IMG/VR virus record: IMGVR_UViG_3300029258_002750 | Coordinates: 124,001-188,000 of that record | Reading direction: 5' to 3' (one strand) | Length of the DNA stretch: 64,000 nucleotides | Shown: piece after piece, positions 1 to 64,000 of the stretch | How the letters are laid out: every line of letters starts with the position of its first letter | Position numbering within the stretch: the first letter of the stretch is position 1 | Made by a program: the position numbers and the translations under genes | Notes under the pieces: generated by a model | The model's input: only the letters and a program-made list of their open reading frames with translations | Told to the model about the DNA's origin: nothing | Database searches by the model: none

Positions 1-6
1 TCGGCC

Positions 7-402
7 TCAGAAGGGGAACTCACTCGGATCGATCCCTGGTTCAATGTCGTTCGCGACCTCGGCCAGTCCGACGACGGCGCCCTTGTGGTCGAGGATCTGC
101 TCCCGCATCTTGTCTCGGTAGACCTCTCCCGCGTACGCGCGAGCAGTGTTGTCGAGGCTCTCCCACGTGCTCCTGTGCTGGATCGAGCAGAAGATGAGCA
201 CGCGCTTCTTCGGTCCCTTTCGGAACATGCCGCCCATCTCCAGCACCGTCGAGACGTGGGAGGCGTTGTGTGCTACCCAGCCGGGCGGCAGGTCGCCCCG
301 GAAGTAGTCCTTGGCGTCCCGCGCCTGCTTGTGGATCGCAGCCTCGGCCTTCATCTTCGTTCCGCACAGTTCGCACGTGAAGGTGACATCGATGCCGCTC
401 AC
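7..402 (-). CDS. hypothetical protein, Cys/His metal-binding (CELC...CSIQH)
   Basis: GTG start re-called at 402, GTGA overlap with upstream stop. Confidence 0.75.
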   Translation of the reverse strand: MSGIDVTFTCELCGTKMKAEAAIHKQARDAKDYFRGDLPPGWVAHNASHVSTVLEMGGMFRKGPKKRVLIFCSIQHRSTWESLDNTARAYAGEVYRDKMREQILDHKGAVVGLAEVANDIEPGIDPSEFPF

Positions 403-680
403 GTGCTCTCTCCGACACTCGCCAGCCGATCGATCGCCGAGCACGAGTCGAGCGGGGCCTCGGCCCACTCGTACTGGCAGGTCCGACAGGAGCGGTGCAT
501 GTGCTCCTCGGCGGAGAGCCTGCCTTCCATCAGGCGATTGCCGATCGTCGCCGGTACTGACAGCCCGCTCTTCAGCCTCTTCTTCAAGAACGGCTGTGCC
601 TTGACCCACACCACGTGGATGTCGCGCTGGCCGCACTTGGGGCAGGAGCGATCGTGTCGGTAAGGCTTCAGCTCGCTCAC
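399..680 (-). CDS. Zn-ribbon protein with C-tag
   Basis: CPKC...CRTC; ends SAIDRLASV; GTGA-coupled start. Confidence 0.8.
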   Translation of the reverse strand: MSELKPYRHDRSCPKCGQRDIHVVWVKAQPFLKKRLKSGLSVPATIGNRLMEGRLSAEEHMHRSCRTCQYEWAEAPLDSCSAIDRLASVGEST

Positions 681-865
681 GCGTTCGCCTTGTAGTGCAG
701 GTCGCCGATCCACATCCCGCAGACACAGCAGCAGCCGACGTCACCGGCCCAGTGATCGGTGCGTAGGACGGTGGTGAGTTCCCCCTCCACCTCAGCCTGC
801 TTCGGCTCGTGGTCCTTGCACCAGACCGTGCTCTTCTCATCGAACCAGGCGATAACCTCGTCCAT
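677..865 (-). CDS. small Cys-rich hypothetical protein
   Basis: coupled ORF; WCKDH, CCCVC. Confidence 0.7.
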   Translation of the reverse strand: MDEVIAWFDEKSTVWCKDHEPKQAEVEGELTTVLRTDHWAGDVGCCCVCGMWIGDLHYKANA

Positions 866-1149
866 CAGTCCATCCCACTTGGAGCGGTCGATCTCTTCGC
901 CTGCTCCTCGGCGTAGATCCGATTCGCGTAGTCCGCGTAGGCGGAGAAGATCTCCCTGTCATCTCCCCAACTGGCGATCTCCTTTCGGCCCCTCTCGGTG
1001 CAGTGACCGGCCGAGATGAGACCGAGACGCGACAGGGAGATGACCAGCTCGCGGCCCTCTTGGGTATCGGTCACGCCGACGCTGAACCAGTGGTAGTAGT
1101 AGCGCAGGAGCATCAGCTTTTGCTCTTGCGTCAGGTCCGAACCGGCCAC
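865..1149 (-). CDS. hypothetical protein
   Basis: coupled ORF (TGATG overlap). Confidence 0.7.
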   Translation of the reverse strand: MAGSDLTQEQKLMLLRYYYHWFSVGVTDTQEGRELVISLSRLGLISAGHCTERGRKEIASWGDDREIFSAYADYANRIYAEEQAKRSTAPSGMD

Positions 1150-1152
1150 TTC

Positions 1153-1347
1153 TTACTCCTCTGGGATCGGTCCCAGTCGCAGCTTCTTGGAAACGGATAC
1201 CATTCGCTCGTGGGTGACCGATCCCGCGCACGTCTTGCAGAGAGGGCTACAGCTGTTACCCCACCAGTAGCAGGTGTGCTTGCCGCAGATCACGCAGACC
1301 TCGACGACTTCGTCGCACGGCTGTTCTCTGGTCACTGGTACGGGCAT
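1153..1347 (-). CDS. small Zn-finger protein
   Basis: CVIC...CKTC; ATG at 1347 overlaps upstream stop. Confidence 0.7.
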   Translation of the reverse strand: MPVPVTREQPCDEVVEVCVICGKHTCYWWGNSCSPLCKTCAGSVTHERMVSVSKKLRLGPIPEE

Positions 1348-1559
1348 CAGTCCAGCCACTTCTCGCACCCGCGTTTCATGTTCTCCAGCGCCTCGTACTG
1401 GGCTTCGGTCACGTGCCGCCGGTCCTCGATCCAGGCGCGGATGTCCCGCACTTTCTCCTCGACCGACCCGGCGAACTCCTCGGCCTTCTCGGGCAGCTCG
1501 TTGTCGATCATGTCGAGGATCTCATCGGCGATCTCGAGCGCGCTCTCCCAGTCAGCCAT
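1347..1559 (-). CDS. acidic helical hypothetical protein
   Basis: ATG at 1559 with GGAG upstream. Confidence 0.7.
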   Translation of the reverse strand: MADWESALEIADEILDMIDNELPEKAEEFAGSVEEKVRDIRAWIEDRRHVTEAQYEALENMKRGCEKWLD

Positions 1560-2208
1560 CTCGTCTCCCGCAGCAGCGCTTCCACTTCTTCCCGGAGCCA
1601 CAACCGCACGGTGCGTTGCGGCCTGTCTTCTTCCTCGGTCGGCGGTAGGTTCCGGCGTGCTTGAAGTAGCGGTGCAGGTGGCCATCGGACGTCATGGCCT
1701 CCTTGATGCCCAAGCCGGTGGTGAGCAGCCGCTCCAGCCAGTTGTCCGCGAACCACGACCACACGCCCCCGGGCAGCGGCGAGAACCGATCGTTGAGCAG
1801 CTCGGTCAGGTCGGTCAGGCCCTCGGGGGTCTCCTCCGACTCTTCGTTCACGTCCATCTGGTAGACCGCCCAGACGGCGATCTCGATGAGCGTGAGCACC
1901 TCGGTGACGCTGGCGTTGATGACCGATCCCTCGATGTGATCGGCCGCGCCGAACACGCGCAGGAGCAGCTTGGCGATGTCCTCGTCGTCCGGGTGGACGC
2001 CGTTCCGCTTCCGGGAGAGCCGGATACCCTCCTCGACGGCCTCGGGACACGTGGAGATGAGCCACTTGAAGATCAGGCCCGCGCCCTTCGGGGTCTCGAT
2101 CTCCCACGACGATCCCAGGCACGGGAATCCTTTACGGGCCGCGTGCTTGGTGGCGCGCGCCACGTCGGCCTGGATCTCGGCGATCATCTCGGGCGCGGGC
2201 TTCTCCAT
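1552..2208 (-). CDS. SEC-C motif protein
   Basis: C-terminal GRNAPCGCGSGKKWKRCCG; GGGTAGAAC-N6-ATG. Confidence 0.85.
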   Translation of the reverse strand: MEKPAPEMIAEIQADVARATKHAARKGFPCLGSSWEIETPKGAGLIFKWLISTCPEAVEEGIRLSRKRNGVHPDDEDIAKLLLRVFGAADHIEGSVINASVTEVLTLIEIAVWAVYQMDVNEESEETPEGLTDLTELLNDRFSPLPGGVWSWFADNWLERLLTTGLGIKEAMTSDGHLHRYFKHAGTYRRPRKKTGRNAPCGCGSGKKWKRCCGRRDG

Positions 2209-2214
2209 ACCGAT

Positions 2215-2223
2215 GTTCTACCC
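2215..2223 (-). promoter_or_regulatory. GGGTAGAAC putative promoter, leaderless
   Basis: 6 nt before ATG 2208; its TAG is the upstream stop. Confidence 0.75.
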
Positions 2224-2493
2224 GGGACTGGCGCCCATCCAGCCGAGTTGTGTCACAGCATCAGGGATCTTGCAGCGGTCGCGCCGGACCGAGATGACTA
2301 GGCCGCTTGGCAGCTTCACCAGGTAGCAGTCCGGCGGCGCAATCATGTAGACCTTGGTGTGCCAGACGCCCTGGTCCCGCTGGTGTTGGGTGTGGATTCC
2401 CAAGTTCAGGTCTACGACCGTCCCCCACGTGTATCGGCAGCGTGGGAACGGTGGCGAGAAGATCACCCGGGAGCCGACCGTGAGGAAGTTCAC
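2218..2493 (-). CDS. SH3/KOW-like protein with C-tag
   Basis: LTVGSRVIF; ends DAVTQLGWM. Confidence 0.75.
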   Translation of the reverse strand: MNFLTVGSRVIFSPPFPRCRYTWGTVVDLNLGIHTQHQRDQGVWHTKVYMIAPPDCYLVKLPSGLVISVRRDRCKIPDAVTQLGWMGASPG

Positions 2494-3071
2494 CGGACGA
2501 CGGCGGCCAGCTGATCGATCGCGCTCAGGGGTCCCAACTCGTCCAGCTCCACGTGCAGGGAGGCGATCTTGATTCCTTTGGCCTCGAAAACGACCAGGAG
2601 CACGTAGTCCTGGTCTCGGCTCGGCTCGGTGGCGCACTTCCAGTCCTTCGCGCGCCTGCGCCATCGCCGGTAACCCGCGCCGTCGCGCATCCCCTCGGGC
2701 GGGTCGGTGTTGTCCCAGTACGGGTAGTCCTCGACGTAGTCCGGCATTACCAGGTTGCCGCGCAGCTCGTGCTCGCCCCAGGGGGAAGCGAAGGTGAAGC
2801 GACCCTTCTCGGGGATCCAGATCTTCCAGCCGCACTCCAGGTCGAACCACGGTCGCCGGAACGACTCCTTGGCGATCTCGCGGAACATATCCATCGTCGC
2901 CATCACGCGGTGGCTCCAGGTATCGACCTCGACCCTCTCGGCCTTGAGCTGAGATGCGATCAGGCGCGCCCGGTCCCGGATGATCTGCCACTGAGCGTGA
3001 CGGACGTCTCGAATGAACGCCGCCAACTTGGCCTTCGGAAAGCGCTTGCCTTCGTAGATCTTGGTGCTCAC
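2490..3071 (-). CDS. hypothetical protein with C-tag
   Basis: GTG 3071; ends SAIDQLAAV. Confidence 0.8.
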   Translation of the reverse strand: MSTKIYEGKRFPKAKLAAFIRDVRHAQWQIIRDRARLIASQLKAERVEVDTWSHRVMATMDMFREIAKESFRRPWFDLECGWKIWIPEKGRFTFASPWGEHELRGNLVMPDYVEDYPYWDNTDPPEGMRDGAGYRRWRRRAKDWKCATEPSRDQDYVLLVVFEAKGIKIASLHVELDELGPLSAIDQLAAVVR

Positions 3072-3325
3072 TCGCCTTTGCCCTCCTCGCGCAGCAGCCG
3101 ATCGCCCAGGACGGATAGACGGGTGATCGCGTTGTCGGTGTAGGGCTCCCAGTCGTCGTATTCGTCCGCTCGCGACATCTGCATCCACTCATAGGCCACG
3201 TCGCAGACGTAGATGTCTTCCTCGAAGCCGGTCATTCTTTCGGCGTACGCTGGCTCGTTGTTGATCGCGGCCGGTCGCTTCGCCAGGCCGCTCTCGCTCA
3301 TCTCGATCGCGCGGCGGACCTTCAC
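3068..3325 (-). CDS. DUF2829-like-outline protein with C-tag
   Basis: RRAIEMSESGLAKR...DDWEP; NAITRLSVL. Confidence 0.7.
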   Translation of the reverse strand: MKVRRAIEMSESGLAKRPAAINNEPAYAERMTGFEEDIYVCDVAYEWMQMSRADEYDDWEPYTDNAITRLSVLGDRLLREEGKGE

Positions 3326-3573
3326 GTCAGCGCCGCCAGCCGCGAGATGGCGTCGGCCTGGATCAGCTCGTGAGTCCAGCGGTGGTAGGTGGCCCTCGAG
3401 TTGCCGAATCGCGGGCCGAGTTGGAAATCGACGACCCACAAGAGGCACTCGCCGATCCCATCAGGATCGTGACCCTCGGGGCACTCGCCGTGGATGCTGT
3501 CGCACACCCACTTGACGACCTCGCCCTCCCAGCCGTGGTCGCGATCGATCACTCGTAGCCCGGGGCGGATCAT
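3322..3573 (-). CDS. SH3/KOW-like protein with C-tag
   Basis: IRPGLRVID..WEGEVV; ends DAISRLAAL. Confidence 0.8.
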   Translation of the reverse strand: MIRPGLRVIDRDHGWEGEVVKWVCDSIHGECPEGHDPDGIGECLLWVVDFQLGPRFGNSRATYHRWTHELIQADAISRLAALT

Positions 3574-3579
3574 GGTGAC

Positions 3580-3588
3580 GTTCTACCC
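3580..3588 (-). promoter_or_regulatory. GGGTAGAAC putative promoter, leaderless
   Basis: 6 nt before ATG 3573. Confidence 0.75.
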
Positions 3589-3618
3589 CGGGTCAGCGCT
3601 CTACCCCGGGTCAGCGCT
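3583..3618. repeat. 18-bp tandem duplication CTACCCCGGGTCAGCGCT x2
   Basis: read directly; overlaps promoter and a GTCAGCGCTGAC palindrome. Confidence 0.9.
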
Positions 3619-3625
3619 GACTCGG

Positions 3626-4003
3626 CTATGGACTGACGGTAATGGCCGTCACGTGACCGGCCGTCGAGCTTCCATCTGCCGAGCGGACCTCGAACTGGAC
3701 TCGGAAGTTGCCCGCCAGTGTCGGTGTTCCGCTCACCACGCCGTCCGGTGATGTCGCCAGGCCGGTGGCCGAAAGCCCTCCGTCGTCCGAGAACGTGTAC
3801 GGCTGAACGCCGTACTGCGCAGTCAGGCGGTAGCTGTAAGCCTGACCGACCGTCCCATCTGGCGGGGAGATCGTCGCGAACTCGACGGCTCGAGTAGGCG
3901 TGGAGCTGGTTGTTGTCGTCTTGTCTCCATCGGAATCGCTACATCCGGCAGCGAACAAGCCGACGCACAGAACGAACGCGGCGGAGGAGATCAGGGCTCT
4001 CAT
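3626..4003 (-). CDS. lipoprotein with putative Ig (He_PIG-like) domain
   Basis: signal + lipobox FAAG-C; GTVGQAYSYRLTA...G.VSGTPT.AG.F pattern. Confidence 0.8.
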   Translation of the reverse strand: MRALISSAAFVLCVGLFAAGCSDSDGDKTTTTSSTPTRAVEFATISPPDGTVGQAYSYRLTAQYGVQPYTFSDDGGLSATGLATSPDGVVSGTPTLAGNFRVQFEVRSADGSSTAGHVTAITVSP

Positions 4004-4016
4004 CCCTCATGGCTCT

Positions 4017-4316
4017 CTACCACCTTCCCCGAACCACACCCTGTCTTGGTTCCGTGCGGATGTCCAGCTGATCGGCAATGTTCGCCAGGCGATCGACCAC
4101 ATCGAGCGGCCGGAGGAACATCTGCCACGTGTCGGCGGTGGTGTCCGGCTCGGGGCCATCGAGCACCGTGAACTCGTACATCGGGTCGCCGAACTCCTGG
4201 TCTATGAACTGCCGGGTGATGCGCACGCGCCAGGCGGGTGTGATAGTGTCTCCGCGCCACCAGACGACCTCGCCGATCTTGAACAGGAACGGGTAGATGG
4301 GCTCGGTGAATCTCAC
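4017..4316 (-). CDS. SH3/KOW-like protein with C-tag
   Basis: FKIGEVVWW; DVVDRLANI. Confidence 0.75.
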   Translation of the reverse strand: MRFTEPIYPFLFKIGEVVWWRGDTITPAWRVRITRQFIDQEFGDPMYEFTVLDGPEPDTTADTWQMFLRPLDVVDRLANIADQLDIRTEPRQGVVRGRW

Positions 4317-4495
4317 CCGCAGACCGGGCACTTGGCGAGCAGCCGCCGCGCGCCTGCGCCGCTCGCGACCTTCCATCCCTTCGGCAGCTCGAATGGACCG
4401 CCCTTCGCCTTCTTGTGGCAGCCGGGCTTCGCCGTGCCGCGCACGTGCGCCATGCAGGTCCAGTGGGTCTTCTTCGGTTTCTTCGGTCGGCTCAC
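4313..4495 (-). CDS. small basic Zn-binding protein
   Basis: Lys-rich; CPVCG terminus. Confidence 0.65.
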   Translation of the reverse strand: MSRPKKPKKTHWTCMAHVRGTAKPGCHKKAKGGPFELPKGWKVASGAGARRLLAKCPVCG

Positions 4496-4496
4496 G

Positions 4497-4817
4497 CTAG
4501 TATCCGTCGTCCATTTCGCCCGTGTAGTCGATGAACTTGGTACCGGGGGTCTTGGTCGGGTCGTGGCTCAGGTGGTTCGGGTCCACGATCTTGAAGTTCT
4601 CCAGGGGATCGCGCGGAGTGTTGCGCGGAACGTCGAACGACAGCGACACGATGTCGACGCCCTCGGAGTCGCCCGGCTCGATGTCGGCCGTGACGTTCTT
4701 GAGGATGAACTCCTTACCGTCGAGCGCCAGTCGGATCTCGGGTACGGGTTTCTGCTCCAGCACGCGGTTCAGCCACGCTTGGAAGTCGGTGATCACGCCG
4801 AACTCGGGATCGATCAT
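4497..4817 (-). CDS. hypothetical protein
   Basis: ATG 4817 overlaps upstream stop. Confidence 0.7.
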   Translation of the reverse strand: MIDPEFGVITDFQAWLNRVLEQKPVPEIRLALDGKEFILKNVTADIEPGDSEGVDIVSLSFDVPRNTPRDPLENFKIVDPNHLSHDPTKTPGTKFIDYTGEMDDGY

Positions 4818-5065
4818 GATGCGCGCTCGATTCGTGCGTCTGGTTGGAACAGCCCATCGCGGAGCCTCTCGGCCCACACCTTCTCGAAGTGTCTAGCTCG
4901 TCTCCGGTCGGGCGTGTAACGAGTCTCCTGCATTCCGCGTTCGATGCAGATCCGATCGATCCACATCTGCGAGATGCCATCGCCGTACGTGCAGGAGACG
5001 ATGTAGCCCTCGCCCGGCGCGGGGTGCGGGCTACCGATGATGTCAGCGAACTCGTTGTTGTTCAC
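4814..5065 (-). CDS. hypothetical protein
   Basis: coupled ORF. Confidence 0.7.
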   Translation of the reverse strand: MNNNEFADIIGSPHPAPGEGYIVSCTYGDGISQMWIDRICIERGMQETRYTPDRRRARHFEKVWAERLRDGLFQPDARIERAS

Positions 5066-5343
5066 AGGCCCAATACCTCCAGCACGGACGCGGTTTCGTT
5101 ACGCTCGATCTTCTCGCTTCGCACGAGGTGGGAGACGAACGCGACCAGCTCCGACTTCGGGAGCACGAACTTGGCTTCCGCCGACCAGGTGACGGTCTTG
5201 AGACCGTTGCGGTCCTCGGGCTCGCCTTGCATCAGCTGGACGATCTCAACCTCGCCGCCCTCGATGCCGGAATCGCAGCTGAACACGTACTTGGTCTTCG
5301 CCAGGCCGTCATGCTCCACCTCAGTTCGGAACGTGTGGCTCAC
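5062..5343 (-). CDS. hypothetical protein
   Basis: GTG 5343 coupled. Confidence 0.7.
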   Translation of the reverse strand: MSHTFRTEVEHDGLAKTKYVFSCDSGIEGGEVEIVQLMQGEPEDRNGLKTVTWSAEAKFVLPKSELVAFVSHLVRSEKIERNETASVLEVLGL

Positions 5344-5975
5344 GGCTCTCCCTCGGTCTCCCGAATGCGGACAACCTCGTACCAGTCGACCTCGCACCGA
5401 GTGTGAGTCCACGCGGCGTCCTCGTCGACCTCCGGGTTGTCGTCCTCCAGCACGAAGACGACGAACTTGTGACGCTCCTGCTTCGGCGGTACCAGGACGC
5501 GGGCCTTCGCCCACCGCACGCGTTTTCTCCATGCGGCGAGCGATTGATCTGCCGCCTCGCGTGGCGTGATCGGCTCGCTGAGTCGCTGCGTGAGCTGGAA
5601 GCAGCGGTCCACGCCTTCTACGAAGCCCTCGTCGGCGATACGGACGATCTCGCCTGCCTGGATCCACTCGTTCTCGCGGTCGCGCGCCTGTCTGAACGCT
5701 TCGGCCTCGGCCCGCAGGTCTGCGATGGTCTGCTTCCAGCCGATCCAGGCGAGGTGATCCACGACCTCCAGCCGGGCGGTTTCCTCGGGTGCAAACGGGA
5801 ACCGGGCACCACAGGCCGACTCGAGGATCAGCGTGTCGTTCTCGACCTCCGTCGTCGTCTGCTCGACCACCTTGGCCAGGACCCCGGCCCACGCATCGGG
5901 AACGTCCGAGCTGGCAGACACGCGCAGGACATCGCCCGGCTTGATCTCGTTCTTCGCGACCATGTGAGTCAGCAC
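5340..5975 (-). CDS. SH3-like N-terminus plus coiled region
   Basis: IKPGDVLRV; internal tag-like EVVDHLAWI. Confidence 0.7.
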   Translation of the reverse strand: MLTHMVAKNEIKPGDVLRVSASSDVPDAWAGVLAKVVEQTTTEVENDTLILESACGARFPFAPEETARLEVVDHLAWIGWKQTIADLRAEAEAFRQARDRENEWIQAGEIVRIADEGFVEGVDRCFQLTQRLSEPITPREAADQSLAAWRKRVRWAKARVLVPPKQERHKFVVFVLEDDNPEVDEDAAWTHTRCEVDWYEVVRIRETEGEP

Positions 5976-6014
5976 GATGGCCTCACTCGTTGGCGGCCCC
6001 CAGCTCTCGGTGGG

Positions 6015-6551
6015 TCACGACCACTCCTCCAGTCCGGTGATGAGCGCGCCGATCTCCGCCAGCTTGGTCTCGGCGACCGCAACCACGGCGCGGATCGCTT
6101 CTTCGGGCGTGTCTCCGTGCTCGGCCCATCTGCCGCCAGACGAGTCCGGGCTTCCCAGGAACGCGGTGTAGTGATCGGGCAGGATCGCGGCCAGCTGATC
6201 GATCGCCGATCCCTTCAGCGTGGTTTCGCCGGTCCGACAGTTGTACGTGCCGTGTCGCCAGTGCTCCTTGAGCTTGATCCTGCGGCACGGCGACCAGACC
6301 GTGTAGTGCCAGCCCATGTTCTCGTGCACCTCGGCGGTCCAGCCCTTGCCCATGTGCTTGGCCAGTGCGTGCGCACGGCGCCTCGCCACCTGGTAAGCCT
6401 TCCAGGTGCACTTCGTACCGCACCACGGCGCGCAGTAGAGGTCGCCTTTACGAACGGCGCGCTTCGAGTAGAGATCCTCGATCTCTTTCTCTCGCTCGGC
6501 GGCCGTCTTGATCTTCTTCCGCTTCCGCTTCCTCCTCGATCGCGTTGTCAT
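6015..6551 (-). CDS. hypothetical protein with internal C-tag
   Basis: internal SAIDQLAAI; leaderless start. Confidence 0.8.
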   Translation of the reverse strand: MTTRSRRKRKRKKIKTAAEREKEIEDLYSKRAVRKGDLYCAPWCGTKCTWKAYQVARRRAHALAKHMGKGWTAEVHENMGWHYTVWSPCRRIKLKEHWRHGTYNCRTGETTLKGSAIDQLAAILPDHYTAFLGSPDSSGGRWAEHGDTPEEAIRAVVAVAETKLAEIGALITGLEEWS

Positions 6552-6832
6552 GGTGTCGTTCTACCCAGCTCGGCGAGACGCTCGATCGCGCCGCCAGGTC
6601 GTAGCTCGTGCTCCATGAACCACTGACCATCCTCCGGTTGGTGGTTCTCCAAGAAGATGCGGTAGACCGGCGGGTGTAGCTTGGTGCCTCGATCGACGGC
6701 GACCACACGCCCGCGCCGCAGATCGAGCGAGACGACCTCCACCAACTCGCCCTTCTCGAAGCCGATCTTGGGCATGACGAGCGGCTCGACGGTGATCTCT
6801 TCCGATCGCGCGGTCAGGAAGTACTTGGGCAC
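6548..6832 (-). CDS. SH3/KOW-like protein with C-tag
   Basis: FEKGELVEV...WFMEHELRP; GAIERLAEL. Confidence 0.8.
   Translation of the reverse strand: MPKYFLTARSEEITVEPLVMPKIGFEKGELVEVVSLDLRRGRVVAVDRGTKLHPPVYRIFLENHQPEDGQWFMEHELRPGGAIERLAELGRTTP
6558..6566 (-). promoter_or_regulatory. GGGTAGAAC putative promoter, leaderless
   Basis: 6 nt before ATG 6551. Confidence 0.75.
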
Positions 6833-7026
6833 TCGTCCTCCTCGGCCAGCTGAAGCACGAAGAACGACAGCTCGCAGGCCGGACTGTTCTTGCTCTCGGC
6901 CTCGTCGAGCACACGTCGCGCGCACGCGAACATCCGCTCGCACTTGCCGCCGGTCACCGCGTCGATTGCTCGTCGTGCCTGAGCCCGCTTGCGCGCCTGC
7001 CTGTTGTCTGGCGCGCCGTACCTCAC
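6814..7026 (-). CDS. hypothetical protein
   Basis: coupled ORF. Confidence 0.6.
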   Translation of the reverse strand: MRYGAPDNRQARKRAQARRAIDAVTGGKCERMFACARRVLDEAESKNSPACELSFFVLQLAEEDECPSTS

Positions 7027-7361
7027 AGATCCTCGATGCTCCGTAGGCCCAGCCGGACCTCTTCCAGAGCCTTCTTCCTGGCGGTGAGCCGATCGGCTTC
7101 GGCGAGCATGGCGGCAGCCTGGTCTCTAGTGTGCCGGTCGTACTCTCCGTCGGTGTCCCCGGCCACATGCTCTAGTCCTCGGACGGTTGCGGCGAACATC
7201 GCGTTGAGCCTGCGGTCGAATCTCTCCCGGCGACGCCAGTATGCCCAGCTGTGAATGAGCCGATACCACCAGGAGCCGTGGGCGAGCCGGTCGCTCTCGG
7301 CCCTCAGCTTTTCCAGCTCGCGCCGCATCGATTCGTGGAGCTGCATCTCCTCGGGGGTCAT
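7023..7361 (-). CDS. helical hypothetical protein
   Basis: ATG 7361 coupled. Confidence 0.7.
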
Positions 7362-7966
7362 GCGATTCTCCGGCCGCAGCACCGCTTGTACTTCTTCCCG
7401 CTCCGGCATGGGCACGGATCGTTGCGCCTGAGCTTCTCCCCGGGTCGGCGGTAGGTGGACGCGGCCCGCGTGATCCGGCTGTGGTGCTCCCTGGAGGCGC
7501 TGGCTTCCATTGCGGCTCCTGCTGACATGGTGACTCGGTTCCAGAACATCGACCAGGAACCAAACGCCAGGCGATCTCCATCGGCCAGGCACTCGAACCA
7601 CTCGATGAGCCCGTCGCCGGTCTTTCTGTCAACACCGTGCTCCTCGGCCGCGCTCGACAGCGTACCGGCGAGGAGGATCAGCCCTCCCGATCCAGTAAGG
7701 AACCGGACGCCGTAGCCCTCGGGCGTGCCCCGGAGCGCCTCGGTGATGGAGAGCATCTCCTCCTTGTCTCGATCAACCCACGGCTGCGACAGCATGTAGC
7801 GCTGGGCAACGTCCCAGGCCGGGTCGTTGACGACCTTCAGCAGGATCGGGATCGCGGCCCAGTCGACCTCGACGTACCAGCCTTCGTCGACCCACAGGAA
7901 CGTGTCGCGCACGTGTACTACGCCGTCCGCCATGTGGACCTGCATTCCGGGGAACAACTCGCTCAT
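7358..7966 (-). CDS. SEC-C motif protein
   Basis: C-terminal [18 protein letters not shown]; leaderless start. Confidence 0.85.
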
Positions 7967-7972
7967 GCTGAC

Positions 7973-7981
7973 GTTCTACCC
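7973..7981 (-). promoter_or_regulatory. GGGTAGAAC putative promoter, leaderless
   Basis: 6 nt before ATG 7966; TAG is upstream stop. Confidence 0.75.
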
Positions 7982-8206
7982 AGGATCCAACTGAGCTAGC
8001 CGGTCGATCGCCGACGCTGGCCGCAGCTCGCTCTCGGCCATCAGGTAGGGCTTCGAGCGGTTCCCCAGCGCGAGCAGGTAGATCGAGCAGAAGCGATGGC
8101 CCTGTTCGTTGACGATGGAGCCCGCGATCTCAGCCAGGTGACCGTTGAGCACCGAGTTGAAGCCGGTGCTCGCGATGATCACGACGTCGCCCTCGTGGTA
8201 CCTCAC
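7976..8206 (-). CDS. SH3/KOW-like protein with C-tag
   Basis: YHEGDVVII...ESELRP; SAIDRLAQL. Confidence 0.8.
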   Translation of the reverse strand: MRYHEGDVVIIASTGFNSVLNGHLAEIAGSIVNEQGHRFCSIYLLALGNRSKPYLMAESELRPASAIDRLAQLDPG

Positions 8207-8679
8207 GGGTCGCCGGTCAGGCTCCGCAGGTCATCGGCCAGATTCCTCGCCTCCTCGGCCGTCAGCTCGAGTCGCCAATCGGCCGTCTCTCCTGCCTCGA
8301 TGACCACGCCGTTGCCCCACTCGTAGACGGCCAGGCCGTCCATCAGCTCGTGACCGTGGCCGCGCTTCGGCATTTCGGTTTCGGCTGTCGGCAGACGCAG
8401 CAACCGCGTGTCCTGCCGCCGCCGGATGCTCTCACTGGAGCCACGCCCAAGAAGCGTGAGCAATGCAAGAAGCCCGTCGTCGTCCTTATCCTCGCAGAAG
8501 ACGACGTAGCCGGAGCCGATCCCAACAGCGCCCTTCTCTCCTGGCCGCAGCCTCTCGGCCAGCTTGAAGAGACGACCGTCAGACATCACGCGCCAGAGGC
8601 GGGCGATGTCGGCTTCTTCGAGTCGCTCCTGCGCCTTCTGCAAGAAGTGCTCGGTGATCTTCACGTGTCGGACGCACAT
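8203..8679 (-). CDS. hypothetical protein
   Basis: ATG 8679 with GAGGAG; ITEHFLQKAQER motif. Confidence 0.65.
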   Translation of the reverse strand: MCVRHVKITEHFLQKAQERLEEADIARLWRVMSDGRLFKLAERLRPGEKGAVGIGSGYVVFCEDKDDDGLLALLTLLGRGSSESIRRRQDTRLLRLPTAETEMPKRGHGHELMDGLAVYEWGNGVVIEAGETADWRLELTAEEARNLADDLRSLTGDP

Positions 8680-8683
8680 CAGC

Positions 8684-8932
8684 TCATCTCCTCGGGCGCG
8701 CAGAGCGTTCACCCAACTCGGCCAGCGCGTCGATCGCCGACAACTGGACGATCGACGGGTTGTTCTCTACCCACCGTACGGGCTCGTTGCGGCCGTCGAA
8801 CTTGATCAGGTTGTAGCGACAGTAGTCGACGCCATAGTCGAGGTGATCGACGACGGTACCGCGCACTCCTTCCGGGGCCAGGACGACGCGAGAGCCGATT
8901 GGGAGCAGTCCGTTTCCTCCAGCGCGGATCAC
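8684..8932 (-). CDS. SH3-like protein with C-tag (paralog of 31894-32133)
   Basis: LPIGSRVV..GTVVDH..WVEN..IV; SAIDALAEL. Confidence 0.8.
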   Translation of the reverse strand: MIRAGGNGLLPIGSRVVLAPEGVRGTVVDHLDYGVDYCRYNLIKFDGRNEPVRWVENNPSIVQLSAIDALAELGERSARPRR

Positions 8933-9372
8933 CCCATTCCCTCCAGCGCGGCGGTCAGCGCCGACCTCGCGCGCTCGTAGCGCTTCCGCAGCCCGTGGTC
9001 CTCGGGAAGGTCCGAGAGGTTGTCCTCGATGTCGGCCAGCTTCAGCCGGATCGCTCGCCAGCTGTCGCTCGCGACGATGTCTCCGATGAACTCCATGTAC
9101 GTGCGGTCGTCCGGCCGCGAGACGAGCTGGACCGTGTCGGCGACCTCGATACCGAACCACTCCAGCAGCTCCCGGTAGGTCGTCTCGGTGTCCTCCAGTA
9201 CGTCGTGAAGGACGGCGGCCTTCTTGAGCGTCTCGTCGGCGTACAGCACGCCCAGTCGGTTCGCAACTCGGAGCGGGTGCAGCACGTAGGGCTCGCCGCC
9301 CCACCGTGTCTGCCCGTGGTGCGCCTTGACGGCCAGGATGATCGCGTCTTCGTAGGTCATGCGTGTGCCCAT
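8929..9372 (-). CDS. HD-domain hydrolase, RelA/SpoT HD / small alarmone hydrolase-like
   Basis: AHHGQTR.GGEPYVLHPLRVA, AAVLHDVLEDT, KLADIEDN. Confidence 0.85.
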   Translation of the reverse strand: MGTRMTYEDAIILAVKAHHGQTRWGGEPYVLHPLRVANRLGVLYADETLKKAAVLHDVLEDTETTYRELLEWFGIEVADTVQLVSRPDDRTYMEFIGDIVASDSWRAIRLKLADIEDNLSDLPEDHGLRKRYERARSALTAALEGMG

Positions 9373-9374
9373 GA

Positions 9375-9836
9375 TCAGGCGCCGTTGTCCAGCTTGGCCA
9401 AGGCGTCTTCGAGCCGGTGGACGCGGCGACGGACGCCGGGGATCCGGTTCTCGAAGGCGTAGTTGGTCCGGTTGTGCTTGGCCTTGTAGGCGTCGTTCTT
9501 CTTCTCCAGGTCGGCCAGCTTCGCGCGCTTCGCGGCCAGCTCGCGCTCGGCGCGCTCGCGGCTCTGCTCGGTCAGGGCGATCTCGCCCTTGGAGTTGGGG
9601 AAGGTCTCGAACGCGTAGGTCAGTCGCTCGACCGGCTCACCCGTCTTGGTGAAGCGGTTGTGGCGGCCGTTGAGCAGCGACAGGACGATGTAGCCCTTGG
9701 CGCAGCCGCGCCAGTCGATGCCCGACGTGATCGAGTTCGCGGCCCAGGCGGTCCGGTGCGCGCTCAGGTGGCGCGCGGCCTTCATGACTGCCTTGTAGGC
9801 GCCGCTCGTCTTGTCGTGCTTCGTGGTCTCGTTCAT
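9375..9836 (-). CDS. basic coiled-coil hypothetical protein
   Basis: ATG 9836 with AAGGAG; bipartite motif upstream. Confidence 0.75.
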   Translation of the reverse strand: MNETTKHDKTSGAYKAVMKAARHLSAHRTAWAANSITSGIDWRGCAKGYIVLSLLNGRHNRFTKTGEPVERLTYAFETFPNSKGEIALTEQSRERAERELAAKRAKLADLEKKNDAYKAKHNRTNYAFENRIPGVRRRVHRLEDALAKLDNGA

Positions 9837-9857
9837 CTGTGCGTTGCTCCTTCTGCT

Positions 9858-9888
9858 CCTCTCAACAATCTCGTTCTCGGTTCTCACA
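9858..9888 (-). promoter_or_regulatory. bipartite motif TGTGAGAAC-N11-TTGTTGAGAGG
   Basis: exact spacing shared by 5 copies. Confidence 0.7.
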
Positions 9889-9924
9889 GAGTTATTGTAA
9901 GTAGCGCTGACCGAGCGGTTTACG

Positions 9925-10197
9925 CTACACCCCTGCGGGGTGCGGCAGGGGACTGGTGTTCTCGGTCTTGACCTCGACGCCAGCGTGGCGGGCGACGTGG
10001 AGAGCGATCTCCTCCAAGGTCTTCCACTCGCGGTAGAGACGGGTGGAGTCGTCGTTGGTGGTGTTGTAGTGGCCGTAGACCTTGGCATCGGCGATCCGCT
10101 GCCACTCCATTCGGAGGCGACGGTGCGCGCGGCGCGCCTTCAGCGCGGCGTGCTCGGCGACGGCCTTCAGACTCGCGTTCGACCTCAGCTTGCTCAT
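9925..10197 (-). CDS. hypothetical protein
   Basis: AAGGAG RBS; bipartite motif upstream. Confidence 0.75.
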   Translation of the reverse strand: MSKLRSNASLKAVAEHAALKARRAHRRLRMEWQRIADAKVYGHYNTTNDDSTRLYREWKTLEEIALHVARHAGVEVKTENTSPLPHPAGV

Positions 10198-10214
10198 GGG
10201 GTTCTCCTTTCACC

Positions 10215-10245
10215 CCTCTCAACAACTCAAGCGTCGGTTCTCACA
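10215..10245 (-). promoter_or_regulatory. bipartite motif TGTGAGAAC-N11-TTGTTGAGAGG
   Basis: copy 2; also preceded by ACTTACA as in copy 1. Confidence 0.7.
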
Positions 10246-10263
10246 GGTATTCTGTAAGTGCAG

Positions 10264-10458
10264 TCAGCCGCCGCGCTTATCACATCCCCCGGTCTCGGGC
10301 TGGTAGGGAGGGCAGCCGCCGCAGGTGCAGTCGCGCTCCTGGGTGCAGTTGTCCTCGGGCACCGGGTAGTAGATGTTCGGGTAGGTCCGGGTGTCCGGCG
10401 CGGCCAGGAGTACGAGCGACGAAAAGACGACGACAAAGACGATCACGGTGTGTGTCAT
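10264..10458 (-). CDS. small exported Cys-rich protein
   Basis: hydrophobic N-terminus; CTQERDCTCGGC. Confidence 0.7.
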   Translation of the reverse strand: MTHTVIVFVVVFSSLVLLAAPDTRTYPNIYYPVPEDNCTQERDCTCGGCPPYQPETGGCDKRGG

Positions 10459-10464
10459 GCCTAC

Positions 10465-10500
10465 GTTCTACCCGGGAGTGTCGCCGACCCGGGGTAGAAC
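10465..10500. promoter_or_regulatory. divergent pair of GGGTAGAAC motifs
   Basis: minus copy 10465-10473 (N6-ATG), plus copy 10492-10500 (then AGGAGG). Confidence 0.75.
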
Positions 10501-10517
10501 TACCGCAGGAGGCAACA

Positions 10518-10880
10518 ATGAGAATCTGGGGTGAGAAGCCTGGTTTCTGGTTGTCAGGGCTCGTGATCGGCGCCTTCTTCGGGCTCGTGCTGCAAGGCTG
10601 TCCGCCCACGAGCGGACCCGCCAAGGGCACGCCCGCCGAGAAGATCAATGCGCTCTGGGAGTCGGTGCCGGTAGACACGATGCAGATGCATCCGGTTCGC
10701 CGGACTCCTACTCCCCACGGCTGGCTCGTCGTCAGCGGCAACGGTGGTTCGGTGAATTCGGTGACCTACGTTCCCGATCACGAGCACACCTGGCTCGCGG
10801 TGCCGAAGCCCAAGCCGACGCCGCCCACGGCGGCCGAGATCACCGCCGACGACTGGGGAGGAGCGAGTGATGGGCAGTAA
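10518..10880 (+). CDS. putative lipoprotein
   Basis: signal + LQG-C lipobox; AGGAGG RBS. Confidence 0.7.
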   Translation: MRIWGEKPGFWLSGLVIGAFFGLVLQGCPPTSGPAKGTPAEKINALWESVPVDTMQMHPVRRTPTPHGWLVVSGNGGSVNSVTYVPDHEHTWLAVPKPKPTPPTAAEITADDWGGASDGQ

Positions 10881-11103
10881 GCGGTCGGTCCGGGAGAAGG
10901 CGCTGAAGCCGATCTACACCGACCTCTGCCTGGAGGGCTACGGTCAGTGTGAGTTCCTACACGGCCTCGAAGACGCCTTCGACGAGCCGGGCGACTTCGA
11001 GATCGAGCACAGCGACGAGATGCTGATCCTGACCACGAAGAGCGGCACGCAGATTCGCGCGTTCGCGCGCGAGATCATCTACCTGAACCAGGAGCCCGTG
11101 TGA
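10870..11103 (+). CDS. hypothetical protein
   Basis: operon ORF. Confidence 0.7.
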   Translation: MGSKRSVREKALKPIYTDLCLEGYGQCEFLHGLEDAFDEPGDFEIEHSDEMLILTTKSGTQIRAFAREIIYLNQEPV

Positions 11104-11564
11104 CCGACAGGCCGAGCGACGCGTCCGACCTTCTCCGTGACCTGTGCGAGGACCAGCGGAAGGAGATCAAGCGACTCCGCCAGGAGATCGAGGAGTTCCA
11201 GGCCAGCGCTGACCTCCGATGGGACGCGGACATGCGCGCGATCAAGCGCTGGCAGGAGGCGACCGGCGCAACCGACACCTGGCCGGACCACGCCGACCTG
11301 TGCGTCTGGCTGCTGGAGCAGCTGGACACGCACAAGAAGGAGCAGGCGCGGGAGCTGCACGATCGCCTGAGCAAGCTGCGCTTCATGGCGCACGACGAGC
11401 ACTGCGAGATCTACGCGAAGATCATCAGCGATGCCCAGCATCGCCTCGACAACTGGGACCACGAGCCGACGCAGAAGGCCAAGATCGTTCCCGGGTGGTG
11501 GAAGCTGCCGCGCGATCCACAAGGCACGCCGCAGTGCCGCGCGTGCGGCACGTGGCTGGCATGA
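11100..11564 (+). CDS. coiled-coil protein with terminal Zn ribbon
   Basis: coupled; CRACGTW. Confidence 0.75.
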   Translation: MTDRPSDASDLLRDLCEDQRKEIKRLRQEIEEFQASADLRWDADMRAIKRWQEATGATDTWPDHADLCVWLLEQLDTHKKEQARELHDRLSKLRFMAHDEHCEIYAKIISDAQHRLDNWDHEPTQKAKIVPGWWKLPRDPQGTPQCRACGTWLA

Positions 11565-11896
11565 GCGAGCAGCCGAACTACGAACTGCTCTCCATGCTCT
11601 GTGAAGCGCCAGACAGTCAGATGGGCGAGACGCTCGTGGACATGCTCCGCAAGCTGCTTCCGTCGGCCGTCGAGCAGCTCGGCCGCGTGGCCGATCCCGA
11701 CGAAGACGAGGTGGCGCGCGTTCGTCGCGGACTTCACGAAGCGCTGGACCTCGCTGCCTACAGCTCGCTCGCATCTGGGTTCGTGATGCAGGTACTCGAC
11801 ATGGAGTGGAGACGGCTGGGCGGTTCGCCGGACGACCCGGCGCCGTGGCGCGAAGGACCGCCGTGGAATTGGGTCCAAGACGGAACGGAAGCCTGA
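11561..11896 (+). CDS. hypothetical protein with internal C-tag
   Basis: SAVEQLGRV. Confidence 0.7.
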   Translation: MSEQPNYELLSMLCEAPDSQMGETLVDMLRKLLPSAVEQLGRVADPDEDEVARVRRGLHEALDLAAYSSLASGFVMQVLDMEWRRLGGSPDDPAPWREGPPWNWVQDGTEA

Positions 11897-12174
11897 TGGA
11901 GGATCTTGAGGACCCTACCTGCGACGAGTGCGGGCGACCGACCCTGCCCGAGGACGGCATCGCCGTCCCCGGCGCAGGCGCCGATGGCGAGCCGGGCTAC
12001 TACTGCCGGTCCTGCGCAACCGAAGACGAAATCAAGGAGGACGAGCGTGAGAGATCGATACGGAAAGCGCTACGGAAGCCTGATGGACAACTGGCCCAGC
12101 CGATCGAGGGGCGAGTTGCAGCGGGAGGCGGCGGCGGAGCGGAAGAGGAAGGAGGCCAAGAAGAAGCGCCGTGA
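11896..12174 (+). CDS. Zn-finger hypothetical protein
   Basis: CDEC...CRSC; TGATG coupled. Confidence 0.6.
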   Translation: MEDLEDPTCDECGRPTLPEDGIAVPGAGADGEPGYYCRSCATEDEIKEDERERSIRKALRKPDGQLAQPIEGRVAAGGGGGAEEEGGQEEAP

Positions 12175-12310
12175 GAAGCAGCCGCTCATGGTCCGCGTGC
12201 GGGGCCTGGTCTGGTGCCGGGTCTGCGGCAAGGTGCACGAGCGGCGCTCGCAGATGGCCGAGTGCACGCGGTCGGAGTGGTACGCGCTGTGGAGGGAGAA
12301 GATCAGGTAG
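12083..12310 (+). CDS. basic Zn-finger protein
   Basis: WCRVCGKVH...C. Confidence 0.6.
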   Translation: MDNWPSRSRGELQREAAAERKRKEAKKKRREKQPLMVRVRGLVWCRVCGKVHERRSQMAECTRSEWYALWREKIR

Positions 12311-12592
12311 ATGGCCAGCAAGAACACAAGGGAGCTGGCCCTGATCATGCTGGAAGGGGAGCGGCTCACCGGCGGGGTAACCGTGGAGATGCTGCGGCAA
12401 CGCGCCCAGGTCTCGGACAGGGTGGCGCACCGGATCCTCGGCGACCTGTTCAAGAAGGGACAGGCCGCGCGAACGAAGCGGTGGTGCGCACGGGCCGGTC
12501 GGAACGTGTGGCACTACTACGATCCGAAGACGGGCGGCGGTGCCGAACAGCCGAAGCATCGGACACGGGCCGCGCGGAGGGCCGGTGGCTAG
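12311..12592 (+). CDS. putative winged-HTH protein
   Basis: VTVEMLRQRAQVSDRVAHRILGDLFKKG pattern. Confidence 0.55.
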   Translation: MASKNTRELALIMLEGERLTGGVTVEMLRQRAQVSDRVAHRILGDLFKKGQAARTKRWCARAGRNVWHYYDPKTGGGAEQPKHRTRAARRAGG

Positions 12593-12905
12593 CCAGCTGA
12601 CCGTTGCGCAACGGCTCGTGCTCGAGGCCGATCGGGAGCGCGGCCTGGAGGACGGTCCGCTCGACGAGCCTGCCCAGGAGGGTGAGTTCGACCGGCGGAC
12701 GCGCGCGCAGATGGTTGAGGCTCTCGCCACGTCGATCATCCGAAACGCGCGGGACATGCGGCCCTACCACAAGGAGGAGGCGGCCCTGCGGCGGGTGCTC
12801 GGTCACCCGGACTCGGCCGTCGATGAGCTGGCCGCGCTCTGGAAGGAGCCGACCATGCTGCACGGTCTGCGCGAGGCCCTCGACGAGCTGAGAAAGGAGG
12901 CGTGA
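12585..12905 (+). CDS. hypothetical protein with C-tag
   Basis: SAVDELAAL. Confidence 0.7.
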   Translation: MASQLTVAQRLVLEADRERGLEDGPLDEPAQEGEFDRRTRAQMVEALATSIIRNARDMRPYHKEEAALRRVLGHPDSAVDELAALWKEPTMLHGLREALDELRKEA

Positions 12906-13300
12906 TGGATCCGCTGGTGGACCTGCCGCGCGATCAGCAGGCGCGCCTTCGAGAGCTGAAGAAGCAGCGCGACAAGATCGACGAGGAGATCCTCGTGGTG
13001 CAAGCACGAGGCGATACCTGGTACCCACGACCACTATGCGACCTACTGCCGCCACTGCGGCCACATGATGGACTCGTGGCTCTGAGGTGGGAGCGGCTGG
13101 CTTGTGGCGCTCTGCGGTTCCACGGCAGGAAAGCCATGACGGAGATCGTCGAGCTGCTGCATGGGGATGACGACTACACCACGTCGATCCCAACCGGCTG
13201 GCCCGCGCCCTTCTGGATTGACGTCTACCCGAAGAACATCGAGGCCCAGAACGAACTACTCCGGCTGGTCGAGGAAGACGAGGGTAGAACGACAGCATGA
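12902..13300 (+). CDS. hypothetical protein
   Basis: coupled ORF. Confidence 0.7.
   Translation: MMDPLVDLPRDQQARLRELKKQRDKIDEEILVVQARGDTWYPRPLCDLLPPLRPHDGLVALRWERLACGALRFHGRKAMTEIVELLHGDDDYTTSIPTGWPAPFWIDVYPKNIEAQNELLRLVEEDEGRTTA
13282..13290 (+). promoter_or_regulatory. GGGTAGAAC putative promoter, leaderless
   Basis: 6 nt before ATG 13297. Confidence 0.75.
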
Positions 13301-13800
13301 AGATCAAGATCAGCTACGAGCGAGCGCGAACAGGTTTCCCCGAGGCGGTGAAGGAGGCTGTTGCCAAGCTACGCAAGGGCAGGAGCAAGCATCGCAACGC
13401 GGCCCCCGCCGACCTCCGGTGGAGCCTCTCGTGGGGTGTTCGTATCGAAGGCGGCGCGTTCTCGTTCAAGGATCTGCTGGACGGCACGGCGCGGGCCAGA
13501 GCGGCGGCCCGCCGCGCGATGACGGTTGAGGAGCGCATTGCCGACGAAGTGCGCCGGGTCTTCGCATCCGTCGAGGCGGCCATACCCACCGGGCACTGCT
13601 ACTACGGCGGCGCGCCTCTCACTCCCGTTCCCGACGAGATCGTTCGGTACATCACCGAACGCAAGACCGAGATCTACCGGGAGGAGCAGCGGGAGGAGCG
13701 GCGGGTCGCGGCGATGAGCGACGAGGAGCGCGCGGCCGAGGCCGAACAGTTGCTCAACAAGCTGCGCGGTACGCCCGGGTTCGTGGAGGTGAACCTGTGA
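13297..13800 (+). CDS. hypothetical protein
   Basis: leaderless start. Confidence 0.75.
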   Translation: MKIKISYERARTGFPEAVKEAVAKLRKGRSKHRNAAPADLRWSLSWGVRIEGGAFSFKDLLDGTARARAAARRAMTVEERIADEVRRVFASVEAAIPTGHCYYGGAPLTPVPDEIVRYITERKTEIYREEQREERRVAAMSDEERAAEAEQLLNKLRGTPGFVEVNL

Positions 13801-14063
13801 GTCTGCCGAAAGCCGTCGAGGAGCTGACCGATCGAGTTGGGGGACAGGAGGCGGCCCGGCTGCTGCGCGAGATCGCCGGGACGCTGGATGGGCTGCCGCC
13901 GCCGCCCGAGCCCGAGATCATCATCGCCTGCCTGCACTGCGGCTGCCGGTCGTTCGACTCCAACCTCATGCCGATCACTCACCTGAACGCGATCGTGGGG
14001 TACGTGTCTCGCGGCGTGCACTGCGCGAGGTGCGGCAAGCCGCTCGATTTGAGGCCCAGCTGA
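13797..14063 (+). CDS. Zn-ribbon protein
   Basis: CLHC...CARC. Confidence 0.75.
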   Translation: MSLPKAVEELTDRVGGQEAARLLREIAGTLDGLPPPPEPEIIIACLHCGCRSFDSNLMPITHLNAIVGYVSRGVHCARCGKPLDLRPS

Positions 14064-14299
14064 TGGACGGGGACCTCGGACTCCCACTGCGGCGGTGCAA
14101 GGCTGGCCGGTGTTGCGCTCACGCCGATCCCAGGTGGGTCAAGGAGGCGACGATCCGCCGCGCCGAAGACGGCTGGGAGATCGAGACGGTCGATGGTCAG
14201 GTGCTCACCGTGGGCCAGCTGACGTTCGAGGAAGATCCGAGACGTGAGCAGTTCGAGAAGCAGGCTCGCGCCGACATCCGAGCGATCTGGGGGCGATGA
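14063..14299 (+). CDS. hypothetical protein
   Basis: TGATG coupled. Confidence 0.65.
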   Translation: MDGDLGLPLRRCKAGRCCAHADPRWVKEATIRRAEDGWEIETVDGQVLTVGQLTFEEDPRREQFEKQARADIRAIWGR

Positions 14300-15129
14300 T
14301 GGCCGACTACGAGCGAGAGGACTGGATGCTTGAGGCGCTGAGGTGGGCATCCGCGTACGGATGGACGTGGGTCAGCGCTGACGAGGAGTTCGTGTTCGCC
14401 GACCGGCCCGAGCATCTGAAGGTCATCAAGAACCCGAACTCCGAGGCCAAAGGCGGCTGGTGTCCGTGGTTCTCCCCAATCGGTGCGGTCCAGATGGAGG
14501 CGCCGTTCGGACATCCGATCGCCGCGCTCAAGGCGGCGACCAAGGTCTATGAGATGTTCGTCGGCGAGGATGAGATCGCGCGGCTTGAGAAGGAGAAGGA
14601 GGAGGCAGTCGCGGTGGCGCATCTCCGAGATCGGATCGAGAAGATCAAGAGCCCGCCGCAGGCACCGGCGCCGATGATCGGACTGAACGAGCCGGTCACC
14701 GCCCACGTGCTCATCCAGCGCGTCCAGTGCGAGCGGTGCGGGCTGGCCTTTGACTCACCGGCCAGCAACGCCGGGAGGGTCGCGCTCTGCGGCGGCTGCG
14801 GGATCATGATCCGCTTCCCCGAGATCAACCAGACTGAGCCGTTCCGCGCCCCGTCCAAGGTGGCCAGTTTCCTCCACTGCCCCAGCTGCGGTGTCGCTGT
14901 TCCGTCGTGCAGGAGGGGGAAGCTGTGCCTCAAGTGCGAGGTAGATGGTGTCGACGAGAAGGAGTCGCCGGACGAACGACCGCTCGCGGCCCGCGTCGAG
15001 ATGCTGGAGAAGCGTCTGGACTGTATGCCCTGCCCCTCGAAGGGACCTGGCGGGCGCCCCTGCACCAAACCGTTCGGCCACCAGGCTGATGGCAACCTCG
15101 CGCACACGAACGGAGACTTCGGCTGGTGA
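14296..15129 (+). CDS. multi-Zn-finger hypothetical protein
   Basis: CERC, CGGC, CPSC, CLKC, C..C...H..H. Confidence 0.75.
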   Translation: MMADYEREDWMLEALRWASAYGWTWVSADEEFVFADRPEHLKVIKNPNSEAKGGWCPWFSPIGAVQMEAPFGHPIAALKAATKVYEMFVGEDEIARLEKEKEEAVAVAHLRDRIEKIKSPPQAPAPMIGLNEPVTAHVLIQRVQCERCGLAFDSPASNAGRVALCGGCGIMIRFPEINQTEPFRAPSKVASFLHCPSCGVAVPSCRRGKLCLKCEVDGVDEKESPDERPLAARVEMLEKRLDCMPCPSKGPGGRPCTKPFGHQADGNLAHTNGDFGW

Positions 15130-15338
15130 GCGGCGTCAACCGCGTCAAGCTGCTGTGTCCGGTCTGCGGGAAGACTCCGGTGTCCCGCGACTACCCGAGC
15201 GGCCTGCCGACTCTGGCGGACTTCATCTGCGAGGCGTGCGTCAAGGACGGCAAGACCAAGAAGGACATCCCGTCGCCGTCTCCCGAGGAGCAGGAGATGA
15301 TCGACTGGCTGATGGGAACCGTGGAGGAGCAGCGATGA
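15126..15338 (+). CDS. Zn-ribbon protein
   Basis: CPVC...CEAC. Confidence 0.7.
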   Translation: MSGVNRVKLLCPVCGKTPVSRDYPSGLPTLADFICEACVKDGKTKKDIPSPSPEEQEMIDWLMGTVEEQR

Positions 15339-15949
15339 CGACCGCAGGGTTCGTGCCTTTCTATCCGGTCGGCGACCCGGACAACGACTGGCGGATCGAC
15401 GAGGACGATTTCTACCGCTTCGTGGATGCGGCCTTCGACGAGTGGTACGACTCCGCGTTGGCCGACAGCCACCTCGGTGCGCGTATGCCATACGAGCTGA
15501 CGGCCCGGGAGCCCGAAGCCCGGCCAGTCAGCTGGCCCGACGATCGGACATCCCTGGGACGCCGCGAGTGGAGACGGCCGGTCCACCCCGAGGTGGCGGC
15601 CGAGGCCGAGCGACTCGACCAGATGCACCGGCCGAGCAAGGAGGATGTCGAGGACGTGCTGTTCAGCCCGAGCCCCCTGGCCTGCTACCGGCAAGGCTTC
15701 TCCACCGGGGCCGTGCGGGAGAAGGCCCGCGCCAACGAGGAGTGGAAGGAGCGGCTGGACCGCGACAAGGACGGCGGGTGGGCGGTCGGCTGCCTCCACC
15801 GGGCGATCCGCGCGCGCGGCGCGGACTACGCGCGAGCCCTACTGGAGCGGGCGATCGAGGATGTGACCCGTCAGGACGAGGCCGCAGAACCTCCGCCGCA
15901 GCTCCAGCTCGGCCGGTCCCGCCGCCTGCGCGGTCAGCTCGGACAGTAG
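15335..15949 (+). CDS. hypothetical protein
   Basis: ATG 15335 coupled. Confidence 0.7.
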   Translation: MTTAGFVPFYPVGDPDNDWRIDEDDFYRFVDAAFDEWYDSALADSHLGARMPYELTAREPEARPVSWPDDRTSLGRREWRRPVHPEVAAEAERLDQMHRPSKEDVEDVLFSPSPLACYRQGFSTGAVREKARANEEWKERLDRDKDGGWAVGCLHRAIRARGADYARALLERAIEDVTRQDEAAEPPPQLQLGRSRRLRGQLGQ

Positions 15950-15950
15950 C

Positions 15951-16184
15951 ATGGCCAACGAGAACCTGGTCGATGTCCTGTCTGCGGACTGCCCGACCTG
16001 CGGCGCCTACGCAGGCCAGGTCTGTACCGAGATGGAAGGCGAGAAGGGCTGCTGCCAGAACGTGCCCCAGGGCGTGGTCGAGCACTTCCCTTCCGAGGTG
16101 CATCGGGAGCGGTTCCTCGCGGTCGTGCGCGCGATCTCTGTGGTGGATCGGCTGGCGGCTGTTCCGACCGAGGTGATCGAGTGA
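15951..16184 (+). CDS. Zn-finger protein with C-tag
   Basis: CPTCGA..GQVC...H.ER; SVVDRLAAV. Confidence 0.75.
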   Translation: MANENLVDVLSADCPTCGAYAGQVCTEMEGEKGCCQNVPQGVVEHFPSEVHRERFLAVVRAISVVDRLAAVPTEVIE

Positions 16185-16342
16185 ATGCTGGCGAGCCGTT
16201 CCAGGCCAATGACCAGTTCGAGTTGTGGTGGCGAGCCTACTACGGGCGGCCAGAGGACTACGCTGATCCAGAGGAGTTCTGGGTGCGGAAGTACTTCGCC
16301 TGGGCCGGTTGGCAGGCTGGTCTCGGCGGCGTTCTGACCTGA
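16181..16342 (+). CDS. 53-aa Trp-rich hypothetical protein
   Basis: GTG 16181 and TGA 16342 both coupled; below ORF-track cutoff. Confidence 0.6.
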   Translation: MNAGEPFQANDQFELWWRAYYGRPEDYADPEEFWVRKYFAWAGWQAGLGGVLT

Positions 16343-16614
16343 TGGCTGCGCCCAGCGAGCTTCTCGCGGCGCGTGTCCAGAAGATCGACCCTCGGATGAA
16401 GTGCCGCTGCTGCCTCCGGTGGATGCGCTACAAGCCGACCGAGAAGACGCCAGCCCAACGACGACTCCCGCCGAGCGCGAATGTCTGTACAGACTGCCGA
16501 CCAGCTGATGGCGCGCCGGTTCGGCCGGACTTCATGTCGCTGTCGGTTCCGCTCTGCGCCCGGCGTCGGTGCCCCGACGCGGTGGAGCGGCTGGGGAACC
16601 TGGTGAGGCCGTGA
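16342..16614 (+). CDS. Cys-rich paralog family member with C-tag
   Basis: CRCC..W...CTDC.P...CARRRC; DAVERLGNL. Confidence 0.8.
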   Translation: MAAPSELLAARVQKIDPRMKCRCCLRWMRYKPTEKTPAQRRLPPSANVCTDCRPADGAPVRPDFMSLSVPLCARRRCPDAVERLGNLVRP

Positions 16615-16859
16615 AGTCATGGGATGAGCTTGGCCTCGGCCCGCGCGGCCGGATGCGGTGTGTCTGCTGCCGCCAGTGGATGAGCCACGAGCCGACTGAG
16701 GAGGAGCCTGTTCGCAGGCGGCCTGGCCCCAACGCCTCGGTCTGCATGGGCTGCAAGCCCGTCGGCTGGACCGAGCCCTACCCGAGAGAGAACGAGACCA
16801 ACTGCGCCAGGCGCGGCTGTCCGAGCGCGGTGGAACGCCTGGGGGACCTCGTGCGATGA
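16611..16859 (+). CDS. Cys-rich paralog family member with C-tag
   Basis: CVCC..W...CMGC.P...CARRGC; SAVERLGDL. Confidence 0.8.
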   Translation: MKSWDELGLGPRGRMRCVCCRQWMSHEPTEEEPVRRRPGPNASVCMGCKPVGWTEPYPRENETNCARRGCPSAVERLGDLVR

Positions 16860-17071
16860 ACTGGATGGCTGACTACGAGGTGGGCGACGTCTTCCGGTGG
16901 TGCCGAGAGCGAGACGACCTCTGCCGGATCACGCACATCCGCGACGACGAGATCAACTTCGTCCACATCACCGGCCCGCACAAGGGGATGCCCGGCTACA
17001 CGCTGCCGCCACAGGATGTGGAGTTGGTATCGGCCGTCGAACTGCTCGGACTACTGGCGAAGCCCGGGTAG
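16856..17071 (+). CDS. SH3/KOW-like protein with C-tag
   Basis: YEVGDVFRW; SAVELLGLL. Confidence 0.8.
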   Translation: MNWMADYEVGDVFRWCRERDDLCRITHIRDDEINFVHITGPHKGMPGYTLPPQDVELVSAVELLGLLAKPG

Positions 17072-17074
17072 AAC
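17066..17074 (+). promoter_or_regulatory. GGGTAGAAC putative promoter, leaderless
   Basis: 6 nt before ATG 17081 of a 9-aa mini-ORF. Confidence 0.7.
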
Positions 17075-17106
17075 GTTGGTATGAGCGACCAACCGATGTG
17101 CGGGCG

Positions 17107-17361
17107 ATGACACCATCGCCAGGAGAGCAGCTCTGGGTCCGTCTTCCCGAGTGGGAGATGGGGAGGGATTCGCTCGACCTCATGGGCTACACCTGGTGGC
17201 GCGCGACCTACCAGGGAACGGTGACGACCGGCGCCGACTGCGAGCTGTGGGACGTCGAGCTGCACGCGCCTGATGGGAAGGCCCGGCCGCGACAGCACGT
17301 ACACCCCGAGGACACGCTCCCCATCTCGGCGATCGACCTCCTGGCGGAGCTGTCCCCATGA
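17107..17361 (+). CDS. SH3-like protein with C-tag
   Basis: PSPGEQLWVR; SAIDLLAEL. Confidence 0.75.
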   Translation: MTPSPGEQLWVRLPEWEMGRDSLDLMGYTWWRATYQGTVTTGADCELWDVELHAPDGKARPRQHVHPEDTLPISAIDLLAELSP

Positions 17362-17561
17362 GCGGCTGCAACCACCTGCCCATGCTCTCGGAGCCCACGC
17401 TCACGCTCTACTGCGCGAAGTGCGGCGCGTGGCTACGCCAGGTCAGCGCTGACCAGCTGACGGTCGTTCCTCGAGCTGAGGCCACGCGAGGTATCCACGT
17501 CTGCGAGAAGTGCGGCCACGAATGGATCGGCGACTCCGAGTACTGCGAGGAGTGCGGGTGA
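17358..17561 (+). CDS. Zn-ribbon protein
   Basis: CAKC...CEKC. Confidence 0.7.
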   Translation: MSGCNHLPMLSEPTLTLYCAKCGAWLRQVSADQLTVVPRAEATRGIHVCEKCGHEWIGDSEYCEECG

Positions 17562-17785
17562 GGCGCGGCGATCCGGTCCTGATCATGGTGCCGAAGCACG
17601 AGCCCGAGGAGTGGGCGCGCGGCATCTTCGTCGGGGACACGCCCTACCGCACGCCGGGCGGTGGGCGCGGCGAGCGGCTGTACCACGTCACGCGGGAAGG
17701 CGAGGGCTGCTACCTGACCGCGTCCGAGTTCCGGCTGCTATCGGCAGTAGAGCGGCTCGCCGAGCTGGTCGAGGGGGGCAGATGA
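17558..17785 (+). CDS. SH3/KOW-like protein with C-tag
   Basis: RRGDPVLI; SAVERLAEL. Confidence 0.8.
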   Translation: MRRGDPVLIMVPKHEPEEWARGIFVGDTPYRTPGGGRGERLYHVTREGEGCYLTASEFRLLSAVERLAELVEGGR

Positions 17786-18042
17786 ACATCAACAGTGCAT
17801 TGCGCCTGAGCCGTAACAGGTCCGCCGTCCGGCGGCCCAATAACCAGTGGGAGCCGAGCCGGGTCGAGCTGCACGAGGACAAGGACACGCTCGCCTGGTA
17901 CCTCCGATGGCGGCGACAGTGCTGGAACCGGCTGGGCGAGCGCATCTCCCACCATCTGGCCAGCGATCACGATGACTGGGAGCCCGATCGACCGAAGTCG
18001 GCGGTCGATGCGCTTGGAGAGTTGTCCCGTCGGCCTGGGTAG
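17782..18042 (+). CDS. DUF2829-like-outline protein with C-tag
   Basis: MNINSALRLSRNRSAVRR...DDWEP; SAVDALGEL. Confidence 0.75.
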   Translation: MNINSALRLSRNRSAVRRPNNQWEPSRVELHEDKDTLAWYLRWRRQCWNRLGERISHHLASDHDDWEPDRPKSAVDALGELSRRPG

Positions 18043-18045
18043 AAC
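18037..18045 (+). promoter_or_regulatory. GGGTAGAAC putative promoter
   Basis: TAG is upstream stop; followed by AGGAGG and ATG 18066. Confidence 0.7.
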
Positions 18046-18065
18046 GAAGGACAGGAGGACGTTCC

Positions 18066-18416
18066 ATGCAGGACCCGATGGAAGTCGGCGACGGCAAGTA
18101 CACCTACTACCTCGACGATGACGACGGCCTGCTGAACTGCGACCGGCACGGCGAGCCCTGGCCAGCCTTCCGTGAGACCGGAAGCCACCACGAGGGCTGC
18201 ACGCTGGCGCTCTACCAGGCGCTCGTCGAGGCCCGCGCCGAGAACGACAAGCTGCGCCACCAATTGCTCGTGGCCAAGGTCGAGTGGGACCGTACCATCA
18301 CGCGGCTGAACAGTGCGGTCAACGCGGCCGAGAACGCGGCGACCGTCATTCGCGGCTACTACGAGCGCACGCTCAACGACAGGGAGCGGGAGCGAGGATC
18401 GGACGAGATCTGGTGA
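18066..18416 (+). CDS. hypothetical protein with coiled coil
   Basis: AGGAGG RBS. Confidence 0.75.
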   Translation: MQDPMEVGDGKYTYYLDDDDGLLNCDRHGEPWPAFRETGSHHEGCTLALYQALVEARAENDKLRHQLLVAKVEWDRTITRLNSAVNAAENAATVIRGYYERTLNDRERERGSDEIW

Positions 18417-18637
18417 ATCGCGGCGATGTTCGCGTCGGTATGATCGTCGAGATCGTGAGGCTCGCGCCCATCGGCTGGGGCGACTGTCCCCTGGCCAGGG
18501 TCGTCGATGTTCCTCAGGACGGCAGCGTCACCATCCGGGGGCTGGTCGATGACCGAGACCGGCACTACTACTTCGCCAGCGAGCTGGAGGAGGCGTCAGC
18601 GATCGATCAGCTTGCCGAGATCGTGAGAGATCGATGA
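18413..18637 (+). CDS. SH3/KOW-like protein with C-tag
   Basis: VRVGMIVEI...FASELE; SAIDQLAEI. Confidence 0.8.
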   Translation: MNRGDVRVGMIVEIVRLAPIGWGDCPLARVVDVPQDGSVTIRGLVDDRDRHYYFASELEEASAIDQLAEIVRDR

Positions 18638-18987
18638 TCAGGCGGCCGACAGAAGAGGACCGAGATCGGCTGGCCGATGTGCTAGTGCGCCTGTCATTCG
18701 CCGTGCGCATGGCCTCCGACACAGCGACGATCGCGCGATTCAGTGAGAAGAGCAAGATCCCGAAGGAGCTAGCGGACGAGGCCAGAGATCGCGCCAGCCT
18801 GAGCCGAGACGCGCTGGCCGAGATCCTCAGCTGGGTCGCGGCCCGACACCCCGAGGCGTACGCCCTCGCGCAGATGCGCCTCATGGAGCTGACCGCCGAG
18901 GAGATCACCAAGGAGCACGCCCGCCGGATCATCGACGAGCTGGCCGACATGCGCGACGTGGTGACCGACCTGGGAGAGCTGTCGTGA
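18634..18987 (+). CDS. helical hypothetical protein
   Basis: coupled ORF. Confidence 0.75.
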   Translation: MIRRPTEEDRDRLADVLVRLSFAVRMASDTATIARFSEKSKIPKELADEARDRASLSRDALAEILSWVAARHPEAYALAQMRLMELTAEEITKEHARRIIDELADMRDVVTDLGELS

Positions 18988-19298
18988 GACTGGAAGCCGC
19001 GCGGCGCAAGCCCCGGCCGAGGCGGCCACGGTGCTCCTGCTGCTGTCGGCTGATGGCGTTCGAGCCCTACAAGCGCGGCGACGCGATCCGCCGCCAGCCT
19101 CCCCTCGCGAGCATCTGCCTGGACTGCAAGCCGTTCAAGCGCGGCGAGCACGCGCTCGTCAACCAACGGGACCGGATCTACGGACGGCAGCGCGGCGATG
19201 CGCTGTGCGAGCAGCGCCGATGCGACGAGTACCGGCAGCAGCAGAATGCGGTCGATCAGCTGGCTCGGGTCGGCCGGAAGATGGAGCCTGGCCGGTGA
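18984..19298 (+). CDS. Cys-rich paralog family member with C-tag
   Basis: CSCCC...CLDCKP...CEQRRC; NAVDQLARV. Confidence 0.75.
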   Translation: MRLEAARRKPRPRRPRCSCCCRLMAFEPYKRGDAIRRQPPLASICLDCKPFKRGEHALVNQRDRIYGRQRGDALCEQRRCDEYRQQQNAVDQLARVGRKMEPGR

Positions 19299-19615
19299 GA
19301 GGCGCGAACGGTGGACTGAACGGTGGACTGATTATCTGGACGGTCCAGAACCAGGTGGGACAGACCGTGGAGCTGTGGTCAACCCCCGAGCTGGCCCACA
19401 CGGCGGCCAGGCGGCTGGCCGAGGATAACCTCGCGGCCTACCAGCAGAATCCGATGCTGAACGGCGTCCGCTTCACCCTCCGCGAGATCCCCTACTGCGG
19501 CGGCTGGGTGATCCAGAGGAGCGGCCGGGACGATGAGCCGTGGAAGGTACGGCGGCGGGAGATCTGGGGCCTGTCGGCGGTGGATCGGCTCGCGGCCCTG
19601 GCGAGGCCCCCATGA
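19295..19615 (+). CDS. hypothetical protein with C-tag
   Basis: SAVDRLAAL. Confidence 0.7.
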   Translation: MRGANGGLNGGLIIWTVQNQVGQTVELWSTPELAHTAARRLAEDNLAAYQQNPMLNGVRFTLREIPYCGGWVIQRSGRDDEPWKVRRREIWGLSAVDRLAALARPP

Positions 19616-19854
19616 AGCTCGAAGTCGGCAAGGTCTACCGAGTCATGCGTGGCGGCGCGTTGTGCGTCAGCGGCTTCGTCGGCTGCCTGGTGCGCGTCGA
19701 GAAGCTGGGCCACGAGCCTGAGGGCGAGAAGTGGGCCTGGGCGCGGCGGCTGAACAGCGGCGAGGCCCAGTGGTTCTACGAGAACGAGCTGCGGGAGGTG
19801 TCGGCGATCGATGCGCTGGCCGAGATCGTCCGGCCGGGTAGAACGAAGGCATGA
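19612..19854 (+). CDS. SH3/KOW-like protein with C-tag
   Basis: LEVGKVYRV...WFYENELRE; SAIDALAEI. Confidence 0.8.
   Translation: MKLEVGKVYRVMRGGALCVSGFVGCLVRVEKLGHEPEGEKWAWARRLNSGEAQWFYENELREVSAIDALAEIVRPGRTKA
19836..19844 (+). promoter_or_regulatory. GGGTAGAAC putative promoter, leaderless
   Basis: 6 nt before ATG 19851. Confidence 0.75.
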
Positions 19855-20117
19855 CCCTCCACCAGGCGATCGAGTGTTCCAGGTCCGGCCGGGCAGAGCG
19901 CGCGCCAGCCAACGGGCGGGAGCCCTACCGAGTGCGGAAGCTGTCGCAGCGGTGGATGTTTGGCTGTCGGACGCCACGCTACGCCACCGTCACGGTCGGC
20001 GGCGATGAGTTCGTCGATTGGCGCGAGGCGCTGAAGTTCGAGGACTGGCTGCCGCTGGACCCGAAGGATGCGGTGACGCGGCTCGGCGAGATCGCGCGGC
20101 CCGAGAGCGGTCCATGA
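19851..20117 (+). CDS. DUF2829-like-outline protein with C-tag
   Basis: MTLHQAIECSRSGRAER...EALKFEDWLP; DAVTRLGEI. Confidence 0.75.
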   Translation: MTLHQAIECSRSGRAERAPANGREPYRVRKLSQRWMFGCRTPRYATVTVGGDEFVDWREALKFEDWLPLDPKDAVTRLGEIARPESGP

Positions 20118-20344
20118 AGGTCGGCGACCGGATCGTCTACCGAGAGCTGTACGGCGACCGCATCCGCAGGCCGGGCCGGATCGAAGCAGACGGCTCGCGC
20201 GGCGGTGATGGACCTCCCTTCTGGATCATCCGGCTGGACGACGGCATCTCCTCCTTCCCAGTCGATGCCGACGCGCCCCAGCTCGAGCCCGAGCCCGCCG
20301 TGGATCAGCTCGCGCGGCTGGCCCCGGACCCCGACGGCCCATGA
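20114..20344 (+). CDS. SH3/KOW-like protein with C-tag
   Basis: MKVGDRIVY; PAVDQLARL. Confidence 0.8.
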   Translation: MKVGDRIVYRELYGDRIRRPGRIEADGSRGGDGPPFWIIRLDDGISSFPVDADAPQLEPEPAVDQLARLAPDPDGP

Positions 20345-20769
20345 AGCTAGAGACCGACCGCGTTTACCGAATCAAGGCGACTGTGTCACTTGCCTACGGG
20401 GGTCGGCTGGTTCGCATCGCGGCTCTCATCGGCGGCGGCGACGTGGGGGTCGGCTGGTTCCTCGACGCACCATCGGCGCAGACCGAGCGCTGGTTCTACG
20501 CGTCCGAGCTGGAGCCCGCGTCGGCCATCGATCTGCTGGCCGCCCTCGCCCCACGAGAGCCGAGTCAGCGCCGACCTCCCTCCTGTGAGGAGAATCGGGC
20601 CGCGCAGTCCGTGACCGAGCACCTGGTCAGGCAGCGGTACCAGTCTCCGTCGGCGATCGAGCGGCTGGCGGCGGTTACGGATGCGGCGGCTCGAGAGCGA
20701 GTGCGGGTCTACGATGATCGTGTGCGGGAGCTGGAGGAGTTCTTCAGGCTGACGCTGCCGGGGAGCTAG
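20341..20769 (+). CDS. SH3-like protein with two C-tag copies
   Basis: WFYASELEP SAIDLLAAL ... SAIERLAAV. Confidence 0.8.
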   Translation: MKLETDRVYRIKATVSLAYGGRLVRIAALIGGGDVGVGWFLDAPSAQTERWFYASELEPASAIDLLAALAPREPSQRRPPSCEENRAAQSVTEHLVRQRYQSPSAIERLAAVTDAAARERVRVYDDRVRELEEFFRLTLPGS

Positions 20770-21062
20770 CTCGCGGCGGCCAGCGCTTCGAGATCGGCCA
20801 GCAGCGAGACCAGCCGAGCCTTCTTGACGCGGCGCTCGGCGGCCATCGAGCCGATGACGCTCGCGAGCGTCTGGGTGAAGGGGACCCGCTCCAGCCGCTT
20901 GGTGGTGGGGTTCCAGTCGAGCCCGTAGGTGGTCCGGCCAACGAGCCCGAGCCGGGCGCGGATGTGGGCGACGGCCCACTGGCTGTCGGCGGCGACCTCG
21001 TCGCCGTGGTCGGGCAGCAGGGGAACGATCGCAGTCAGCAGCTCGGTCTTCGTCTTCCTCAT
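20766..21062 (-). CDS. hypothetical protein
   Basis: ATG 21062, GGGAG RBS, bipartite motif upstream. Confidence 0.7.
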   Translation of the reverse strand: MRKTKTELLTAIVPLLPDHGDEVAADSQWAVAHIRARLGLVGRTTYGLDWNPTTKRLERVPFTQTLASVIGSMAAERRVKKARLVSLLADLEALAAAS

Positions 21063-21081
21063 GGCGGCTCCCTTCTCTGCC

Positions 21082-21112
21082 CCTCTCAACAACCGAGCGG
21101 CGCGTTCTCACA
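21082..21112 (-). promoter_or_regulatory. bipartite motif TGTGAGAAC-N11-TTGTTGAGAGG
   Basis: copy 3. Confidence 0.7.
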
Positions 21113-21387
21113 CGCGATGACCGCCGGACATCGCCCCCCGACGTAAGTGCTTGAAAAAGGGGCGCGGCCGAGATGGCAACCTGAGCCCCCATATGAGGAA
21201 GAACCTGACGACCTCGACGACCCTGGCTGCCGCAGGCCCGATCGACGACGCCCGATCGACGACGGACAGCTTGGGCTGCACCCTGGTCGATGCAGTGCCT
21301 CTAAGCCCCCCAACCGAGGCCCCGTCCGACACACATAACGACGCCAAAGGACATACGTCGCTCCATCCTCAATAAAGGACTTAGGGT

Positions 21388-22413
21388 TGCCCCCAGGATG
21401 GGGGCACCGGACGCTTGTGTAAGCCCAGCTGGTGCCCCCATGATGGGGGCAGACCCACGGTCGGATTATGGGTTACGGCGGGGTCCCCGCCTGTGACCCG
21501 TCTAAAATTGGCTCTCCTCGGTCCTAGCGGGCACTCTGGCGAGCCCATTTTCAAAACTCGACCCTAGCTACCTGCCATCGAGAGTTGCCCCTCAGAGGCC
21601 CGTAGAGGCCCGTGGTGAAGAGCGGCTTCCGGCCGCCGATGAGGCCCGATCCCAGGAGGGCGCCTGGTCACACTGGTCTGTCACACACCTCGGGCGCGGG
21701 CCGCCGCCAGGCCGCCAGCCGCCAGGCCGCCAGCCGCCTGGGCTCCAGGCGGTCGGTCACGCCGGGTGTCACATCTCTGCCTGGTGCCCCCATCGTGGGG
21801 GCACGTAGCTCGGCTTCGGCCGCGCGCGTTTCCGAGCTGTGCTCGAGCGCACGGCCGGTGCCCCCATCGTGGGGGCACCGGACAGCGAGTGGCGTTCACG
21901 GTGGTGCTAACGAGTAAGGCGCGATCACGATGAAGGCGACCGGCCGAAGGCCGCCTGGCTACTGGGCTCCAGGCCGGGCATTACAGCAGCATCGTGGCGA
22001 GTGAGTATTCACGGCGAGGTCAACTGGGTGCGCGGGATTGAGGAAGGGGGTACCGTGTCCGTCCCCTACTAACAGCTACCGACAAGTAGGACACGGTCGC
22101 GGCCGGTGCCCCCGCCATGGGGGCACCTGACACCGAGCCTGAAGAACTTGTGGAGATCCCCTAGCGGGCAGCCCGCCCCCCAAGCGAACTGACCCGGGGG
22201 TGGCCCTCGACTCTTGGTCGAGGCCCGGCCGCCGGTGCCCCCGTGGCGGGGGCACTCGAGGCCGAGGGTGATACCCCTTTCGATTGGGGGTCGTGATCGA
22301 TTGCGCCGGTCAACGATGGAATAGTTGCTCAGAACCGGCTGCCAGCTCGATGTTTGTGGCGATTCGTCTTCGAGGCGGCAGAAACGCGGCCGGTGCCCCC
22401 ATGACGGGGGCGC
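21388..22413. repeat. array of 7 palindromes GTGCCCCC-N5-GGGGGCAC in a non-coding region
   Basis: copies at about 21388, 21431, 21783, 21855, 22105, 22234, 22392. Confidence 0.85.
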
Positions 22414-22414
22414 G

Positions 22415-22423
22415 GGGTAGAAC
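22415..22423 (+). promoter_or_regulatory. GGGTAGAAC putative promoter
   Basis: abuts last palindrome, upstream of HTH gene. Confidence 0.65.
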
Positions 22424-22442
22424 GAGGGTACTCGGGGGTCCG

Positions 22443-22673
22443 GTGAACCTGGCGCAGAGAGCCCGTATAGCCACAGGACTTAGCCAGCGCGAGCTGGCCA
22501 GGCGGCTTGGGGTCAGCCACTCGAGCTTCGAGCGCTGGGAGGCCGGAACAGTACCATCGTCGATGGCGCGCAACTTGTTGAGGCTGATCGAGTTGCACCC
22601 GCAGTTTGTTCTCGACGAGTTGGAGAAGAACGGGCCAGCGGTGTCCAACGGCCCATCCCGGGGCGCCACTTGA
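22443..22673 (+). CDS. XRE-family HTH regulator (HigA/MqsA-like)
   Basis: RARIATGLSQRELARRLGVSHSSFERWEAG...P. Confidence 0.85.
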   Translation: MNLAQRARIATGLSQRELARRLGVSHSSFERWEAGTVPSSMARNLLRLIELHPQFVLDELEKNGPAVSNGPSRGAT

Positions 22674-22737
22674 TGTCCAGTGGTCCATTTTCTATGCTGT
22701 CGGCGTTGTCCAGTAGACCATCGGAGGTGCAAGCGCG

Positions 22738-23358
22738 ATGACCCTTGTGTCGGAAGCCCGTGCTGCGACGGGGCTTACGCAGCGTGAGTTCGCGGCCATC
22801 GTTGGCGTCGATCCGTCCCAGATCGGCCACTGGGCGAGCGGCCGGAAGCGCGTAGCTAAAGCCGTGTCCTCACTGATGGTTGTGATCAAGGCCATGCCCG
22901 CCGAGGCCGTTGCTATTCTGGCCGAGCACCACGGGGTGAAACTCAAGGGCGAGGTCAGCGCTGCCCTCAACCGTGCGGGTTCCAGCCCAGCTGTTGTGCA
23001 GCGACCCGTTGAAGAAGTCGACCTCGAGGAGGCCGACCTCGGGGAGGCGGAGGACGGGTTCCGGCAGCTCGACTCGGGCTACCTGGTCTTCCCCGACCGG
23101 GGCATCGTGGCCGAGTTCGATGAGGACGACCCCCATGGGGGCGTCGAGCCGTCGCCCGAGCCCGACGATGCGGGCTTTGCGGGCGATGGCGGCCCGCCGC
23201 CCGGCCGCGCGCGGCCGGGTACCGAGGAGGACCGGGCCTACGGCCCGAATCGGCGGGGCGACACCGGCAAGCGCCGGGCAGTCGATGAGCAGGTCCCCGA
23301 CTACACGCCCGAGTTCGGCTACACGGGCGGCCAGGAGCCGCCCGGCGGCGGCCCTTGA
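22738..23358 (+). CDS. XRE-family HTH regulator with acidic disordered tail
   Basis: ARAATGLTQREFAAIVGVDPSQIGHWASG. Confidence 0.85.
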   Translation: MTLVSEARAATGLTQREFAAIVGVDPSQIGHWASGRKRVAKAVSSLMVVIKAMPAEAVAILAEHHGVKLKGEVSAALNRAGSSPAVVQRPVEEVDLEEADLGEAEDGFRQLDSGYLVFPDRGIVAEFDEDDPHGGVEPSPEPDDAGFAGDGGPPPGRARPGTEEDRAYGPNRRGDTGKRRAVDEQVPDYTPEFGYTGGQEPPGGGP

Positions 23359-23641
23359 CGCCGGGCATGACTCTGGGGTAGCCTACGGCTACCCCAGGTG
23401 AACTGGGGAACCCAGTCCAGTCTCGAGCCCGGCCCCATGCTGGTCGGGCTCGCGGTCCGTACAGGCCGCGACCCCGCTCGTGGGGATGGGGCGAGCGGGG
23501 CCGGGCGCAGAAGAAGCCTGACCAAGAGCCAGGAGGTAACGCCCAGCATCGTAGCCGAGCCCGGCCCGGCGGGCCACCAGATACCCCCTAGCGGGCAAGT
23601 CCTTATTTCTCGGTGCCGGGCCGCGCCGTAGACTGGGCCGG

Positions 23642-24037
23642 ATGAACGTGCTCGTGATCGAGGAGAGGGCCGAGGCCCGCGACCGGCTGCTCGACGCCCT
23701 GGTCGATGAGCACGCCGCGTGGCCAGCCGCGAGCTGGGAGGATGTTGCCCTCGTGGTGAACGAGGGCCGATGGTGGCCGCAGGCGGTCGTGCTTGGGCAG
23801 GCCGCCAGCCGGGGCGAGCTGGTTCGGGTGCTTCGGCACACCTACGGGGAGCATCTCCGGGTCGTGCTCTACATCGAGGAGCCCACGGTCGCGGCCGTGC
23901 TCGCGAAGGCCCTCGTGAGCGTGGCCCACGCCAACGCCTGGGTCACCGATGCAGAGCTACCCCTTCTGCACGAGGTCGTGGCCGGGCGCGTCGCGCCGGA
24001 CGCCGATACTCCACGCGGCGGGTTTCCCCTGCCGTAG
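23642..24037 (+). CDS. degenerate receiver-domain-like protein
   Basis: MNVLVIEE..EARDRLLDAL; PQAVVLG in place of PDLVLLD. Confidence 0.5.
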   Translation: MNVLVIEERAEARDRLLDALVDEHAAWPAASWEDVALVVNEGRWWPQAVVLGQAASRGELVRVLRHTYGEHLRVVLYIEEPTVAAVLAKALVSVAHANAWVTDAELPLLHEVVAGRVAPDADTPRGGFPLP

Positions 24038-24204
24038 GTCCGGCCCGCCGCGCGGGCACACCACGTCGCCGTTGCTGAAGCCGCCGTGGCAGCAGCGGCC
24101 GTGCACGCGGTAGTAGCAGCCAGCGCCAGCGGCGCCCAGGGGGCAGCAGTCTCGCTCGGCAACGGACATCCCAGACCGCCACCAGCGTAGCGCGCGCGGC
24201 CGAC

Positions 24205-24528
24205 CTAGTCCTCGTCGTTCTTGAAGCGCTCCCAGTCCTCTTCCCAGGCGAGGTCCGACTCCGGCTCCGGCCGCTCCGCAGGGAGCAGCGGATCGTCTTG
24301 GAGGATCGGCCGGGCGGGCGGCGGATCGGTCAGCCACGCGTTCGAGAGCGCGTGCAGATGGGCGTGCAGCTCGTCGGTCATGCAGTCCACGTGTACGAGC
24401 TGGCCGGAGTCGTGGTGCCACCAGTAGCGGTCGCCGAGCCCGATGTGGGCGCGGCGGCAGCCGTCGCAGTGGCGGGGAACGGGAGAGTAGCACCGCACGA
24501 GGCGGAGACCGGGGTGGGAGAGCGACAT
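24205..24528 (-). CDS. Zn-finger hypothetical protein
   Basis: CDGC...HVDC. Confidence 0.6.
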   Translation of the reverse strand: MSLSHPGLRLVRCYSPVPRHCDGCRRAHIGLGDRYWWHHDSGQLVHVDCMTDELHAHLHALSNAWLTDPPPARPILQDDPLLPAERPEPESDLAWEEDWERFKNDED

Positions 24529-24618
24529 AGTAGGGAGCCCCGTCCTTTCTGCCCACACCGTAGCGCAGACCCCCGACAACTGAGCGCGCGGTCAGCGCTG
24601 CCCCCGTAGACTGGGAGG

Positions 24619-24807
24619 GTGAGCCCGGCCCGCGCCCTCCTGTGCCCCATCTGCAAGCGGCCGATCGACGTGCACCACCGCGCGGCGATCGACACCAAGC
24701 GCGACCGCATCTACCACGTCTCCTGCTGGTGCAAGCTGCAAGGCTGGCCGCTACCAAGGTGGCTCGACGAGCGGTATCATCGGCGGCCAGGAGGCACACG
24801 ACCATGA
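24619..24807 (+). CDS. Zn-finger hypothetical protein
   Basis: CPIC...YHVSC. Confidence 0.65.
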   Translation: MSPARALLCPICKRPIDVHHRAAIDTKRDRIYHVSCWCKLQGWPLPRWLDERYHRRPGGTRP

Positions 24808-25220
24808 GCTTGTTCGAGCGATGCGCGACGCCTGGGATGAAGATCCGCAGCAAGGGCAAGGGCATGGCGCGCGGCCAGGGCAAGGGTCCCATCGGAGAGC
24901 CGACTGGTGAGGTCGAGGAGGACAAGACGAGCCTGCTCGGCCGCGCGATGACGGCCTACTACGTGGACCTGGGCGATCTCTCGACCGAGGAAGCCGAGGA
25001 AGCGCTGGCTGCCGCGAAGGACGAGCTGGCCGAGGACAAGGACGTGACCCAGGCGCAGAAGGAGCTGGACCATCTGCTCCAGATGCTCCGCACGCTGGCG
25101 AAGAAGCACACCAAGCGGCTGGAGTGGGCTGGCTCGCACCACCAGGACTACCAGAGCGCGGCCCAGGAGGCGAAGCGCGGCCTCCTGGGGATGGTGGCGG
25201 CACTCGCCAACCTGCACTAG
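24804..25220 (+). CDS. coiled-coil hypothetical protein
   Basis: AGGAGG RBS; starts MSLFER. Confidence 0.75.
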   Translation: MSLFERCATPGMKIRSKGKGMARGQGKGPIGEPTGEVEEDKTSLLGRAMTAYYVDLGDLSTEEAEEALAAAKDELAEDKDVTQAQKELDHLLQMLRTLAKKHTKRLEWAGSHHQDYQSAAQEAKRGLLGMVAALANLH

Positions 25221-25223
25221 CTG

Positions 25224-25586
25224 CTACGGAACGAGCAGGTCAGCGTCGACCCCGGCCCAGAACGCTTCGCGAGCGCGGGCACCATCGACGCAGCCCTCCG
25301 CGCCGGGGATCGCGGGACGCGGGCAGCAGGGCGCACCGGCCCACCAGTCTGGTACCTCCCCGAGCCCCAGCCGGGCACCGCACTCGAAGCAGCGGCGGCC
25401 CTCCCCGCCGCCGCCGACCCCGGCCCAGTCAGCGCTGACCTCGAGCGGCGACCGGTCCAGCGGCCGAGCGTGCAGCTCACGCGGCTTGCTCCCGGCGCGG
25501 CGACGCTCCACCAGCAGCCGCAGCCCGGCCTCGATGTCACCCGTGGCCGCCGCCCGCTCCAGCTCCCGTAGTCGTTGGTCGCTCAT
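25224..25586 (-). CDS. hypothetical protein with MSDQRLRELER leader
   Basis: clean ORF; CFEC...CC. Confidence 0.65.
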   Translation of the reverse strand: MSDQRLRELERAAATGDIEAGLRLLVERRRAGSKPRELHARPLDRSPLEVSADWAGVGGGGEGRRCFECGARLGLGEVPDWWAGAPCCPRPAIPGAEGCVDGARAREAFWAGVDADLLVP

Positions 25587-26224
25587 ACCTGCCTGACGGG
25601 CGAGCCGCAGCCGACTGACACGGCCCCCGGTGCGGGCGACCCACAGGCCCCCTAGCGGGCAGTGCCCCCTCGAGTCGGCGATGACCCCCTCCCCCTAGCG
25701 GGCAGTGGGGTCTCGCCGAGCGGTTCCTGCGTTTTGTAGAGGGTCTCAACGCCCAGAACGGGCGGAACGTAAGGGGAGTCTCCAGCTCACCTTTCCGAAA
25801 CCGACCCTAACAGTAGCCGAACCCGGCCCTGCCCCACACCTGCGCACTGGACCCCGGCCCCCTGGCCATCTGCTTGGTTCCTGCGTTACCGAGGCCCCCC
25901 ATCGAAGGATGGGCGACGGAACCGGGTGGGACTATGGACCCACCCTCTTGGAAACTCACCCTGTAGGGGTGCAGCCCGCGCCCCCAGAGGGCTTCTGCGA
26001 CACGGGCACGCCATGATGCACAGCTCCCCAGCCCGAACACGACACCCGAACCTGCCATGACAGCTCACCGGCCGCGATCCGGTGGACGAGGAGTCGTTCG
26101 GGGGATAATCCAGGTCCCCAAAATCGCGCGGGAAGTGGTTGGTAGAGAGAAGAGCGCGCGCTCTCCCTCTCCGACTACCTCCGCTTACCCCCACAGCATC
26201 CCTTGGCGTCTTCGCCGCGTGTTT

Positions 26225-26233
26225 GGGTAGAAT
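26225..26233 (+). promoter_or_regulatory. GGGTAGAAT promoter variant
   Basis: upstream of ATG 26256. Confidence 0.55.
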
Positions 26234-26255
26234 CGTCGGCTGTGTGGAGATCTGG

Positions 26256-26588
26256 ATGAGCCTGCGCGATCGTCTGCTCGATGAAGCTGCGGCTCCCAAG
26301 GCGGACGTGGGGTGGGCGAACTCGCAGGCGAAGGCCGCGAAGAAGGCCGCGCAGTCTCGCTGGGGAGCCGGATGGAACCTGCTGTCGGTGGAGCAGCAGA
26401 AGGGCGCGGTCGCGCTGGTGCGATCGGCTGGCGGTGTGGAGGAGTCTGAACCGCACCCGGACTCACCTGCTGGGATCACGGCGCACTTTCGCCGCGAGCG
26501 GGAGATGAAGCTCAAGGTCGCGCGCGCGAAGAAGGAGCGCGCGAAGGCCGAGCGCGAGTGGAACAAGAAGAGGAAGGCGGGACGATGA
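26256..26588 (+). CDS. basic protein, possible internal head protein
   Basis: MSLRDRLLDE-A; Lys/Arg-rich. Confidence 0.7.
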   Translation: MSLRDRLLDEAAAPKADVGWANSQAKAAKKAAQSRWGAGWNLLSVEQQKGAVALVRSAGGVEESEPHPDSPAGITAHFRREREMKLKVARAKKERAKAEREWNKKRKAGR

Positions 26589-27199
26589 GCCTGTTTGATC
26601 GCGTGACCGTTCGCCGCGTGGACCTGGGCGAGATGGACGACGGTGGCTACGGTCCGCGCAAGACCTACTCGTACGACTACGACCAGTACGGTGTCCACAA
26701 GACCACCCACTACGGCGAGCCGGAGGTTTCGCCGTCCAAGTTTCCACCGTCCAAGCCGTCCAAGCCCAAGCCCAAGAGGAAGCCCAAGAAGAAGGGCTCG
26801 CTCAGGCAGCTCAAGACCAAGGTCTGGATGCGCCCGCCGAACGGCGACTACGAGCTGGTGGCCGCGTTCAAGGCGAAGGGCGACGGGCACCTGTTCGCTG
26901 ACAGCAAGAAGAGCAGCCCGCTCGTGAGAGGCGGCGGCAAGTTCGTGGTCGAGGACAAGGACGAGGCCAGCGAGCTGACCGAGAGCTTCTACAAGCGGAC
27001 ATCCGGCTTCCAGGTGGACGACATCGACGTGAGCTTCGGTCCGTACAACATCGGCACGCCCGACCACTTCGGCCTGGTCTTCAAGCAGGGGATGAGCGAG
27101 CACTCCGTCACGCTCATGCCGATCCAGCTCAAGCCGATGGCCGATGGGCTGCGGAAGCTGGCCCGCCACATCGAGAAGGCCAAGCTGCCGAGGAAGTAG
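26585..27199 (+). CDS. Lys-rich protein
   Basis: MSLFDRV; ATGA coupled. Confidence 0.8.
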   Translation: MSLFDRVTVRRVDLGEMDDGGYGPRKTYSYDYDQYGVHKTTHYGEPEVSPSKFPPSKPSKPKPKRKPKKKGSLRQLKTKVWMRPPNGDYELVAAFKAKGDGHLFADSKKSSPLVRGGGKFVVEDKDEASELTESFYKRTSGFQVDDIDVSFGPYNIGTPDHFGLVFKQGMSEHSVTLMPIQLKPMADGLRKLARHIEKAKLPRK

Positions 27200-27203
27200 C
27201 GAT

Positions 27204-27554
27204 TCAGGCGTCGTCGTTCGGGTTGTAATGCCAGCTCACCTTGAGCGGTACGCACACCAGCGGATCGTGCGTCTCGATGACGCCGGTCTTGTAGTTGATC
27301 TCGCCGACCGTGTTCCCCTGGCAGCGGAGCTTGCCCATCCCGTCGTCCGTCATCGGGTACGGATCGGTGACCAGCACCGAGCCGGGTCCCACGGGGAAGT
27401 AGGGCAGACGATAGCGGGTGGGTCGGCGCTGACCCGTCGCTACGTCGCCTAGCCGCTCGACTGCTGAGGGCTCCTCTGGCTCGATGGTGCTGCCGTCGAT
27501 GCGGTTGGAGGAGTAGTACTTGTTGGGCGGCGCGATGTCGTTGTAGTTGGTCAC
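27204..27554 (-). CDS. hypothetical protein with internal C-tag
   Basis: SAVERLGDV. Confidence 0.7.
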   Translation of the reverse strand: MTNYNDIAPPNKYYSSNRIDGSTIEPEEPSAVERLGDVATGQRRPTRYRLPYFPVGPGSVLVTDPYPMTDDGMGKLRCQGNTVGEINYKTGVIETHDPLVCVPLKVSWHYNPNDDA

Positions 27555-27841
27555 GGCCGGGCCAGGTCGGCCAGATAGTCGATGACCATCTTGGGTGACA
27601 CCGGCTCCCAGTTGTTGGTCTTCTCGGCGTCGAGCATGGGGACGAGCTGGATGCGGATCTTGCCGGGCTCGTGCTCGCCGAGATGCTTGAGTGCGCGAGC
27701 GCGGGCGACCTGGCCGACGTTGCAGAGCTGGCGGCGCACGTAGGACATGGACCCGAGCGAGCAGTAGAAGACGAGCGGCTCGTAGCTCTCATCGACGGCG
27801 ATCTTGACGCGGCTGGCCGCGATGGCGTCGGTCGGGCTCAT
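27551..27841 (-). CDS. hypothetical protein with C-tag
   Basis: MVIDYLADL. Confidence 0.7.
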   Translation of the reverse strand: MSPTDAIAASRVKIAVDESYEPLVFYCSLGSMSYVRRQLCNVGQVARARALKHLGEHEPGKIRIQLVPMLDAEKTNNWEPVSPKMVIDYLADLARP

Positions 27842-28062
27842 TCGACCGGGTCTCCGAGCTTCCAGCGCGCGAGGTCACCGAGCTGCTCGACGGCCGAGAT
27901 CACGCGGACCTGCTCGGTCGGGATGCCGACCAACGGCCGGTCCCACTGGTCCGGCTGGATGTTCACAAACGTGCCCATGGGGCCGACTCCGAAGACCGTT
28001 CCGCGCAGGCCGCGAGTGCCGGGGAGGCCCTCGAAGATCTCCACCCGGTCGCCGGGCTTCAT
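27838..28062 (-). CDS. SH3/KOW-like protein with C-tag
   Basis: MKPGDRVEI; SAVEQLGDL. Confidence 0.8.
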   Translation of the reverse strand: MKPGDRVEIFEGLPGTRGLRGTVFGVGPMGTFVNIQPDQWDRPLVGIPTEQVRVISAVEQLGDLARWKLGDPVE

Positions 28063-28280
28063 CCGCCGCCGCCGATCCAGAGATCGTCGCCGCGCAGGAA
28101 CACGTCATGGGCGATATTCCAACCCTTCTTGGACTCGGCCTTTAGGGTGCCCATGAAGTGCCCCTTGTCCACGCGAATGTAGGCTCCCATCTCGCCGAAC
28201 AGGTCGTCGATCCAGATGTAGACGTCATCGCACTCCGCGAGGGCCTCATCGATCTGATCGGGCTTGAGCTTGAGCTGCAC
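28059..28280 (-). CDS. hypothetical protein
   Basis: GTG 28280 with GGAGG 8 nt upstream. Confidence 0.65.
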   Translation of the reverse strand: MQLKLKPDQIDEALAECDDVYIWIDDLFGEMGAYIRVDKGHFMGTLKAESKKGWNIAHDVFLRGDDLWIGGGG

Positions 28281-28299
28281 GGTTCTCGCCTCCGCCACC

Positions 28300-28318
28300 G
28301 TTCTACCCGGGGTAGAAC
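28300..28318. promoter_or_regulatory. back-to-back promoter pair GTTCTACCCGGGGTAGAAC
   Basis: 19-bp inverted repeat at strand switch; plus copy N6-ATG 28325. Confidence 0.75.
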
Positions 28319-28324
28319 GAGGGC

Positions 28325-28702
28325 ATGACCTACTTGCTCCTGGGAATCGCGGCCGTGGCTCTTCTGTCCGTCTTGTCCTACGCGGCTACGCCAGCCGAGG
28401 TCGGGCGCGCGTGTTCGTGTGAGCACTGCTCGTGGTACCTGAACAAGCGGCCGGGGTGCTCGGGGCCGATGGTGCGGGCGCCCTACATCCCGATCTCGAT
28501 CATCGAGGGTCTTCTCCTCAAACCGATTACCGAGCCCGGCCCGGTCACCTTCCTCCGCTACAAGTACCCGCTCATTCGCCGCGTCAACGCGCGCACGGTG
28601 GCTGAGAAGCTGGTGCGGGTCGAGCCGATGCCGAAGGACTGGCTGCCTGCCGAGCTACGCGTCTTTGAGGGTATGCCTCCTCCGATGAGGAATCGCGTGT
28701 GA
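28325..28702 (+). CDS. exported/membrane-anchored hypothetical protein
   Basis: hydrophobic N-terminus; CSCEHC. Confidence 0.7.
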   Translation: MTYLLLGIAAVALLSVLSYAATPAEVGRACSCEHCSWYLNKRPGCSGPMVRAPYIPISIIEGLLLKPITEPGPVTFLRYKYPLIRRVNARTVAEKLVRVEPMPKDWLPAELRVFEGMPPPMRNRV

Positions 28703-29064
28703 CCGACGCCGAGGCCATCAAGTGGCTCCGCAAGCACGGGTGTGTGGTGATCTTCCACGAGGACCGGATCATCGCGTTCCGGCCGCGAGGTCTGGTCAAC
28801 CTGTCCGCCGCCGGTAACAGCGACTCGCCGTCGCCGATGATCTCGTTCCCGCACGGCTCGACGTTCGGCTACACGGAGCACGCTGGCGAGACCGTCGCCG
28901 AGCTGGTCGAGCACGTTCGATCATGCTGGCTGGACAACGACGCTGGGGTAATCGATGGCCTGGCAGACTGCTGTGAGGAGAGCAGTCCGCCCGGCGTTGA
29001 GTTGTACGTCGGCACATCGATGCGGGAGAGATACCCAGGGCTCGTGGAGGAGGGTAAGGAATGA
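28699..29064 (+). CDS. hypothetical protein
   Basis: coupled ORF. Confidence 0.7.
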   Translation: MTDAEAIKWLRKHGCVVIFHEDRIIAFRPRGLVNLSAAGNSDSPSPMISFPHGSTFGYTEHAGETVAELVEHVRSCWLDNDAGVIDGLADCCEESSPPGVELYVGTSMRERYPGLVEEGKE

Positions 29065-29378
29065 GCTACGAGGACTACGAGGCCCACAAGGCGGAGATGG
29101 AGCGAGTTGTTCCGCAGATCGCCACCGAGCTTGGAGAGGCGCTGGAGTCCGCGCCGCCGGAGGTGAAGGGAGCCTTCTTCATCGTCGCCGGGTCGCTCGG
29201 CAACGGGATGATGGGCCTGTTCGGAGGGCGTCGAGCCGTCGCCCGAGCCCGACGACGCGGGCTTTGCGGGCTAACGTCGTTGTTCAACTCGACGGCGCGG
29301 GACGCGGCCTTCGGGATTCTGCGCAAGTGGATGGTCGAGACGTTCGACTGGTACTCCGCGCACGAAGGACTGTCGTGA
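29061..29378 (+). CDS. hypothetical protein
   Basis: coupled ORF. Confidence 0.7.
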   Translation: MSYEDYEAHKAEMERVVPQIATELGEALESAPPEVKGAFFIVAGSLGNGMMGLFGGRRAVARARRRGLCGLTSLFNSTARDAAFGILRKWMVETFDWYSAHEGLS

Positions 29379-29641
29379 ACGATCGCGGCTTCCGACCCGG
29401 TGACCGCGTGTGGATCGATCCCTCTCAGGAGGAGGTCTGGAGGGAGACTCGTCGGCCGATCTACGTGATCTCCTACTTCGGCCAGCGCGAGATCGGCGGT
29501 CGCGAGCGGCCGTGCGCGAGGCTTGCTGTAGCACCGGGGCCGAGCACCTGGGCGTCCAGGCAGAATCCGCCGTCGTGGGTCCCAATCGAATGGCTGCGGC
29601 ACGCCGATGATCTGGTGACGCGCCTCGGGAGGCTCGCGTGA
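29375..29641 (+). CDS. SH3/KOW-like protein with C-tag
   Basis: FRPGDRVWI; DLVTRLGRL. Confidence 0.8.
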   Translation: MNDRGFRPGDRVWIDPSQEEVWRETRRPIYVISYFGQREIGGRERPCARLAVAPGPSTWASRQNPPSWVPIEWLRHADDLVTRLGRLA

Positions 29642-29877
29642 GCGAGTTCCGCGTTCGCGATCGGGTGAGGATCGCCGAGGATCGTCGGCGTCCCGGCAAG
29701 TTCATGATTCTGGGACTCGAGCCCAAGCGGGCACGCGGGGCCGACCTGGCGGTTCCGTGTGCGCTCGTGCAGCGGCTCAGGGAGGGTCTGGGAGAGATCA
29801 ATCAGGTCTTCTGGATCGAGGAGAGCGCGCTGGAGCACGCCGAGGATGCTGTGTCGCGGCTCGGGAGGCTCGCGTGA
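29638..29877 (+). CDS. SH3/KOW-like protein with C-tag
   Basis: FRVRDRVRI; DAVSRLGRL. Confidence 0.8.
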   Translation: MSEFRVRDRVRIAEDRRRPGKFMILGLEPKRARGADLAVPCALVQRLREGLGEINQVFWIEESALEHAEDAVSRLGRLA

Positions 29878-30278
29878 GGGGCAACACGACGACCTGTCCG
29901 ATGTGCCGTGGGGAGGCCAAGCGTACCGGGGCTTCCGAGGTTGATCTGGTCCTTCAGCTCCGCCAGCTGTTCGCCTGTCAGTTTTGCGACTGGTCGGGAT
30001 GGTTACCCGGCGAGGAGCTGGACAACATGCGCGCGCTCGGCGGTGTCTCGCCCGAGTTCCGCGTTGGGGATCGCGTGCGAGTCAACGAGCACTACGGCCT
30101 CCAGCCTGGCATCTACGTGGTGATGGAGACGGGCCTGCGCGTCGATCCCGAGACTCACGGACTGAGGATGTCGGCTCTCATCTCGCTCGAACGGGTCGGC
30201 GTTGACGCCGTCACGATCTCTGTCGAGTACCTTGACCATGTGGACGACGCTGTGACCAGGCTGGGTAGGCTCTCGTGA
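29874..30278 (+). CDS. Zn ribbon + SH3-like protein with C-tag
   Basis: CPMC...CQFC; FRVGDRVRV; DAVTRLGRL. Confidence 0.8.
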   Translation: MRGNTTTCPMCRGEAKRTGASEVDLVLQLRQLFACQFCDWSGWLPGEELDNMRALGGVSPEFRVGDRVRVNEHYGLQPGIYVVMETGLRVDPETHGLRMSALISLERVGVDAVTISVEYLDHVDDAVTRLGRLS

Positions 30279-30511
30279 GCTTCGCGACACTGTTCTGCGG
30301 CGGCTTCCGCGCGGGTGACCGTGTGCGTGTGAAGGGCGTCGAGATCATCGGCCGGATCAGGAAGTTTGAGATGCGCGCGGAGGAAGTGAAGGGCCTCGTG
30401 ATGTGGGCGATGGTGGTGTCGGAGACCCCTCGCATCGGCGCCGTCTGGTCGAAGATCGCCGAGCTGGAGCACGCGAGCGATGCCGTCACACGGCTGGGTC
30501 GGTTGGTGTGA
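30275..30511 (+). CDS. SH3/KOW-like protein with C-tag
   Basis: FRAGDRVRV; DAVTRLGRL. Confidence 0.8.
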   Translation: MSFATLFCGGFRAGDRVRVKGVEIIGRIRKFEMRAEEVKGLVMWAMVVSETPRIGAVWSKIAELEHASDAVTRLGRLV

Positions 30512-30604
30512 AGGTCTACCTGATCTATCTTCGTCGTCGCGCTCGTGCGCGAGAGGGAGGTCCGGGGATCGGTCGTCGATGCACTGGCGGAGGTGGTGCG
30601 ATGA
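30508..30604 (+). pseudogene. frameshifted C-tagged mini-gene
   Basis: GTG 30508 frame VKVYLIY; +1 frame FVVALVREREVRGSVVDALAEVVR* ends in ATGA overlap. Confidence 0.5.
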
Positions 30605-30840
30605 GGGAGACGGCCTTCGCCGTTGGCGACCGCGTGCGGTGGGCGGTTGGTGTCGAGCATGTTGCGCATCTCGCAGCGTCTCGTATGCGGGGAAGGGTCA
30701 CGAATATCGTAAGAGGTGGTCGTCTGCACGTGGTCTGGGACGGATCGTGCTACGAGTGTCCTCCGGTCTTCGTGTGGCCCAAAGACCTGGAGACGGTAGA
30801 CGCCGTCTCTCAGCTTGGGGAACTGGCCGATGGAGTATGA
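30601..30840 (+). CDS. SH3/KOW-like protein with C-tag
   Basis: FAVGDRVRW; DAVSQLGEL. Confidence 0.8.
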   Translation: MRETAFAVGDRVRWAVGVEHVAHLAASRMRGRVTNIVRGGRLHVVWDGSCYECPPVFVWPKDLETVDAVSQLGELADGV

Positions 30841-31099
30841 AGGCCCTGCGTTCCGGCCTGGTGATCGTGTCCGCTGGCTCTCGTGGAAGAACAACCGCGC
30901 TGGCTTCCCGTCTGTTCGACACGGATGGGTCCGCCGAATCGTCGAGCCAGCGCGCTCCGCTCACGGGCCGCGTCTGCTGATCGATGTCGATCCGTTCTGG
31001 GGCGAGGTACCGACGGCGATTGAGCTTCTGCCGCACCTGCACGGGGTCCGCAAGCTCTCGGCCATCGACGCGCTCGCCCAGCTGATGAGGAACCCGTGA
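30830..31099 (+). CDS. SH3/KOW-like protein with C-tag
   Basis: FRPGDRVRW; SAIDALAQL. Confidence 0.8.
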   Translation: MEYEGPAFRPGDRVRWLSWKNNRAGFPSVRHGWVRRIVEPARSAHGPRLLIDVDPFWGEVPTAIELLPHLHGVRKLSAIDALAQLMRNP

Positions 31100-31144
31100 T
31101 CGACGGCGATCGAGTGCGCTATCGCGGCCCGAAGGAGAAGTAGC

Positions 31145-31897
31145 GTGGGAATGCAGGGTCGCGCTGTTCCGCCAGGGCCGCCGCGTCGGCCTATGCGCTC
31201 ATTCCACACGAAGCCGCCCGAGCCGCCGATGTTTAGCCTTCGGCCGAGCGAGCGTCGTGAGGACGAGCGGTGCGCGCTCTGTCATGACGGGCCGACCGGC
31301 CTGGTCATCTGCCGGGGATGCGGCGCGCTGACGCACGCCCAGTGCCTCCTCCACCACGGCTCGTGCCCGACCCCGGGCTGCGACGAGCGCGATCCCATGC
31401 AGGAGCCGCCGCCGAGCGTGCGCGGCCAGCTCAAGGAGTGGCGCAACTTCTTCCGGGGCGAGAAAGGTCCGAGAGAGGAGCCTCGCTGTCGTCACAAGTT
31501 CGGCAAGGACCAGCGGTGCGTCTACTGCCACAGGGACGTGGACGACATCTGGCAGGACGGTCCGCCGGTCTACGAGGATCCTGACGCTCGCGGGCCGTGC
31601 AAGAAGTGCGGCAAGGAGGTCTTCGCCGGGCTGAACTGCCTAGCAGAGCAGGACCAGTACGGCGAGGATGCCGCCTACTACCACATGAGCTGCTGGCGGA
31701 AGCTCAAGGACCAGGAGCGAGAGAAGCGCAGGCCGCGCTGGTGGGCGAGTGCAGAGCTGTGGGTAGCCGCGCTCTTCGTGATGTTCCTGATTGCTGGTAT
31801 AGGCGAGTTGATCGTCACCGGGGAGCCCACGTTGATGCTCACCGCCATCTTGGCATTGGTGCTCTGGCTCATGGACCAGAAGCGGCGGCGGCGATGA
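31145..31897 (+). CDS. multi-Zn-finger protein with C-terminal membrane anchor
   Basis: several CxxC/HxxC; two C-terminal hydrophobic segments. Confidence 0.75.
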   Translation: MGMQGRAVPPGPPRRPMRSFHTKPPEPPMFSLRPSERREDERCALCHDGPTGLVICRGCGALTHAQCLLHHGSCPTPGCDERDPMQEPPPSVRGQLKEWRNFFRGEKGPREEPRCRHKFGKDQRCVYCHRDVDDIWQDGPPVYEDPDARGPCKKCGKEVFAGLNCLAEQDQYGEDAAYYHMSCWRKLKDQEREKRRPRWWASAELWVAALFVMFLIAGIGELIVTGEPTLMLTAILALVLWLMDQKRRRR

Positions 31898-32133
31898 GCC
31901 TGATCCCTGTTGGCACCAGAGTCCGGCGCTGCGGCTGGCCGACCGATCCTCACCACGACTACGTGGGGACCGTCATCGACCACAACCACAACACCGAGAA
32001 TCCGCAGAGCCGCCTGCGCTACGACGTGATCGAGTGGGACCATCTTCCGGGCACGCGCTCCCAGTGGGTCGAGAACCACGCTGGCATCGTGCCGCTGAAC
32101 GCGATCGAGCTGATGGGAGAGCTGGTCGAATGA
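31894..32133 (+). CDS. SH3-like protein with C-tag (paralog of 8684-8932)
   Basis: IPVGTRVR..GTVIDH..WVEN..IV; NAIELMGEL. Confidence 0.8.
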   Translation: MSLIPVGTRVRRCGWPTDPHHDYVGTVIDHNHNTENPQSRLRYDVIEWDHLPGTRSQWVENHAGIVPLNAIELMGELVE

Positions 32134-32507
32134 CCGAGGTCATCTGCCCCTACTGCGGCCAGCCCGCCCAGCTGACCGACTCGGCCGAGGTCTACGGCGG
32201 CCGGTCCTACGGCAACATCTGGCTCTGCCGACCGTGCGGTGCGCGCGTGGGTACCCACAAGCGCGACGGCAAGACCCCGCTTGGGACGCTTGCTGACGCC
32301 CCGCTGCGAGCGCTCAGGATGCGCGTGCACGGAGACTTCGATCCGCTCTGGAAGCAGGACCCCGAGCCGAGAGGCGCGCGCCTCCGCTGGTACCGGCGGC
32401 TCGCCGAGGCGATGGGGATCGAGCTGAAGGACTGCCATATGGCCATGTTCGACGAGGAGTCGTGTCGTCGGGCGTTGGAGGCGATCGAGATCATCCGACC
32501 CGGGTAG
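32130..32507 (+). CDS. DUF3268-like zinc-finger protein
   Basis: CPYCG..A.L....VYG......WLC..C.A.VG.H.....PLGTLA...LR..R...H..FDPLW. Confidence 0.8.
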   Translation: MTEVICPYCGQPAQLTDSAEVYGGRSYGNIWLCRPCGARVGTHKRDGKTPLGTLADAPLRALRMRVHGDFDPLWKQDPEPRGARLRWYRRLAEAMGIELKDCHMAMFDEESCRRALEAIEIIRPG

Positions 32508-32510
32508 AAC
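32502..32510 (+). promoter_or_regulatory. GGGTAGAAC putative promoter, leaderless
   Basis: 6 nt before ATG 32517; TAG is upstream stop. Confidence 0.75.
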
Positions 32511-32516
32511 GTCAGT

Positions 32517-32756
32517 ATGGTGCGAGCCGGGCTAAGAGAGGGCGAGAGGGTCTGGGTGCGGGCGATCGGGGGGTCGCTCGAGCGCGCGCCCCGCCGGGCC
32601 ACGGTCACCTGCACCGGGTCTTCGGCTCTGCCGACCCCGGCTCGCTACTACGACGTCGAGTTCGACGCGGGCGATGAGCGGCGGCTCTGGCTCGGCGACC
32701 ACAACTACGACGTGTGGAAGCGATCCGCGATCGATCGGCTAGGAGAGCTGGCATGA
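32517..32756 (+). CDS. SH3/KOW-like protein with C-tag
   Basis: LREGERVWVR; SAIDRLGEL. Confidence 0.8.
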   Translation: MVRAGLREGERVWVRAIGGSLERAPRRATVTCTGSSALPTPARYYDVEFDAGDERRLWLGDHNYDVWKRSAIDRLGELA

Positions 32757-33331
32757 CTCCCGACCAGAAGGTGAAGGCGGCCGAGGCCGCGCTCAAGAAG
32801 GCGCAGGACGAGGCGAAGCAGGCGAAGCTCGAACAACTCGCGCTCGCGGCCGACAAGAAGCTCGCCGAGGCGGCCCGCGCCGTCTGGGACATCGCCGATG
32901 CGGCCGATCATCCTGAGTGGCTCCACGACATGGAGAAGCAGGTCCACCTGGTGCGCGACAGGATCGCCCTCTCGCTCCTCGGGGCCGGGCCGCGCGTCGA
33001 GGGCCTGGAGAAGCTCGACCCGCATCGGTGGGGGCCGGGCGAGTTCGCAACCAACGAGCCGCACACCTACACGACCGACGAGGATGTGCACCACGCCATC
33101 GCGACCTGGATCTTCGATACGCTCGGTGTGCGCGGCTACGAGCGAGGCCGTCAGGAGAAGTGGGAAGAGCAGTGGTCCAAGGAGGAGATGGACGGGCACG
33201 AGGAGGCGCTGGCCCGGATCCGCGAGCTGATCTTCAACGCCTTCAAGGCGGCCTACGGCAACGAGTCGCGCGCCCGCGAGTTCGCCAACGAGAGCACCCG
33301 GGCCTGGCGCGAGGGCAGACACGACACGTGA
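32753..33331 (+). CDS. hypothetical protein
   Basis: ATG 32753 coupled. Confidence 0.75.
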   Translation: MTPDQKVKAAEAALKKAQDEAKQAKLEQLALAADKKLAEAARAVWDIADAADHPEWLHDMEKQVHLVRDRIALSLLGAGPRVEGLEKLDPHRWGPGEFATNEPHTYTTDEDVHHAIATWIFDTLGVRGYERGRQEKWEEQWSKEEMDGHEEALARIRELIFNAFKAAYGNESRAREFANESTRAWREGRHDT

Positions 33332-33621
33332 CTACCGTCTTCGTCGTCCTGCGCGACTACATGGGCGATCATCACGCCCACCCCGAGTTCGAGTCGGTCT
33401 GGTGGAACAGGGAAGAGGCCCGGGAGGAGTGTTTGCGGCTCGCGGAGGAGGAGATGACAAGGAGCACCGGCTACATCCTCCGCCTTCGGGTCACCGACAG
33501 CGTAGTACGTATTGAGCACAAGCTCACTGGTGGCACCTGGGCGGATCGGACGCTCTTCTTCACGAAGCCCGTCGGGATTCGCGGGTCAGCTGTCATGGCG
33601 CTAGCGAGTCTGGTGCGATGA
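33328..33621 (+). CDS. hypothetical protein with C-tag
   Basis: SAVMALASL. Confidence 0.7.
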   Translation: MTTVFVVLRDYMGDHHAHPEFESVWWNREEAREECLRLAEEEMTRSTGYILRLRVTDSVVRIEHKLTGGTWADRTLFFTKPVGIRGSAVMALASLVR

Positions 33622-33851
33622 GAGCGCGGCCGACGGACGACTTCTGGTACCGCTTCGACCCCGGCGACCGGGTGGAGGGCATTCCCGGCTCGGCGACGCT
33701 TCGCGGCCGACGCGGCACCTTTCTCGGCTACCACGACCGCAACGACACGCTGGTCGTCGTCCAGTTCGACGACGAGGTCGACCCGGAATCCGAGCCGATC
33801 TCGCTGCTCCAGAAGCTCGGGGCGGTGGAGAGTCTGGGAGAACTGGCGTGA
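33618..33851 (+). CDS. SH3/KOW-like protein with C-tag
   Basis: FDPGDRVEG; GAVESLGEL. Confidence 0.8.
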   Translation: MRARPTDDFWYRFDPGDRVEGIPGSATLRGRRGTFLGYHDRNDTLVVVQFDDEVDPESEPISLLQKLGAVESLGELA

Positions 33852-34261
33852 ACCGGCTCGAGGCAGCGGAGCAGCTCGGCCCGGCCGACGACACGGTCTT
33901 CATCGTGTTCGAGTGGCGCGAGGAGGGCTACACGGCCAACGTCGGCCGCCGCGAGCTGAGGAAGACGAGGGACAAGCTCATCATCCTCGGCCTCTACTGG
34001 ACCGAGGGCCTCGCGCGGCGGCGAATCCACGAGGAGATGGCGAAGCCATCAGGCGAGGACTGGGGAAGCGCGGGCGCGCACGAGGTCCCCAGCCCGCCGC
34101 TCCCGATCGACATCTCCTCGCCGGTGGCGATGTGGCGACTCCGGCGGCGGCGAAAGGACTCCTACCGCAAGTTCCTTGCGATCTGGAAGGTCCAGGTCTT
34201 CGGCTGCGCGATCGACCGCCTGGCGGCCATGGTCGAGGAGCACAACGAGCGAGCAACGTGA
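33848..34261 (+). CDS. hypothetical protein with C-tag
   Basis: CAIDRLAAM. Confidence 0.75.
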   Translation: MNRLEAAEQLGPADDTVFIVFEWREEGYTANVGRRELRKTRDKLIILGLYWTEGLARRRIHEEMAKPSGEDWGSAGAHEVPSPPLPIDISSPVAMWRLRRRRKDSYRKFLAIWKVQVFGCAIDRLAAMVEEHNERAT

Positions 34262-34533
34262 ACATGAAGACGCACATCACCCAGGCCGGTGAGGAGATCT
34301 CCCAGCACCTCGATCTCGGCCAGCGCGAGTTTCCGCCCGGCTGCTCCGGCGAGGGGATCGTGGTGTGCGCGACCTCGTCGTGCGATGCGTCGTTCCTCTA
34401 CGGTCCTGTCCCGGCATTCTGGGAGTACGTCGAGGCGGCCGGGATCGGCTCCTACCACTGCCCGAAGCACGCGCTCCATCCGGCGTCGGCCGTGGACCAG
34501 CTCGGCGGCCTCGCCGACGAGGAAGACGAGTGA
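34258..34533 (+). CDS. Zn-binding protein with C-tag
   Basis: CATSSC...HCPKH; SAVDQLGGL. Confidence 0.75.
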   Translation: MNMKTHITQAGEEISQHLDLGQREFPPGCSGEGIVVCATSSCDASFLYGPVPAFWEYVEAAGIGSYHCPKHALHPASAVDQLGGLADEEDE

Positions 34534-34784
34534 ACCGCTACGACGACTATGCGGAGATGGACCAGTACGGCGAGTCGATTCTCAGCAAGGCGATGCGCAT
34601 CTACCGGCCGCCCGAGGCATCCGCGATCGACCGCCTGGCAGCTGTGACCGACAAGGAGGCGGCCCGCCGCGTTCGGGAGTGGGACGAGCACGTCGAGCGG
34701 ATGCGGGAGAACCTCGAGATCGTCAAGAGGCTCTCGCTTACGCCCGCCCGGTTCGAGTTCAAGATCGACGTGGGAGAGCTGTGA
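34530..34784 (+). CDS. helical protein containing C-tag
   Basis: SAIDRLAAVTD...; similar to 20341 second half. Confidence 0.75.
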   Translation: MNRYDDYAEMDQYGESILSKAMRIYRPPEASAIDRLAAVTDKEAARRVREWDEHVERMRENLEIVKRLSLTPARFEFKIDVGEL

Positions 34785-35107
34785 TGCTGAGTGCCAAGAA
34801 TCTGCTGCGGAACATCCTCGGCCCGAACGTCGAGCTGGTGAAGGTCGATGCGCCGATCTTCAAGGCCGGGATCGGTGAACCGTTGGTGGCCGCCCTCCGA
34901 CGTTTCGAGGACGAGGACCACCTGATCGACTCGGCCTTCGCCGAGGGGTGGGAGAAGCTCTACGTCTACGAGATTCGCGGGTGGCTGCGCGGTCCCTACT
35001 TCATTCGTGGGGCCGTCGAGCCCGGCCCATGGCTCTGCGGACACCACGGACGGTGCTCGTGCCTCTGGCATCACCAGACGCAGCGGCGGCGACGGAGGTG
35101 GATGTGA
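34781..35107 (+). CDS. hypothetical protein
   Basis: coupled ORF. Confidence 0.65.
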   Translation: MMLSAKNLLRNILGPNVELVKVDAPIFKAGIGEPLVAALRRFEDEDHLIDSAFAEGWEKLYVYEIRGWLRGPYFIRGAVEPGPWLCGHHGRCSCLWHHQTQRRRRRWM

Positions 35108-35664
35108 GCGAGTTCGATCCCGGCCACGGCTACAACGACGGCTACGGAGACTTCGGCCGCGATCCGGCTCCATACGATCCCCAGACTGCGCTGTGGGTGA
35201 TGGGGGCGATCGACGAGCTGCGCGGCCTCGGGATCATCGAGGAGATCGCGGGCGAGAATCCCCTTGGCGGCCGTGAAGACAGGAAGCGCTACCGCGAGCT
35301 GAAGAAGTCCGGCTTTGTTCCCCAGCTGACCGAAGCGATGAAGGTCGTCAAGGCCCACGTGCTCGCCGAAGATCAGCCTCTCTTCGAGCGCCTGTTCCGA
35401 GGGATCATCGAAGAAGGGTGGGAGTCGATCCGACGCGAGCGTGATCTCATGCTCGAAGAAGAACGACAGTCGCAGGTCAGCGCTGACGACGACGATGATC
35501 CCTACGCGCCGTTCCGCGAGTTCTACAAGCGGCACGGGATCTATCTGCCCAAGGATTCGACTGCCGAGGGGCGCCCAGATGCGCAAAAAAAGGTGCCATC
35601 GGAAGAAGAGCCGCGCCCGCGCCCCGAGGACTACGGCTTCCCGAGCGACTGGGTGCTGCTATGA
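35104..35664 (+). CDS. acidic hypothetical protein
   Basis: GTG 35104 coupled. Confidence 0.7.
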   Translation: MSEFDPGHGYNDGYGDFGRDPAPYDPQTALWVMGAIDELRGLGIIEEIAGENPLGGREDRKRYRELKKSGFVPQLTEAMKVVKAHVLAEDQPLFERLFRGIIEEGWESIRRERDLMLEEERQSQVSADDDDDPYAPFREFYKRHGIYLPKDSTAEGRPDAQKKVPSEEEPRPRPEDYGFPSDWVLL

Positions 35665-36008
35665 CGAGTGTTCCGCCGATCGACCCACCATGCGCTGAGT
35701 GCGGGGCTGGCGAAGGTGAGCCGTGCGTAGGGCCGCACAGCGCGGACGTCGAGGGCGAGGAGCACGTCTACGCGATCGGCGACCGGGTCCAGTGGACCTC
35801 CTCCAGCGACGGCGGAATGAGCCGACGCCAGGTCGGCCCGATCGAGGGGACCGTTGCTGAGATCATGGACTCCGGCCGCGTTTGCGTGGACTGGGACAAG
35901 CCGTTCGACAGGAAGTATCGGTCGATCCCGATCGTCGTCTGGCCCGCTGACATCGAGCCGGTTGATGCTGTCTCGCGACTGGGGGATCTGCTCGATGACG
36001 GCGCCTGA
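35661..36008 (+). CDS. Zn finger + SH3-like protein with C-tag
   Basis: CAECGA..GEPC; YAIGDRVQW; DAVSRLGDL. Confidence 0.8.
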   Translation: MTSVPPIDPPCAECGAGEGEPCVGPHSADVEGEEHVYAIGDRVQWTSSSDGGMSRRQVGPIEGTVAEIMDSGRVCVDWDKPFDRKYRSIPIVVWPADIEPVDAVSRLGDLLDDGA

Positions 36009-36240
36009 GCCGGAGTTCAGCGTCGGCGACCACGTCGTTCACTATGTGCCTGAGGTCGGCATCCGCGAGCGCGGCGAGGTCAACTGGGTGCGCACGAGCA
36101 AAACACGCGTCAGCTACGATGTGATCTTCAGGCACGGGGACGGCCGTCTCAAGGGCCTGCTCAAGGAGGTCGATCCGGCGTGGCTGCTGCCGCTCTCAGC
36201 CGTCGAGCGGCTCGGAGACCTGGGAGACCTGGCAGGATGA
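35995..36240 (+). CDS. SH3/KOW-like protein with C-tag
   Basis: FSVGDHVVH; SAVERLGDL. Confidence 0.8.
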   Translation: MTAPEPEFSVGDHVVHYVPEVGIRERGEVNWVRTSKTRVSYDVIFRHGDGRLKGLLKEVDPAWLLPLSAVERLGDLGDLAG

Positions 36241-36605
36241 GCGGGCTGGCCGCGCTTGATCAGGCCGTGGTCGACCCGCGCGAGGGGTGGAAGCGCGTCT
36301 CCCAGTTCATCTGTCGGAGACAGTTCGACCGCGCGAAGGTCAAGTACTCGTCCGAGCGCGGTGGTCGTGTGCTGATTCGGCTGGTGGACGATGTCCCCGA
36401 GCGCACGATCACAACGCTGACCGCGCCCGGCTACCCCAACGAGATCGTGGTGGCAACGATGGCCCTCCTGGCGGACAGGATGCCGGAGGACCAGGCGATC
36501 TGCTCGTTGTGGGTGTGCTCACTGGCCGGACAGGTCACGGTCTACAGCCTGGAGCTTCATCCAGAGCCGTCTGCTGTTGATCAGCTCGGAGACCTGACGC
36601 GATGA
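36237..36605 (+). CDS. hypothetical protein with C-tag
   Basis: SAVDQLGDL. Confidence 0.75.
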   Translation: MSGLAALDQAVVDPREGWKRVSQFICRRQFDRAKVKYSSERGGRVLIRLVDDVPERTITTLTAPGYPNEIVVATMALLADRMPEDQAICSLWVCSLAGQVTVYSLELHPEPSAVDQLGDLTR

Positions 36606-37108
36606 GCAACCCCTTCATCGTCCCTGTTCCGCGCGGCGCGACCCAGATCGACCTGCGGCCCTACCTGGCGCCGATCCTGCGGGAGCTACTGCTGATCGCG
36701 CAGCGCGGTCAACCGTGGGGCGAGGCGCATACCGAGATCGAGCTGGAGGACTGGATTGGTCGCGTCTACGGGCGCGACCGACTCGCTCGCGCGATCGAGC
36801 TGGTGCAGCGGGAGTGGTTCTCGGAGTACATGCTCTCGAGGAAGTGGCGCCGGAGCGGCGGCCTCGACGGCGGATTCGCCCAGTACTATCCTCCCGAGCC
36901 GGAGATGAAGCGGCGGGGGCACTTGTGCATCCGGCTGAAGGAGGAGTTCATTCCCGAGAGCCTGCCTCTGATCAGCCAGCACTGGAGGGCGATCCACGAG
37001 ATCGCAAACTGGGAGAAGCGCGCGCCAGCCGAGGTTGCTCGCGACATCCTGGCGATTGGTGGACTGGCTGTGGATGCGCTTGCGCTCCTCGGCGCGGAGA
37101 CCGAGTGA
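36602..37108 (+). CDS. hypothetical protein with C-tag
   Basis: LAVDALALL. Confidence 0.75.
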   Translation: MSNPFIVPVPRGATQIDLRPYLAPILRELLLIAQRGQPWGEAHTEIELEDWIGRVYGRDRLARAIELVQREWFSEYMLSRKWRRSGGLDGGFAQYYPPEPEMKRRGHLCIRLKEEFIPESLPLISQHWRAIHEIANWEKRAPAEVARDILAIGGLAVDALALLGAETE

Positions 37109-37458
37109 GCCTGCTGATCTACCCGGTTGAGGTTTACATCGATCATCGGCTGCGCGAGCGGTTCCCGGATGCCGTAGTCGCGGTTCGCCGCCACTGTGGG
37201 ATGCCGCACTGGTACATCGGCGGCGAGCCAAAGCGCGGCGGGTGGATCCGCTGCCCCGGAGCCGACGGCTGGATGCAGGCACCGTTCCGGCTTTGGCTCA
37301 CCAGAGGATCTGGCAGCCGATCGATTGGTTACACGAGTAGGGGCGAGCTGAATCCGACCTTCGTGCGAGTCGACGACGACAAGCGGTCGTGGGAGTCAGC
37401 GGTGGGGCGGGTGATGCGCGCCGCCGACGATGCGCTTGTTGGGTGGTCTCTTGTATGA
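37105..37458 (+). CDS. hypothetical protein
   Basis: GTG 37105 coupled. Confidence 0.7.
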   Translation: MSLLIYPVEVYIDHRLRERFPDAVVAVRRHCGMPHWYIGGEPKRGGWIRCPGADGWMQAPFRLWLTRGSGSRSIGYTSRGELNPTFVRVDDDKRSWESAVGRVMRAADDALVGWSLV

Positions 37459-37790
37459 GCCTGTCCATCGGCGTCTACACGAGCAACAACGGCAATCGGC
37501 GGATTCATCTCGGCGACACCGACCAGTGGAGCGAAGGTCTCCGGCCGAGTCTGTGCGGTCTTCACTTTCTTGTGTGGTCGCCGGTTCGGGTGATCGAGGA
37601 CGACAACACGGTCCAGTCACCGGCGACGCGCGGCAAGCGCTCAAGAGACGCGGATGTCGAAGAGGTGCTGCGCTACTACCAGGAGTACAAGAAGGCCCCG
37701 CACTGCCAACGATGCCTGAGACTAGCGCAGAGATTCCGTGACGCTGTTTCTCAGCTCGGCGCCATCGCCCCTCGATCTGGTGGGGCGTAG
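37455..37790 (+). CDS. Zn-binding protein with C-tag
   Basis: H....SLCG...CQRC; DAVSQLGAI. Confidence 0.75.
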   Translation: MSLSIGVYTSNNGNRRIHLGDTDQWSEGLRPSLCGLHFLVWSPVRVIEDDNTVQSPATRGKRSRDADVEEVLRYYQEYKKAPHCQRCLRLAQRFRDAVSQLGAIAPRSGGA

Positions 37791-38092
37791 GGGCAAGCCT
37801 CAACGGCGTCGGCGATCTCGTCGCGCGGATTAGTCACCCGCGCGAGTCGGTCCACGGCCGACAACTCGTAGACGGTTACTTTGCCGCGCGGGCGTTCTGG
37901 ATTGCCCGGCCGCCAGTACCACTTCACGCGGACGCCGTGACTCTCGGCCAGGTTCGGGAACCTCTCCTTGAACGTCTCCCGCAGGGCGTGCAGGACGATC
38001 GGCCGGTAAGGCTCGCGGCGGAGGTAGTTCTCGAGCAGCGTGGTCAGTCTCTCCTCGGCCATCTCGGGCGTGTGGTAGTCGGGGTCGATCAT
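37751..38092 (-). CDS. hypothetical protein with C-tag
   Basis: SAVDRLARV. Confidence 0.7.
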   Translation of the reverse strand: MIDPDYHTPEMAEERLTTLLENYLRREPYRPIVLHALRETFKERFPNLAESHGVRVKWYWRPGNPERPRGKVTVYELSAVDRLARVTNPRDEIADAVEACPYAPPDRGAMAPS

Positions 38093-38340
38093 GCGAGCTT
38101 GCCCAGCTGATCGACGATGTTGCGCAGCTCGACCTGGCAGGGCCAGACGAGTTTGCCCTCGAATGGGGAGCTTTCGGGCACGAAGATCCACGGCTGGTGG
38201 CACCGCTGGCACCCGCACAGGAACCGGCCGCGCACGATCGACTCCACGACAGCTTGGTCGGCCGACATGACAGCGCCCTCCTGGCCGGTCTTGATGAGTG
38301 TCACCAGTGCGCATTCCCACAGCTCGCCTTCACTCGCCAT
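38089..38340 (-). CDS. Zn-binding protein with C-tag
   Basis: CGCQRC; NIVDQLGKL. Confidence 0.7.
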   Translation of the reverse strand: MASEGELWECALVTLIKTGQEGAVMSADQAVVESIVRGRFLCGCQRCHQPWIFVPESSPFEGKLVWPCQVELRNIVDQLGKLA

Positions 38341-38842
38341 CGGCCAGCGCTCCGAGCAGATCCACGGCCGGGATCAGGGTGTAGATCGATTCGAGAAGGA
38401 ACTGGAGGACCCGCTTCGCGTCCTCGCCGTCCAGGTCGGCCGGATCGTCTGGGGCCTTCCCTTCTCGGTTGACCGAGCACAGCATCAAGACGGTGGCGTG
38501 GATGTTGATCTTCGCGGCCAGCATTCCACTGGGCTGCTCGTCGTAACGCTGCTTGATCAGTTCGGATAAGGTCACGCCGGTCGCGAGCGCGTCAAATCCG
38601 GCGTCGGGAACCTCGGTGCTGAGGTCAAACTCGGCCACGTCGGTGTAGAGCGGCCGGGCGATGGAGTGCCATTCCATGGCGAGCTGGAACGGCTCCCGGC
38701 CTACGTGCCGATTCCAGTCTCCCGCGTTGGACAGGATCTCGGCGAACTTCCTGAGCATGTGACTGGCGAGAGCGTGGGCCGAGATCGTTTTGCCGTCTTG
38801 CTGCTCCAACAGCTTGAAGATGTCCTCGATCGAGACGGTCAC
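38330..38842 (-). CDS. helical protein with C-tag
   Basis: PAVDLLGAL. Confidence 0.8.
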   Translation of the reverse strand: MTVSIEDIFKLLEQQDGKTISAHALASHMLRKFAEILSNAGDWNRHVGREPFQLAMEWHSIARPLYTDVAEFDLSTEVPDAGFDALATGVTLSELIKQRYDEQPSGMLAAKINIHATVLMLCSVNREGKAPDDPADLDGEDAKRVLQFLLESIYTLIPAVDLLGALADGE

Positions 38843-39177
38843 GGCCTGTCCTCGGCCACCTCGGCCAGCGCAACCACAGCTCCGCGCGCGCGTAGGATCG
38901 CGGCCCGCATTTCGCTCTGGAAGATCTCCCGGGCGATGCGCTGTCCCTCTCTCTGGGCCTTCTTGGCGATGTCATCCTCAGCCTTCAGCAGCTCCATCCT
39001 GCACTCCTTGGAGCAGAAGATGAGCGTCGGGTCCATGCCTTCGGTGAGGAAGCGCACAGGGCGCATACTCGGACGATCGACCCAGTTCTCAGGGAGCTTG
39101 ATCTGGGTATTCGGCCTGTGCTTCCGCTCGTTGCGCTTCCCGCACCAGCAGCAGACCGTGGTCACCTTCATCGTCAT
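38839..39177 (-). CDS. Zn-finger protein (CxxC...FCSxxC)
   Basis: CCWCG...FCSKEC; leaderless start. Confidence 0.75.
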   Translation of the reverse strand: MTMKVTTVCCWCGKRNERKHRPNTQIKLPENWVDRPSMRPVRFLTEGMDPTLIFCSKECRMELLKAEDDIAKKAQREGQRIAREIFQSEMRAAILRARGAVVALAEVAEDRP

Positions 39178-39183
39178 GCCTTC

Positions 39184-39202
39184 GTTCTACCCCGGGTAGA
39201 AC
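39184..39202. promoter_or_regulatory. back-to-back promoter pair GTTCTACCCCGGGTAGAAC
   Basis: each copy 6 nt from a start codon (39177 minus, 39209 plus). Confidence 0.8.
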
Positions 39203-39208
39203 GAGGTC

Positions 39209-39445
39209 GTGAGCCAGATCCCCATCCGCGCCCGGGTCATGCTGCGGCGAGCTATCGACTGCTGGCAGGAGCACGTCGAGGATCACAGTGGAAATCAAGC
39301 ACGCCTACGGGCGGCCGTAGCCGATCCCACGCGACTCCTCCAGGGCGGCCTTGTAGAATGCCCCCTGCGGAGGAGGCGCTACGCATGGCTATTCGTACGT
39401 CGGTCCGGGCTTCGATCGGGGGGAACACCGAGGGAGGGGCGCTAG
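39209..39445 (+). CDS. hypothetical protein
   Basis: leaderless GTG; overlaps next gene by 61 nt. Confidence 0.5.
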   Translation: MSQIPIRARVMLRRAIDCWQEHVEDHSGNQARLRAAVADPTRLLQGGLVECPLRRRRYAWLFVRRSGLRSGGTPREGR

Positions 39446-40020
39446 CCGCAGCGGCCTACGACTTCTACCTCGACGACCAGGACCAGCACAACCAGCTGAC
39501 GGTGACGGTCGAGCCCGGCGATGTCCTCAAGCCGGTGACCCTGCCGACCCAGCCAGCCGAGGCCGGGGCGAAGCAGACGTTCTTCATGCTGCGCACCGAT
39601 GGCGACATCCAGGTGCGGCTGAACGACAACACGACGCTGACCTTCAGCATCGCCGCGAACGGGCTGATGGTCTTCTCGGGCCTGCCCGAGATCAGCCGGA
39701 TGGAGTTCAGCTACGTTGGAGCTGGGACCGAGGAGGTCAAGGTCCACATCACCAAGATCATCGGTGACCAGCTCCTCCCCGACCCGGGCGGGCCGGGCGG
39801 TGCGATCGGCCGCGTCGAGGACAAGTGGGCCGCGACCATCGGTCAGACGGTCTTCACGCTCACGCGCGCGCCGGAGGAGCCCGACTCGTGGCCGCTCTTC
39901 ATCGAGGGCGTCCAGTACTCCTCGCCGGACTTCTTCACGGTCTCGGGAACCACGCTCACCTGGCTCGATGTGCCGTTCACGCTGCCTGCCGGTGCGCGGG
40001 TCGAGTTCTACTACGAGTAG
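39385..40020 (+). CDS. beta-rich putative virion structural protein
   Basis: AGGAGG RBS; ATIGQTVFTL...LFIEGVQY...DFFTVSGTTLTW. Confidence 0.65.
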   Translation: MAIRTSVRASIGGNTEGGALAAAAYDFYLDDQDQHNQLTVTVEPGDVLKPVTLPTQPAEAGAKQTFFMLRTDGDIQVRLNDNTTLTFSIAANGLMVFSGLPEISRMEFSYVGAGTEEVKVHITKIIGDQLLPDPGGPGGAIGRVEDKWAATIGQTVFTLTRAPEEPDSWPLFIEGVQYSSPDFFTVSGTTLTWLDVPFTLPAGARVEFYYE

Positions 40021-40029
40021 GAGGACGCT

Positions 40030-40902
40030 ATGGGAATCTTCGGTGCACAACTGGACGATGACGCCATCCCGCAGGCGAAGCTCTCCCCGGATGTCCAGGC
40101 GAAGCTCCCCACCTGGGAGACCAAGACCGAGAACTTCGCGATCACAACCGCCGACAACGGCAAGGGCTACATCAACACGGGTGCGACCGGGCCGGTCAAG
40201 GGCACGTGCGCTGTGGGCCTGCCAGACGGCTTCGAGGTCTCCTTCCTCCGGGTCACGGCTCAGGACTTCTGGTTCCAGCCAGCGCCGGGCGAGGAGTGCT
40301 ACCGCACCGACCTCGGTACCTTGACCGGCTGGGGCACCAACCTTGCGGTCTCGATCAACGCCCTGGTCAATCGCATCACCTGGAAGCTCGTGGTCGACGG
40401 CGCCAATCGGATGTGGGTTCCGCTCGTCGGCACCGTGAACCTGAAGGCGCAGTACCCGCTCCAGGGTCTCGACCTCAAGGACAAGACCCCAGACGGAGCG
40501 GCCTTCAACGTCAATCCGCCGACATGCGCGGCCGGGCGCTGGGAGATCCGCATCCGGGCCGAGCCATCGGCCACGCTCCTGGGATCGCTCGAGTGGGACG
40601 GCGGGTTCACCTGGACAGATGGCGCCGTCGCTGGCGTGTCTGACCTGCTCTATCTGGAGATCGACGCTTCCCTGACGCACGCGGGCGACGATGTGGTCTG
40701 GTCCGACGATCCGGCCGACGACCAGTTCCTCACCCTTTCCTACAGCACCGGCGGCGGCTTCCTCACGCTCTCCACGATCAAGCCCTACGAGGGGCCGCTG
40801 ACCATCGGCCGGGGACAGCTGCTCGACTACTGGATCGGCCAGGACGGACGGCTCTACGCGCGCAACGGCGGTGCGACCCCGTTCCCCTACGAGGCGGTCT
40901 AG
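40030..40902 (+). CDS. putative tail fibre / structural protein
   Basis: AIPQAKLS repeat-like motif; Thr/Gly/Trp beta-rich. Confidence 0.55.
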   Translation: MGIFGAQLDDDAIPQAKLSPDVQAKLPTWETKTENFAITTADNGKGYINTGATGPVKGTCAVGLPDGFEVSFLRVTAQDFWFQPAPGEECYRTDLGTLTGWGTNLAVSINALVNRITWKLVVDGANRMWVPLVGTVNLKAQYPLQGLDLKDKTPDGAAFNVNPPTCAAGRWEIRIRAEPSATLLGSLEWDGGFTWTDGAVAGVSDLLYLEIDASLTHAGDDVVWSDDPADDQFLTLSYSTGGGFLTLSTIKPYEGPLTIGRGQLLDYWIGQDGRLYARNGGATPFPYEAV

Positions 40903-41135
40903 CTCTCCGGCAAGCTACCCAGCTGACTGACCGCGTCCTTCGGTTTGACCGGCTCCCAGTCGGCGAACAGCTCTGCGTTGGCCCAGCGCTCGTCCTGCGT
41001 CTCCGGCCCAATCCCGTGGTACATCACGTAGACGCCTAGTTCGGTCCAGGTAACCGAGTACGGTTCCTCGCTGTTCGCCGGTTTGCGGCGGGCTGCGGGT
41101 ACCTCGCTGCGTCGTAGCGCCGTGTAGAGCTGCAT
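40899..41135 (-). CDS. DUF2829-like-outline protein with C-tag
   Basis: MQLYTALRRSEVPAARR...AELFADWEP; DAVSQLGSL. Confidence 0.75.
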   Translation of the reverse strand: MQLYTALRRSEVPAARRKPANSEEPYSVTWTELGVYVMYHGIGPETQDERWANAELFADWEPVKPKDAVSQLGSLPES

Positions 41136-41141
41136 GTCGGT

Positions 41142-41150
41142 GTTCTACCC
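41142..41150 (-). promoter_or_regulatory. GGGTAGAAC putative promoter, leaderless
   Basis: 6 nt before ATG 41135. Confidence 0.75.
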
Positions 41151-41662
41151 TACGCGGCCGAGAGGGAGAACACCTCCGCGTTCGCGTCGAGCAGGGCGCC
41201 GAGTGAGGTAACGACGTCATCGTTCGGTGCGCCCTCCGGCCACCACCGGACCACGATCGGCTCGAGGTTCCGCTCCAGCAGGGCGCGCACGTCATCCCAG
41301 TGGCACGGGTGGCGGTGCTCGTGGAACAACTCGGTCGCCCACAGCGCGGCGAGCAGGATCCTCTCCAGCTTGTCGCGGCCCGATGGTGTGATCTGCTCAC
41401 GGAGCTGCGGACCCTCGTCCTCGTAGAAGGCGAAACAGCTCGGCCGGAACTGCGGGAAGACCTGGCAGATGAGGTAGTCGATGTAGGACTGGTAGTGGTC
41501 GGGATCGTCGCCCCCGGCCACGGTTTCCACTGCCGCCTTCAGCTTGCTCCGGTCGTGGAGCGTCTTCTCGATGAGCGGAAAGATGGTCGTAGTGGTGCCG
41601 CCGTCAATCTCCAGCCCGAGCACGAGTTGGAGCTGAACGGTCTGGGTGAGTTGCAAAAGCAT
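41150..41662 (-). CDS. hypothetical protein with C-tag
   Basis: GGAGG RBS; DVVTSLGAL. Confidence 0.75.
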   Translation of the reverse strand: MLLQLTQTVQLQLVLGLEIDGGTTTTIFPLIEKTLHDRSKLKAAVETVAGGDDPDHYQSYIDYLICQVFPQFRPSCFAFYEDEGPQLREQITPSGRDKLERILLAALWATELFHEHRHPCHWDDVRALLERNLEPIVVRWWPEGAPNDDVVTSLGALLDANAEVFSLSAA

Positions 41663-41741
41663 GGCTGCCTTCCTCCGGGTTGGTTGAGCAGCAGTTCCTT
41701 TCGCATGAGGCGTGCCGAGGAAACCCCGACCAACCTCTACT

Positions 41742-41772
41742 CCTCCCAACAGCTCACCGGCCCGTTCTCACG
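41742..41772 (-). promoter_or_regulatory. degenerate bipartite motif CGTGAGAAC-N11-CTGTTGGGAGG
   Basis: same N11 spacing as the other copies. Confidence 0.5.
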
Positions 41773-42125
41773 GCTGGAGTTCCGGCAGAAGATTCTTTGT
41801 GCGTTCGGAAGATCCCTTGTGCCTCGATCCGGCCTGGAGCGGATTCCGATCCGGCCAGGGCCGGATTGGGGTGAGCGGCGGGATCGTCGGCTATCCCCTG
41901 GGATAGCTCCGGGGCGCCCCGGGGCTCGCCAGAGAGCCCGACATAAACGCTTGGGGGACGAGGTTGCCCCCGACTATCGATGTAAGTCCTTTAGAATCAA
42001 CGCAGCGCTTCCAGAGCCCGCGTGTGGTTCGATCATCAGGCCGAGGGCTCGTGGCCCCTGTGCGCCGAGATCGTGTCTCCTGATCAAGGACGTGGCGCCA
42101 GGGAGCCTGCCAGGACGTCTGCCCG

Positions 42126-42134
42126 GGGTAGAAC
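42126..42134 (+). promoter_or_regulatory. GGGTAGAAC putative promoter, leaderless
   Basis: 6 nt before ATG 42141. Confidence 0.75.
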
Positions 42135-42140
42135 GTCAGC

Positions 42141-42560
42141 ATGGCGCGTAAGAAGACTCCGGGCATCCCGCTCGCGATGACCACGAATATGTGGATCGGC
42201 TTGCGACTGATCGGCTCCCACTACCTGTGGGAGCGCGCCTGGCCCGACCCGGATCACGAGCCGAAGGAGTACGAGAAGGTCTGCGCTGTGGAGAAGCTCT
42301 ACGAGGAGCTGCCCGGCGACTGGCCAGCGACCGAGGGGCCGAATCGACGCCGCGCCTATGGCGGTCGGCGGGGGCGCGCTCTGAAGAGGCGCCAGAAGAT
42401 GCACCTTCGGCCCGAGCAGGTCGAGCCGATGCTGGACCTGCTGCGCTATGCGGTGTCGGTGCCCGGCGGCTTCATGGACAACCTGGTCTCGGGCTACCAC
42501 ATGCGGATCGCGCAGTTGGAGAAGCTCGACCTGATCACGATCATGGGCTCGCTCGCGTGA
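42141..42560 (+). CDS. hypothetical protein, paralog of 43510-43860, degenerate C-tag
   Basis: RKK.PGIP...LR..G.H.L.E; DLITIMGSL. Confidence 0.8.
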   Translation: MARKKTPGIPLAMTTNMWIGLRLIGSHYLWERAWPDPDHEPKEYEKVCAVEKLYEELPGDWPATEGPNRRRAYGGRRGRALKRRQKMHLRPEQVEPMLDLLRYAVSVPGGFMDNLVSGYHMRIAQLEKLDLITIMGSLA

Positions 42561-42811
42561 AGCGTCGGCTTCCAGTCGGAACCCCGGTAGTGATCACCGG
42601 CGGCGGCCACGAAGGGGCACTCGGCTACATCACCTGGGACGAGGCTCTCAGCGCGCTGCCGGGCTTCGTTACGGTCCAGCCGGACGACTACAGGGGATTT
42701 GCCGTTCGAGTGCGGATCGAGGACGTGGAGCCCCGCAGCGCGGTCGATGCCCTGGCATCGGTCGTGAGGGAGGAAGAACGTGGAGCGGACGCTGGTACTG
42801 ATCAAGCCTGA
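42557..42811 (+). CDS. SH3/KOW-like protein with C-tag
   Basis: LPVGTPVVITGGGHEGALG; SAVDALASV. Confidence 0.8.
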   Translation: MKRRLPVGTPVVITGGGHEGALGYITWDEALSALPGFVTVQPDDYRGFAVRVRIEDVEPRSAVDALASVVREEERGADAGTDQA

Positions 42812-43229
42812 CGCGGTCTCGCGCGGGCTCGTCGGAGAGATCATCTCCCGCTTCGAGCGGAAGAAGCTGAAGCTCCTCGGTCTGAAGATGCTGCGCGCCG
42901 ACGGGGAGCTTGTCGCACAGCACTATGCCGAGCACGTTGACAAGCCGTTCTACGCGGAGCTGGCCCTCTTCACGATGAGCGGGCCGATCGTGGCGATGGT
43001 TCTGGCGGGTCACCAGGCCGTTCACGTCGTGCGCACCTTGATGGGACCGACCGATGGGGTAGGCGCGCCGCTCGGAACGATCCGGGGTGACTTCGCGTCC
43101 GGCGATCCGATCCGCGAGAACCTCGTCCACGGCTCCGACTCAGCTGAGTCGGCTGCGCGGGAACTCGAGTTGTTCTTCGGCGGCGACTTCGATGTGGACG
43201 ACCATCGGGTCAGCGCTGACGGGCCGTGA
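42780..43229 (+). CDS. ndk: nucleoside-diphosphate kinase
   Basis: ERTLVLIKPDAV.RGLVGEIISRFE, GTIRGDF, NLVHGSDS. Confidence 0.95.
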   Translation: MERTLVLIKPDAVSRGLVGEIISRFERKKLKLLGLKMLRADGELVAQHYAEHVDKPFYAELALFTMSGPIVAMVLAGHQAVHVVRTLMGPTDGVGAPLGTIRGDFASGDPIRENLVHGSDSAESAARELELFFGGDFDVDDHRVSADGP

Positions 43230-43513
43230 CCGAGAACGAGTTCATACGAGAGATCACGGCTCTCGGGTTCTACCCGCTCACCGGCCACGGCACGCGGCCA
43301 GCGAGCGACCTCGTCCACGATCGCCTGAGCATGATGGTCGATCTTCGCGGGCTGAGGCGGCGAGCAACCTACCGCCGTGGCAATCCCTACCTCAGCGCTC
43401 TTGCGGCAATAGCGCGTGAGATCAGCAAGCTCGATGCGATTGATCAGCTCGCCCTGCTGGGAGATACGCTGCCGACCGAGGTAGAACAGGGGTTAGAGGA
43501 ACATGATCTATGA
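43226..43513 (+). CDS. hypothetical protein with C-tag
   Basis: DAIDQLALL. Confidence 0.7.
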   Translation: MTENEFIREITALGFYPLTGHGTRPASDLVHDRLSMMVDLRGLRRRATYRRGNPYLSALAAIAREISKLDAIDQLALLGDTLPTEVEQGLEEHDL

Positions 43514-43860
43514 GCAGGAAGAAGCCCGGAATCCCGATGAGAATCACGGGGCCGGTCCTGTTGGCCTTGCGAATGGCTGGGGCGCATCATCTTTACGAGA
43601 ACGAGAACGATGACGAGGTCCGGTGGTGGCTGGACCGGCTGCCTCGACCGGACTGGGAAGAGGCGGCTCGTAGCTACACAGGTGTTGGCTCGAAGACTAT
43701 TCGGATTCCGGCCGCCAAGGTGGACTCGTTCATCCGCTTCTTGAAGATTGCTGCCACGAATCCGCACCAGGGGCCTGGGGTCGGTGGTGCGATCGAGAGC
43801 CGGATCGAGAAGCTCGAGTCGATGAGCAGCATCGAGCGGCTCGGTGCGATCGAGCCGTGA
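43510..43860 (+). CDS. hypothetical protein, paralog of 42141-42560, with C-tag
   Basis: SSIERLGAI. Confidence 0.8.
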   Translation: MSRKKPGIPMRITGPVLLALRMAGAHHLYENENDDEVRWWLDRLPRPDWEEAARSYTGVGSKTIRIPAAKVDSFIRFLKIAATNPHQGPGVGGAIESRIEKLESMSSIERLGAIEP

Positions 43861-44216
43861 GGTTCTGGGAGGCGGTCCGCTGGAGCAAGAGCGGTGTTGC
43901 GTCCTACGTGGTGAAGGAGCCAGGCTGTCCAGAAAACCCGATGACTGAGGAGGAGATCGAGGAGGCGTTCTGCCTCTCCAGCCGCCTGAACGTGAAGATC
44001 GCGCAGGGTCAGCCGGTTCTCATCAACGACAACCACTACGCAGCCGATCGCGTGCCGGATCTGATCGAGAACAGCGTCGAGTGGGAGCCATTTCCGCCCG
44101 TCCGCGACGCGATTTCTGAGCTGGGGAGTCTGACCCCCGAGGTAGAACTGGGGCATGACCCTGGACGAGGCCCTGGGATGGAGCGATCGGCGCGCGGCGG
44201 TCCGTACACCAGCTGA
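43857..44216 (+). CDS. DUF2829-like-outline protein with C-tag
   Basis: MRFWEAVRWSKSGVA...VEWEP; DAISELGSL. Confidence 0.7.
   Translation: MRFWEAVRWSKSGVASYVVKEPGCPENPMTEEEIEEAFCLSSRLNVKIAQGQPVLINDNHYAADRVPDLIENSVEWEPFPPVRDAISELGSLTPEVELGHDPGRGPGMERSARGGPYTS
44140..44148 (+). promoter_or_regulatory. AGGTAGAAC promoter variant, leaderless
   Basis: 6 nt before ATG 44155. Confidence 0.65.
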
Positions 44217-44385
44217 TCCGATCGAACCGTGCGCGGTCATAGATCCACCGTGCACGTGTTGTCCGACGGTTGCGCTCACGGCCACGCGCGAGCCGACTGA
44301 CGTCGCTTGGGCCTACACCTTCGAGAACTGGGAGCCGGTCAGCGCCGACCTGGGCGCGCTGGCGATGAGCGGGACGCGCCGGTGA
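44155..44385 (+). CDS. DUF2829-like-outline protein
   Basis: MTLDEALGWSDRRAAVR...FENWEP. Confidence 0.7.
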   Translation: MTLDEALGWSDRRAAVRTPADPIEPCAVIDPPCTCCPTVALTATREPTDVAWAYTFENWEPVSADLGALAMSGTRR

Positions 44386-44600
44386 AGTTCCGTGTGGGGC
44401 AGGAGGTAGTGGTTACGGCAGGCGATGCCCAGGTCAACCGAGGGGCGGTCGCCAAGGTGACTCAGATCGAACATGCGTCTGTGAACCCCCACCGGGTGCG
44501 GATCAGCCACCACGGATGGAGCACGTGGGTCACGCCCGATCAGATCGAACATGCGAACGCGATCGAGGGCCTCGGTGGCCTGGCGGATGTCGTCCGATGA
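44382..44600 (+). CDS. SH3/KOW-like protein with C-tag
   Basis: KFRVGQEVVV; NAIEGLGGL. Confidence 0.8.
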   Translation: MKFRVGQEVVVTAGDAQVNRGAVAKVTQIEHASVNPHRVRISHHGWSTWVTPDQIEHANAIEGLGGLADVVR

Positions 44601-44950
44601 GCCTCTCGGATGTTCCCCTGTCCGACCTGGCCGACGAGGTGTTGTTCCACGGGGTAGAGCAAACGCTGCTCAACAAGGTCCGTGAGCGCTCTCGCTCGGT
44701 CTACAAGGTCGCCCGCGACCTCATCGATCATGCGGAAGGTCCCAAGACCATCGGACGGTTCATCGACGCGCGTGATCAGGCAGAGCACGGCATGGACTCG
44801 AACAGACTCTCCTCGGCGCTCATGGCGCTCTGTCGAGCCGAGGCCAAGCTCGCCAACACCGACGATGTGAAGCACCGCGCCCGGCGCTACTTGGTCTCAG
44901 TTCTGCCTGCCGTCGATGCGCTTGCCATCCTGGGTAGGGAGGAATCGTGA
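44597..44950 (+). CDS. helical protein with C-tag
   Basis: PAVDALAIL. Confidence 0.75.
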   Translation: MSLSDVPLSDLADEVLFHGVEQTLLNKVRERSRSVYKVARDLIDHAEGPKTIGRFIDARDQAEHGMDSNRLSSALMALCRAEAKLANTDDVKHRARRYLVSVLPAVDALAILGREES

Positions 44951-45225
44951 CCTACCAGCAGGCGTGCAAGCTCAGTGAGGTTGGGATCGCTGTCCGATGC
45001 AGCGGTGACCTCGCGATCTACTGGACGTGGGACCCAGACGCGCAGGCGGTGCCGAATCCTCGAGCGCCAGCTCGCGCGGTGTGCCCACGCGCGGCCCGCA
45101 TGGTGGACCACCGCTATGCCGGTCTCAACGACGACTGGCAGCCGTGGATGCCGCGCGACGTGATCACAATGCTCGGTGACCTCGTCCGCGAGAAGGAGGA
45201 ACGAGCGTGGCTGTCGGTAGCGTAG
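44947..45225 (+). CDS. DUF2829-like-outline protein with C-tag
   Basis: MTYQQACKLSEVGIAVR...NDDWQP; DVITMLGDL. Confidence 0.75.
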   Translation: MTYQQACKLSEVGIAVRCSGDLAIYWTWDPDAQAVPNPRAPARAVCPRAARMVDHRYAGLNDDWQPWMPRDVITMLGDLVREKEERAWLSVA

Positions 45226-45241
45226 AGGGGAGAGGGGCGCT

Positions 45242-45751
45242 GTGAACTTGGATTCGGCGATACGGTCTAGTGGCATTCGCGTTGCGGTTCGCGAGAGCCT
45301 CGTACCGCTGGTCACGGGCCGGGGCCGGTACCGTACCCGTGAGGAGTGGCGGAAGATCCGCATCTGGGAACTGCCCTACATTGCTACGAAGAACCTGGTC
45401 AAGTTCGACGACAGGACAGGGGAGCCGGTCTACGAGACGAGGGTCTACACCAACCAAGGGCAGCCGGTTGCGCTCGCGCTCGCGAAGCGTCGGGACGACG
45501 ATGACTGGGTTCCGGTCGACCGTGTGGACCCGATCACGCTCATGGGCAACCTGCTCGATCGCGAGGAGATCGTGGCCCGGCAGCGTCGGATCACGACCAG
45601 GAAGCGCGAGCTGGGGGTTCCCGAGGGACAGGAGTGGACCTGTACCTGGATCCACGACCTGATCGACGATGGCGAAGACGAGCGCGACCTGATGGACCGG
45701 ATCTTCGGCGGTCCTCCTGCCGCCATCAAGCCGCCGATTCCGCCGGTATGA
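45242..45751 (+). CDS. DUF2829-like-outline protein with C-tag
   Basis: MNLDSAIRSSGIRVAVR...DDDWVP; DPITLMGNL. Confidence 0.75.
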   Translation: MNLDSAIRSSGIRVAVRESLVPLVTGRGRYRTREEWRKIRIWELPYIATKNLVKFDDRTGEPVYETRVYTNQGQPVALALAKRRDDDDWVPVDRVDPITLMGNLLDREEIVARQRRITTRKRELGVPEGQEWTCTWIHDLIDDGEDERDLMDRIFGGPPAAIKPPIPPV

Positions 45752-45758
45752 TGCCGGT

Positions 45759-46124
45759 ATGAGCAAGACGACCTCGATCCGCCTTACTCACCGCATCTGC
45801 AACGACCTGCGGATCGTCCTTCGGAAGAAGAGCGACGAGGTGCTCGTGACCAACCGGAACGAGTACGTCCACTACAAGAAGGTCGCCGAGCAGCTCGATC
45901 GGGAGAAGGCCAGCGTGAAGGGTGGTGTCACCGTCCACATGAGCTACTGGTCGAGGTCGGCGCTTCTCGTCCTCCGCGAGCTGCTCTTCGCTCTGCTCGA
46001 GGACTGCACCCAGGTCCAGATCCGCCGCGCGGTCCTCAAGCGGATCGCGACGATCGAGGACTATGCCGAGGTCTCGGCCGTCGAGCGGCTCGGCAACATC
46101 GTCCAGCTGAAAGTAGCTTCGTGA
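45759..46124 (+). CDS. hypothetical protein with C-tag
   Basis: SAVERLGNI. Confidence 0.8.
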   Translation: MSKTTSIRLTHRICNDLRIVLRKKSDEVLVTNRNEYVHYKKVAEQLDREKASVKGGVTVHMSYWSRSALLVLRELLFALLEDCTQVQIRRAVLKRIATIEDYAEVSAVERLGNIVQLKVAS

Positions 46125-46468
46125 GTTTCGTGCGTCCCGTGTTCAATGCCCGGGGAACCTGGACGGGTAGGTTTTCGGCGGGTAGGCGGCAGACGCACCC
46201 GAAGTTCAAGATGCGGCCGTTCTCGTATCGCTCGCGGCAAGTGATCAAGCGGCACGTGGATCGGTGGGAAGCCTGGAGGGCCGCTCCCAACAACCAGGCG
46301 AATGCAGAGCACCTCATCTTCCTGGTCGATGCCTGTACGCCATCGGCGCTCAAGGCGCGAGGCATGGGCCGAGCCGCACGGCTGGCACGAGACGAGATCT
46401 TGGACCGGCTGTACGAGCTTCAGCAGATGAGTGCTGTGGAGCTGATGACGCTGCTCATCGAGTTCTAA
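46121..46468 (+). CDS. hypothetical protein with degenerate C-tag
   Basis: SAVELMTLL. Confidence 0.75.
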   Translation: MSFVRPVFNARGTWTGRFSAGRRQTHPKFKMRPFSYRSRQVIKRHVDRWEAWRAAPNNQANAEHLIFLVDACTPSALKARGMGRAARLARDEILDRLYELQQMSAVELMTLLIEF

Positions 46469-46536
46469 CCCCAGGCGGAAGCTCTCCTTGCCTCCGGCCC
46501 CCTTGGACGAGATCATAGGGGTTCCCCGGAGGCTCC

Positions 46537-49500
46537 ATGAACCTGACCGAGCTTAGGGACTCCTGCATCCAGTGCGTGTGCAAGCATCTTGCCCAGGCCG
46601 AGGTGCTGATGGGCGAATCGGTCCAGGGTTACCCCGAGCACAGGTGGCTGGCGATTGGTCATATGGGCGAGGCGGCTGACGAGTGCTGCAAGGACTTCCC
46701 GAAGCTCGCGGCCGAGATCCGCAAGCACCGGACGCGTTACATGGCCGATCCCTCCTACTCCGTTCCGGTCATGGAGCTGATCGAGAAGGCGAATCGCATG
46801 GCGACCAAGACCGAGAACATCCAACCGGCGCGTACCCTCGATGAGGCCCTGGCCTTTCTGGATGAGGGGCGGCGGCGGAAGCACCGGGAGACGGAGCTAC
46901 TCACGCCCGCGCAACTGCACGCTCTGGTGAATCACGAGGCCGACCAGGACTACCTCAAGTGGGCGCACGGCTTCGCCAGCCGCTACAACGAGCGCGCCGG
47001 TCTCGATCTGCACGGGCCGGGCGGCGACGCCAAGGGCGCCGCCGAGGTTGCCGAGCAGGCCGAGGCGCTCGACGACGAGCGAGTCGACGGCCGGTTGGAC
47101 GAGGGCTCGTGGAAGGACAAGTTCTCCGAGCAGTGGCCCGGTGGTCCAGTCTCGCAGGACGAGAAGCTGTTCAAGGACCACGGCCACAAGCTCGGCGACT
47201 GGCTCCGCAAGTTCATGGACGACAACATCCCGAAGAAGGCCAAGGGGTGGCTCGCCAGCAAGAGTCAGGCGAAGTGGTACAAGAAGGGCCTGGAGGAGCT
47301 TGAGAAGGCGGCGAAGGCCGGTGGCGAGCCCCCGCCACCTCCGAAGAAGAAGAAGAAGTTCAAGCCCAGCCACTACCAGCAGGCGATCTTCGACTGGGTC
47401 GCCGATGCGTCGAAGAAGGACAAGGCCGCGCTCGTCGTGGACGCGAAGGCGGGCGCGGGAAAAAGCACCACCATGGAGCAGGCGCTCGAGTTCGTGCCGC
47501 CCGGCCAGAAGGTCGTGTTCCTGGCCTTCAACACCGACATTGCCAACGCGCTGGCCGAGCGCGTCAAGGACATGAAGAACGTCGAGGCCGCGACGATCAA
47601 CGCCTACGGGCGCGCGTCGGTGGTCAAGGCGTTCAAGAAGGGCGGCAAGCCGCCTGAGCTGGTGAAGAACAAGAACCGGCTCATCTGCGACGAGCTGGTG
47701 AAGAAGCTCGCCCCCGACAAGAAGACAGCCGAGAAGTACGAGTCGACCTACGGCTACGACATGGGCGAGGCCATCACCAAGCGCAAGATGATGGGCACGC
47801 TCGACGAGAAGGGCGAGATGCAGTTCCCGCCCTGGAAGGAGGTCTTGGCCAGGTTCGAGATCGACCTTCCGACGTCTGGGACCCAAGGCGAGTACCTCAC
47901 GCCGCAGCAGGTCACGGACACGCTGGAGGAGGCGTTCCAGCGGAGTGTCGATGACAAGGTGACGATGGAGTACGCCGACCAGGTGCTCTGGCCGGTGATG
48001 CACAACCTGCCGATCATCAGCCGGGCGACTGGGAAGAAGGCCAACCTCGACTGGGCGATGGTTGACGAGGTCCAAGACCTCTGCCCGCTCGAGCGCGAGT
48101 TCGCCAAGCGACTCGCCCCGCGCCACATGCTGGTGGGCGACCCGAACCAGTCGATCTACGCCTTCAAGGGCTCAGATCCCGACTCGATGTCGAAGATGCA
48201 GGAGCAGCTCGGCGCGGAGGAGAAGCCGCTCTCGATCTGCTATCGCTGCCCGAAGAAGGTCATCACCGAGGCGCAGACGCTCGTTCCCACGATCGAGGCG
48301 GCCCCGAACGCACCTGACGGCGACGTCCAGACCATCAAGCACGCGCAGTTCTACGAGACCCTCAAGCCGGGGGACTTCGTGCTCTGCCGCACCAACGCGC
48401 CGAACGTGGCCGCCGCGCTGGGGCTGATCGCTCAGGGCAAGAAGGCGAACGTCGTCGGCCGTGACATCGGGAAGTCCCTGAGCAGGCTGATCGAGAGGAT
48501 CGGCGGCAAGAAGGGCCACAAGGACATGCCCATCGACGAGTTCGCTGGGAAGGTGCAGAGCTGGCACGCGAAGGAGACCAAGCGGCTGACGGCCGAGAAG
48601 AAGGAGCACTTGCTCCAGGGTCTCGACGACAAGCGCGACTGCCTCCAGGCTCTCATGTCGAAGGGCGACGTGAAGGTCGCCGGTGACCTGATCAAGGTGG
48701 TCAACCAGCTGTTCGTGCAGGACCCGACACCGGCCATCAACTTCTCCTCGGTGCACAAGGCGAAGGGTCTGGAGGCGGACAACGTCTACATCCAGCGGCC
48801 CGACCTCCTGCCGCTACCGAAGGCGCTGAAGTCCGAGGATCCGGTCCAGATCCAGCAGGAAGACAACCTCAAGTACGTGGCGATCACGCGCGCGAAGAAG
48901 GCGCTGACGTGGGTCCTGCCGCCGCCGAAGGAGGGCGAGGACGAGGGGCCGACCGCTCCGCTGCCGTCACCGCCTCCGCCTCCCAAGCCCTCGCCCGCGC
49001 CTCCCCCGCCACCCGCGCCGGAGGCGAAGAAGCCCAAGGCGAAGAAGAAGGTCACCAAGAAGAAGAAGGTCACCAAGAAGAAGGTCAAGAAGAAGAAGGT
49101 CACCAAGAAGAAGGTCAAGAAGAAGGGTGTCACGAAGGCCGACATCGCCAAGCTGATGTCGATGATCCCGGACGACGCCACAATGGCCGACTGGGGCGAG
49201 TCAATTGACCCGAACGGCGCGACGCTGTTCGAGCGTGTTGTCGGGGTCCTCGATGAGGGTGCCGACTTCACCAAGGGCCGACGGAAGGTCTCCAAGAAGA
49301 AGCTGGTCGCGAAGAAGAAGGCTGCGGCCAGCGTCAAGATGCCCAAGAACGCGGCCCAGGCGGCCGAGCAGATCAAGGCCGCGCTGGCGAAGGGCGATCA
49401 GGCGACGGCGAACCGCGTCTGGGAGCTGTACGTGCACGGCGGCGGGCTGGGCGAGCCGGGGATGTGGGGCTACCAGTCGCGCAAGGCCGACATTCGCCAG

Positions 49501-51789
49501 ACCAAGCTCGCCAAGCTCGGCGTCTCGTGGAAGGGGTCTGGGCCGGTCGTCGAGGGGAAGGAGACGACTGCGGATCTGGTGCTGGCCGAGGTGAACGCGC
49601 TGACCGGAGGGAACACCATCAGCGCGACCGCGCTGGCCAGGAAGATCGGTCGAGCGCGAGGAACCGTCGTCAAGGCGGCCAGTAGGCTGGCCATGCGCGG
49701 CAAGATCGAGCGGTTGTCTGGTCTGGACGTCTACGCGCCTCTTCGAGAGGGGCGCGAGGTCAACAAGGACGGCACGATGTCCTGCGGCGTCTTCCTGCCG
49801 GTGCCGTCGAACCTGGCTCGCTACTTCCCGGACAAGAGCGAGGAGGACGACTCGGTCCCGCACTTCACGGTGCTCTACGCCGGTGATCTCTCGCCAGCTG
49901 ACTACGGGAAGCTGGTCGATGTGGTCGGCAAGGTCGCTCGGAAGCACGAGCCCTTCCTGATGCGGATGGGCGGCTACGGCGAGTTCACGAACAACAACGG
50001 CCAGACGATCCCGCACATGATCGGCAACGCCTGGCCCGAGAAGGCGAGCCTCAACGATCTGCACGCGGCTATCCGCAAGGCGGCCGAGCAGGCCGGTGTT
50101 CCGATCGCGCACACGTATGGACCAAACGAAGACAAGAAGAAGGGCTACGCCGAACAGTTCAAGGCGCACGCGACGCTGGCCTACATCAACCCGGGCGAAC
50201 CGGCCTACAAGGGCCACAGGCCCGAAGGGAGCTGGAAGGTGACCGACCTGGAGCTGTGGGGCCACGAGAAGTATCGGGTGCCGCTCGGTGCGACCGTGAC
50301 CGAGGACTACAAGGCGACCAAGAAGAAGGCGAAGAAGAAGGCGAAGAAGCCCAAGGGGTCCAAGGCATTCCTCAAGGACGTGGAGGAAGCCGCCAGCAAG
50401 CTCGCTGGCAAGCCGCTCAAGGTCGACAAGCACTCGACGACGCTTGGGAAGGGATTCGACTACTCGTTCAAGAGCGGTGGCCGGTTCAAGATCCGGCTTC
50501 GCCCGGATGGCTCGTTCACGGTCAAGCTCCAGGGACAACCGAAGCCGCACTATCGCTACCGGGGCGACGGCGCGACCCTCGCTGGCGCGCTGGCTTCGAT
50601 GAAGTCGGAGAAGACCAAGGGTAAGAAGCCTCCCGAGCACCACGTGCAGATCGCGAAGGCCGGGAAGAAGCCCAAGATGAAGCCGTGGGCAGTCGGCGAG
50701 CCTGGCCCCAAGCAGGCGAAGGTGAATGGCATCATGCTGTTCAACGACCTGGGCGTGGACCAGGAGACCTGGGACCGCTACGCGACGGCCTGCAAGGACT
50801 CGATGGACCTGCTCAAGAAGCGCGGCTTCGGCTTCATGCTGCCGAACGTGACGATGCACCTCCGCACCGGCACGGCGCTGGGAAACTACGACATGAAGAC
50901 GAAGATCGTCGAGATCTTCGTGAACACGATCGGCGCGAAGCAGACTCCGGCCAAGATCATGACCACGATGGTCCACGAGATGGGACACCACTACTACTAT
51001 CGGGAGATCCCTCGCGCGCGCAGGAAGACCTACGCCTGGTACTTCGGGCTCGCGAAGAAGCCAACCGAGAAGGGGAAGAAGCACGGCGACTTCCCCAGCT
51101 CCTACGGGGCGACGAAGCGCTACGAGGACTTCGCCGAGATCTTCGCGGCCTACATCGGCAAGGGGCACAAGATCCAGAGTCGCTACAAGCTCACGAAGGA
51201 CATCATGGACCGCTTCCGTACGTTCATGGCGCCCGACAAGCGCGTGGACCTGCGCGAGGACGAGGAGCTGTTCGGCGATGGCCTCTCGTCGGTGCTCGAG
51301 CGGCGCGAGGTGGTGACCCTGGGCGTCTGCTGCGCGCTCTGCGAGGCCGAGGGCAGCAAGACCGGAGGGGGCAGCAAATGGGTGCATCCGCTGGCGCTGC
51401 TCGCCAGGAGGCGCGCCAGGATCGATGCCAGGGACGGTCACGACGACGCGGCCGAGTATTGGCGCGGGTGGGCTGTCGGTTCGTTCCTGACGGCCAAGAA
51501 GGGCAAGGGCGACGACCCGGGCAGCAAGAGCACTCATCGTCTCGCGCTCCGCGCGCGCGACTGGGCCGAGAAGGATGACGAGGAGGGGCACAGCGACGCG
51601 GCCGAGTACTGGCGCGGGTGGGCAGCCGGGGCGTTCCTGACGGCCGAGGCTGTGGACTTCCCTCACCGCTACAGCTCGCCTGCCCAGGGCTCCTCGCGCA
51701 CGGGCGTGGGGACTGCTCCCGTCGAAGACCCGGGGGAAGCGCTGCCGCCGCCCGCGAAGCGGCGGAAGCTGAAGACGCCGCGCCCGTAA
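46537..51789 (+). CDS. 1750-aa polyvalent protein: UvrD/SF1 helicase + 2H phosphoesterase + zincin metallopeptidase-like
   Basis: AKAGAGKST, DEVQD, VGDPNQSIYAF, YRCP, SVHKAKGLE, YVAITRAK; PHFT (49858) and HATL (50167); HEMGH (50974) ...EDFAE. Confidence 0.9.
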   Translation: MNLTELRDSCIQCVCKHLAQAEVLMGESVQGYPEHRWLAIGHMGEAADECCKDFPKLAAEIRKHRTRYMADPSYSVPVMELIEKANRMATKTENIQPARTLDEALAFLDEGRRRKHRETELLTPAQLHALVNHEADQDYLKWAHGFASRYNERAGLDLHGPGGDAKGAAEVAEQAEALDDERVDGRLDEGSWKDKFSEQWPGGPVSQDEKLFKDHGHKLGDWLRKFMDDNIPKKAKGWLASKSQAKWYKKGLEELEKAAKAGGEPPPPPKKKKKFKPSHYQQAIFDWVADASKKDKAALVVDAKAGAGKSTTMEQALEFVPPGQKVVFLAFNTDIANALAERVKDMKNVEAATINAYGRASVVKAFKKGGKPPELVKNKNRLICDELVKKLAPDKKTAEKYESTYGYDMGEAITKRKMMGTLDEKGEMQFPPWKEVLARFEIDLPTSGTQGEYLTPQQVTDTLEEAFQRSVDDKVTMEYADQVLWPVMHNLPIISRATGKKANLDWAMVDEVQDLCPLEREFAKRLAPRHMLVGDPNQSIYAFKGSDPDSMSKMQEQLGAEEKPLSICYRCPKKVITEAQTLVPTIEAAPNAPDGDVQTIKHAQFYETLKPGDFVLCRTNAPNVAAALGLIAQGKKANVVGRDIGKSLSRLIERIGGKKGHKDMPIDEFAGKVQSWHAKETKRLTAEKKEHLLQGLDDKRDCLQALMSKGDVKVAGDLIKVVNQLFVQDPTPAINFSSVHKAKGLEADNVYIQRPDLLPLPKALKSEDPVQIQQEDNLKYVAITRAKKALTWVLPPPKEGEDEGPTAPLPSPPPPPKPSPAPPPPPAPEAKKPKAKKKVTKKKKVTKKKVKKKKVTKKKVKKKGVTKADIAKLMSMIPDDATMADWGESIDPNGATLFERVVGVLDEGADFTKGRRKVSKKKLVAKKKAAASVKMPKNAAQAAEQIKAALAKGDQATANRVWELYVHGGGLGEPGMWGYQSRKADIRQTKLAKLGVSWKGSGPVVEGKETTADLVLAEVNALTGGNTISATALARKIGRARGTVVKAASRLAMRGKIERLSGLDVYAPLREGREVNKDGTMSCGVFLPVPSNLARYFPDKSEEDDSVPHFTVLYAGDLSPADYGKLVDVVGKVARKHEPFLMRMGGYGEFTNNNGQTIPHMIGNAWPEKASLNDLHAAIRKAAEQAGVPIAHTYGPNEDKKKGYAEQFKAHATLAYINPGEPAYKGHRPEGSWKVTDLELWGHEKYRVPLGATVTEDYKATKKKAKKKAKKPKGSKAFLKDVEEAASKLAGKPLKVDKHSTTLGKGFDYSFKSGGRFKIRLRPDGSFTVKLQGQPKPHYRYRGDGATLAGALASMKSEKTKGKKPPEHHVQIAKAGKKPKMKPWAVGEPGPKQAKVNGIMLFNDLGVDQETWDRYATACKDSMDLLKKRGFGFMLPNVTMHLRTGTALGNYDMKTKIVEIFVNTIGAKQTPAKIMTTMVHEMGHHYYYREIPRARRKTYAWYFGLAKKPTEKGKKHGDFPSSYGATKRYEDFAEIFAAYIGKGHKIQSRYKLTKDIMDRFRTFMAPDKRVDLREDEELFGDGLSSVLERREVVTLGVCCALCEAEGSKTGGGSKWVHPLALLARRRARIDARDGHDDAAEYWRGWAVGSFLTAKKGKGDDPGSKSTHRLALRARDWAEKDDEEGHSDAAEYWRGWAAGAFLTAEAVDFPHRYSSPAQGSSRTGVGTAPVEDPGEALPPPAKRRKLKTPRP
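49041..49130 (+). repeat. AAGAAG(AAG)GTC(ACC) microrepeats encoding a KKKVT linker
   Basis: read directly. Confidence 0.8.
51445..51645 (+). repeat. 150-nt-period repeat encoding DAAEYWRGWAxGxFLTA twice
   Basis: copies 51445-51495 and 51595-51645. Confidence 0.85.
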
Positions 51790-51850
51790 GTCGTTTAGAA
51801 CTCACCAACCGCGTCGAGATGCTCGACGTGGCTCGGGTGTCTGGCGAGCT

Positions 51851-51859
51851 GGGTAGAAC
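51851..51859 (+). promoter_or_regulatory. GGGTAGAAC putative promoter, leaderless
   Basis: 6 nt before GTG 51866. Confidence 0.75.
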
Positions 51860-51865
51860 CTCGGT

Positions 51866-52330
51866 GTGGAAGACCGTATCGTCGGCCTACAGGGACTCTT
51901 CGACAAGTGTGTCGCACGCGGCGTGAGCTGGAAGAAGCTCGCGGCCGTGTTCGATGGCATCGGCGGCTACCTCGGCGTGCGCGGCCGGGAGCTGGGCTAC
52001 GACGATGTCCAGTGGAACGCGGCCACGGTGCGAACAGCTCTCCACACGATGAGGCTCGCGGCCGAGCCGAAGACCCATCGTGTGCGCGGCGGCTACCACC
52101 CGACGAGGCCGCGCTACGCGCACGTGGATCTCAGTGTGGAGGAGATCCAGAGGCGGTCGATCCCGCACCTACAGCGGTGCATGGAGGCTACGCTCGACGC
52201 TTTCCGCTTCTTCGCCAGGCGGTACCGTGACGAGTTCGCGGACGAGCTGGAGCGCATTCTCAAGATCGGACTCACCGAGCACCTGGACGCGATCGACGCG
52301 CTGGGTGCGCTGACACCAGTAGAGGACTGA
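51866..52330 (+). CDS. hypothetical protein with C-tag
   Basis: DAIDALGAL. Confidence 0.8.
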   Translation: MEDRIVGLQGLFDKCVARGVSWKKLAAVFDGIGGYLGVRGRELGYDDVQWNAATVRTALHTMRLAAEPKTHRVRGGYHPTRPRYAHVDLSVEEIQRRSIPHLQRCMEATLDAFRFFARRYRDEFADELERILKIGLTEHLDAIDALGALTPVED

Positions 52331-52332
52331 GT

Positions 52333-52683
52333 ATGGACGGCAACGCCTATCAGGAGAAGACCAGGACGACCGCGATCTACGTGGAAACGGTCCAGCCGAT
52401 CTCGCAGGAGGAGGCCAGGATCGTCTACACGATGTTCGGCATGATGGGCGAGCTGGGCGAGCTGGCCGAGAAGGTCAAGAAGACCCTGCGCGGCGGGAAG
52501 ACGCTCGCCTCGATCAAGGGTGACCAGCGGTTCGCGAAGGAGCTGGGCGACATCGCCTGGTATTTCTCGGAGACCTGCACCGAGCTGGGCTTCAAGGTCA
52601 ACGACGTGCTCGAGGGCAACGTCGCCAAGCTGGCATCCCGGAAGGAGCGCGGCGTCCTGCACGGGGAGGGAGACGATCGCTGA
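52333..52683 (+). CDS. mazG: MazG-like nucleotide pyrophosphohydrolase
   Basis: GMMGELGELAEKVKK...KELGDIAWY...N..KL.SR..RG.L.G.GD.R. Confidence 0.9.
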   Translation: MDGNAYQEKTRTTAIYVETVQPISQEEARIVYTMFGMMGELGELAEKVKKTLRGGKTLASIKGDQRFAKELGDIAWYFSETCTELGFKVNDVLEGNVAKLASRKERGVLHGEGDDR

Positions 52684-53075
52684 ACGATCCTCTTGTTCCG
52701 CTCACGCCCGGCCCGCCGTGCCCGTCCTGTGGCTCGCGCGTGTCCATGCGCGCGCTCATGATGCTGCGCGACTCGCTGGAGGAGCGGAAGAAGAGGATCG
52801 AGCAACGTCGTCGGGAGGCCGCAGCTCCGCCCGGCTCTCTACTCGCTGGCAACAGCGCGGTCATCGGGGCGATGAACGTGATTCAGCAGCACGTGATCGT
52901 CACCGGGCCTGGAGGAGTCAGTAGTGAGGACGAGGTCTGTGCCGACTGCGGCACCCACTGGAAGCCGACAGCGAAGGTCGAAAGCGACGAACTGCGCGCG
53001 GAGATACGCAGGCTCCGTACGGAGATCGACTCGGCCGTAGATCTGCTCGGAGAGCTGGGTAGAACGTCACCATGA
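52680..53075 (+). CDS. double Zn-ribbon protein with C-tag
   Basis: possible CTG start at 52680 (CTGA overlap) restores CPSC...CADC; SAVDLLGEL. Confidence 0.65.
   Translation: MNDPLVPLTPGPPCPSCGSRVSMRALMMLRDSLEERKKRIEQRRREAAAPPGSLLAGNSAVIGAMNVIQQHVIVTGPGGVSSEDEVCADCGTHWKPTAKVESDELRAEIRRLRTEIDSAVDLLGELGRTSP
53057..53065 (+). promoter_or_regulatory. GGGTAGAAC putative promoter, leaderless
   Basis: 6 nt before ATG 53072 of a 29-aa mini-ORF. Confidence 0.7.
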
Positions 53076-53099
53076 GCGAGCGTCAGATCAGGAGGTCCG

Positions 53100-53768
53100 A
53101 TGTCTGGGGGCGAGATGCGTACCTGTGCGAGCGAGGGATGCGAGGAGCCGACGAAGGATGAGCGGTGTCCTCTGTGCCAAGCGGAGGACGAGGTCTTCTC
53201 CGAGGAGAAGCTCTCGCCGCGCGAGCTGCTGAAGGCTAGCCTCGCCCGACTACGACAAGTCGAGGAGGAGCACCGTGCGCTCTGCGAGAGGCTGGCGGAC
53301 AGCGAGGGCCTCGACGGCATGGCCGAGGATCTGATCGAGATCGGCCGTCTGCCGCCGTCCAAGCTCAAGTACCCGATCGAGATCACCGACGTCCGTGGAT
53401 CGGGCCTGCTCGAGTGGCTCGAAGAGAACAGGCTCAACTGGCGCAAGCCGGGCACGTTCGTCAGCGTCCGGCCATGCGGCGACGAGTACGAGGGCAAGAC
53501 CTACTTCGGCATCCTCATCGGCGATCTGCCGATCAGCGTCGGCATCAGCTATGACGACGAGACGGGTCAGCTTCACGTGTGCGCTGGGCACGGCAACCCG
53601 GCGATCTTCGTGCCCGCTCTCGGCAAGCTCATCTTCGGCTGCGGCTCGTTCTGGGGGCCGATCAAGGACCCGGAGCAGGTCCGAAAGATCACCGACGACG
53701 AGATCCAGAATCTCTGGTACATGAAGGCGATCAAGGCCCAGCTGGCTGGGCTGGAAGGCGACGCGTGA
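53100..53768 (+). CDS. hypothetical protein with N-terminal Zn finger
   Basis: CASEGC...CPLC; GGAGG RBS. Confidence 0.8.
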   Translation: MSGGEMRTCASEGCEEPTKDERCPLCQAEDEVFSEEKLSPRELLKASLARLRQVEEEHRALCERLADSEGLDGMAEDLIEIGRLPPSKLKYPIEITDVRGSGLLEWLEENRLNWRKPGTFVSVRPCGDEYEGKTYFGILIGDLPISVGISYDDETGQLHVCAGHGNPAIFVPALGKLIFGCGSFWGPIKDPEQVRKITDDEIQNLWYMKAIKAQLAGLEGDA

Positions 53769-54217
53769 CCGCCGAGGCTGTCACGATCGGGCTACCGCTG
53801 ATCACCTGGGAGAGGCTGCTGCTCGTCTTCCAAAACGCATATCAGCTTGATGCCGAGCCGCCGATGGGATGGAGCGAGGAGGAGCGCAAGCGGGAGAAGC
53901 GCGCCATGTTCTCCGCGATGGCGGCTGTAGGTCGGCAGCAGGAGGAAGCGAGGGAGCTGCCGCCTGGCGACTGGATGGTTGTCTGGGACGAGGTCGATCG
54001 TCTAACCAGGTGGAAGAACCTCAGCCAGGGAGATCGAGCGGCCATCCGCGAATTCCGGTCAGCCGTTGAGCGAGCGCCTGCGCTGCGCCCCACCTTCCGC
54101 ATCCTCGGGCTCGTGAAGCGGGCGCAGGGGTCGGTCCTCGCGGCGCAGCAGCAGGTCAGCGCTGCCCAGGAAGACGTGGGCAAGGCCCTGAAGGCGATCT
54201 TCCTTGATGGCTCGTAG
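53765..54217 (+). CDS. helical hypothetical protein
   Basis: GTG 53765 coupled. Confidence 0.7.
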   Translation: MTAEAVTIGLPLITWERLLLVFQNAYQLDAEPPMGWSEEERKREKRAMFSAMAAVGRQQEEARELPPGDWMVVWDEVDRLTRWKNLSQGDRAAIREFRSAVERAPALRPTFRILGLVKRAQGSVLAAQQQVSAAQEDVGKALKAIFLDGS

Positions 54218-54560
54218 GAAGAAGGCGAAGCGCAGGCACCTAGTTCCGACGCGACCGGAGCCAAGGCTAAAGCCGAAGTCGTTCTCGCCGAGCGCCACCA
54301 TCCGCGAGCTGGTGCGAATGCTGTTCGGTTCGGAGGTCAAGCCGGAGGGCGAGGTCTACTTGCAGTGCGGATCGGCTGACGAGCGGAGTGGCGAGATCTA
54401 CCTCCAGATTGGCCTCACCATCATCCCGGACCCCGATGCGAGCGTCGTGGATCGTCTTGGCGATCTCCTCAGGCGCGAGGAGCGAGAGGCGCTCACGCGC
54501 GGAAGCGACGGGTTCGTCGGCACACGCTTCGGCGAGGTCGGGATCGACCCCCTGGGATGA
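54207..54560 (+). CDS. hypothetical protein with C-tag
   Basis: SVVDRLGDL. Confidence 0.75.
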   Translation: MARRKKAKRRHLVPTRPEPRLKPKSFSPSATIRELVRMLFGSEVKPEGEVYLQCGSADERSGEIYLQIGLTIIPDPDASVVDRLGDLLRREEREALTRGSDGFVGTRFGEVGIDPLG

Positions 54561-54901
54561 CAGATCGGGAGAAGGAACTCATCGCGCGGCGGGCCTACGG
54601 CGAGTACGCCGTCAACGAGCAGTGCACGCGCATCTGGGAGAAGTACAGGAAGAAGCGGCGGGGGTCGATCTACATCGAGTTCTTACGCGTGATCCACCAG
54701 AGAAGCTACACGTGGGAGGAGTACGAGGCCGCAGCTCGGCCAATCCACAAGGAGCATCCCAGGGAGCCGTCTCCAGCCTTCGGGCCGGAACCCGGGCCGG
54801 AGCCGGAGCACGAGGGTCTCCTGGCTGACCGGGATTCGATCCTCGAAGCGCTCCGGCGACCGTGGCCGCGTCGTGGATTATCTGACGAGGAGAAGTCGTA
54901 A
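54557..54901 (+). CDS. hypothetical protein
   Basis: coupled ORF. Confidence 0.7.
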   Translation: MTDREKELIARRAYGEYAVNEQCTRIWEKYRKKRRGSIYIEFLRVIHQRSYTWEEYEAAARPIHKEHPREPSPAFGPEPGPEPEHEGLLADRDSILEALRRPWPRRGLSDEEKS

Positions 54902-54979
54902 GCTCCCATTGTAGCCCAACTTGCGATCGTGCGACGAGCGTACTAGATGTCGGACGTCTAGGGTAGGAACAGGAGAGCC

Positions 54980-55189
54980 ATGCTGCCGGACTACCTGATC
55001 GCCCTGACGGACCTTCACGAGAAGACGCCCCAGTTCTTCCGGGACGAGGTCTTCGCTCACGGGGATGCCAAGACCAGGATCGTCGCGCTCAGGATCCTAC
55101 GCGATGGCCTGGACCCCGTGCGGCGCTCCTCGCCTGTTCTCCGGGCGATGATGCAGATCGAGTCCAAGGAGCACGGAAACGCTGGGTAG
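54980..55189 (+). CDS. hypothetical protein
   Basis: AGGAG RBS. Confidence 0.7.
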   Translation: MLPDYLIALTDLHEKTPQFFRDEVFAHGDAKTRIVALRILRDGLDPVRRSSPVLRAMMQIESKEHGNAG

Positions 55190-55192
55190 AAC
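55184..55192 (+). promoter_or_regulatory. GGGTAGAAC putative promoter
   Basis: TAG is upstream stop; followed by AGGAGG. Confidence 0.7.
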
Positions 55193-55213
55193 CACATCAG
55201 GAGGTGGTTACCC

Positions 55214-55735
55214 ATGCCTTTCGTGAGGCTCGACGCAGACGAGATGGAGTTGATCCTGCTCCACCTGCCGGACGACACCGTGTGCCACGATCTCCGCTTG
55301 CGCCTTGGCACGATCCTGCCGATGGTCCCCCATCTACCTGAGAACTTCGTGGTTGCTGGGTCGGACGAGCACCACGTGGCGAGCAGCGAGGGCGTACCCG
55401 AGGAGCCCAAGGCCGAGGAGACCTGTTCGCCTCCCACTCAGGCCCACGCCGAGAAGCCCTGGCCCGAGGGCGTCGTGCCCTTCGGAACCCTGCCCTTCGG
55501 TTGGCGTCGACACGGCGAGCGCGTCGTGCGCGCCAAGGAGGAGCAGGACGTCATGAAGTGGATCCTGAAGGGGAAGAAGAAGGGGTGGACTCACGCCCAG
55601 ATCGCTGCCGATCTGAACGGCCGTCTCCTTCGCACCCGTCGTGGCTCCAAGTGGGAAGGGAGCGGCGTGGGACGTCTGCTGAAGACGTCAATCGAGCACG
55701 AGATGAACAAGCACCTCAAGAAGCGCTGGGGCTAG
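55214..55735 (+). CDS. serine-recombinase DNA-binding (Recombinase) domain protein lacking catalytic domain
   Basis: PFGW...EQDVMKWI...G.T.AQIAADLN.....TRRGSKW....V.RLL. Confidence 0.7.
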   Translation: MPFVRLDADEMELILLHLPDDTVCHDLRLRLGTILPMVPHLPENFVVAGSDEHHVASSEGVPEEPKAEETCSPPTQAHAEKPWPEGVVPFGTLPFGWRRHGERVVRAKEEQDVMKWILKGKKKGWTHAQIAADLNGRLLRTRRGSKWEGSGVGRLLKTSIEHEMNKHLKKRWG

Positions 55736-55775
55736 ACGATCGCACGCGCGCCCGCTGATCGTTAGAATCGCGGTC

Positions 55776-57239
55776 ATGACCACGCTGACCGCACTGCTGC
55801 TCGAGGCCCGTCGAGGCAGGATGGGCCGCTCCGGCCGCCGCCGTCCGCTCAAGACGGCTCCGCGTCACAAGACATCGGCCAGGCGCGAGAAGAAGTCCGC
55901 CAAGCCCATCAAGATCACCAAGGAGATGCTCAAGAAGGGCGTCAAGCCCGAGGGCGTCACCTGGAAGGACTGGATGCAGGCAGGCGGCAAGTTCGGTGGC
56001 GGTACAGGCAAGCCCAGGCCGAAGAAGCTCCGCGTCCCGAGCCATGTGGAGGTTGAGATCGGCCGCTGGGCGCTCGATCGGGTCTACATCAGCGACTCGA
56101 ATCTCGAGCACCACCTCCAGCGATCTGGCCGCAAGGGAGATCTCCCGCACACGGCCGCATGGGTCGGTACGGACAAGGAGCGGATGAAGCTCCTGCTCAA
56201 GTTAGGCGTTCGTCACTACCGCAAGAAGGGCCGGAAGTCGAAGGAGAAGGAGAAGGCGAAGTCGGTCTCGAAGTCGATGGGGAAGGCGCTCTCGGCCGAC
56301 CCGTTCGCGGGAGCCAGCTGGGGAGACGAGGACAAACTCCAGCAGACCGGCTGGTGGGGCGTGGGCGGCGGCAAGAAGGCATCGAAGCGGCTCCCGAAGC
56401 CGAAGCCGAAGCTCACGCCCGAGCAGCAGAAGCTCCGAGATCTGGTGAGCGGCTTCAAGAAGAAGATGTCGCACATCCCGCGTACGGCGGCCGGTGGCAT
56501 CGTCTTCAAGACGTTCGAGGGTCCCGATCTCTGGGATCTGCCGGTGCTGGCCTGCCAGGTCGCGCCCAAGTACGGCACCTACTGGGTGTTCCCGAAGGGT
56601 GGTCTCGACATTGGCGAGAGCCTGCACAAGGGGGCGGCTCGCGAGGTCAAGGAGGAGAGCGGTGTTCGTGCGAAGGTCGCGAACAACCAGGCGCACGTTA
56701 CCAAGAGCAAGTTCGGTGACCGTGGCAAGTACGACCTTCCGCTCATCCTGAAGCTGATGAAGGAGCAGTACCCCAAGGAGGCCAAGTTCATCGAGTCCCA
56801 GGCTGAGGAGATCAAGGGGATGTTCTTCTCCTGGGAGAATGAGACCCACTACTACGTGATGAAGCACACCGGCGGCTCGCCGGGGTCTGGCACCGATCAC
56901 GAGATGGCCCGCTCCGAGTGGGTATCGCTGCGCGACGCGTTCAAGCGCAGCTATCGGATGGAGGAGGTCGTCACGAAGCTCTTCCCGGTGATCAGGCGGA
57001 TGTGGAAGCCGACCGGCGAGGCGAAGAAGCCGCTGCCGATCTCGGCGCTGCGGACGCCCAAGCCGAAGACGATGCCGGTCGGCAAGCCATCGGGCAAACC
57101 GATCGGCCCGAGCCGGATCGTGATTACACCGGCCACGAAGCAGTCGCAGAAGCACACGCCGCTGAAGCAGTGGCCGCCGCCGAAGAAGCAGACCAGCTAC
57201 AAGAGCTACCCGATCTGGAAGCTCTACGGCGGCAGCTAG
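55776..57239 (+). CDS. Lys-rich protein with Nudix hydrolase domain
   Basis: WVFPKG + Nudix box GGLDIGESLHKGAAREVKEESGV. Confidence 0.9.
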   Translation: MTTLTALLLEARRGRMGRSGRRRPLKTAPRHKTSARREKKSAKPIKITKEMLKKGVKPEGVTWKDWMQAGGKFGGGTGKPRPKKLRVPSHVEVEIGRWALDRVYISDSNLEHHLQRSGRKGDLPHTAAWVGTDKERMKLLLKLGVRHYRKKGRKSKEKEKAKSVSKSMGKALSADPFAGASWGDEDKLQQTGWWGVGGGKKASKRLPKPKPKLTPEQQKLRDLVSGFKKKMSHIPRTAAGGIVFKTFEGPDLWDLPVLACQVAPKYGTYWVFPKGGLDIGESLHKGAAREVKEESGVRAKVANNQAHVTKSKFGDRGKYDLPLILKLMKEQYPKEAKFIESQAEEIKGMFFSWENETHYYVMKHTGGSPGSGTDHEMARSEWVSLRDAFKRSYRMEEVVTKLFPVIRRMWKPTGEAKKPLPISALRTPKPKTMPVGKPSGKPIGPSRIVITPATKQSQKHTPLKQWPPPKKQTSYKSYPIWKLYGGS

Positions 57240-57628
57240 CTCTCGCTCGGATCAGGGTGCGTCGCGGCCAGCACATCGATCGTGCTGGTCGAGTCGCCGA
57301 CGATCGCCTGGATCTCGGCTGCGCTGACGCCCTTCAGGATGAGCGCTCGCATGAGGCGCAGGATCGCCTCGCTCTTGGCGCTCTCCCGCGTGTCCTTCGA
57401 TCGCCAGCCGCAGCTCGGACAGAACGGCTGGGCCAGCTCCCAGGAGGCGGCCACGATCTGCACGCGGGAGGTCTTGATCGAGGACTTCGTGAAGCCGACG
57501 CCCTCCCAGGGGTAGGGCGCCGACATGGTGACGTTGTAGAGCGCGACCAGCTTGCCGTCACAGCCTGGCGCCGGGCAGGGGCACGCCTCGAACTCGTTGG
57601 CCTTGCTCCAGTTCTTGTCCTTCGCCAT
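57236..57628 (-). CDS. Zn-ribbon protein with degenerate C-tag
   Basis: CP.PGC...CPSC; STIDVLAAT. Confidence 0.75.
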   Translation of the reverse strand: MAKDKNWSKANEFEACPCPAPGCDGKLVALYNVTMSAPYPWEGVGFTKSSIKTSRVQIVAASWELAQPFCPSCGWRSKDTRESAKSEAILRLMRALILKGVSAAEIQAIVGDSTSTIDVLAATHPDPSES

Positions 57629-57634
57629 GCGATC

Positions 57635-57643
57635 GTTCTACCC
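57635..57643 (-). promoter_or_regulatory. GGGTAGAAC putative promoter, leaderless
   Basis: 6 nt before ATG 57628. Confidence 0.75.
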
Positions 57644-57648
57644 CGGCC

Positions 57649-58467
57649 TCAGCTGATCTTGCCGGTCTTCTCGGTGATCTTGGTGGCCAGCACATGGAGC
57701 TTGCGATCTGCGATCTTCTTCTTGGCCTCCTCCCAGGCCGTCCACGACTTGATCCACTCGGTGAGCTTGTTCTTCCACTGGACTAGGGCGTCGCCCTTGG
57801 CTCGCGCGATGGCGTGTTCGACCTCGTTCGCGTTCCAGCTCGTGTCTCCCTTGGTCTTGCCGTTGAGCAGTTCCCTCTTGGCCTCGGTTCGCGCGGTCCG
57901 AATGTGGCCGATCAGAGCGCCCTCCCTTTCGGCCAGCCCCTCGGCCCACTCGCGTTGGAAGTCGACGATGGCCGCACGTCGGATGTCCTTGTGCTTCGCT
58001 GTGTAGACGATCCCGTTCTTGGTGATCGAGCGCGCGATCCCCTCCTGGTGCTCCTTGCAGCGCTGGGCGAAGGCTTCCACCGAGTCCCGGATTTCCTTCA
58101 CGAGGTCGCGGGCCGCGTGCTCGCGAAGCGCCTTCTCAGCTTGCGCCTCCTTCTTCAGCTCCTCGAGAATCTCCTCGGCCTTCACCTTGTTTCGGCCGAG
58201 GTCCACGACCTCGAACTGGGCGTCGTAGCGCTGCCAGTCCTGGTAGGGCGCGCGCGGCTCGGCCCCGAGCATCGTCACGATGTCGACCTCACTTCCCCAG
58301 GCCCCGCGCATCGCGGCGACGAGGTCGCGGGTCTTACTGGAGAGCCTCCACTCCCACCTGTGGCGCAGGCCATAGTACTGGAACGTGCGCAGGCCGCGCG
58401 TGCGGGTGGCCAGAGTGATCTCCGGCTTCTCGTCAGCCTTGGTGGTCTCGGTGGTCTCTTCGGTCAC
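57649..58467 (-). CDS. coiled-coil hypothetical protein
   Basis: long clean ORF, coupled. Confidence 0.8.
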   Translation of the reverse strand: MTEETTETTKADEKPEITLATRTRGLRTFQYYGLRHRWEWRLSSKTRDLVAAMRGAWGSEVDIVTMLGAEPRAPYQDWQRYDAQFEVVDLGRNKVKAEEILEELKKEAQAEKALREHAARDLVKEIRDSVEAFAQRCKEHQEGIARSITKNGIVYTAKHKDIRRAAIVDFQREWAEGLAEREGALIGHIRTARTEAKRELLNGKTKGDTSWNANEVEHAIARAKGDALVQWKNKLTEWIKSWTAWEEAKKKIADRKLHVLATKITEKTGKIS

Positions 58468-59297
58468 GCTGCCTTCTCTTCGGCCTCGGGCGTCTTGAAC
58501 CAGTCCGGCTCGCGCCAGCCGTCTTCCTTCGCTTCCTCGATTGAGTCGTAGCCGGAGGCGATGGCCTCGTCTTCGGGTGTCCAGGTCTCACCCCTGTTGA
58601 TCGCCTGGCGGCCCTCGTATGTCAGGTCGATCTCGTCGCCGTCGTGCGAGCTGTCGTAGTCGGTGTCGGCATTGGCGAGCACGTAGCCCCATCCACCGCA
58701 CAGCTTGCACACGTCCTTCGCGTAGGGCCTGCCGCCCATGTGCCCCTCGCCCTCGCATCGGGGGCACGCCCAGACGGGCGCGTCGTGCGGCGAGGCGTAG
58801 TGATGGCTCTCCTCGCGCGCCTTGTGCAGCAGCTTCAGGATGGGCAGTACTTGCTCTTCGCACCCCGCGTACTCCAGCAACGCCATGGCGAGCCGGACGA
58901 CTTCGTGCGCAGGCTGCTCTCGCGCGAACTTGCCGACTGGTGAGGAGTAGCCCTCGATGATCTTGTCCACGGCCAGGGAGAAGACGACCTCGCGCTCGGC
59001 GTCGGCCTTTGCCTCGGCCTCGGTCTTCTTCGCAACCTCGGCCAGCTTCTCGACCGCGCTCATGTCGTGGCGGTCGCACAACTTCTTCGCCGACTCGTGT
59101 GCCAGCTGCCAGAGCCTTTCCTCCTCTTCGTCGAGGCAATTCCTGGGCTCCAGCCCTTCGCAGATGGTGTGCTCGTAGCGATACCGCGCGAGGGACAGGT
59201 CGGTGCCGAGACTCGCGACGTGGGACAGGAACTCCTCCTTGGTGAGCGGGGTGTTGTGCCCGTCCGGGACCGGAACGTATCGCCGCTGGTAGGTCAC
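58464..59297 (-). CDS. hypothetical protein with DnaJ-like CxxCxGxG Zn finger
   Basis: CPRCEGEG...CKLCGGWG. Confidence 0.75.
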   Translation of the reverse strand: MTYQRRYVPVPDGHNTPLTKEEFLSHVASLGTDLSLARYRYEHTICEGLEPRNCLDEEEERLWQLAHESAKKLCDRHDMSAVEKLAEVAKKTEAEAKADAEREVVFSLAVDKIIEGYSSPVGKFAREQPAHEVVRLAMALLEYAGCEEQVLPILKLLHKAREESHHYASPHDAPVWACPRCEGEGHMGGRPYAKDVCKLCGGWGYVLANADTDYDSSHDGDEIDLTYEGRQAINRGETWTPEDEAIASGYDSIEEAKEDGWREPDWFKTPEAEEKAA

Positions 59298-59467
59298 TTC
59301 TTCTCCGTGCACCGCTTGCAGCGTCGCCGTCTCGCGATCGGTTTGCTCGCGTCGACCAGCGTGTAGTGACCGCACTCCAGGTACTCGACGCGGAACTGGC
59401 TCATGACCGACTCGCCGTTCGGCTTGTCGTTCGACTGTCGCACGACCCTGCGGAGCGGAGCGGCCAT
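59294..59467 (-). CDS. small Zn-finger protein
   Basis: LECGH...RRCKRC; both ends coupled. Confidence 0.7.
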   Translation of the reverse strand: MAAPLRRVVRQSNDKPNGESVMSQFRVEYLECGHYTLVDASKPIARRRRCKRCTEKK

Positions 59468-60483
59468 TAGTAGCGCGCCCCAGAGATTCCGCTCGCGCTC
59501 ACGTAGTCCGGGTCGCCGGGGATGGCCGAGGCGCCGACCGTCGCGGGCTCCTCGGTGGTCCCGTTTGCGGCCTTCTCCAGCTTGTTGACGAGCTTCTCGA
59601 AGAAGCCGCGCTGCTTGCCGCCCGGCGCGAACGAGCCGAACTTGACGACCTTCGCGGCGATGTCCTTGATCGCGTTGCGCTCGTAGTCGTCGAGCTTGCT
59701 CGCGCCAGCGTCCCACGCCTTCCGGGAGCGGTTGATCAGTTCGGCGTCGTCGGCCGCCAGCTCGGCCAGGTCGTCGTCGGGGACCGGCTGGGTGGGCTCG
59801 CCCATCTTGACCGTCTCGGGCTCCGGCTCGCTGGCCTTCTGGGCGTCCAGCTCGGCCTGCTTGTCGAGCACCGGCTCGAGCCGCTTGATCCACTCCTGCG
59901 CGGTCTTCCGCACGCAGGTGCCGTCGAGCACCTTGTAGGCGTTCTTCGAGAGTGCCTTGCGGTCGTACCAGGAGAGGACCGACCGTGCCTTGTAGCCGGT
60001 CTTGTGGAAGAGCGCGTAGACCGTCTGGCGCGCCGTCTTGTCCTCCTCGACCGAGAGACCGCGCGTCTCCAGCAGCTCCAGGCAGAGGTCTTCGCAGACC
60101 TTCACCTTCATCGCGGCCTTGCACTTGGACATCTCCTTGTCCCAGCGCTTGAGGGCCTCGAGCTTCTCGGCCGACTCCGGCACCGCGTCCAGCCAGTCGG
60201 TGATGCACTTGGACCCGACCGGGGAGAGGGTGACCTCCTCGGTTCGCACGAGGCCGGTCGCGACCTTGCCGAGCGCGGTCGGCGTGTCGGGCGCCTCGAA
60301 GTGGATCGCGAAGAGCCACTTGATGTTCTTGTGCTCGCAGAGGATGCAGTCGTCGCCGTCGTCCTCGTAGCCGATGAACTCGGGGTGTGCGAAGGCGACG
60401 TCGTGGTCGCCGAGGCCGTGCTTCGCGAACACCTCGGCGCGCTTCAGGTTGTGCTTGTTGATCGTCTTCTTGCTGAGTGCCAC
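59467..60483 (-). CDS. hypothetical protein with Zn finger
   Basis: CILCEH...VGSKCI; AAGGAG RBS. Confidence 0.8.
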   Translation of the reverse strand: MALSKKTINKHNLKRAEVFAKHGLGDHDVAFAHPEFIGYEDDGDDCILCEHKNIKWLFAIHFEAPDTPTALGKVATGLVRTEEVTLSPVGSKCITDWLDAVPESAEKLEALKRWDKEMSKCKAAMKVKVCEDLCLELLETRGLSVEEDKTARQTVYALFHKTGYKARSVLSWYDRKALSKNAYKVLDGTCVRKTAQEWIKRLEPVLDKQAELDAQKASEPEPETVKMGEPTQPVPDDDLAELAADDAELINRSRKAWDAGASKLDDYERNAIKDIAAKVVKFGSFAPGGKQRGFFEKLVNKLEKAANGTTEEPATVGASAIPGDPDYVSASGISGARY

Positions 60484-60501
60484 TGTGTGACTCCTTCCAC
60501 C

Positions 60502-60532
60502 CCTCTCAACAACCAGGCGTCTGGTTCTCACA
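60502..60532 (-). promoter_or_regulatory. bipartite motif TGTGAGAAC-N11-TTGTTGAGAGG
   Basis: copy 4. Confidence 0.7.
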
Positions 60533-60545
60533 CCTCTCTTTGAAG

Positions 60546-60554
60546 GTTCTACCC
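60546..60554 (-). promoter_or_regulatory. GGGTAGAAC putative promoter
   Basis: upstream of bipartite motif. Confidence 0.6.
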
Positions 60555-60565
60555 AGCTCGCGCGA

Positions 60566-61126
60566 ATGGACTTGTGCTCGCCAGGAATGCCCTCTAGCCG
60601 TAGGATGTCTGGGTCCTACGAGGCCATGGGGGTTACGACAATGCTGGACTTACGTCTGTCCGACTCACGGCTGTGGCACTATCGGGCGGTGGTCACCCGA
60701 GTGATCGACGGTGACACCGTCGAAGCGCACATCGACTGCGGGTTCGGTAACTACCGGGTCGAGCGGCTCCGGCTCGCGAGGGTGGACGCGCCCGAGATGA
60801 GGCCGCGTCGGGGCACGCCCGAGCAGAAGGAGGCCGAGCGAGCTGTCGCGGCAGAGTCCAAGGACCGTGTGATCGAGTTGGTCCAGGGCCGCGAGTGCAT
60901 GATCCGCACCTACAAGACCGGCAACTTCGGCAGGTGGATCGCCGACGTCCACCTCCCTGACGATGCGGTCTCCGCGCTAGGCCGTGTCGCATCGGACGAG
61001 CCGTTGAAGACCGTCAACGAGGTGCTCATCGAGGAGAAGCTGGCGATCCAGTACGGAGGGAAGAAGCCGGACAACTGGGAGGAGTACCGCAACCAGCCCC
61101 GGCCCGAGGAGGCCGGAGAGGCGTAG
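60566..61126 (+). CDS. thermonuclease (SNase-fold) with inserted C-tag
   Basis: RVIDGDT, RLARVDAPE, NFGRWIADV, VNEVLIEEKLA; start may be later (60605-60641). Confidence 0.85.
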   Translation: MDLCSPGMPSSRRMSGSYEAMGVTTMLDLRLSDSRLWHYRAVVTRVIDGDTVEAHIDCGFGNYRVERLRLARVDAPEMRPRRGTPEQKEAERAVAAESKDRVIELVQGRECMIRTYKTGNFGRWIADVHLPDDAVSALGRVASDEPLKTVNEVLIEEKLAIQYGGKKPDNWEEYRNQPRPEEAGEA

Positions 61127-61169
61127 CGATCGGGCCAATCTGCTATCCTCGCTGCTTGGAGATGATCTG

Positions 61170-61694
61170 GTGACGACGACCGTGGTGCTGAAGCGTCGGC
61201 CGCTGAAGACACTCCCGTGGGAGAAGATGTCCCAGCAGCTCAAGGACGCGATGCAGGCGTGGATCGATTCGGGCGGCGATCCAGCGCTCTTGGACAAGGT
61301 CGAGGCGCTCACCAAGAAGGTCCAGCAGGCGTCGAAGAAGGAGCTGCCGCCGCGCAAGCGGGTGAAGTCGAAGAAGGGCCTGGGCGGACGCCACTTCCGG
61401 GAGGAGCTACTCAGCTGGCTCAGGGAGGCGATGCCGAACCCGCGCTTTCCAATGCTCCCTGGGGAGCGCGACAAGTTCTCCTACACTGAGCTGGGGATGC
61501 GCTCGCGCGTGCAGCGCGCTGCGCGCACGGGCGAGTGGACCGTGGTCTTCACCAACGGATTCGTGAAGAAGCCGGTGAAGGTGAAGGCGAGCGCCGAGCG
61601 AATGGCGGAGCGGGCTGCCTGGAAGAAGACCGGCTACAGCAAGAGGCTCTGGAAGATCGTCCGTACCGTGCCACCCGTCAAGAAGGTGAAGTGA
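61170..61694 (+). CDS. basic hypothetical protein
   Basis: Lys-rich; GGAG RBS. Confidence 0.75.
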   Translation: MTTTVVLKRRPLKTLPWEKMSQQLKDAMQAWIDSGGDPALLDKVEALTKKVQQASKKELPPRKRVKSKKGLGGRHFREELLSWLREAMPNPRFPMLPGERDKFSYTELGMRSRVQRAARTGEWTVVFTNGFVKKPVKVKASAERMAERAAWKKTGYSKRLWKIVRTVPPVKKVK

Positions 61695-62056
61695 TGGGGG
61701 AGCCGCTCGACGAGACGATGGCCCGGCGGCCAGAGATCAGGAAGCGGATGGTCTACATTCGCCGCAAGGCGATGGGGCCGCCGCCGCCGGAGACGCCCGA
61801 GGCCGAGCTGGTCGACGAGATGATCCGCGAGGCCGCGATCGACTTCGATCTCTCGCCGGTCCTCTCAGGCGACAAGCTCCTGGCCCAGCGAGTGGCCGAT
61901 GACTTCGTGAGGGACCTCAGGAAGAAGGTCAGCGCCGACACGGAGATATCGGATGAGGATCTCGAGAAACGGCTTGAGATGCTGTGGCCGTGGTTCTACC
62001 GCTCGCTGAACATCTTCCGCAACCGGCTCAAGACCGCAATTGGAGGACAGTCGTGA
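61694..62056 (+). CDS. hypothetical protein
   Basis: TGATG coupled. Confidence 0.75.
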   Translation: MGEPLDETMARRPEIRKRMVYIRRKAMGPPPPETPEAELVDEMIREAAIDFDLSPVLSGDKLLAQRVADDFVRDLRKKVSADTEISDEDLEKRLEMLWPWFYRSLNIFRNRLKTAIGGQS

Positions 62057-62607
62057 GTTTCTACGATCGCATCGTCGAAGGCGGCGGCTACGACGACCCG
62101 CCCGACCTTTCCGAGTTCCAGCGCCAGGTGCTCAGGGCTGCGCGGGCGACGCCCAGCGTGAGTGGCACGGGCCGGTTTATCGGCGGAAAGGCGGCGGGTT
62201 CAGTCATCAAGACCATGCGCAAGCAGGGCGTCACCGTGAAGGCGGCGGAGGGCAAGAAGAAGGTAGAGAAGGCGCTCGCCCAGCTCCACAAGCGCGGCCT
62301 AGTCTGGACCCGGCGCGAGGGTACCTGGTCCGGCAAGGCAGGTGGCGAGGTCTTCCACACGCGCGTCTCCACGCCATCCGCAACCTCGATCAAGAGGGGC
62401 GGCTACGTCGACCTGTTGCTCAAGAAGCTGAAGAAGGCTGGCATCAAGACGGCGACGACGTGCCAGCTCGACTACAGCAAGACCCTGAACCGGCGCGAGG
62501 GGATCGGTATGTCCATCGCCGATGTCGTGAAGCTCGCCGCACTTCCGTCCTTCAAGCTCCCGACGAAGGACGAAGCCCGCGCCCACAGGCACGCGAAGGG
62601 GAAGTAG
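62053..62607 (+). CDS. basic protein, possible internal head protein
   Basis: starts MSFYDRIVE-G; Lys-rich. Confidence 0.7.
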   Translation: MSFYDRIVEGGGYDDPPDLSEFQRQVLRAARATPSVSGTGRFIGGKAAGSVIKTMRKQGVTVKAAEGKKKVEKALAQLHKRGLVWTRREGTWSGKAGGEVFHTRVSTPSATSIKRGGYVDLLLKKLKKAGIKTATTCQLDYSKTLNRREGIGMSIADVVKLAALPSFKLPTKDEARAHRHAKGK

Positions 62608-63092
62608 TGGTCCCGTACGGTCTGGCAGAAGGAGCGCTCATCTACGCGGCCGATGGTTCGATCATCATGCCAACGTCGATCGAGAAGCTCGCCAAGACCG
62701 GGGAGCAGCCCGAGGTTCTCGCCTACCACAAGAAGAAGGACAGGATCGTCAAGGTTGTGGCGCAGTACCCACGGATGGCCAGTACCGAGGCCGAGATCGT
62801 GGAGGTGACCCTCTTCAACATGCACAAGCTCCGATGCACGCCGAACCACAAGGTGCTCACGACGGTTGGCCTCATCGAAGCCAGGGACCTGAGGACGGGC
62901 GACAAGCTCGTTAGTCCGTCTGCCGGAGCGGGCATTCCCGGCCAGTTCATGTTCACCGCCAACAGGGCCAATCGCGTGGCGGTCGCGGGCGACCCTGTCC
63001 CAGCTGGAAAAGCGCGTGTGTTCGACATCACCACCACGACGGGCAACTTCGTTTGCGAGGGTATCGTCGTCTGCGGCAAGGATGCGAAGTGA
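62607..63092 (+). CDS. stand-alone Hint (intein-like) domain, predicted splicing-inactive
   Basis: block A GLAEGALIYAADG, block B LRCTPNHKVL, block F VFDITT..GNFVCEGIVVC. Confidence 0.8.
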   Translation: MVPYGLAEGALIYAADGSIIMPTSIEKLAKTGEQPEVLAYHKKKDRIVKVVAQYPRMASTEAEIVEVTLFNMHKLRCTPNHKVLTTVGLIEARDLRTGDKLVSPSAGAGIPGQFMFTANRANRVAVAGDPVPAGKARVFDITTTTGNFVCEGIVVCGKDAK

Positions 63093-63826
63093 GCATTGCG
63101 GGCGACACGGTTATCCACACCCTCACCGGCCCGCAAACCGTCACTCGCATCGCCAACACCGACAAGGCTGTTCACGTCTTCGCCTGGAACGGGGCGAAGA
63201 TCGCGGGCGGCCGGATCTACATTCCGCCGACACCGTGCCGCGCTCAGACGTATCGCGTCGTCCTCGACAACGGCCGCAGCTTGCGGGTCAGCGCCGACCA
63301 GCGCTTCCTGGTATTCACCAAGAGCGAACCGAAGGGCGTTGAGACCGTTCAGGCGATAGACCTCAAGCCGGGCACGAGCCTGCTCCCCCTCTACCTCGGT
63401 CGTATCAAGCAAGGTGGCTATCCGACCTTCAAGCAGGTGGGCGATCATTGGAAGCGATCGGCGTGCGCCAGCGACCGGAAAAGATGGCGGAGCGTCGCTC
63501 GAATGGTGTATGAATGGGCCTCTGGCGACGCTCTCGTTCCTGGGCTTCGGGTGAAGCACAAGGACGGCAATCCTGACAACTGCCACCCCAAGAATCTCTA
63601 CATCGACGGGACCCCACGGCCGGGGAACCGCAGCAAGCTCAATCGTCTTCTCGATCTCCAGAGGAAGATCATGCCAGGCAACCACAAGGTCGCCGGTTGC
63701 GAACCCTGGATCGAAGAGGAAGATGTATACGACGTCCTTCCACAAGACTGCTCGAGCGTTGCGGCGACCGAGGTCTTCTTGGGGGTCGGCGAGGAGACTG
63801 GAGGACTAGATGGCCCTCCGCGATAG
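63089..63826 (+). CDS. stand-alone Hint domain with HNH endonuclease insertion
   Basis: SIAGDTVIHT..G, LRVSADQRFL, RMVYE...KHKDGNPDNCHPKNL, NHKV...DVYDV. Confidence 0.8.
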   Translation: MSIAGDTVIHTLTGPQTVTRIANTDKAVHVFAWNGAKIAGGRIYIPPTPCRAQTYRVVLDNGRSLRVSADQRFLVFTKSEPKGVETVQAIDLKPGTSLLPLYLGRIKQGGYPTFKQVGDHWKRSACASDRKRWRSVARMVYEWASGDALVPGLRVKHKDGNPDNCHPKNLYIDGTPRPGNRSKLNRLLDLQRKIMPGNHKVAGCEPWIEEEDVYDVLPQDCSSVAATEVFLGVGEETGGLDGPPR

Positions 63827-64000
63827 GGCGGTCAAGGCGCTCCGAAACGTGTTCGGCGCTCCTCAAGCGGAGCGCGCCAAAGCCGACTCGCCCTCGGTCG
63901 CGGCGATGCGGCATCACGTGCCCAGCATGTTCACGGTCTGGGGACGCGAGGACATCGGCGGCCTGCTCACCGTCTCCCAGTCCCTCATGGATCGGTTCGC
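63810..64000 (+). CDS. partial CDS running off the window, function unknown (portal-like N-terminus is only a guess)
   Basis: GGAGG RBS, ATG 63810, MALRDRAVKALRNVFG...SLMDRF, open to end. Confidence 0.55.
   Translation, partial: MALRDRAVKALRNVFGAPQAERAKADSPSVAAMRHHVPSMFTVWGREDIGGLLTVSQSLMDRF

What the first reader, a model, noticed from the sequence alone, without database searches (positions are those of the whole stretch)
9858..60532. Second, bipartite upstream motif TGTGAGAAC-N11-TTGTTGAGAGG
Four exact-spacing copies (9858, 10215, 21082, 60502) and one degenerate copy (41742) lie on the minus strand. The exact copies are about 18-22 nt upstream of untagged genes; the degenerate one is about 80 nt upstream. 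Two copies also have ACTTACA 7 nt further upstream. The fixed spacer between two conserved boxes suggests a distinct promoter class (e.g. early or alternative-sigma) or a regulator site. It shares AGAAC with the GGGTAGAAC motif.
Basis: partly seen in the sequence, partly recalled or inferred. Interest (0 to 1): 0.6.

Follow-up and report, generated by a model that had tools for sequence, protein, structure and literature searches.

The report
Second promoter-like motif of a jumbo phage
A 31-base two-box motif sits just upstream of 13 genes, mostly at the heads of gene blocks, in an uncultured 275-kb T4-like phage; it is most likely a phage-specific promoter joined to a conserved mRNA leader, which is a new example of an ordinary kind of phage control signal.

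Summary
The window holds four exact copies and one degenerate copy of TGTGAGAAC-N11-TTGTTGAGAGG (0 expected by chance).

The window is part of a complete 275,101-bp metagenomic phage with a T4-like portal, about 35 tRNAs, a tmRNA and an ECF-like sigma protein. Genome-wide there are 13 copies.
- All have an 11-nt spacer, are intergenic and point at the next gene.
- Eight of 13 lie at heads of same-strand gene blocks (p = 8e-6).
- In 10 of 13 a strong Shine-Dalgarno sequence follows at a fixed distance, and the start codon lies 14-21 nt after the motif.

Between related phages the boxes stay 91-92% identical while the spacer drops to 62%. There is no RNA fold, no Rfam match and no copy in cellular genomes.

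In a more distant relative, box 1 reads TGTAGAAC. That is the hexamer of the abundant GGGTAGAAC motif, which itself looks like a -10-only promoter for leaderless mRNAs.

Best reading (about 0.45): box 1 is a -10-like element, transcription starts in the spacer, and box 2 plus the Shine-Dalgarno sequence form a conserved leader or operator. Main rival (about 0.2): a true -35/-10 promoter. No transcript data exist, so no start site has been shown.

It is a new member of a known kind, of moderate interest.

The parts
9858..9888 (-). Motif copy 1 (exact): TGTGAGAAC-CGAGAACGAGA-TTGTTGAGAGG
   Evidence: sequence read. It is 21 nt before the ATG of the gene at 9375-9836.
9896..9902 (-). ACTTACA box, 7 nt upstream of copy 1. 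It belongs to a C(T/C)ACTTA(C/G) sub-motif seen at 4-5 copies genome-wide.
   Evidence: In four genome copies and one G001 copy, ACTTA starts 14 nt before the first base of box 1.
9375..9836 (-). Downstream gene of copy 1 (153 aa, no family match), with the Shine-Dalgarno sequence GAAGGAG
   Evidence: Own gene caller. No significant Pfam or PHROG hit.
10215..10245 (-). Motif copy 2 (exact): TGTGAGAAC-CGACGCTTGAG-TTGTTGAGAGG
   Evidence: It is 17 nt before the ATG of the gene at 9925-10197, and only 18 nt after the stop codon of the upstream gene.
10253..10259 (-). ACTTACA box, 7 nt upstream of copy 2
9925..10197 (-). Downstream gene of copy 2 (90 aa, unknown function)
21082..21112 (-). Motif copy 3 (exact): TGTGAGAAC-GCGCCGCTCGG-TTGTTGAGAGG
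   Evidence: It is 19 nt before the ATG of a lone minus-strand gene at 20766-21062, so it heads its own unit. ACTTAC lies at 21143-21148.
20766..21062 (-). Downstream gene of copy 3 (98 aa, unknown function)
41742..41772 (-). Motif copy 4 (3 mismatches): CGTGAGAAC-GGGCCGGTGAG-CTGTTGGGAGG, with a long (79 nt) leader
   Evidence: It sits at the head of a minus-strand unit at a divergent junction. Its G001 orthologue keeps both boxes.
41150..41662 (-). Downstream gene of copy 4 (170 aa, unknown function)
60502..60532 (-). Motif copy 5 (exact): TGTGAGAAC-CAGACGCCTGG-TTGTTGAGAGG
   Evidence: It is 18 nt before the GTG of the gene at 59467-60483 and heads a 5-gene minus-strand unit. Orthologous copies exist in G001 and G006.
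60546..60554 (-). GGGTAGAAC (class-1 motif) in tandem, 13 nt upstream of copy 5
   Evidence: The tandem arrangement is kept in G001 (14 nt apart) and in G006 (4 nt apart).
59467..60483 (-). Downstream gene of copy 5 (338 aa, unknown function). Its orthologues were used to find relatives.

Best explanation
The motif is a phage-specific promoter joined to a conserved leader.

Box 1 (yGTGAGAAC) is a -10-like element of the same family as the abundant GGGTAGAAC motif. It is read by host RNA polymerase core carrying a phage specificity factor. The 295-aa ECF-like protein, which has a sigma region 2 and no detectable region 4, is the candidate factor.

Transcription would start in the spacer, at about motif positions 16-18 (a C followed by G or A). 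That corresponds to roughly window 9871-9873, 10228-10230, 21095-21097, 41755-41757 and 60515-60517 on the minus strand.

Box 2 (GTTGTTGrGAGG), which runs straight into an extended Shine-Dalgarno sequence (GrAAGGAG), would then form the first ~25 nt of a 30-36-nt mRNA leader. It would act as a strong translation-initiation region and/or as the site of a regulator.

Shown: the motif exists, is under selection, is oriented, is coupled to the Shine-Dalgarno sequence, is enriched at unit heads and is related to GGGTAGAAC.

Inferred: the start site, the factor that reads it, and what box 2 does.

The confidence of 0.45 is for this specific anatomy. The general statement that the motif is a promoter-associated cis-regulatory cassette I put at about 0.75.
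For: 1. Real and selected.
- 13 genome copies, all with an 11-nt spacer, all intergenic and all pointing at the next gene.
- Neither box occurs alone in intergenic DNA.
- Between seven G000/G001 (or G004) orthologue pairs, box 1 is 92% and box 2 is 91% identical, against 62% for the spacer and 46-58% for the flanks (Fisher p = 4e-7).

2. Promoter-associated.
- 8 of 13 copies lie at heads of same-strand gene runs (binomial p = 8e-6).
- At several heads (for example 201119-201238 and window 20766-21112) it is the only conserved candidate signal.
- No sigma-70-type site lies near window copies 1 and 2.

3. Box 1 belongs with GGGTAGAAC.
- In the relative G006 (58% amino-acid identity) all six copies read yGTGTAGAAC-TTyyGGCCAGC-GTTGTTrGCG. 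There box 1 carries the TAGAAC hexamer and differs from GGGTAGAAC by one base.
- GGGTAGAAC itself is invariant in G001 and G006.

4. GGGTAGAAC behaves as a -10-only promoter.
- 26 of 56 copies lie exactly 6 nt before ATG or GTG, with a pyrimidine at -1 in 25 of 26.
- Only 2 of the 19 tagged genes scored have a Shine-Dalgarno sequence.
- Copies that lie 16-27 nt from the start do have a Shine-Dalgarno sequence in between.
- Copies occur back to back at divergent junctions.

5. The class-2 spacer shows the same ...G-Y-R signature. C is at position 16 in 18 of 24 copies and G at position 17 in 16 of 24. G006 has C-A at the same distance from GTTGTT.

6. Box 2 continues at a fixed distance into the Shine-Dalgarno sequence. 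All 11 class-2 genes scored have one.

7. The factor.
- The phage encodes a sigma-like protein. Pfam Sigma70_r2 scores above its cut-off, and fold matches are to ECF sigma-E region 2.
- No region 4 was found, and all homologues are in this clade.
- The gene lies in an operon headed by a sigma-70-like promoter.
- No phage RNA polymerase beta or beta-prime domain was found.
Against: - No transcript 5' end is available. All ten runs listed as holding this DNA are DNA metagenomes.
- GAGAAC lacks the T at -12 and, like TAGAAC, has C at -7. Its reading as a -10 element therefore rests on analogy with class 1, which is itself inferred.
- The implied gap between hexamer and start site is 7-8 nt, one or two nt longer than in class 1.
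- If box 1 alone were sufficient, the strict co-occurrence and fixed spacing of box 2 would need a separate, unknown function.
- The TGT...TGT direct repeat stays exactly 21 bp apart in both lineages while AGAAC shifts by 1 nt. That looks more like a protein contacting both boxes on duplex DNA.
- The sigma link is circumstantial, and the structural model is of low confidence (pLDDT 62).
Confidence: 0.45

Rival explanations
1. A true bipartite promoter. Box 1 is a -35-like element (GTGAGA matches TTGACA at 4 of 6 positions). Box 2 carries an extended -10 (TG-T-TGAGAG). The A-rich patch just upstream is an UP element. A modified host holoenzyme or a phage sigma reads it, and transcription starts about 7 nt after box 2, inside the Shine-Dalgarno region.
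For: - The 11-nt spacer is strictly fixed in all 13 copies.
- GTGAGA to TGAGAG gives a 17-bp spacer.
- The A-rich patch lies at -8 to -3 (A at -4 in 18 of 24 copies).
- A37 is highly conserved (20 of 24).
- The copies sit at unit heads.
- The phage has its own sigma-like protein, and two neighbouring proteins show weak helix-turn-helix or sigma-like hits.
Against: - The putative -10 (TGAGAG) lacks A at -11 and T at -7, and the base before the implied start is a purine.
- The leader would begin inside the Shine-Dalgarno sequence.
- In G006 the putative -10 positions change to TTrGCG while GTTGTT is kept.
- In G006 box 1 becomes the same hexamer that acts as a -10-type element 6 nt before start codons elsewhere.
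- The AAC-to-GTT distance is 10-14 nt, too short for the roughly 17-18 nt I recall for ECF promoters.
- No region 4 was detected in the sigma-like protein.
Confidence: 0.2
2. An operator on double-stranded DNA. A phage-encoded regulator binds the two TGT-containing direct repeats (TGTGAGA and TGTTGAGA), which lie 21 bp (two helical turns) apart. It switches the adjacent promoter on or off, for example to shut off or activate a gene set. The promoter proper lies elsewhere, such as at the upstream ACTTA or GGGTAGAAC elements.
For: - The TGT-to-TGT distance stays at 21 bp in G000 and G006 even though AGAAC moves by 1 nt.
- The two boxes resemble each other.
- The boxes never occur singly.
- Several copies have another candidate promoter element just upstream: GGGTAGAAC or GGGTATAAC at four copies, and ACTTA at fixed spacing at four.
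- Small helix-turn-helix proteins are encoded, for example at G000 45112-45297, which has Mor-like and sigma region 4-like hits.
Against: - The upstream elements differ between copies, so there is no common promoter for the operator to control.
- At some heads nothing else is conserved.
- The tight fixed link to the Shine-Dalgarno sequence is not expected for a pure DNA operator.
- No binding protein has been identified.
Confidence: 0.13
3. A purely RNA-level element in the 5' untranslated region. It would be a translational enhancer or operator for a phage RNA-binding protein (RegA-like control) or for the ribosome. Transcripts would start further upstream.
For: - Start codons lie 14-21 nt after the motif in 10 of 13 copies. 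In G006 all six copies have the start 24-28 nt after GTTGTT.
- Box 2 is contiguous with the Shine-Dalgarno sequence.
- The copy at genome position 1831 is followed by a conserved hairpin that sequesters the Shine-Dalgarno-like sequence.
Against: - There is no consensus RNA structure (RNAalifold energy -0.01 kcal/mol).
- Spacer changes are not compensatory.
- There is no Rfam match in the window.
- Enrichment at unit heads and very short upstream intergenic space, such as 18 nt after the preceding stop codon at copy 2, leave little room for a separate promoter.
- Three copies lie 79-98 nt from the start codon.
Confidence: 0.1

Closest known systems
T4-type phage promoter classes: early UP/-35/TGn/-10, middle MotA box 12 +/- 1 bp from the -10, late -10-only read by gp55 (PMC2988021 for early and middle; the late class is from general knowledge)
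   Same: - The genome is T4-like: a gp20-type portal and blocks of small ORFs.
- It has several repeated, highly conserved promoter-like motifs.
- The motif is a two-box signal with a fixed gap of about 11-12 bp, like a MotA box plus a -10.
- The motif has an A-rich patch upstream and a TG dinucleotide.
- The companion GGGTAGAAC motif looks like a -10-only class, as T4 late promoters are.
   Different: - Neither box matches the sigma-70 -10 or -35 consensus.
- No MotA or AsiA homologue was looked for or found.
- Box 2 is not a TAnnnT element.
- The motif is welded to the Shine-Dalgarno sequence.
- The sequences are unrelated to any T4 consensus.
[quoted passage not shown]
   Same: - These are repeated, asymmetric, one-orientation motifs immediately upstream of start codons of a subset of genes.
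- They include a two-part upstream extension with a spacer.
- They are conserved gene by gene across related phages.
- The consensus drifts between sub-lineages.
   Different: - The SAS (GGGATAGGAGCCC) contains the Shine-Dalgarno sequence itself.
- The extended SAS is a pair of 17-bp imperfect inverted repeats with a variable 4-13-bp spacer.
- Here the boxes are not an inverted repeat and the spacer is fixed at 11.
- The sequences are unrelated and the phage is a T4-like myovirus rather than a siphovirus.
PeSL cassettes (early promoter plus stem-loop) of T4-like phages (PMC2839356, PMC4122927)
   Same: These are short, repeated regulatory cassettes that flank small, variable ORFs in T4-like genomes. 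Identical boxes next to unrelated genes could likewise act as recombination points.
   Different: - A stem-loop partner is not a constant part of this motif.
- Only some copies have a nearby hairpin.
- No indel or shuffling event bounded by the motif was demonstrated here.
ECF sigma-factor promoters (-35 with an AAC core, about 16-18 bp, then a short -10)
   Same: AAC ends box 1 and GTT lies in box 2. The phage sigma-like protein resembles ECF sigma-E region 2.
   Different: The AAC-to-GTT distance is 10-14 nt instead of about 17-18. No region 4 was found in the protein.

Membership tests
Sigma-70 (housekeeping) -35/-10 promoter | TTGACA-like hexamer, 16-18 bp spacer, then TAnnnT with A at position 2 and T at position 6 | tested here: not met
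   The consensus scan of window 9700-10600 found 0 sites. In the best register, GTGAGA-N17-TGAGAG, the second hexamer lacks both the A at position 2 and the T at position 6.
Sigma-70 (housekeeping) -35/-10 promoter | A mapped transcription start 6-8 nt downstream of the -10 element | not testable with these tools
   No RNA run holds this sequence.
ECF sigma promoter | An AAC-containing -35 and a short -10 (CGT or GTT type), separated so that AAC to GTT is about 17-18 nt | tested here: not met
   The AAC-to-GTT distance is 10 or 13 nt in G000 and 11 or 14 nt in G006. The reference spacing is taken from memory of published ECF consensus sequences.
ECF sigma promoter | A cognate ECF sigma with both sigma-2 and sigma-4 domains is encoded | tested here: inconclusive
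   A sigma-2-like domain is present (Pfam r2 25 bits against a cut-off of 24; fold hits to sigma-E region 2). No region 4 was found in residues 140-295. The structural model is of low confidence.
T4 middle (MotA-type) promoter | An activator box centred near -30, lying 12 +/- 1 bp upstream of a good sigma-70 -10 (TAtaaT) | tested here: not met
   The 11-bp spacing is compatible, but box 2 contains no TAnnnT element. The definition is taken from PMC2988021.
-10-only phage promoter (T4 late/gp55-like architecture), the same family as GGGTAGAAC | A single conserved 8-9-bp element with no conserved -35, and a start about 7 nt downstream | tested here: inconclusive
   - Box 1 shares G at position 2 and AGAAC with GGGTAGAAC, and equals it bar one base in G006.
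- A Y-R step lies 7-8 nt downstream.
- There is no conserved -35 upstream.
- However, box 2 is obligatory and no start site has been mapped.
Cluster K SAS / extended SAS | A GGGATAGGAGCCC-like 13-mer 3-8 bp before the start; the extended form is a pair of 17-bp inverted repeats with a variable spacer | tested here: not met
   The sequence is unrelated, the boxes are not inverted repeats, and the spacer is fixed at 11. The definition is taken from PMC3203893.
Structured RNA element (Rfam family or conserved hairpin) | A conserved secondary structure with compensatory changes, or a match to a curated covariance model | tested here: not met
   There is no Rfam hit in the window at gathering score. 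RNAalifold gives a consensus energy of -0.01 kcal/mol on 23 copies, with 5 weak pairs.
PeSL promoter-terminator cassette | An early promoter directly preceded by a terminator-like stem-loop, bounding indels between close relatives | tested here: inconclusive
   Hairpins lie upstream of some copies (copies 1 and 5), but not at a fixed position. Indel boundaries were not analysed.

The most novel reading that the evidence does not exclude
This phage clade runs a two-tier system on one -10-only recognition element (AGAAC), read by a sigma-2-only, ECF-like phage sigma.
- Most sites (GGGTAGAAC-N6-ATG) would fire leaderless mRNAs.
- At about 13 unit heads the element is paired with a second TGT-repeat exactly two helical turns downstream. 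That repeat would re-engage the same factor or a dedicated regulator, acting as a sigma-dependent promoter-proximal pause or checkpoint, before a strong ribosome-binding site is transcribed.

If true, this would be a new promoter architecture and a new minimal sigma type in an uncultured jumbo T4-like phage.
Probability: 0.1. Interest if true: 0.7.

Novelty: new member of a known kind. Interest (0 to 1): 0.42.

Why it matters
If the reading is right, this uncultured 275-kb T4-like phage from saline sediment and water metagenomes carries at least two phage-specific promoter classes built on an AGAAC element.
- One class makes leaderless mRNAs.
- The class studied here has a conserved leader and a strong ribosome-binding site at the heads of about a dozen transcription units.

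That would give a ready-made map of its transcription units. It would also provide a testable cognate pair, the ECF-like sigma-2 protein and an AGAAC element. And it would be one more case, beside T4 and the Cluster K mycobacteriophages, of start-linked motifs whose mechanism is open.

The practical value is modest until a host or RNA data exist.

Tried and rejected
- **RNA hairpin through the spacer.** The AACCAG/CTGGTT pairing in copy 5 is not kept in its G001 orthologue. RNAalifold on 23 copies gives -0.01 kcal/mol. Rejected.
- **Known RNA family.** No Rfam hit in the window.
- **Housekeeping promoter.** No sigma-70-type site at copies 1 and 2. Only about six sigma-70-like sites were found in all intergenic DNA, none at the motif.
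- **ECF -35/-10 reading.** The spacing is too short.
- **A TAAC-N16-GTTGC element 42 nt upstream as an ECF promoter.** It occurs at only two paralogous loci, so it is not a general feature.
- **CAAC between the Shine-Dalgarno sequence and the start pairing with GUUG of box 2.** It is not universal, and it also occurs at genes without the motif. Dropped.
- **Host promoter type or prophage.** An exact-consensus scan of one genome from each of 185,579 species gave one chance hit, in 44% GC coding DNA.
- **Mobile element.** The flanks of the copies are unrelated.
- **Transcript evidence.** No RNA run holds the region.
- **Near relatives among cultured phages.** None by DNA or protein search.
- **Wider relatives by loose patterns.** The metagenome scan returned only the same G000- and G001-type lineages, and a second viral scan returned only chance hits. 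Searches with the 338-aa protein recovered only the G000-like, G001-like and G006 contigs, four loci in all.
- **Phage RNA polymerase.** No beta or beta-prime Pfam hits. The single-subunit search was uninformative because its control failed.
- **Host identity.** Not resolved. The atlas neighbours of the sigma protein (Chloroflexota) are only a weak lead.

Full report
**1. Observation**

The pattern TGTGAGAAC-N11-TTGTTGAGAGG occurs on the minus strand at window 9858, 10215, 21082 and 60502 as exact matches, and at 41742 with 3 mismatches. None of 100 dinucleotide-preserving shuffles gave a match.
- Start codons lie 21, 17, 19 and 18 nt after the exact copies and 79 nt after the degenerate one.
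- A GAAGGAG-type Shine-Dalgarno (SD) sequence lies between motif and start in the four exact copies. The degenerate copy has its SD (GGAGGAAGG) only next to its distant start codon.
- ACTTACA lies 7 nt upstream of the first two copies.

**2. Context**

The window is bases 124,001-188,000 of a single 275,101-bp, 65% GC virus record with direct terminal repeats. The record encodes:
- a T4-type portal and a prohead protease interrupted by an intein;
- a DnaB-like helicase, a DNA polymerase and a tape-measure-like protein;
- a class II ribonucleotide reductase;
- about 35 tRNAs and a tmRNA;
- about 420 mostly small genes (own composition-based caller).

It has no near relative among cultured phages. 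It is found only in sediment and seawater DNA metagenomes, and no RNA run holds it. The host is unknown.

**3. Genome-wide anatomy**

There are 13 copies, at genome positions 1831+, 20620+, 100876-, 107539-, 119918-, 133858-, 134215-, 145082-, 165742-, 184502-, 201134-, 267618- and 267728+.
- Every copy has an 11-nt spacer. Scans with spacers of 8-15 added no new site.
- All copies lie in the 10% of the genome that is non-coding, and all point at the next gene on their own strand.
- Ten of the 13 are 14-21 nt from a start codon.
- In intergenic DNA the two boxes never occur separately.
- Eight of the 13 copies lie at the head of a same-strand gene run. Such heads make up 42 of about 421 genes (binomial p = 8e-6).

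A profile of 24 non-redundant copies from this phage and its relatives shows, in order:
- an A-rich patch at -8 to -3;
- yGTGAGAAC;
- a G+C-rich spacer with a semi-conserved G15-C16-G17 and G20;
- TTGTTGrGAGr;
- a purine run leading into the SD at a fixed distance (A37 in 20 of 24).

All 11 motif-bearing genes scored have a GGAG or GAGG core at -17 to -5. The figure is 57% for other genes and 2 of 19 for genes tagged by GGGTAGAAC-N6-ATG. The downstream genes are mostly small and of unknown function. The exceptions are a MoxR-like ATPase and an ADP-ribosylglycohydrolase-like protein.

**4. Relatives**

An exact-pattern scan of IMG/VR and of metagenome contigs found the motif repeatedly, but only in high-GC contigs of the same phage clade. 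The low-GC hits are single chance matches.

A related genome fragment, G001 (78-82% amino-acid identity), has 8 copies against 0 for the reversed control pattern.

In seven orthologous pairs (six with G001, one with G004), box 1 is 92% and box 2 is 91% identical. The spacer is 62% identical and the flanks 46-58% (Fisher p = 4e-7). The boxes are therefore under purifying selection and the spacer largely is not.

A more distant relative, G006 (58% identity), has six copies of a diverged version: yGTGTAGAAC-TTyyGGCCAGC-GTTGTTrGCGsrg-(SD)-ATG. Three things follow.
- The signal is old and gene-linked. The 338-aa gene keeps it in all three lineages.
- Box 1 there carries TAGAAC and differs from GGGTAGAAC by a single base.
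- The distance from TGT to GTTGTT is kept although AGAAC has moved by one base, so the TGT...TGT repeat stays 21 bp apart.

No cellular genome among 185,579 species representatives carries the consensus, apart from one chance hit in 44% GC coding DNA.

**5. The companion motif**

GGGTAGAAC has 56 copies in this genome when GGGTATAAC is counted with it. The exact 9-mer occurs 29 times in G001 and 34 times in G006. It is relevant because box 1 resembles it.
- 26 copies lie exactly 6 nt before ATG (24) or GTG (2), with a pyrimidine at -1 in 25 of 26. Nothing upstream is conserved.
- These genes lack an SD.
- When the motif lies 16-27 nt from the start, a canonical SD lies in between.
- At divergent junctions two copies stand back to back, each 6 nt from its own start.

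This is the geometry of a -10 element with the transcription start 7 nt downstream, which would give leaderless mRNAs. It is not the geometry of a ribosome-binding substitute. This is an inference; no 5' ends are available.

**6. Who could read it**

No RNA polymerase beta or beta-prime domain is detectable. The single-subunit search was uninformative.

The phage does encode a 295-aa protein with a Sigma70_r2 hit just above Pfam's cut-off.
- It shows weak sequence similarity to ECF sigma-E.
- Its best fold matches are ECF sigma-E region 2 (TM-score 0.6-0.7 by target, Foldseek probability about 1, weak E-values; model pLDDT 62).
- Its C-terminal 155 residues have no Pfam match and carry four invariant cysteines.
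- Only four homologues exist in 5.8 billion clustered proteins, all from this clade. One is the 84%-identical orthologue in G004.
- The gene lies in an operon headed by one of the few sigma-70-like promoters in the genome, GTGACA-N17-TATTCT at 56037.

A sigma with region 2 but no recognisable region 4 fits a promoter class that has only a -10 element.

**7. Mechanism**

Putting this together, the best-supported model is as follows.
- Box 1 is a -10-like element of the GGGTAGAAC family.
- Transcription starts at the C/G step in the spacer, at motif positions 16-18.
- Box 2 plus the SD is the conserved beginning of a 30-36-nt leader. It acts as a translation-initiation region and/or a regulator site.

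Three loci where GGGTAGAAC stands 2-13 nt upstream of the motif, plus a fourth with it about 60 nt upstream, would then have two start sites.

I give the general statement that this is a promoter-associated cis-regulatory cassette about 0.75, and this specific anatomy about 0.45.

It is helped by the fixed spacer, the 4-of-6 match of GTGAGA to TTGACA, the TG dinucleotide and the UP-like A-patch. It is hurt in three ways.
- The putative -10 has neither key base.
- The start would fall inside the SD.
- The G006 version conserves GTTGTT but not the putative -10.

A duplex-DNA operator gets some support from the 21-bp direct repeat.

A purely RNA-level element gets some support from the SD coupling. 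It is weakened by the lack of any conserved fold, by the enrichment at unit heads and by the short intergenic space upstream.

**8. Comparison with known systems**

In function and layout the motif resembles the repeated promoter classes of T4-type phages (PMC2988021) and their promoter cassettes (PeSLs) next to small variable genes (PMC4122927). [quoted passage not shown]

It fails the defining features of sigma-70 promoters, ECF promoters, MotA-type promoters, SAS/ESAS and structured RNAs. Membership in a -10-only class is plausible but unproven.

**9. Verdict**

The finding is real and non-random, and it is conserved across three lineages of an uncultured jumbo T4-like phage. It is best filed as a new member of a known kind: a phage-specific promoter or leader signal. 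It is moderately interesting. The interest lies mainly in its relation to the GGGTAGAAC leaderless-type promoter and to the unusual sigma-like protein.

Every mechanistic step beyond "oriented, selected, unit-head-associated upstream signal" is inference and needs 5'-end mapping.

No reads tool was used on any stretch.

Noticed in passing
Whole genome; in the window e.g. 6558-, 7973-, 10465-, 10492+, 13282+, 28300-/28310+, 42126+, 57635-: GGGTAGAAC has 56 copies when GGGTATAAC is counted. 26 of them lie exactly 6 nt before ATG or GTG, with a pyrimidine at -1 and no Shine-Dalgarno sequence. Copies 16-27 nt from the start have a Shine-Dalgarno sequence in between. Back-to-back pairs occur at divergent junctions. 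It looks like a -10-only promoter giving leaderless mRNAs. It is invariant in relatives G001 (29 copies) and G006 (34 copies).
   Followed up: partly
window 21388-22424 (inside a ~1.5-kb stretch with no called gene, 21063-22562): Seven copies of a palindromic hairpin, GGTGCCCCCAT(C/G)rTGGGGGCACC. Also a 14-nt tandem repeat (GCCCGATCGACGAC x2, at 21236-21263) and GCCGCCAGG-type repeats. These could be an origin, a terminator array or a non-coding RNA region. Motif copy 3 abuts this region.
   Followed up: partly
G000 59176-60063 (L040:1351-2238:+) and neighbours 56187-57413 and 60060-60752: - A phage-encoded ECF-like sigma region-2 protein of 295 aa. It has a C-terminal half with no family match and four invariant cysteines.
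- Only four homologues are known, all in this clade.
- The operon is headed by a sigma-70-like promoter at 56037.
- Two neighbouring proteins have weak sigma or helix-turn-helix hits.
   Followed up: partly
L001 6525-16678 (G000 6.5-16.7 kb, minus strand): An array of about 35 tRNA genes covering nearly all amino acids, plus a standard one-piece tmRNA with tag peptide ANAPVRLAA. A sigma-70-like promoter (TGGACA-N16-TAGGAT) lies at its head, near 17147.
   Followed up: no
L001:1831-1935 (G000) and its G001 orthologue (L063): The motif copy near the left genome end is followed by a hairpin that pairs the Shine-Dalgarno-like GAGGAG with a downstream CTCCTC, then by CTCTTTC. The hairpin is kept in the relative despite indels. 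After it come GGGTAGAAC and the gene for a MoxR-like ATPase. This may be an attenuator or a short RNA.
   Followed up: no
window 46537-51789 (+): A 1,750-aa protein that combines a UvrD/REP-type helicase with a 2'-5' RNA ligase-superfamily domain. It is the largest gene in the window, and it is not a tape-measure protein.
   Followed up: no
L008:4916-7747 (G000 191916-194747): The prohead core protease gene (Peptidase_S77) carries a Hint domain plus a LAGLIDADG homing-endonuclease insertion, that is, an intein.
   Followed up: no
G000 20574+ and 107591-: Two motif copies (20620 and 107539) share a longer paralogous upstream stretch. It holds TAAC-N16-GTTGC exactly 42 nt before box 1. This looks like an ECF-type promoter but occurs only at these two loci.
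   Followed up: yes
G000 201-265 kb (structural gene block, plus strand): The virion-gene block has neither GGGTAGAAC nor the two-box motif. Its few intergenic gaps carry ordinary -10-like hexamers instead: TAGAAT, TATAAT, TAGGAT, and TTGACC-N17-TAGAAT at 263535. This suggests a third, host-like or late promoter type.
   Followed up: no

What the first reader, a model, noticed from the sequence alone, without database searches (positions are those of the whole stretch)
21388..23358. Seven-palindrome operator-like array beside two XRE HTH genes
A gene-free stretch of about 1.3 kb holds 7 copies of GTGCCCCC-N5-GGGGGCAC with variable spacers (AGGAT, ATGAT, ATCGT x2, GCCAT, GTGGC, ATGAC). The last copy abuts the GGGTAGAAC motif upstream of two tandem HTH genes. 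Constant half-sites with a free 5-nt spacer fit a dimeric DNA-binding protein. Candidates are an autoregulatory or lysis-lysogeny switch, replication-origin iterons, a partition centromere or a packaging/terminus site. Unique long spacers are lacking, so it is not CRISPR. A separate hairpin lies at 21470-21499.
Basis: partly seen in the sequence, partly recalled or inferred. Interest (0 to 1): 0.62.

Follow-up and report, generated by a model that had tools for sequence, protein, structure and literature searches.

The report
Co-evolving operator array beside jumbo-phage regulators
A 1.35-kb gene-free stretch of an uncultivated 275-kb phage carries seven copies of one 21-bp palindrome, which are most likely binding sites for the small dimeric regulator encoded next door; two more copies bracket the phage's replication-initiator genes, and all sites change in step in related phages.

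Summary
GTGCCCCC-N5-GGGGGCAC occurs 7 times at window 21387-22413 (0.06 expected) in a 1353-bp gap without genes. The last copy lies 1 nt from a GGGTAGAAC promoter element upstream of two XRE genes.

The window is part of a 275,101-bp jumbo-phage record. That genome holds only two further copies. They bracket a small-wHTH plus replication-initiator operon 115 kb away.

The same layout (array, promoter, HTH1, HTH2, and two sites around the initiator operon) recurs in two further lineages. Each has its own mirrored half-site variant: GTGCCACC/GGTGGCAC, and GCACCC(C/G)C/G(G/C)GGGTGC. More distant HTH1 homologues are again surrounded by GTGCCCCC palindromes.

Identical arms, differing centres and in-step change at orthologous positions point to a sequence-specific dimeric reader, not a mere hairpin. 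HTH1 is the best candidate: it resembles HigA2 and MqsA, a homodimer model passes its controls, and its recognition-helix residues differ where the sites differ. The initiator's helix is unchanged between two lineages with different sites.

The most likely function is autoregulation plus control or insulation of the replication operon. Replication-origin iterons and RNA hairpins remain rivals. There is no integrase or ParA, the spacing is irregular and there is no AT-rich unwinding element. Binding was not tested.

The parts
21387..21407 (.). Palindrome copy 1 (TTGCCCCC-AGGAT-GGGGGCAC). Its outer left arm is replaced by the conserved block AAGGACTTAGG.
   Evidence: the position next to AAGGACTTAGG is conserved in G002 and L102
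21432..21452 (.). Palindrome copy 2. The 45-nt spacing to copy 1 is conserved (45, 45 and 47 nt in three lineages).
   Evidence: the strain SNP at 21443 falls in the spacer only
21784..21804 (.). Palindrome copy 3 (exact)
21855..21881 (.). Palindrome copy 4 (exact core 21858-21878; 12-bp arms CCGGTGCCCCCA/TGGGGGCACCGG)
22106..22126 (.). Palindrome copy 5 (exact), followed 35 nt later by CCCCTAGCGGGCA. This module is conserved in G002, L105 and L102.
22235..22255 (.). Palindrome copy 6 (exact). In strain variants, the 158 bp from here to copy 7 are deleted by recombination between the two copies.
22393..22413 (.). Palindrome copy 7 (GTGCCCCC-ATGAC-GGGGGCGC), 1 nt upstream of the promoter element. 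It is the likely autoregulatory operator covering the -35/spacer region.
   Evidence: the same 1-nt geometry is seen in G002, L105 and L102
22415..22423 (+). GGGTAGAAC, a -10-like element of the phage's main promoter class, here driving HTH1-HTH2
   Evidence: 51 copies genome-wide, mostly exactly 6 nt before a start codon
22446..22673 (+). HTH1, a 75-aa XRE protein of the HigA2/MqsA-C-terminal type. It is the best candidate reader of the palindrome.
   Evidence: HigA2 5.3e-5; homodimer model ipSAE 0.58 vs best control 0.00; helix variation
22738..23358 (+). HTH2, a 206-aa XRE protein with a conserved proline/glycine-rich C-terminal motif. Its recognition helix is nearly invariant across lineages.
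21140..21176 (+). Single-copy conserved block GACGTAAGTGCTTGAAAAAGG..., a sigma-70-like -35/-10 candidate pointing into the array
   Evidence: not found by the strict consensus scan
21524..21620 (+). CTAGCGGGCA motif followed by a block of about 95 nt (…CCCATTTTCAAAACTCGA…CCCGTGGTGA) that is nearly invariant in three lineages
22161..22170 (+). Second CTAGCGGGCA motif inside the array (further copies at 23588, 25652 and 25695)
21468..21501 (.).
   Evidence: not conserved
23373..23397 (+). Unrelated perfect 11-bp hairpin 15 nt after the HTH2 stop codon. It looks like a terminator but has no T tract.

Best explanation
The seven palindromes are double-stranded DNA operators for a phage-encoded dimeric helix-turn-helix protein. 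The most probable reader is HTH1, the 75-aa HigA2/MqsA-like XRE protein encoded immediately downstream. Each monomer would read one arm: the CCCCC and GGGGG cores lie 10 bp apart, on one face of the helix. Copy 7 sits 1 nt from the -10-like GGGTAGAAC element, so its centre is near -27. Occupancy there should shut off the HTH1-HTH2 promoter (negative autoregulation). The six upstream copies lie in a conserved 1.35-kb non-coding stretch, downstream of a conserved sigma-70-like promoter block. They would act as extra anchors for looping or cooperative binding, and/or as serial roadblocks to transcription entering from the left. The two remote copies sit at the ends of transcription units around the small-wHTH/initiator operon. 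One is about 57 nt after the preceding gene. The other overlaps the initiator stop codon, at a conserved 33 nt before the dnaN promoter element. They would tie expression or insulation of the replication genes to the same regulator. What is shown: site number, positions, conservation, in-step half-site change, protein family and a dimer model. What is inferred: which protein binds, repression, and roadblock or looping.
For: - **Site family.** There are 9 copies in 275 kb: 7 in the array and 2 around the initiator operon. Only 21 perfect hairpins with stems of 9 bp or more exist genome-wide. Five belong to this family, and the other intergenic ones all have different sequences.
- **Pattern within a genome.** The arms are identical and the centres differ.
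- **In-step change.** In G002 all 9 orthologous sites carry the mirrored change CCCCC to CCACC. In the L102/L106 lineage the array and both initiator-flanking sites carry GCACCC(C/G)C. This calls for a trans-acting sequence reader.
- **Mismatched arms.** Four L102 copies pair a CACCCGC arm with a GGGGGTG arm, giving an internal G-G mismatch. G002 copies also have uncompensated internal mismatches. Half-sites therefore behave independently, as expected for duplex recognition.
- **Promoter geometry.** The proximal site abuts the promoter element at the same 1-nt distance in four lineages. In distant relatives (HTH1 53-58% identical) GTGCCCCC-ATAAT-GGGGGCAC palindromes again sit on both sides of the tandem HTH genes. 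One lies 17 nt before GGTAGAAC, and a half-site follows it.
- **HTH1 identity.** HTH1 is an XRE protein. Its nearest solved relatives are the dimeric antitoxin repressors HigA2. The homodimer model scores 0.58 against a best control of 0.00. That mark was reached by 21 of 30 solved homodimers and 0 of 23 monomers. Partner pLDDT was at least 76 and the three runs shared all contacts. The interface uses residues 37-62 and leaves the recognition helix free.
- **Helix variation.** HTH1 helix residues that align with 434 repressor Q28, Q29 and S30 are H-S-S in G000, R-A-T in G002 and L105 (which share one site type) and A-S-S in L102.
- **Other candidates.** The initiator's recognition helix is identical in G000 and G002 although their sites differ. 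The HTH2 helix does not track site type.
- **Strain variation.** SNPs avoid the arms. Indels are modules bounded by palindromes.
Against: - No binding data exist.
- Helix and site do not co-vary one to one. The distant relatives L108 and L109 have the G000-type half-site but a different HTH1 helix (S-P-S-V).
- Seven sites spread irregularly over 1 kb (spacings 45, 352, 74, 248, 129 and 158 nt) are more than a simple autoregulator needs.
- The two remote sites bracket a replication-initiator operon, which also fits an initiator or small-wHTH reader. Wing residues of the initiator do differ between G000 and G002.
- Both remote sites lie at 3' ends of genes, where terminators would be. This phage's other terminator-like hairpins also lack T tracts.
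- The recurring A-to-G variant in the right arm always gives a G-U-compatible pair on the sense strand. This is a weak hint of an RNA-level role.
- SNP avoidance of the arms is not significant (about 11 SNPs, P about 0.3).
Confidence: 0.5

Rival explanations
1. The array is a replication origin, or a copy-control locus. The palindromes would be dyad-symmetric iterons bound by dimers of the wHTH initiator or of the small MarR-like wHTH protein encoded just upstream of it. This resembles lambda O binding its dyad iterons, or SPP1 G38P binding two distant origins. The two sites around the initiator operon would serve autoregulation or handcuffing. Copy 7 would couple XRE expression to initiator occupancy.
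For: The only two non-array copies bracket the small-wHTH/initiator operon in all three lineages. The initiator matches replication-initiation and O-like families (phrog_270 6.6e-13; HTH_36) and is followed by dnaN, a DnaC/IstB-like loader and dnaB. The array lies in a long conserved non-coding stretch with variable tandem repeats and a promoter that could give transcriptional activation. Both wHTH proteins change in the third lineage, where the site also changes.
Against: The initiator's helix-turn-helix is residue-for-residue identical in G000 and G002 although every site differs. The small wHTH protein differs only at two hydrophobic positions. The spacing is irregular and unphased, unlike known iteron clusters. 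No AT-rich unwinding element is present: the gap's minimum is 50% GC in 40-nt windows, while the genome's most AT-rich spot is at 94.3 kb. GC skew simply follows gene strand. A better origin candidate exists next to the initiator: a non-coding stretch of about 220 nt that is roughly 90% identical (judged by eye, not computed) between lineages whose proteins are about 50% identical. In distant relatives the palindromes cluster tightly around the HTH pair.
Confidence: 0.2
2. The palindromes act as hairpins in RNA (or transiently single-stranded DNA). They would be factor-dependent or U-tract-less terminators, or processing or stability elements, punctuating a long non-coding transcript or several small RNAs made from the gap, and ending the transcription units around the initiator operon. 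A hairpin-specific protein would explain the constant stem.
For: All copies fold into stable hairpins (-17 to -27 kcal/mol). The remote copies sit exactly at gene ends, one overlapping the initiator stop codon. Other terminator-like hairpins of this phage also lack T tracts. Conserved promoter-like blocks (TTGAAA…, CCCCTAGCGGGCA) point into the array, and strongly conserved non-coding blocks follow them. The recurrent right-arm A-to-G variant is G-U compatible only on the sense strand.
Against: A structure-only element would let the stems of different copies drift apart through compensatory changes. Instead, 16 arm positions are the same in all copies while the loops differ. All nine orthologous copies also switched to the same new sequence in G002. 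Internal uncompensated mismatches are tolerated. Sequence-specific reading of an A-form stem is unusual. No Rfam family matches. No RNA data exist for this phage.
Confidence: 0.15
3. The array is a partition centromere (parS/sopC/KorB-OB-like) or a terminase recognition (pac) site.
For: Clustered palindromes plus a few dispersed copies resemble KorB OB sites or the dispersed SopB sites of N15 (from knowledge). A ParB_N-like protein is encoded at genome 58.2-59.2 kb.
Against: No ParA-type ATPase was found, nor an integrase or other sign of a prophage or plasmid lifestyle. The ParB_N match is marginal (25.9 bits against a 26.3 cut-off) and the gene is far from the array. The record's terminal repeat is a 144-bp assembly overlap, so there is no evidence of ends here. 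No read pile-ups could be assessed, because only contigs are held.
Confidence: 0.05

Closest known systems
Autoregulated XRE-family dimers with palindromic operators (HigA2, the MqsA C-terminal domain, 434/P22-type Cro and repressors)
   Same: A small XRE HTH protein whose nearest solved relatives are HigA2. It has a predicted symmetric dimer, a palindromic site with cores one helical turn apart, and an operator overlapping its own promoter.
   Different: There is no partner toxin. Nine sites exist rather than one to three, and seven of them spread over 1 kb of conserved non-coding DNA. Remote sites sit at a replication operon. The element is 21-27 bp long.
Multi-site phage repressor networks (phiC31 conserved inverted repeats, mycobacteriophage L5/Bxb1 stoperators, P1 C1 operators). 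Comparison is from knowledge, not tested here.
   Same: One phage regulator with many near-identical sites. Some lie at promoters and others inside or at the ends of transcription units, where they can block elongation.
   Different: Those belong to temperate phages and their sites are scattered genome-wide. Stoperators and C1 sites are asymmetric. Here the sites are palindromic, concentrated in one array, and the phage shows no lysogeny genes.
Dyad-symmetric iterons of lambda ori bound by O protein, and iteron plasmids (P1 incC/incA, pSC101, R6K). Comparison is from knowledge.
   Same: Repeated sites for a wHTH initiator-type protein. Sites flank or lie near the initiator gene. The site count of seven is in the range of known iteron clusters.
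   Different: Known iterons are closely and regularly spaced next to an AT-rich region. Here the spacing is 45-352 nt and there is no AT-rich element. The array is 115 kb from the initiator gene, and the initiator helix does not change when the site does.
RK2 KorB OB palindromes and the dispersed SopB sites of N15. Comparison is from knowledge.
   Same: A palindromic site family used both near promoters and at a distance, linking regulation of replication and maintenance genes.
   Different: Those readers are ParB-family proteins working with a ParA. No ParA is present here, and the ParB_N-like gene is unlinked.

Membership tests
XRE/Cro-C1 HTH autoregulator with palindromic operator | HTH_3/HTH_31 DNA-binding domain in the adjacent protein | tested here: met
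   HTH1: HTH_31 1.6e-9 and HTH_3 1e-6. HTH2: HTH_3 3.7e-6. HigA2 is the nearest solved relative, 5.3e-5.
XRE/Cro-C1 HTH autoregulator with palindromic operator | Homodimer with both recognition helices free | tested here: met
   The model supports a dimer but does not show one: ipSAE 0.58 vs best control 0.00. That mark was reached by 21 of 30 solved homodimers and 0 of 23 monomers. Partner pLDDT at least 76; the three runs shared all contacts. The interface uses residues 37-62.
XRE/Cro-C1 HTH autoregulator with palindromic operator | Palindromic site overlapping the regulator's own promoter | tested here: met
   Copy 7 ends 1 nt before GGGTAGAAC in G000, G002, L105 and L102. The promoter role of GGGTAGAAC is inferred from 51 copies placed 6 nt before start codons.
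XRE/Cro-C1 HTH autoregulator with palindromic operator | Specific binding of the protein to the site | not testable with these tools
   Only indirect evidence exists. Helix residues co-vary with site type in 4 close lineages but not in distant ones.
Iteron-type replication origin | Repeated initiator-binding sites, closely and regularly spaced | tested here: not met
   Spacings are 45, 352, 74, 248, 129 and 158 nt. They are not phased, and they differ between lineages except for the first pair.
Iteron-type replication origin | Adjacent AT-rich DNA-unwinding element | tested here: not met
   The lowest 40-nt GC in the gap is 50%, about the 1st percentile. The genome minimum of 32.5% lies at 94.3 kb.
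Iteron-type replication origin | Sites co-evolve with the initiator's DNA-binding domain | tested here: inconclusive
   The helix is identical in G000 and G002 despite different sites, but wing residues differ. In the third lineage both helix and site change.
Iteron-type replication origin | Supports initiator-dependent replication | not testable with these tools
   GC skew follows gene strand and is uninformative.
Intrinsic (Rho-independent) terminator | GC-rich hairpin followed by a T/U tract | tested here: not met
   No T tract follows any copy. The hairpins themselves are stable.
CRISPR array | Regularly spaced repeats with unique spacers of uniform length | tested here: not met
   Repeat-to-repeat distances range from 45 to 352 nt. 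The intervening DNA is conserved between lineages.
ParABS / KorB-type centromere | Cognate ParA ATPase and ParB encoded with the site | tested here: not met
   No AAA_31/ParA match. A marginal ParB_N-like protein lies 87 kb away.
Mycobacteriophage-type stoperators | Asymmetric 13-17-bp sites, dispersed genome-wide, orientation-dependent | tested here: not met
   The sites are palindromic, and 7 of 9 lie within 1 kb.

The most novel reading that the evidence does not exclude
The array and the two initiator-flanking sites form one regulatory circuit special to this jumbo-phage group. A small XRE dimer would be titrated by a multi-site 'sponge' in a conserved, transcribed non-coding locus. The same protein would gate, by roadblock or insulation, the operon for the replication initiator. 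Early transcription, regulator dosage (which rises with genome copy number) and the onset of DNA replication would then be coupled. In a second form of this reading, the array is itself a second, XRE-gated lytic origin. The in-step specificity switches between lineages would then act as an incompatibility or 'immunity' barrier between co-infecting relatives.
Probability: 0.15. Interest if true: 0.7.

Novelty: new variant of a known kind. Interest (0 to 1): 0.45.

Why it matters
Almost nothing is known about how uncultivated high-GC jumbo phages time their gene expression and replication. This locus offers a compact system that can be synthesised: a 75-aa regulator and a 21-bp site. Three natural specificity variants exist: CCCCC, CCACC and GCACCC(C/G)C. 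All orthologous sites of a genome changed in step. That makes it a natural experiment on how a regulator and its whole site set shift specificity together, and a possible source of orthogonal repressor/operator pairs. The link to the replication-initiator operon would, if confirmed, show a regulatory connection between an early regulator and replication genes in a jumbo phage. If the origin reading is right instead, it would locate an origin in this phage group.

Tried and rejected
- **RNA families and tRNAs.** Rfam and the tRNA scan found nothing in the window.
- **Phage genome similarity.** blastn of the locus against 50,697 phage genomes gave no match.
- **Promoter and terminator scan.** The strict sigma-70/terminator consensus scan found no promoter, and only chance-level terminator-like sites that do not coincide with the palindromes.
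- **Hidden genes.** Six-frame comparison of the gap with two relatives gave hits in all frames alike, so no hidden gene is present.
- **Pattern search of IMG/VR.** Nineteen other contigs each carry a single exact palindrome. None has an HTH1 homologue or an array, so these are background hairpins.
- **GC skew.** It tracks gene strand only.
- **Lifestyle genes.** No integrase and no ParA.
- **Terminal repeat.** It is a 144-bp assembly overlap, so no termini can be placed.
- **Expression.** No RNA run holds the locus, and the runs that do are kept only as contigs. Transcription, transcript ends and read pile-ups could not be assessed.
- **RNAalifold on the left half of the gap.** Beyond the palindromes themselves it gave mostly invariant pairs, and the covariation term was +0.13. 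This gives no support for a conserved RNA fold beyond the hairpins.
- **SNP avoidance of the arms.** Consistent with constraint but not significant.
Full report
**1. What is there**

The pattern GTGCCCCC-N5-GGGGGCAC, with up to two mismatches allowed, matches seven times in the 64-kb window. All seven lie between 21387 and 22413. Dinucleotide-preserving shuffles give 0.06 expected matches, and none of 100 shuffles reaches seven. Four copies are exact. Three have one mismatch at an outer arm position. Several copies extend to 11-12-bp arms (CCGGTGCCCCC…GGGGGCACCGG).

A GC3-based gene call finds no coding signal between 21093 and 22445, a 1353-bp stretch. A six-frame comparison with relatives shows conservation in all frames alike, so no hidden gene is present.

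Copy 7 ends 1 nt before GGGTAGAAC (22415-22423). Two XRE genes follow:
- HTH1 at 22446-22673 (75 aa).
- HTH2 at 22738-23358 (206 aa).

**2. Genomic setting**

The window is bases 124001-188000 of a 275,101-bp IMG/VR virus record of about 65% GC. Its 'direct terminal repeat' is a 144-bp exact end overlap. That indicates an assembly circle, not mapped ends. I found no integrase and no ParA. There is one marginal ParB_N-like protein beside a Sigma70_r2 protein at 58-60 kb.

GGGTAGAAC occurs 51 times. Most copies lie exactly 6 nt before an ATG or GTG, on whichever strand the gene is on. I read it as the -10 part of the phage's main promoter class, giving mostly leaderless mRNAs. This is an inference. 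HTH1 would have a leader of about 16 nt.

**3. The two extra copies**

Genome-wide there are only nine good copies. The two outside the array are at genome 30082 and 31885. The first lies 57 nt after the stop codon of the preceding gene. The second overlaps the stop codon of a 391-aa wHTH protein and ends 33 nt before the GGGTAGAAC element of the next gene.

That 391-aa protein matches replication-initiation and O-like families (phrog_270 6.6e-13; HTH_36). A 106-aa MarR-like wHTH gene precedes it. A sliding clamp, an IstB/DnaC-like loader and a DnaB helicase follow it. The palindrome therefore marks two places: the gap beside the XRE pair, and both ends of the initiator operon.

**4. Relatives**

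| Lineage | Record | Similarity to G000 | Half-site | Layout seen |
|---|---|---|---|---|
| G002 | 159,664-bp IMG/VR record | initiator 76-77%, HTH1 74%, HTH2 62-73% | GTGCCACC / GGTGGCAC | 7-copy array, last copy 1 nt from GGGGTAGAAC, HTH1, HTH2, plus 2 copies flanking the initiator operon |
| L105 | 1.4-kb Logan contig | HTH2 62% | same as G002 | 3 copies seen, same promoter geometry |
| L102 and L106 | two ENA scaffolds from one sample | HTH2 50%, initiator 52% | GCACCC(C/G)C / G(G/C)GGGTGC | 1.38-kb gap with at least 8 palindromes, last one abutting GGGTAGAAC; one site 45 nt after the preceding gene, another overlapping the initiator stop codon |
| L108, L109, L110 | JGI and ENA contigs | HTH1 53-58% | GTGCCCCC / GGGGGCAC (as G000) | tandem XRE genes with 2 copies upstream and 1-3 downstream |

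- In G002 every one of the nine sites carries the mirrored change CCCCC to CCACC.
- L105 is described.
- In L106 the second site sits at the same 33-nt distance from the dnaN promoter element as in G000.
- In L108 and L109 the spacer is ATAAT or ATTAT. One upstream copy lies 17 nt before GGTAGAAC, and a half-site follows it.
- Nineteen other IMG/VR contigs with an exact match are singletons without an HTH1 homologue.

The array is therefore conserved, specific to this phage group, and always linked to the XRE pair.

**5. Strain-level variation**

Near-identical contigs and Logan contigs from other samples show three things:
- A 158-bp deletion whose joint lies inside palindromes 6 and 7.
- An insertion of about 95 bp carrying one extra palindrome.
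- SNPs in the gap that all fall outside the arms, including one in the spacer of copy 2.

The site count stays at seven in G000, in the variant strain and in G002. The absence of SNPs in the arms is consistent with constraint but is not significant (about 11 SNPs, P about 0.3).

**6. Why a sequence-specific reader, and why probably on duplex DNA**

Within a genome, 16 arm positions are the same in all copies while the centres differ. Copy-by-copy orthology is clear:
- Copy 1 sits next to AAGGACTTAGG.
- Copy 2 follows 45-47 nt later.
- Copy 5 lies 35 nt before CCCCTAGCGGGCA.
- Copy 7 sits at the promoter.
- Two copies sit at the initiator operon.

Even so, all copies switched to the same new arms in G002. 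Independent compensatory change at nine sites is not credible. Gene conversion would also have homogenised the centres. A trans-acting reader whose specificity shifted is the economical explanation.

A structure-only hairpin is further disfavoured by tolerated internal mismatches. Four L102 copies pair CACCCGC with GGGGGTG, and G002 copies have uncompensated changes. If single-stranded, all copies would nevertheless fold well (-17 to -27 kcal/mol). Other terminator-like hairpins of this phage also lack T tracts. An RNA-level role therefore cannot be excluded.

**7. Which protein**

HTH1 is an XRE protein. Its nearest solved relatives are the dimeric repressor-antitoxins HigA2 (5.3e-5).

A homodimer model passes its controls. 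The score is 0.58 against a best control of 0.00. That mark was reached by 21 of 30 solved homodimers and 0 of 23 monomers. Partner pLDDT was at least 76, and the three runs shared all contacts. The interface uses residues 37-62 and leaves the recognition helix free. The model supports a dimer but does not show one.

The candidate readers compare as follows across lineages:

| Protein | G000 | G002 | L105 | L102/L106 |
|---|---|---|---|---|
| HTH1 helix residues aligned with 434 repressor Q28, Q29, S30 | H-S-S | R-A-T | R-A-T | A-S-S |
| Initiator HTH | reference | identical to G000 (wing residues differ) | not available | changed |
| Small wHTH | reference | two hydrophobic changes | not available | changed |
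| HTH2 helix | near-invariant | near-invariant | near-invariant | near-invariant |

- The 434 alignment and the base-contacting role of those residues come from established knowledge, not from a test here.
- G002 and L105 share the same site type.
- The HTH2 helix does not follow site type. It parallels instead the invariant CCCCTAGCGGGCA motif, which may be its site (a speculation).

One caveat applies. The distant relatives keep G000-type arms with a different HTH1 helix (S-P-S-V), so the correspondence is not one to one.

**8. Function**

Copy 7's centre lies about 15 nt upstream of the TAGAAC hexamer, near -27. That is a repressing position, so negative autoregulation is the simplest reading.

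The site after the initiator gene is centred near -59 of the dnaN promoter and at the very end of the initiator gene. It could insulate, block or activate.

The left half of the gap is itself highly conserved across lineages whose proteins are only 50-75% identical. It contains:
- A single-copy TTGAAA-type promoter block.
- An AAGGAC(A/T)TA repeat.
- A block of about 95 nt after CTAGCGGGCA.

It is probably transcribed or bound by further factors. The six upstream operators may loop with copy 7, block readthrough from that promoter, or buffer regulator dosage. These roles are inferred.

**9. Rivals**

- **Origin iterons (0.2).** This is favoured by the initiator-flanking sites. It is weakened by irregular spacing, by the lack of an AT-rich element, by the unchanged initiator helix, and by a better origin candidate next to the initiator. 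That candidate is a non-coding stretch of about 220 nt, roughly 90% identical between lineages as judged by eye from the printed sequences, not computed.
- **RNA or single-stranded DNA hairpins (0.15).** See section 6.
- **Centromere or pac site (0.05).** There is no ParA, and no DNA ends can be placed.

**10. Verdict**

It is best filed as a new variant of a known kind: a multi-operator set for a small XRE dimer. It is unusual in three ways. The seven-site array lies in a long conserved non-coding locus. Sites bracket the replication-initiator operon. The site specificity switches in step between lineages. Binding and function remain untested.

Noticed in passing
whole genome; in the window e.g. 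13282, 17066, 19836, 22415, 28310, 32502, 42126, 53057: GGGTAGAAC occurs 51 times in the 275-kb genome. Most copies lie exactly 6 nt before an ATG or GTG, on the gene's strand, and several form back-to-back divergent pairs. It looks like the -10 part of a promoter class that makes leaderless mRNAs. It is also present in all relatives found.
   Followed up: partly
window 21524, 22161, 23588, 25652, 25695 (all + strand): CCCCTAGCGGGCA has five copies in the genome. All lie within this 4-kb locus, all are intergenic and all are on one strand. The sequence is invariant in G002 (5 copies), L102 (7) and L105. It may be the site of HTH2, whose recognition helix is also near-invariant, or a second promoter type.
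   Followed up: partly
window 21140-21176: There is a single-copy block GACGTAAGTGCTTGAAAAAGG, followed 17 nt later by TGGCAA, TAGCTA or TAGCCA. It is nearly invariant in three lineages. It is a candidate host-type promoter reading into the array. Part of it is the inverted complement of AAGGACTTAGG at 21375.
   Followed up: partly
genome about 30100-30340 (L025 4100-4400), outside the window: A non-coding stretch of about 220 nt upstream of the small-wHTH/initiator operon is roughly 90% identical (judged by eye, not computed) between G000 and L106. Their proteins are only about 50% identical. It contains a divergent GGGTAGAAC/GGTAGAAC pair. It is a candidate origin or non-coding RNA.
   Followed up: no
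window 23150-23355 (HTH2 C-terminus): HTH2 ends in a strongly conserved motif, DDAGFAGDGGPPPGRAP … VPDYTPEFGYTGGQEPPGGGP. The motif is also present, partly duplicated, in an unrelated 155-aa XRE protein (P0005). It matches no Pfam family and may be a docking peptide for a host or phage protein.
   Followed up: no
window 22676-22720: A direct repeat TGTCCAGT(G/A)G(T/A)CCA occurs twice between HTH1 and HTH2. L102 has a perfect 17-bp inverted repeat at the same place, and L108 and L109 have TACAAC/GTTGTA repeats. This looks like a separate control element for HTH2.
   Followed up: no
window 21236-21263 and 21700-21740: Short tandem repeats (GCCCGATCGACGAC at 2 vs 3 units, and a GCCGCCAG-type 15-nt unit) vary in copy number between strains.
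   Followed up: partly
window 22018-22024 and 22232-22391: Strain variants carry an insertion of about 95 bp with an extra palindrome, and a 158-bp deletion between palindromes 6 and 7. The total stays at seven copies, as in G002.
   Followed up: yes
genome 58.2-60.1 kb (L107 2203-4064), outside the window: A ParB_N-like protein (325 aa) is followed directly by a protein with Sigma-70 region 2. This is a candidate phage sigma factor.
   Followed up: no
window 46537-51789: The 1750-aa ORF is not a tape measure. It is a UvrD-like helicase fused to a 2',5'-RNA-ligase-superfamily domain.
   Followed up: no
window 25221-26557: A second gap of about 1.3 kb without coding signal lies 2 kb downstream. 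It holds two of the CCCCTAGCGGGCA copies.
   Followed up: no
genome 94341, outside the window: The most AT-rich 40-nt window of the genome (32.5% GC) lies in a 631-bp intergenic gap next to a perfect 10-bp hairpin. It may be a DNA-unwinding element.
   Followed up: no
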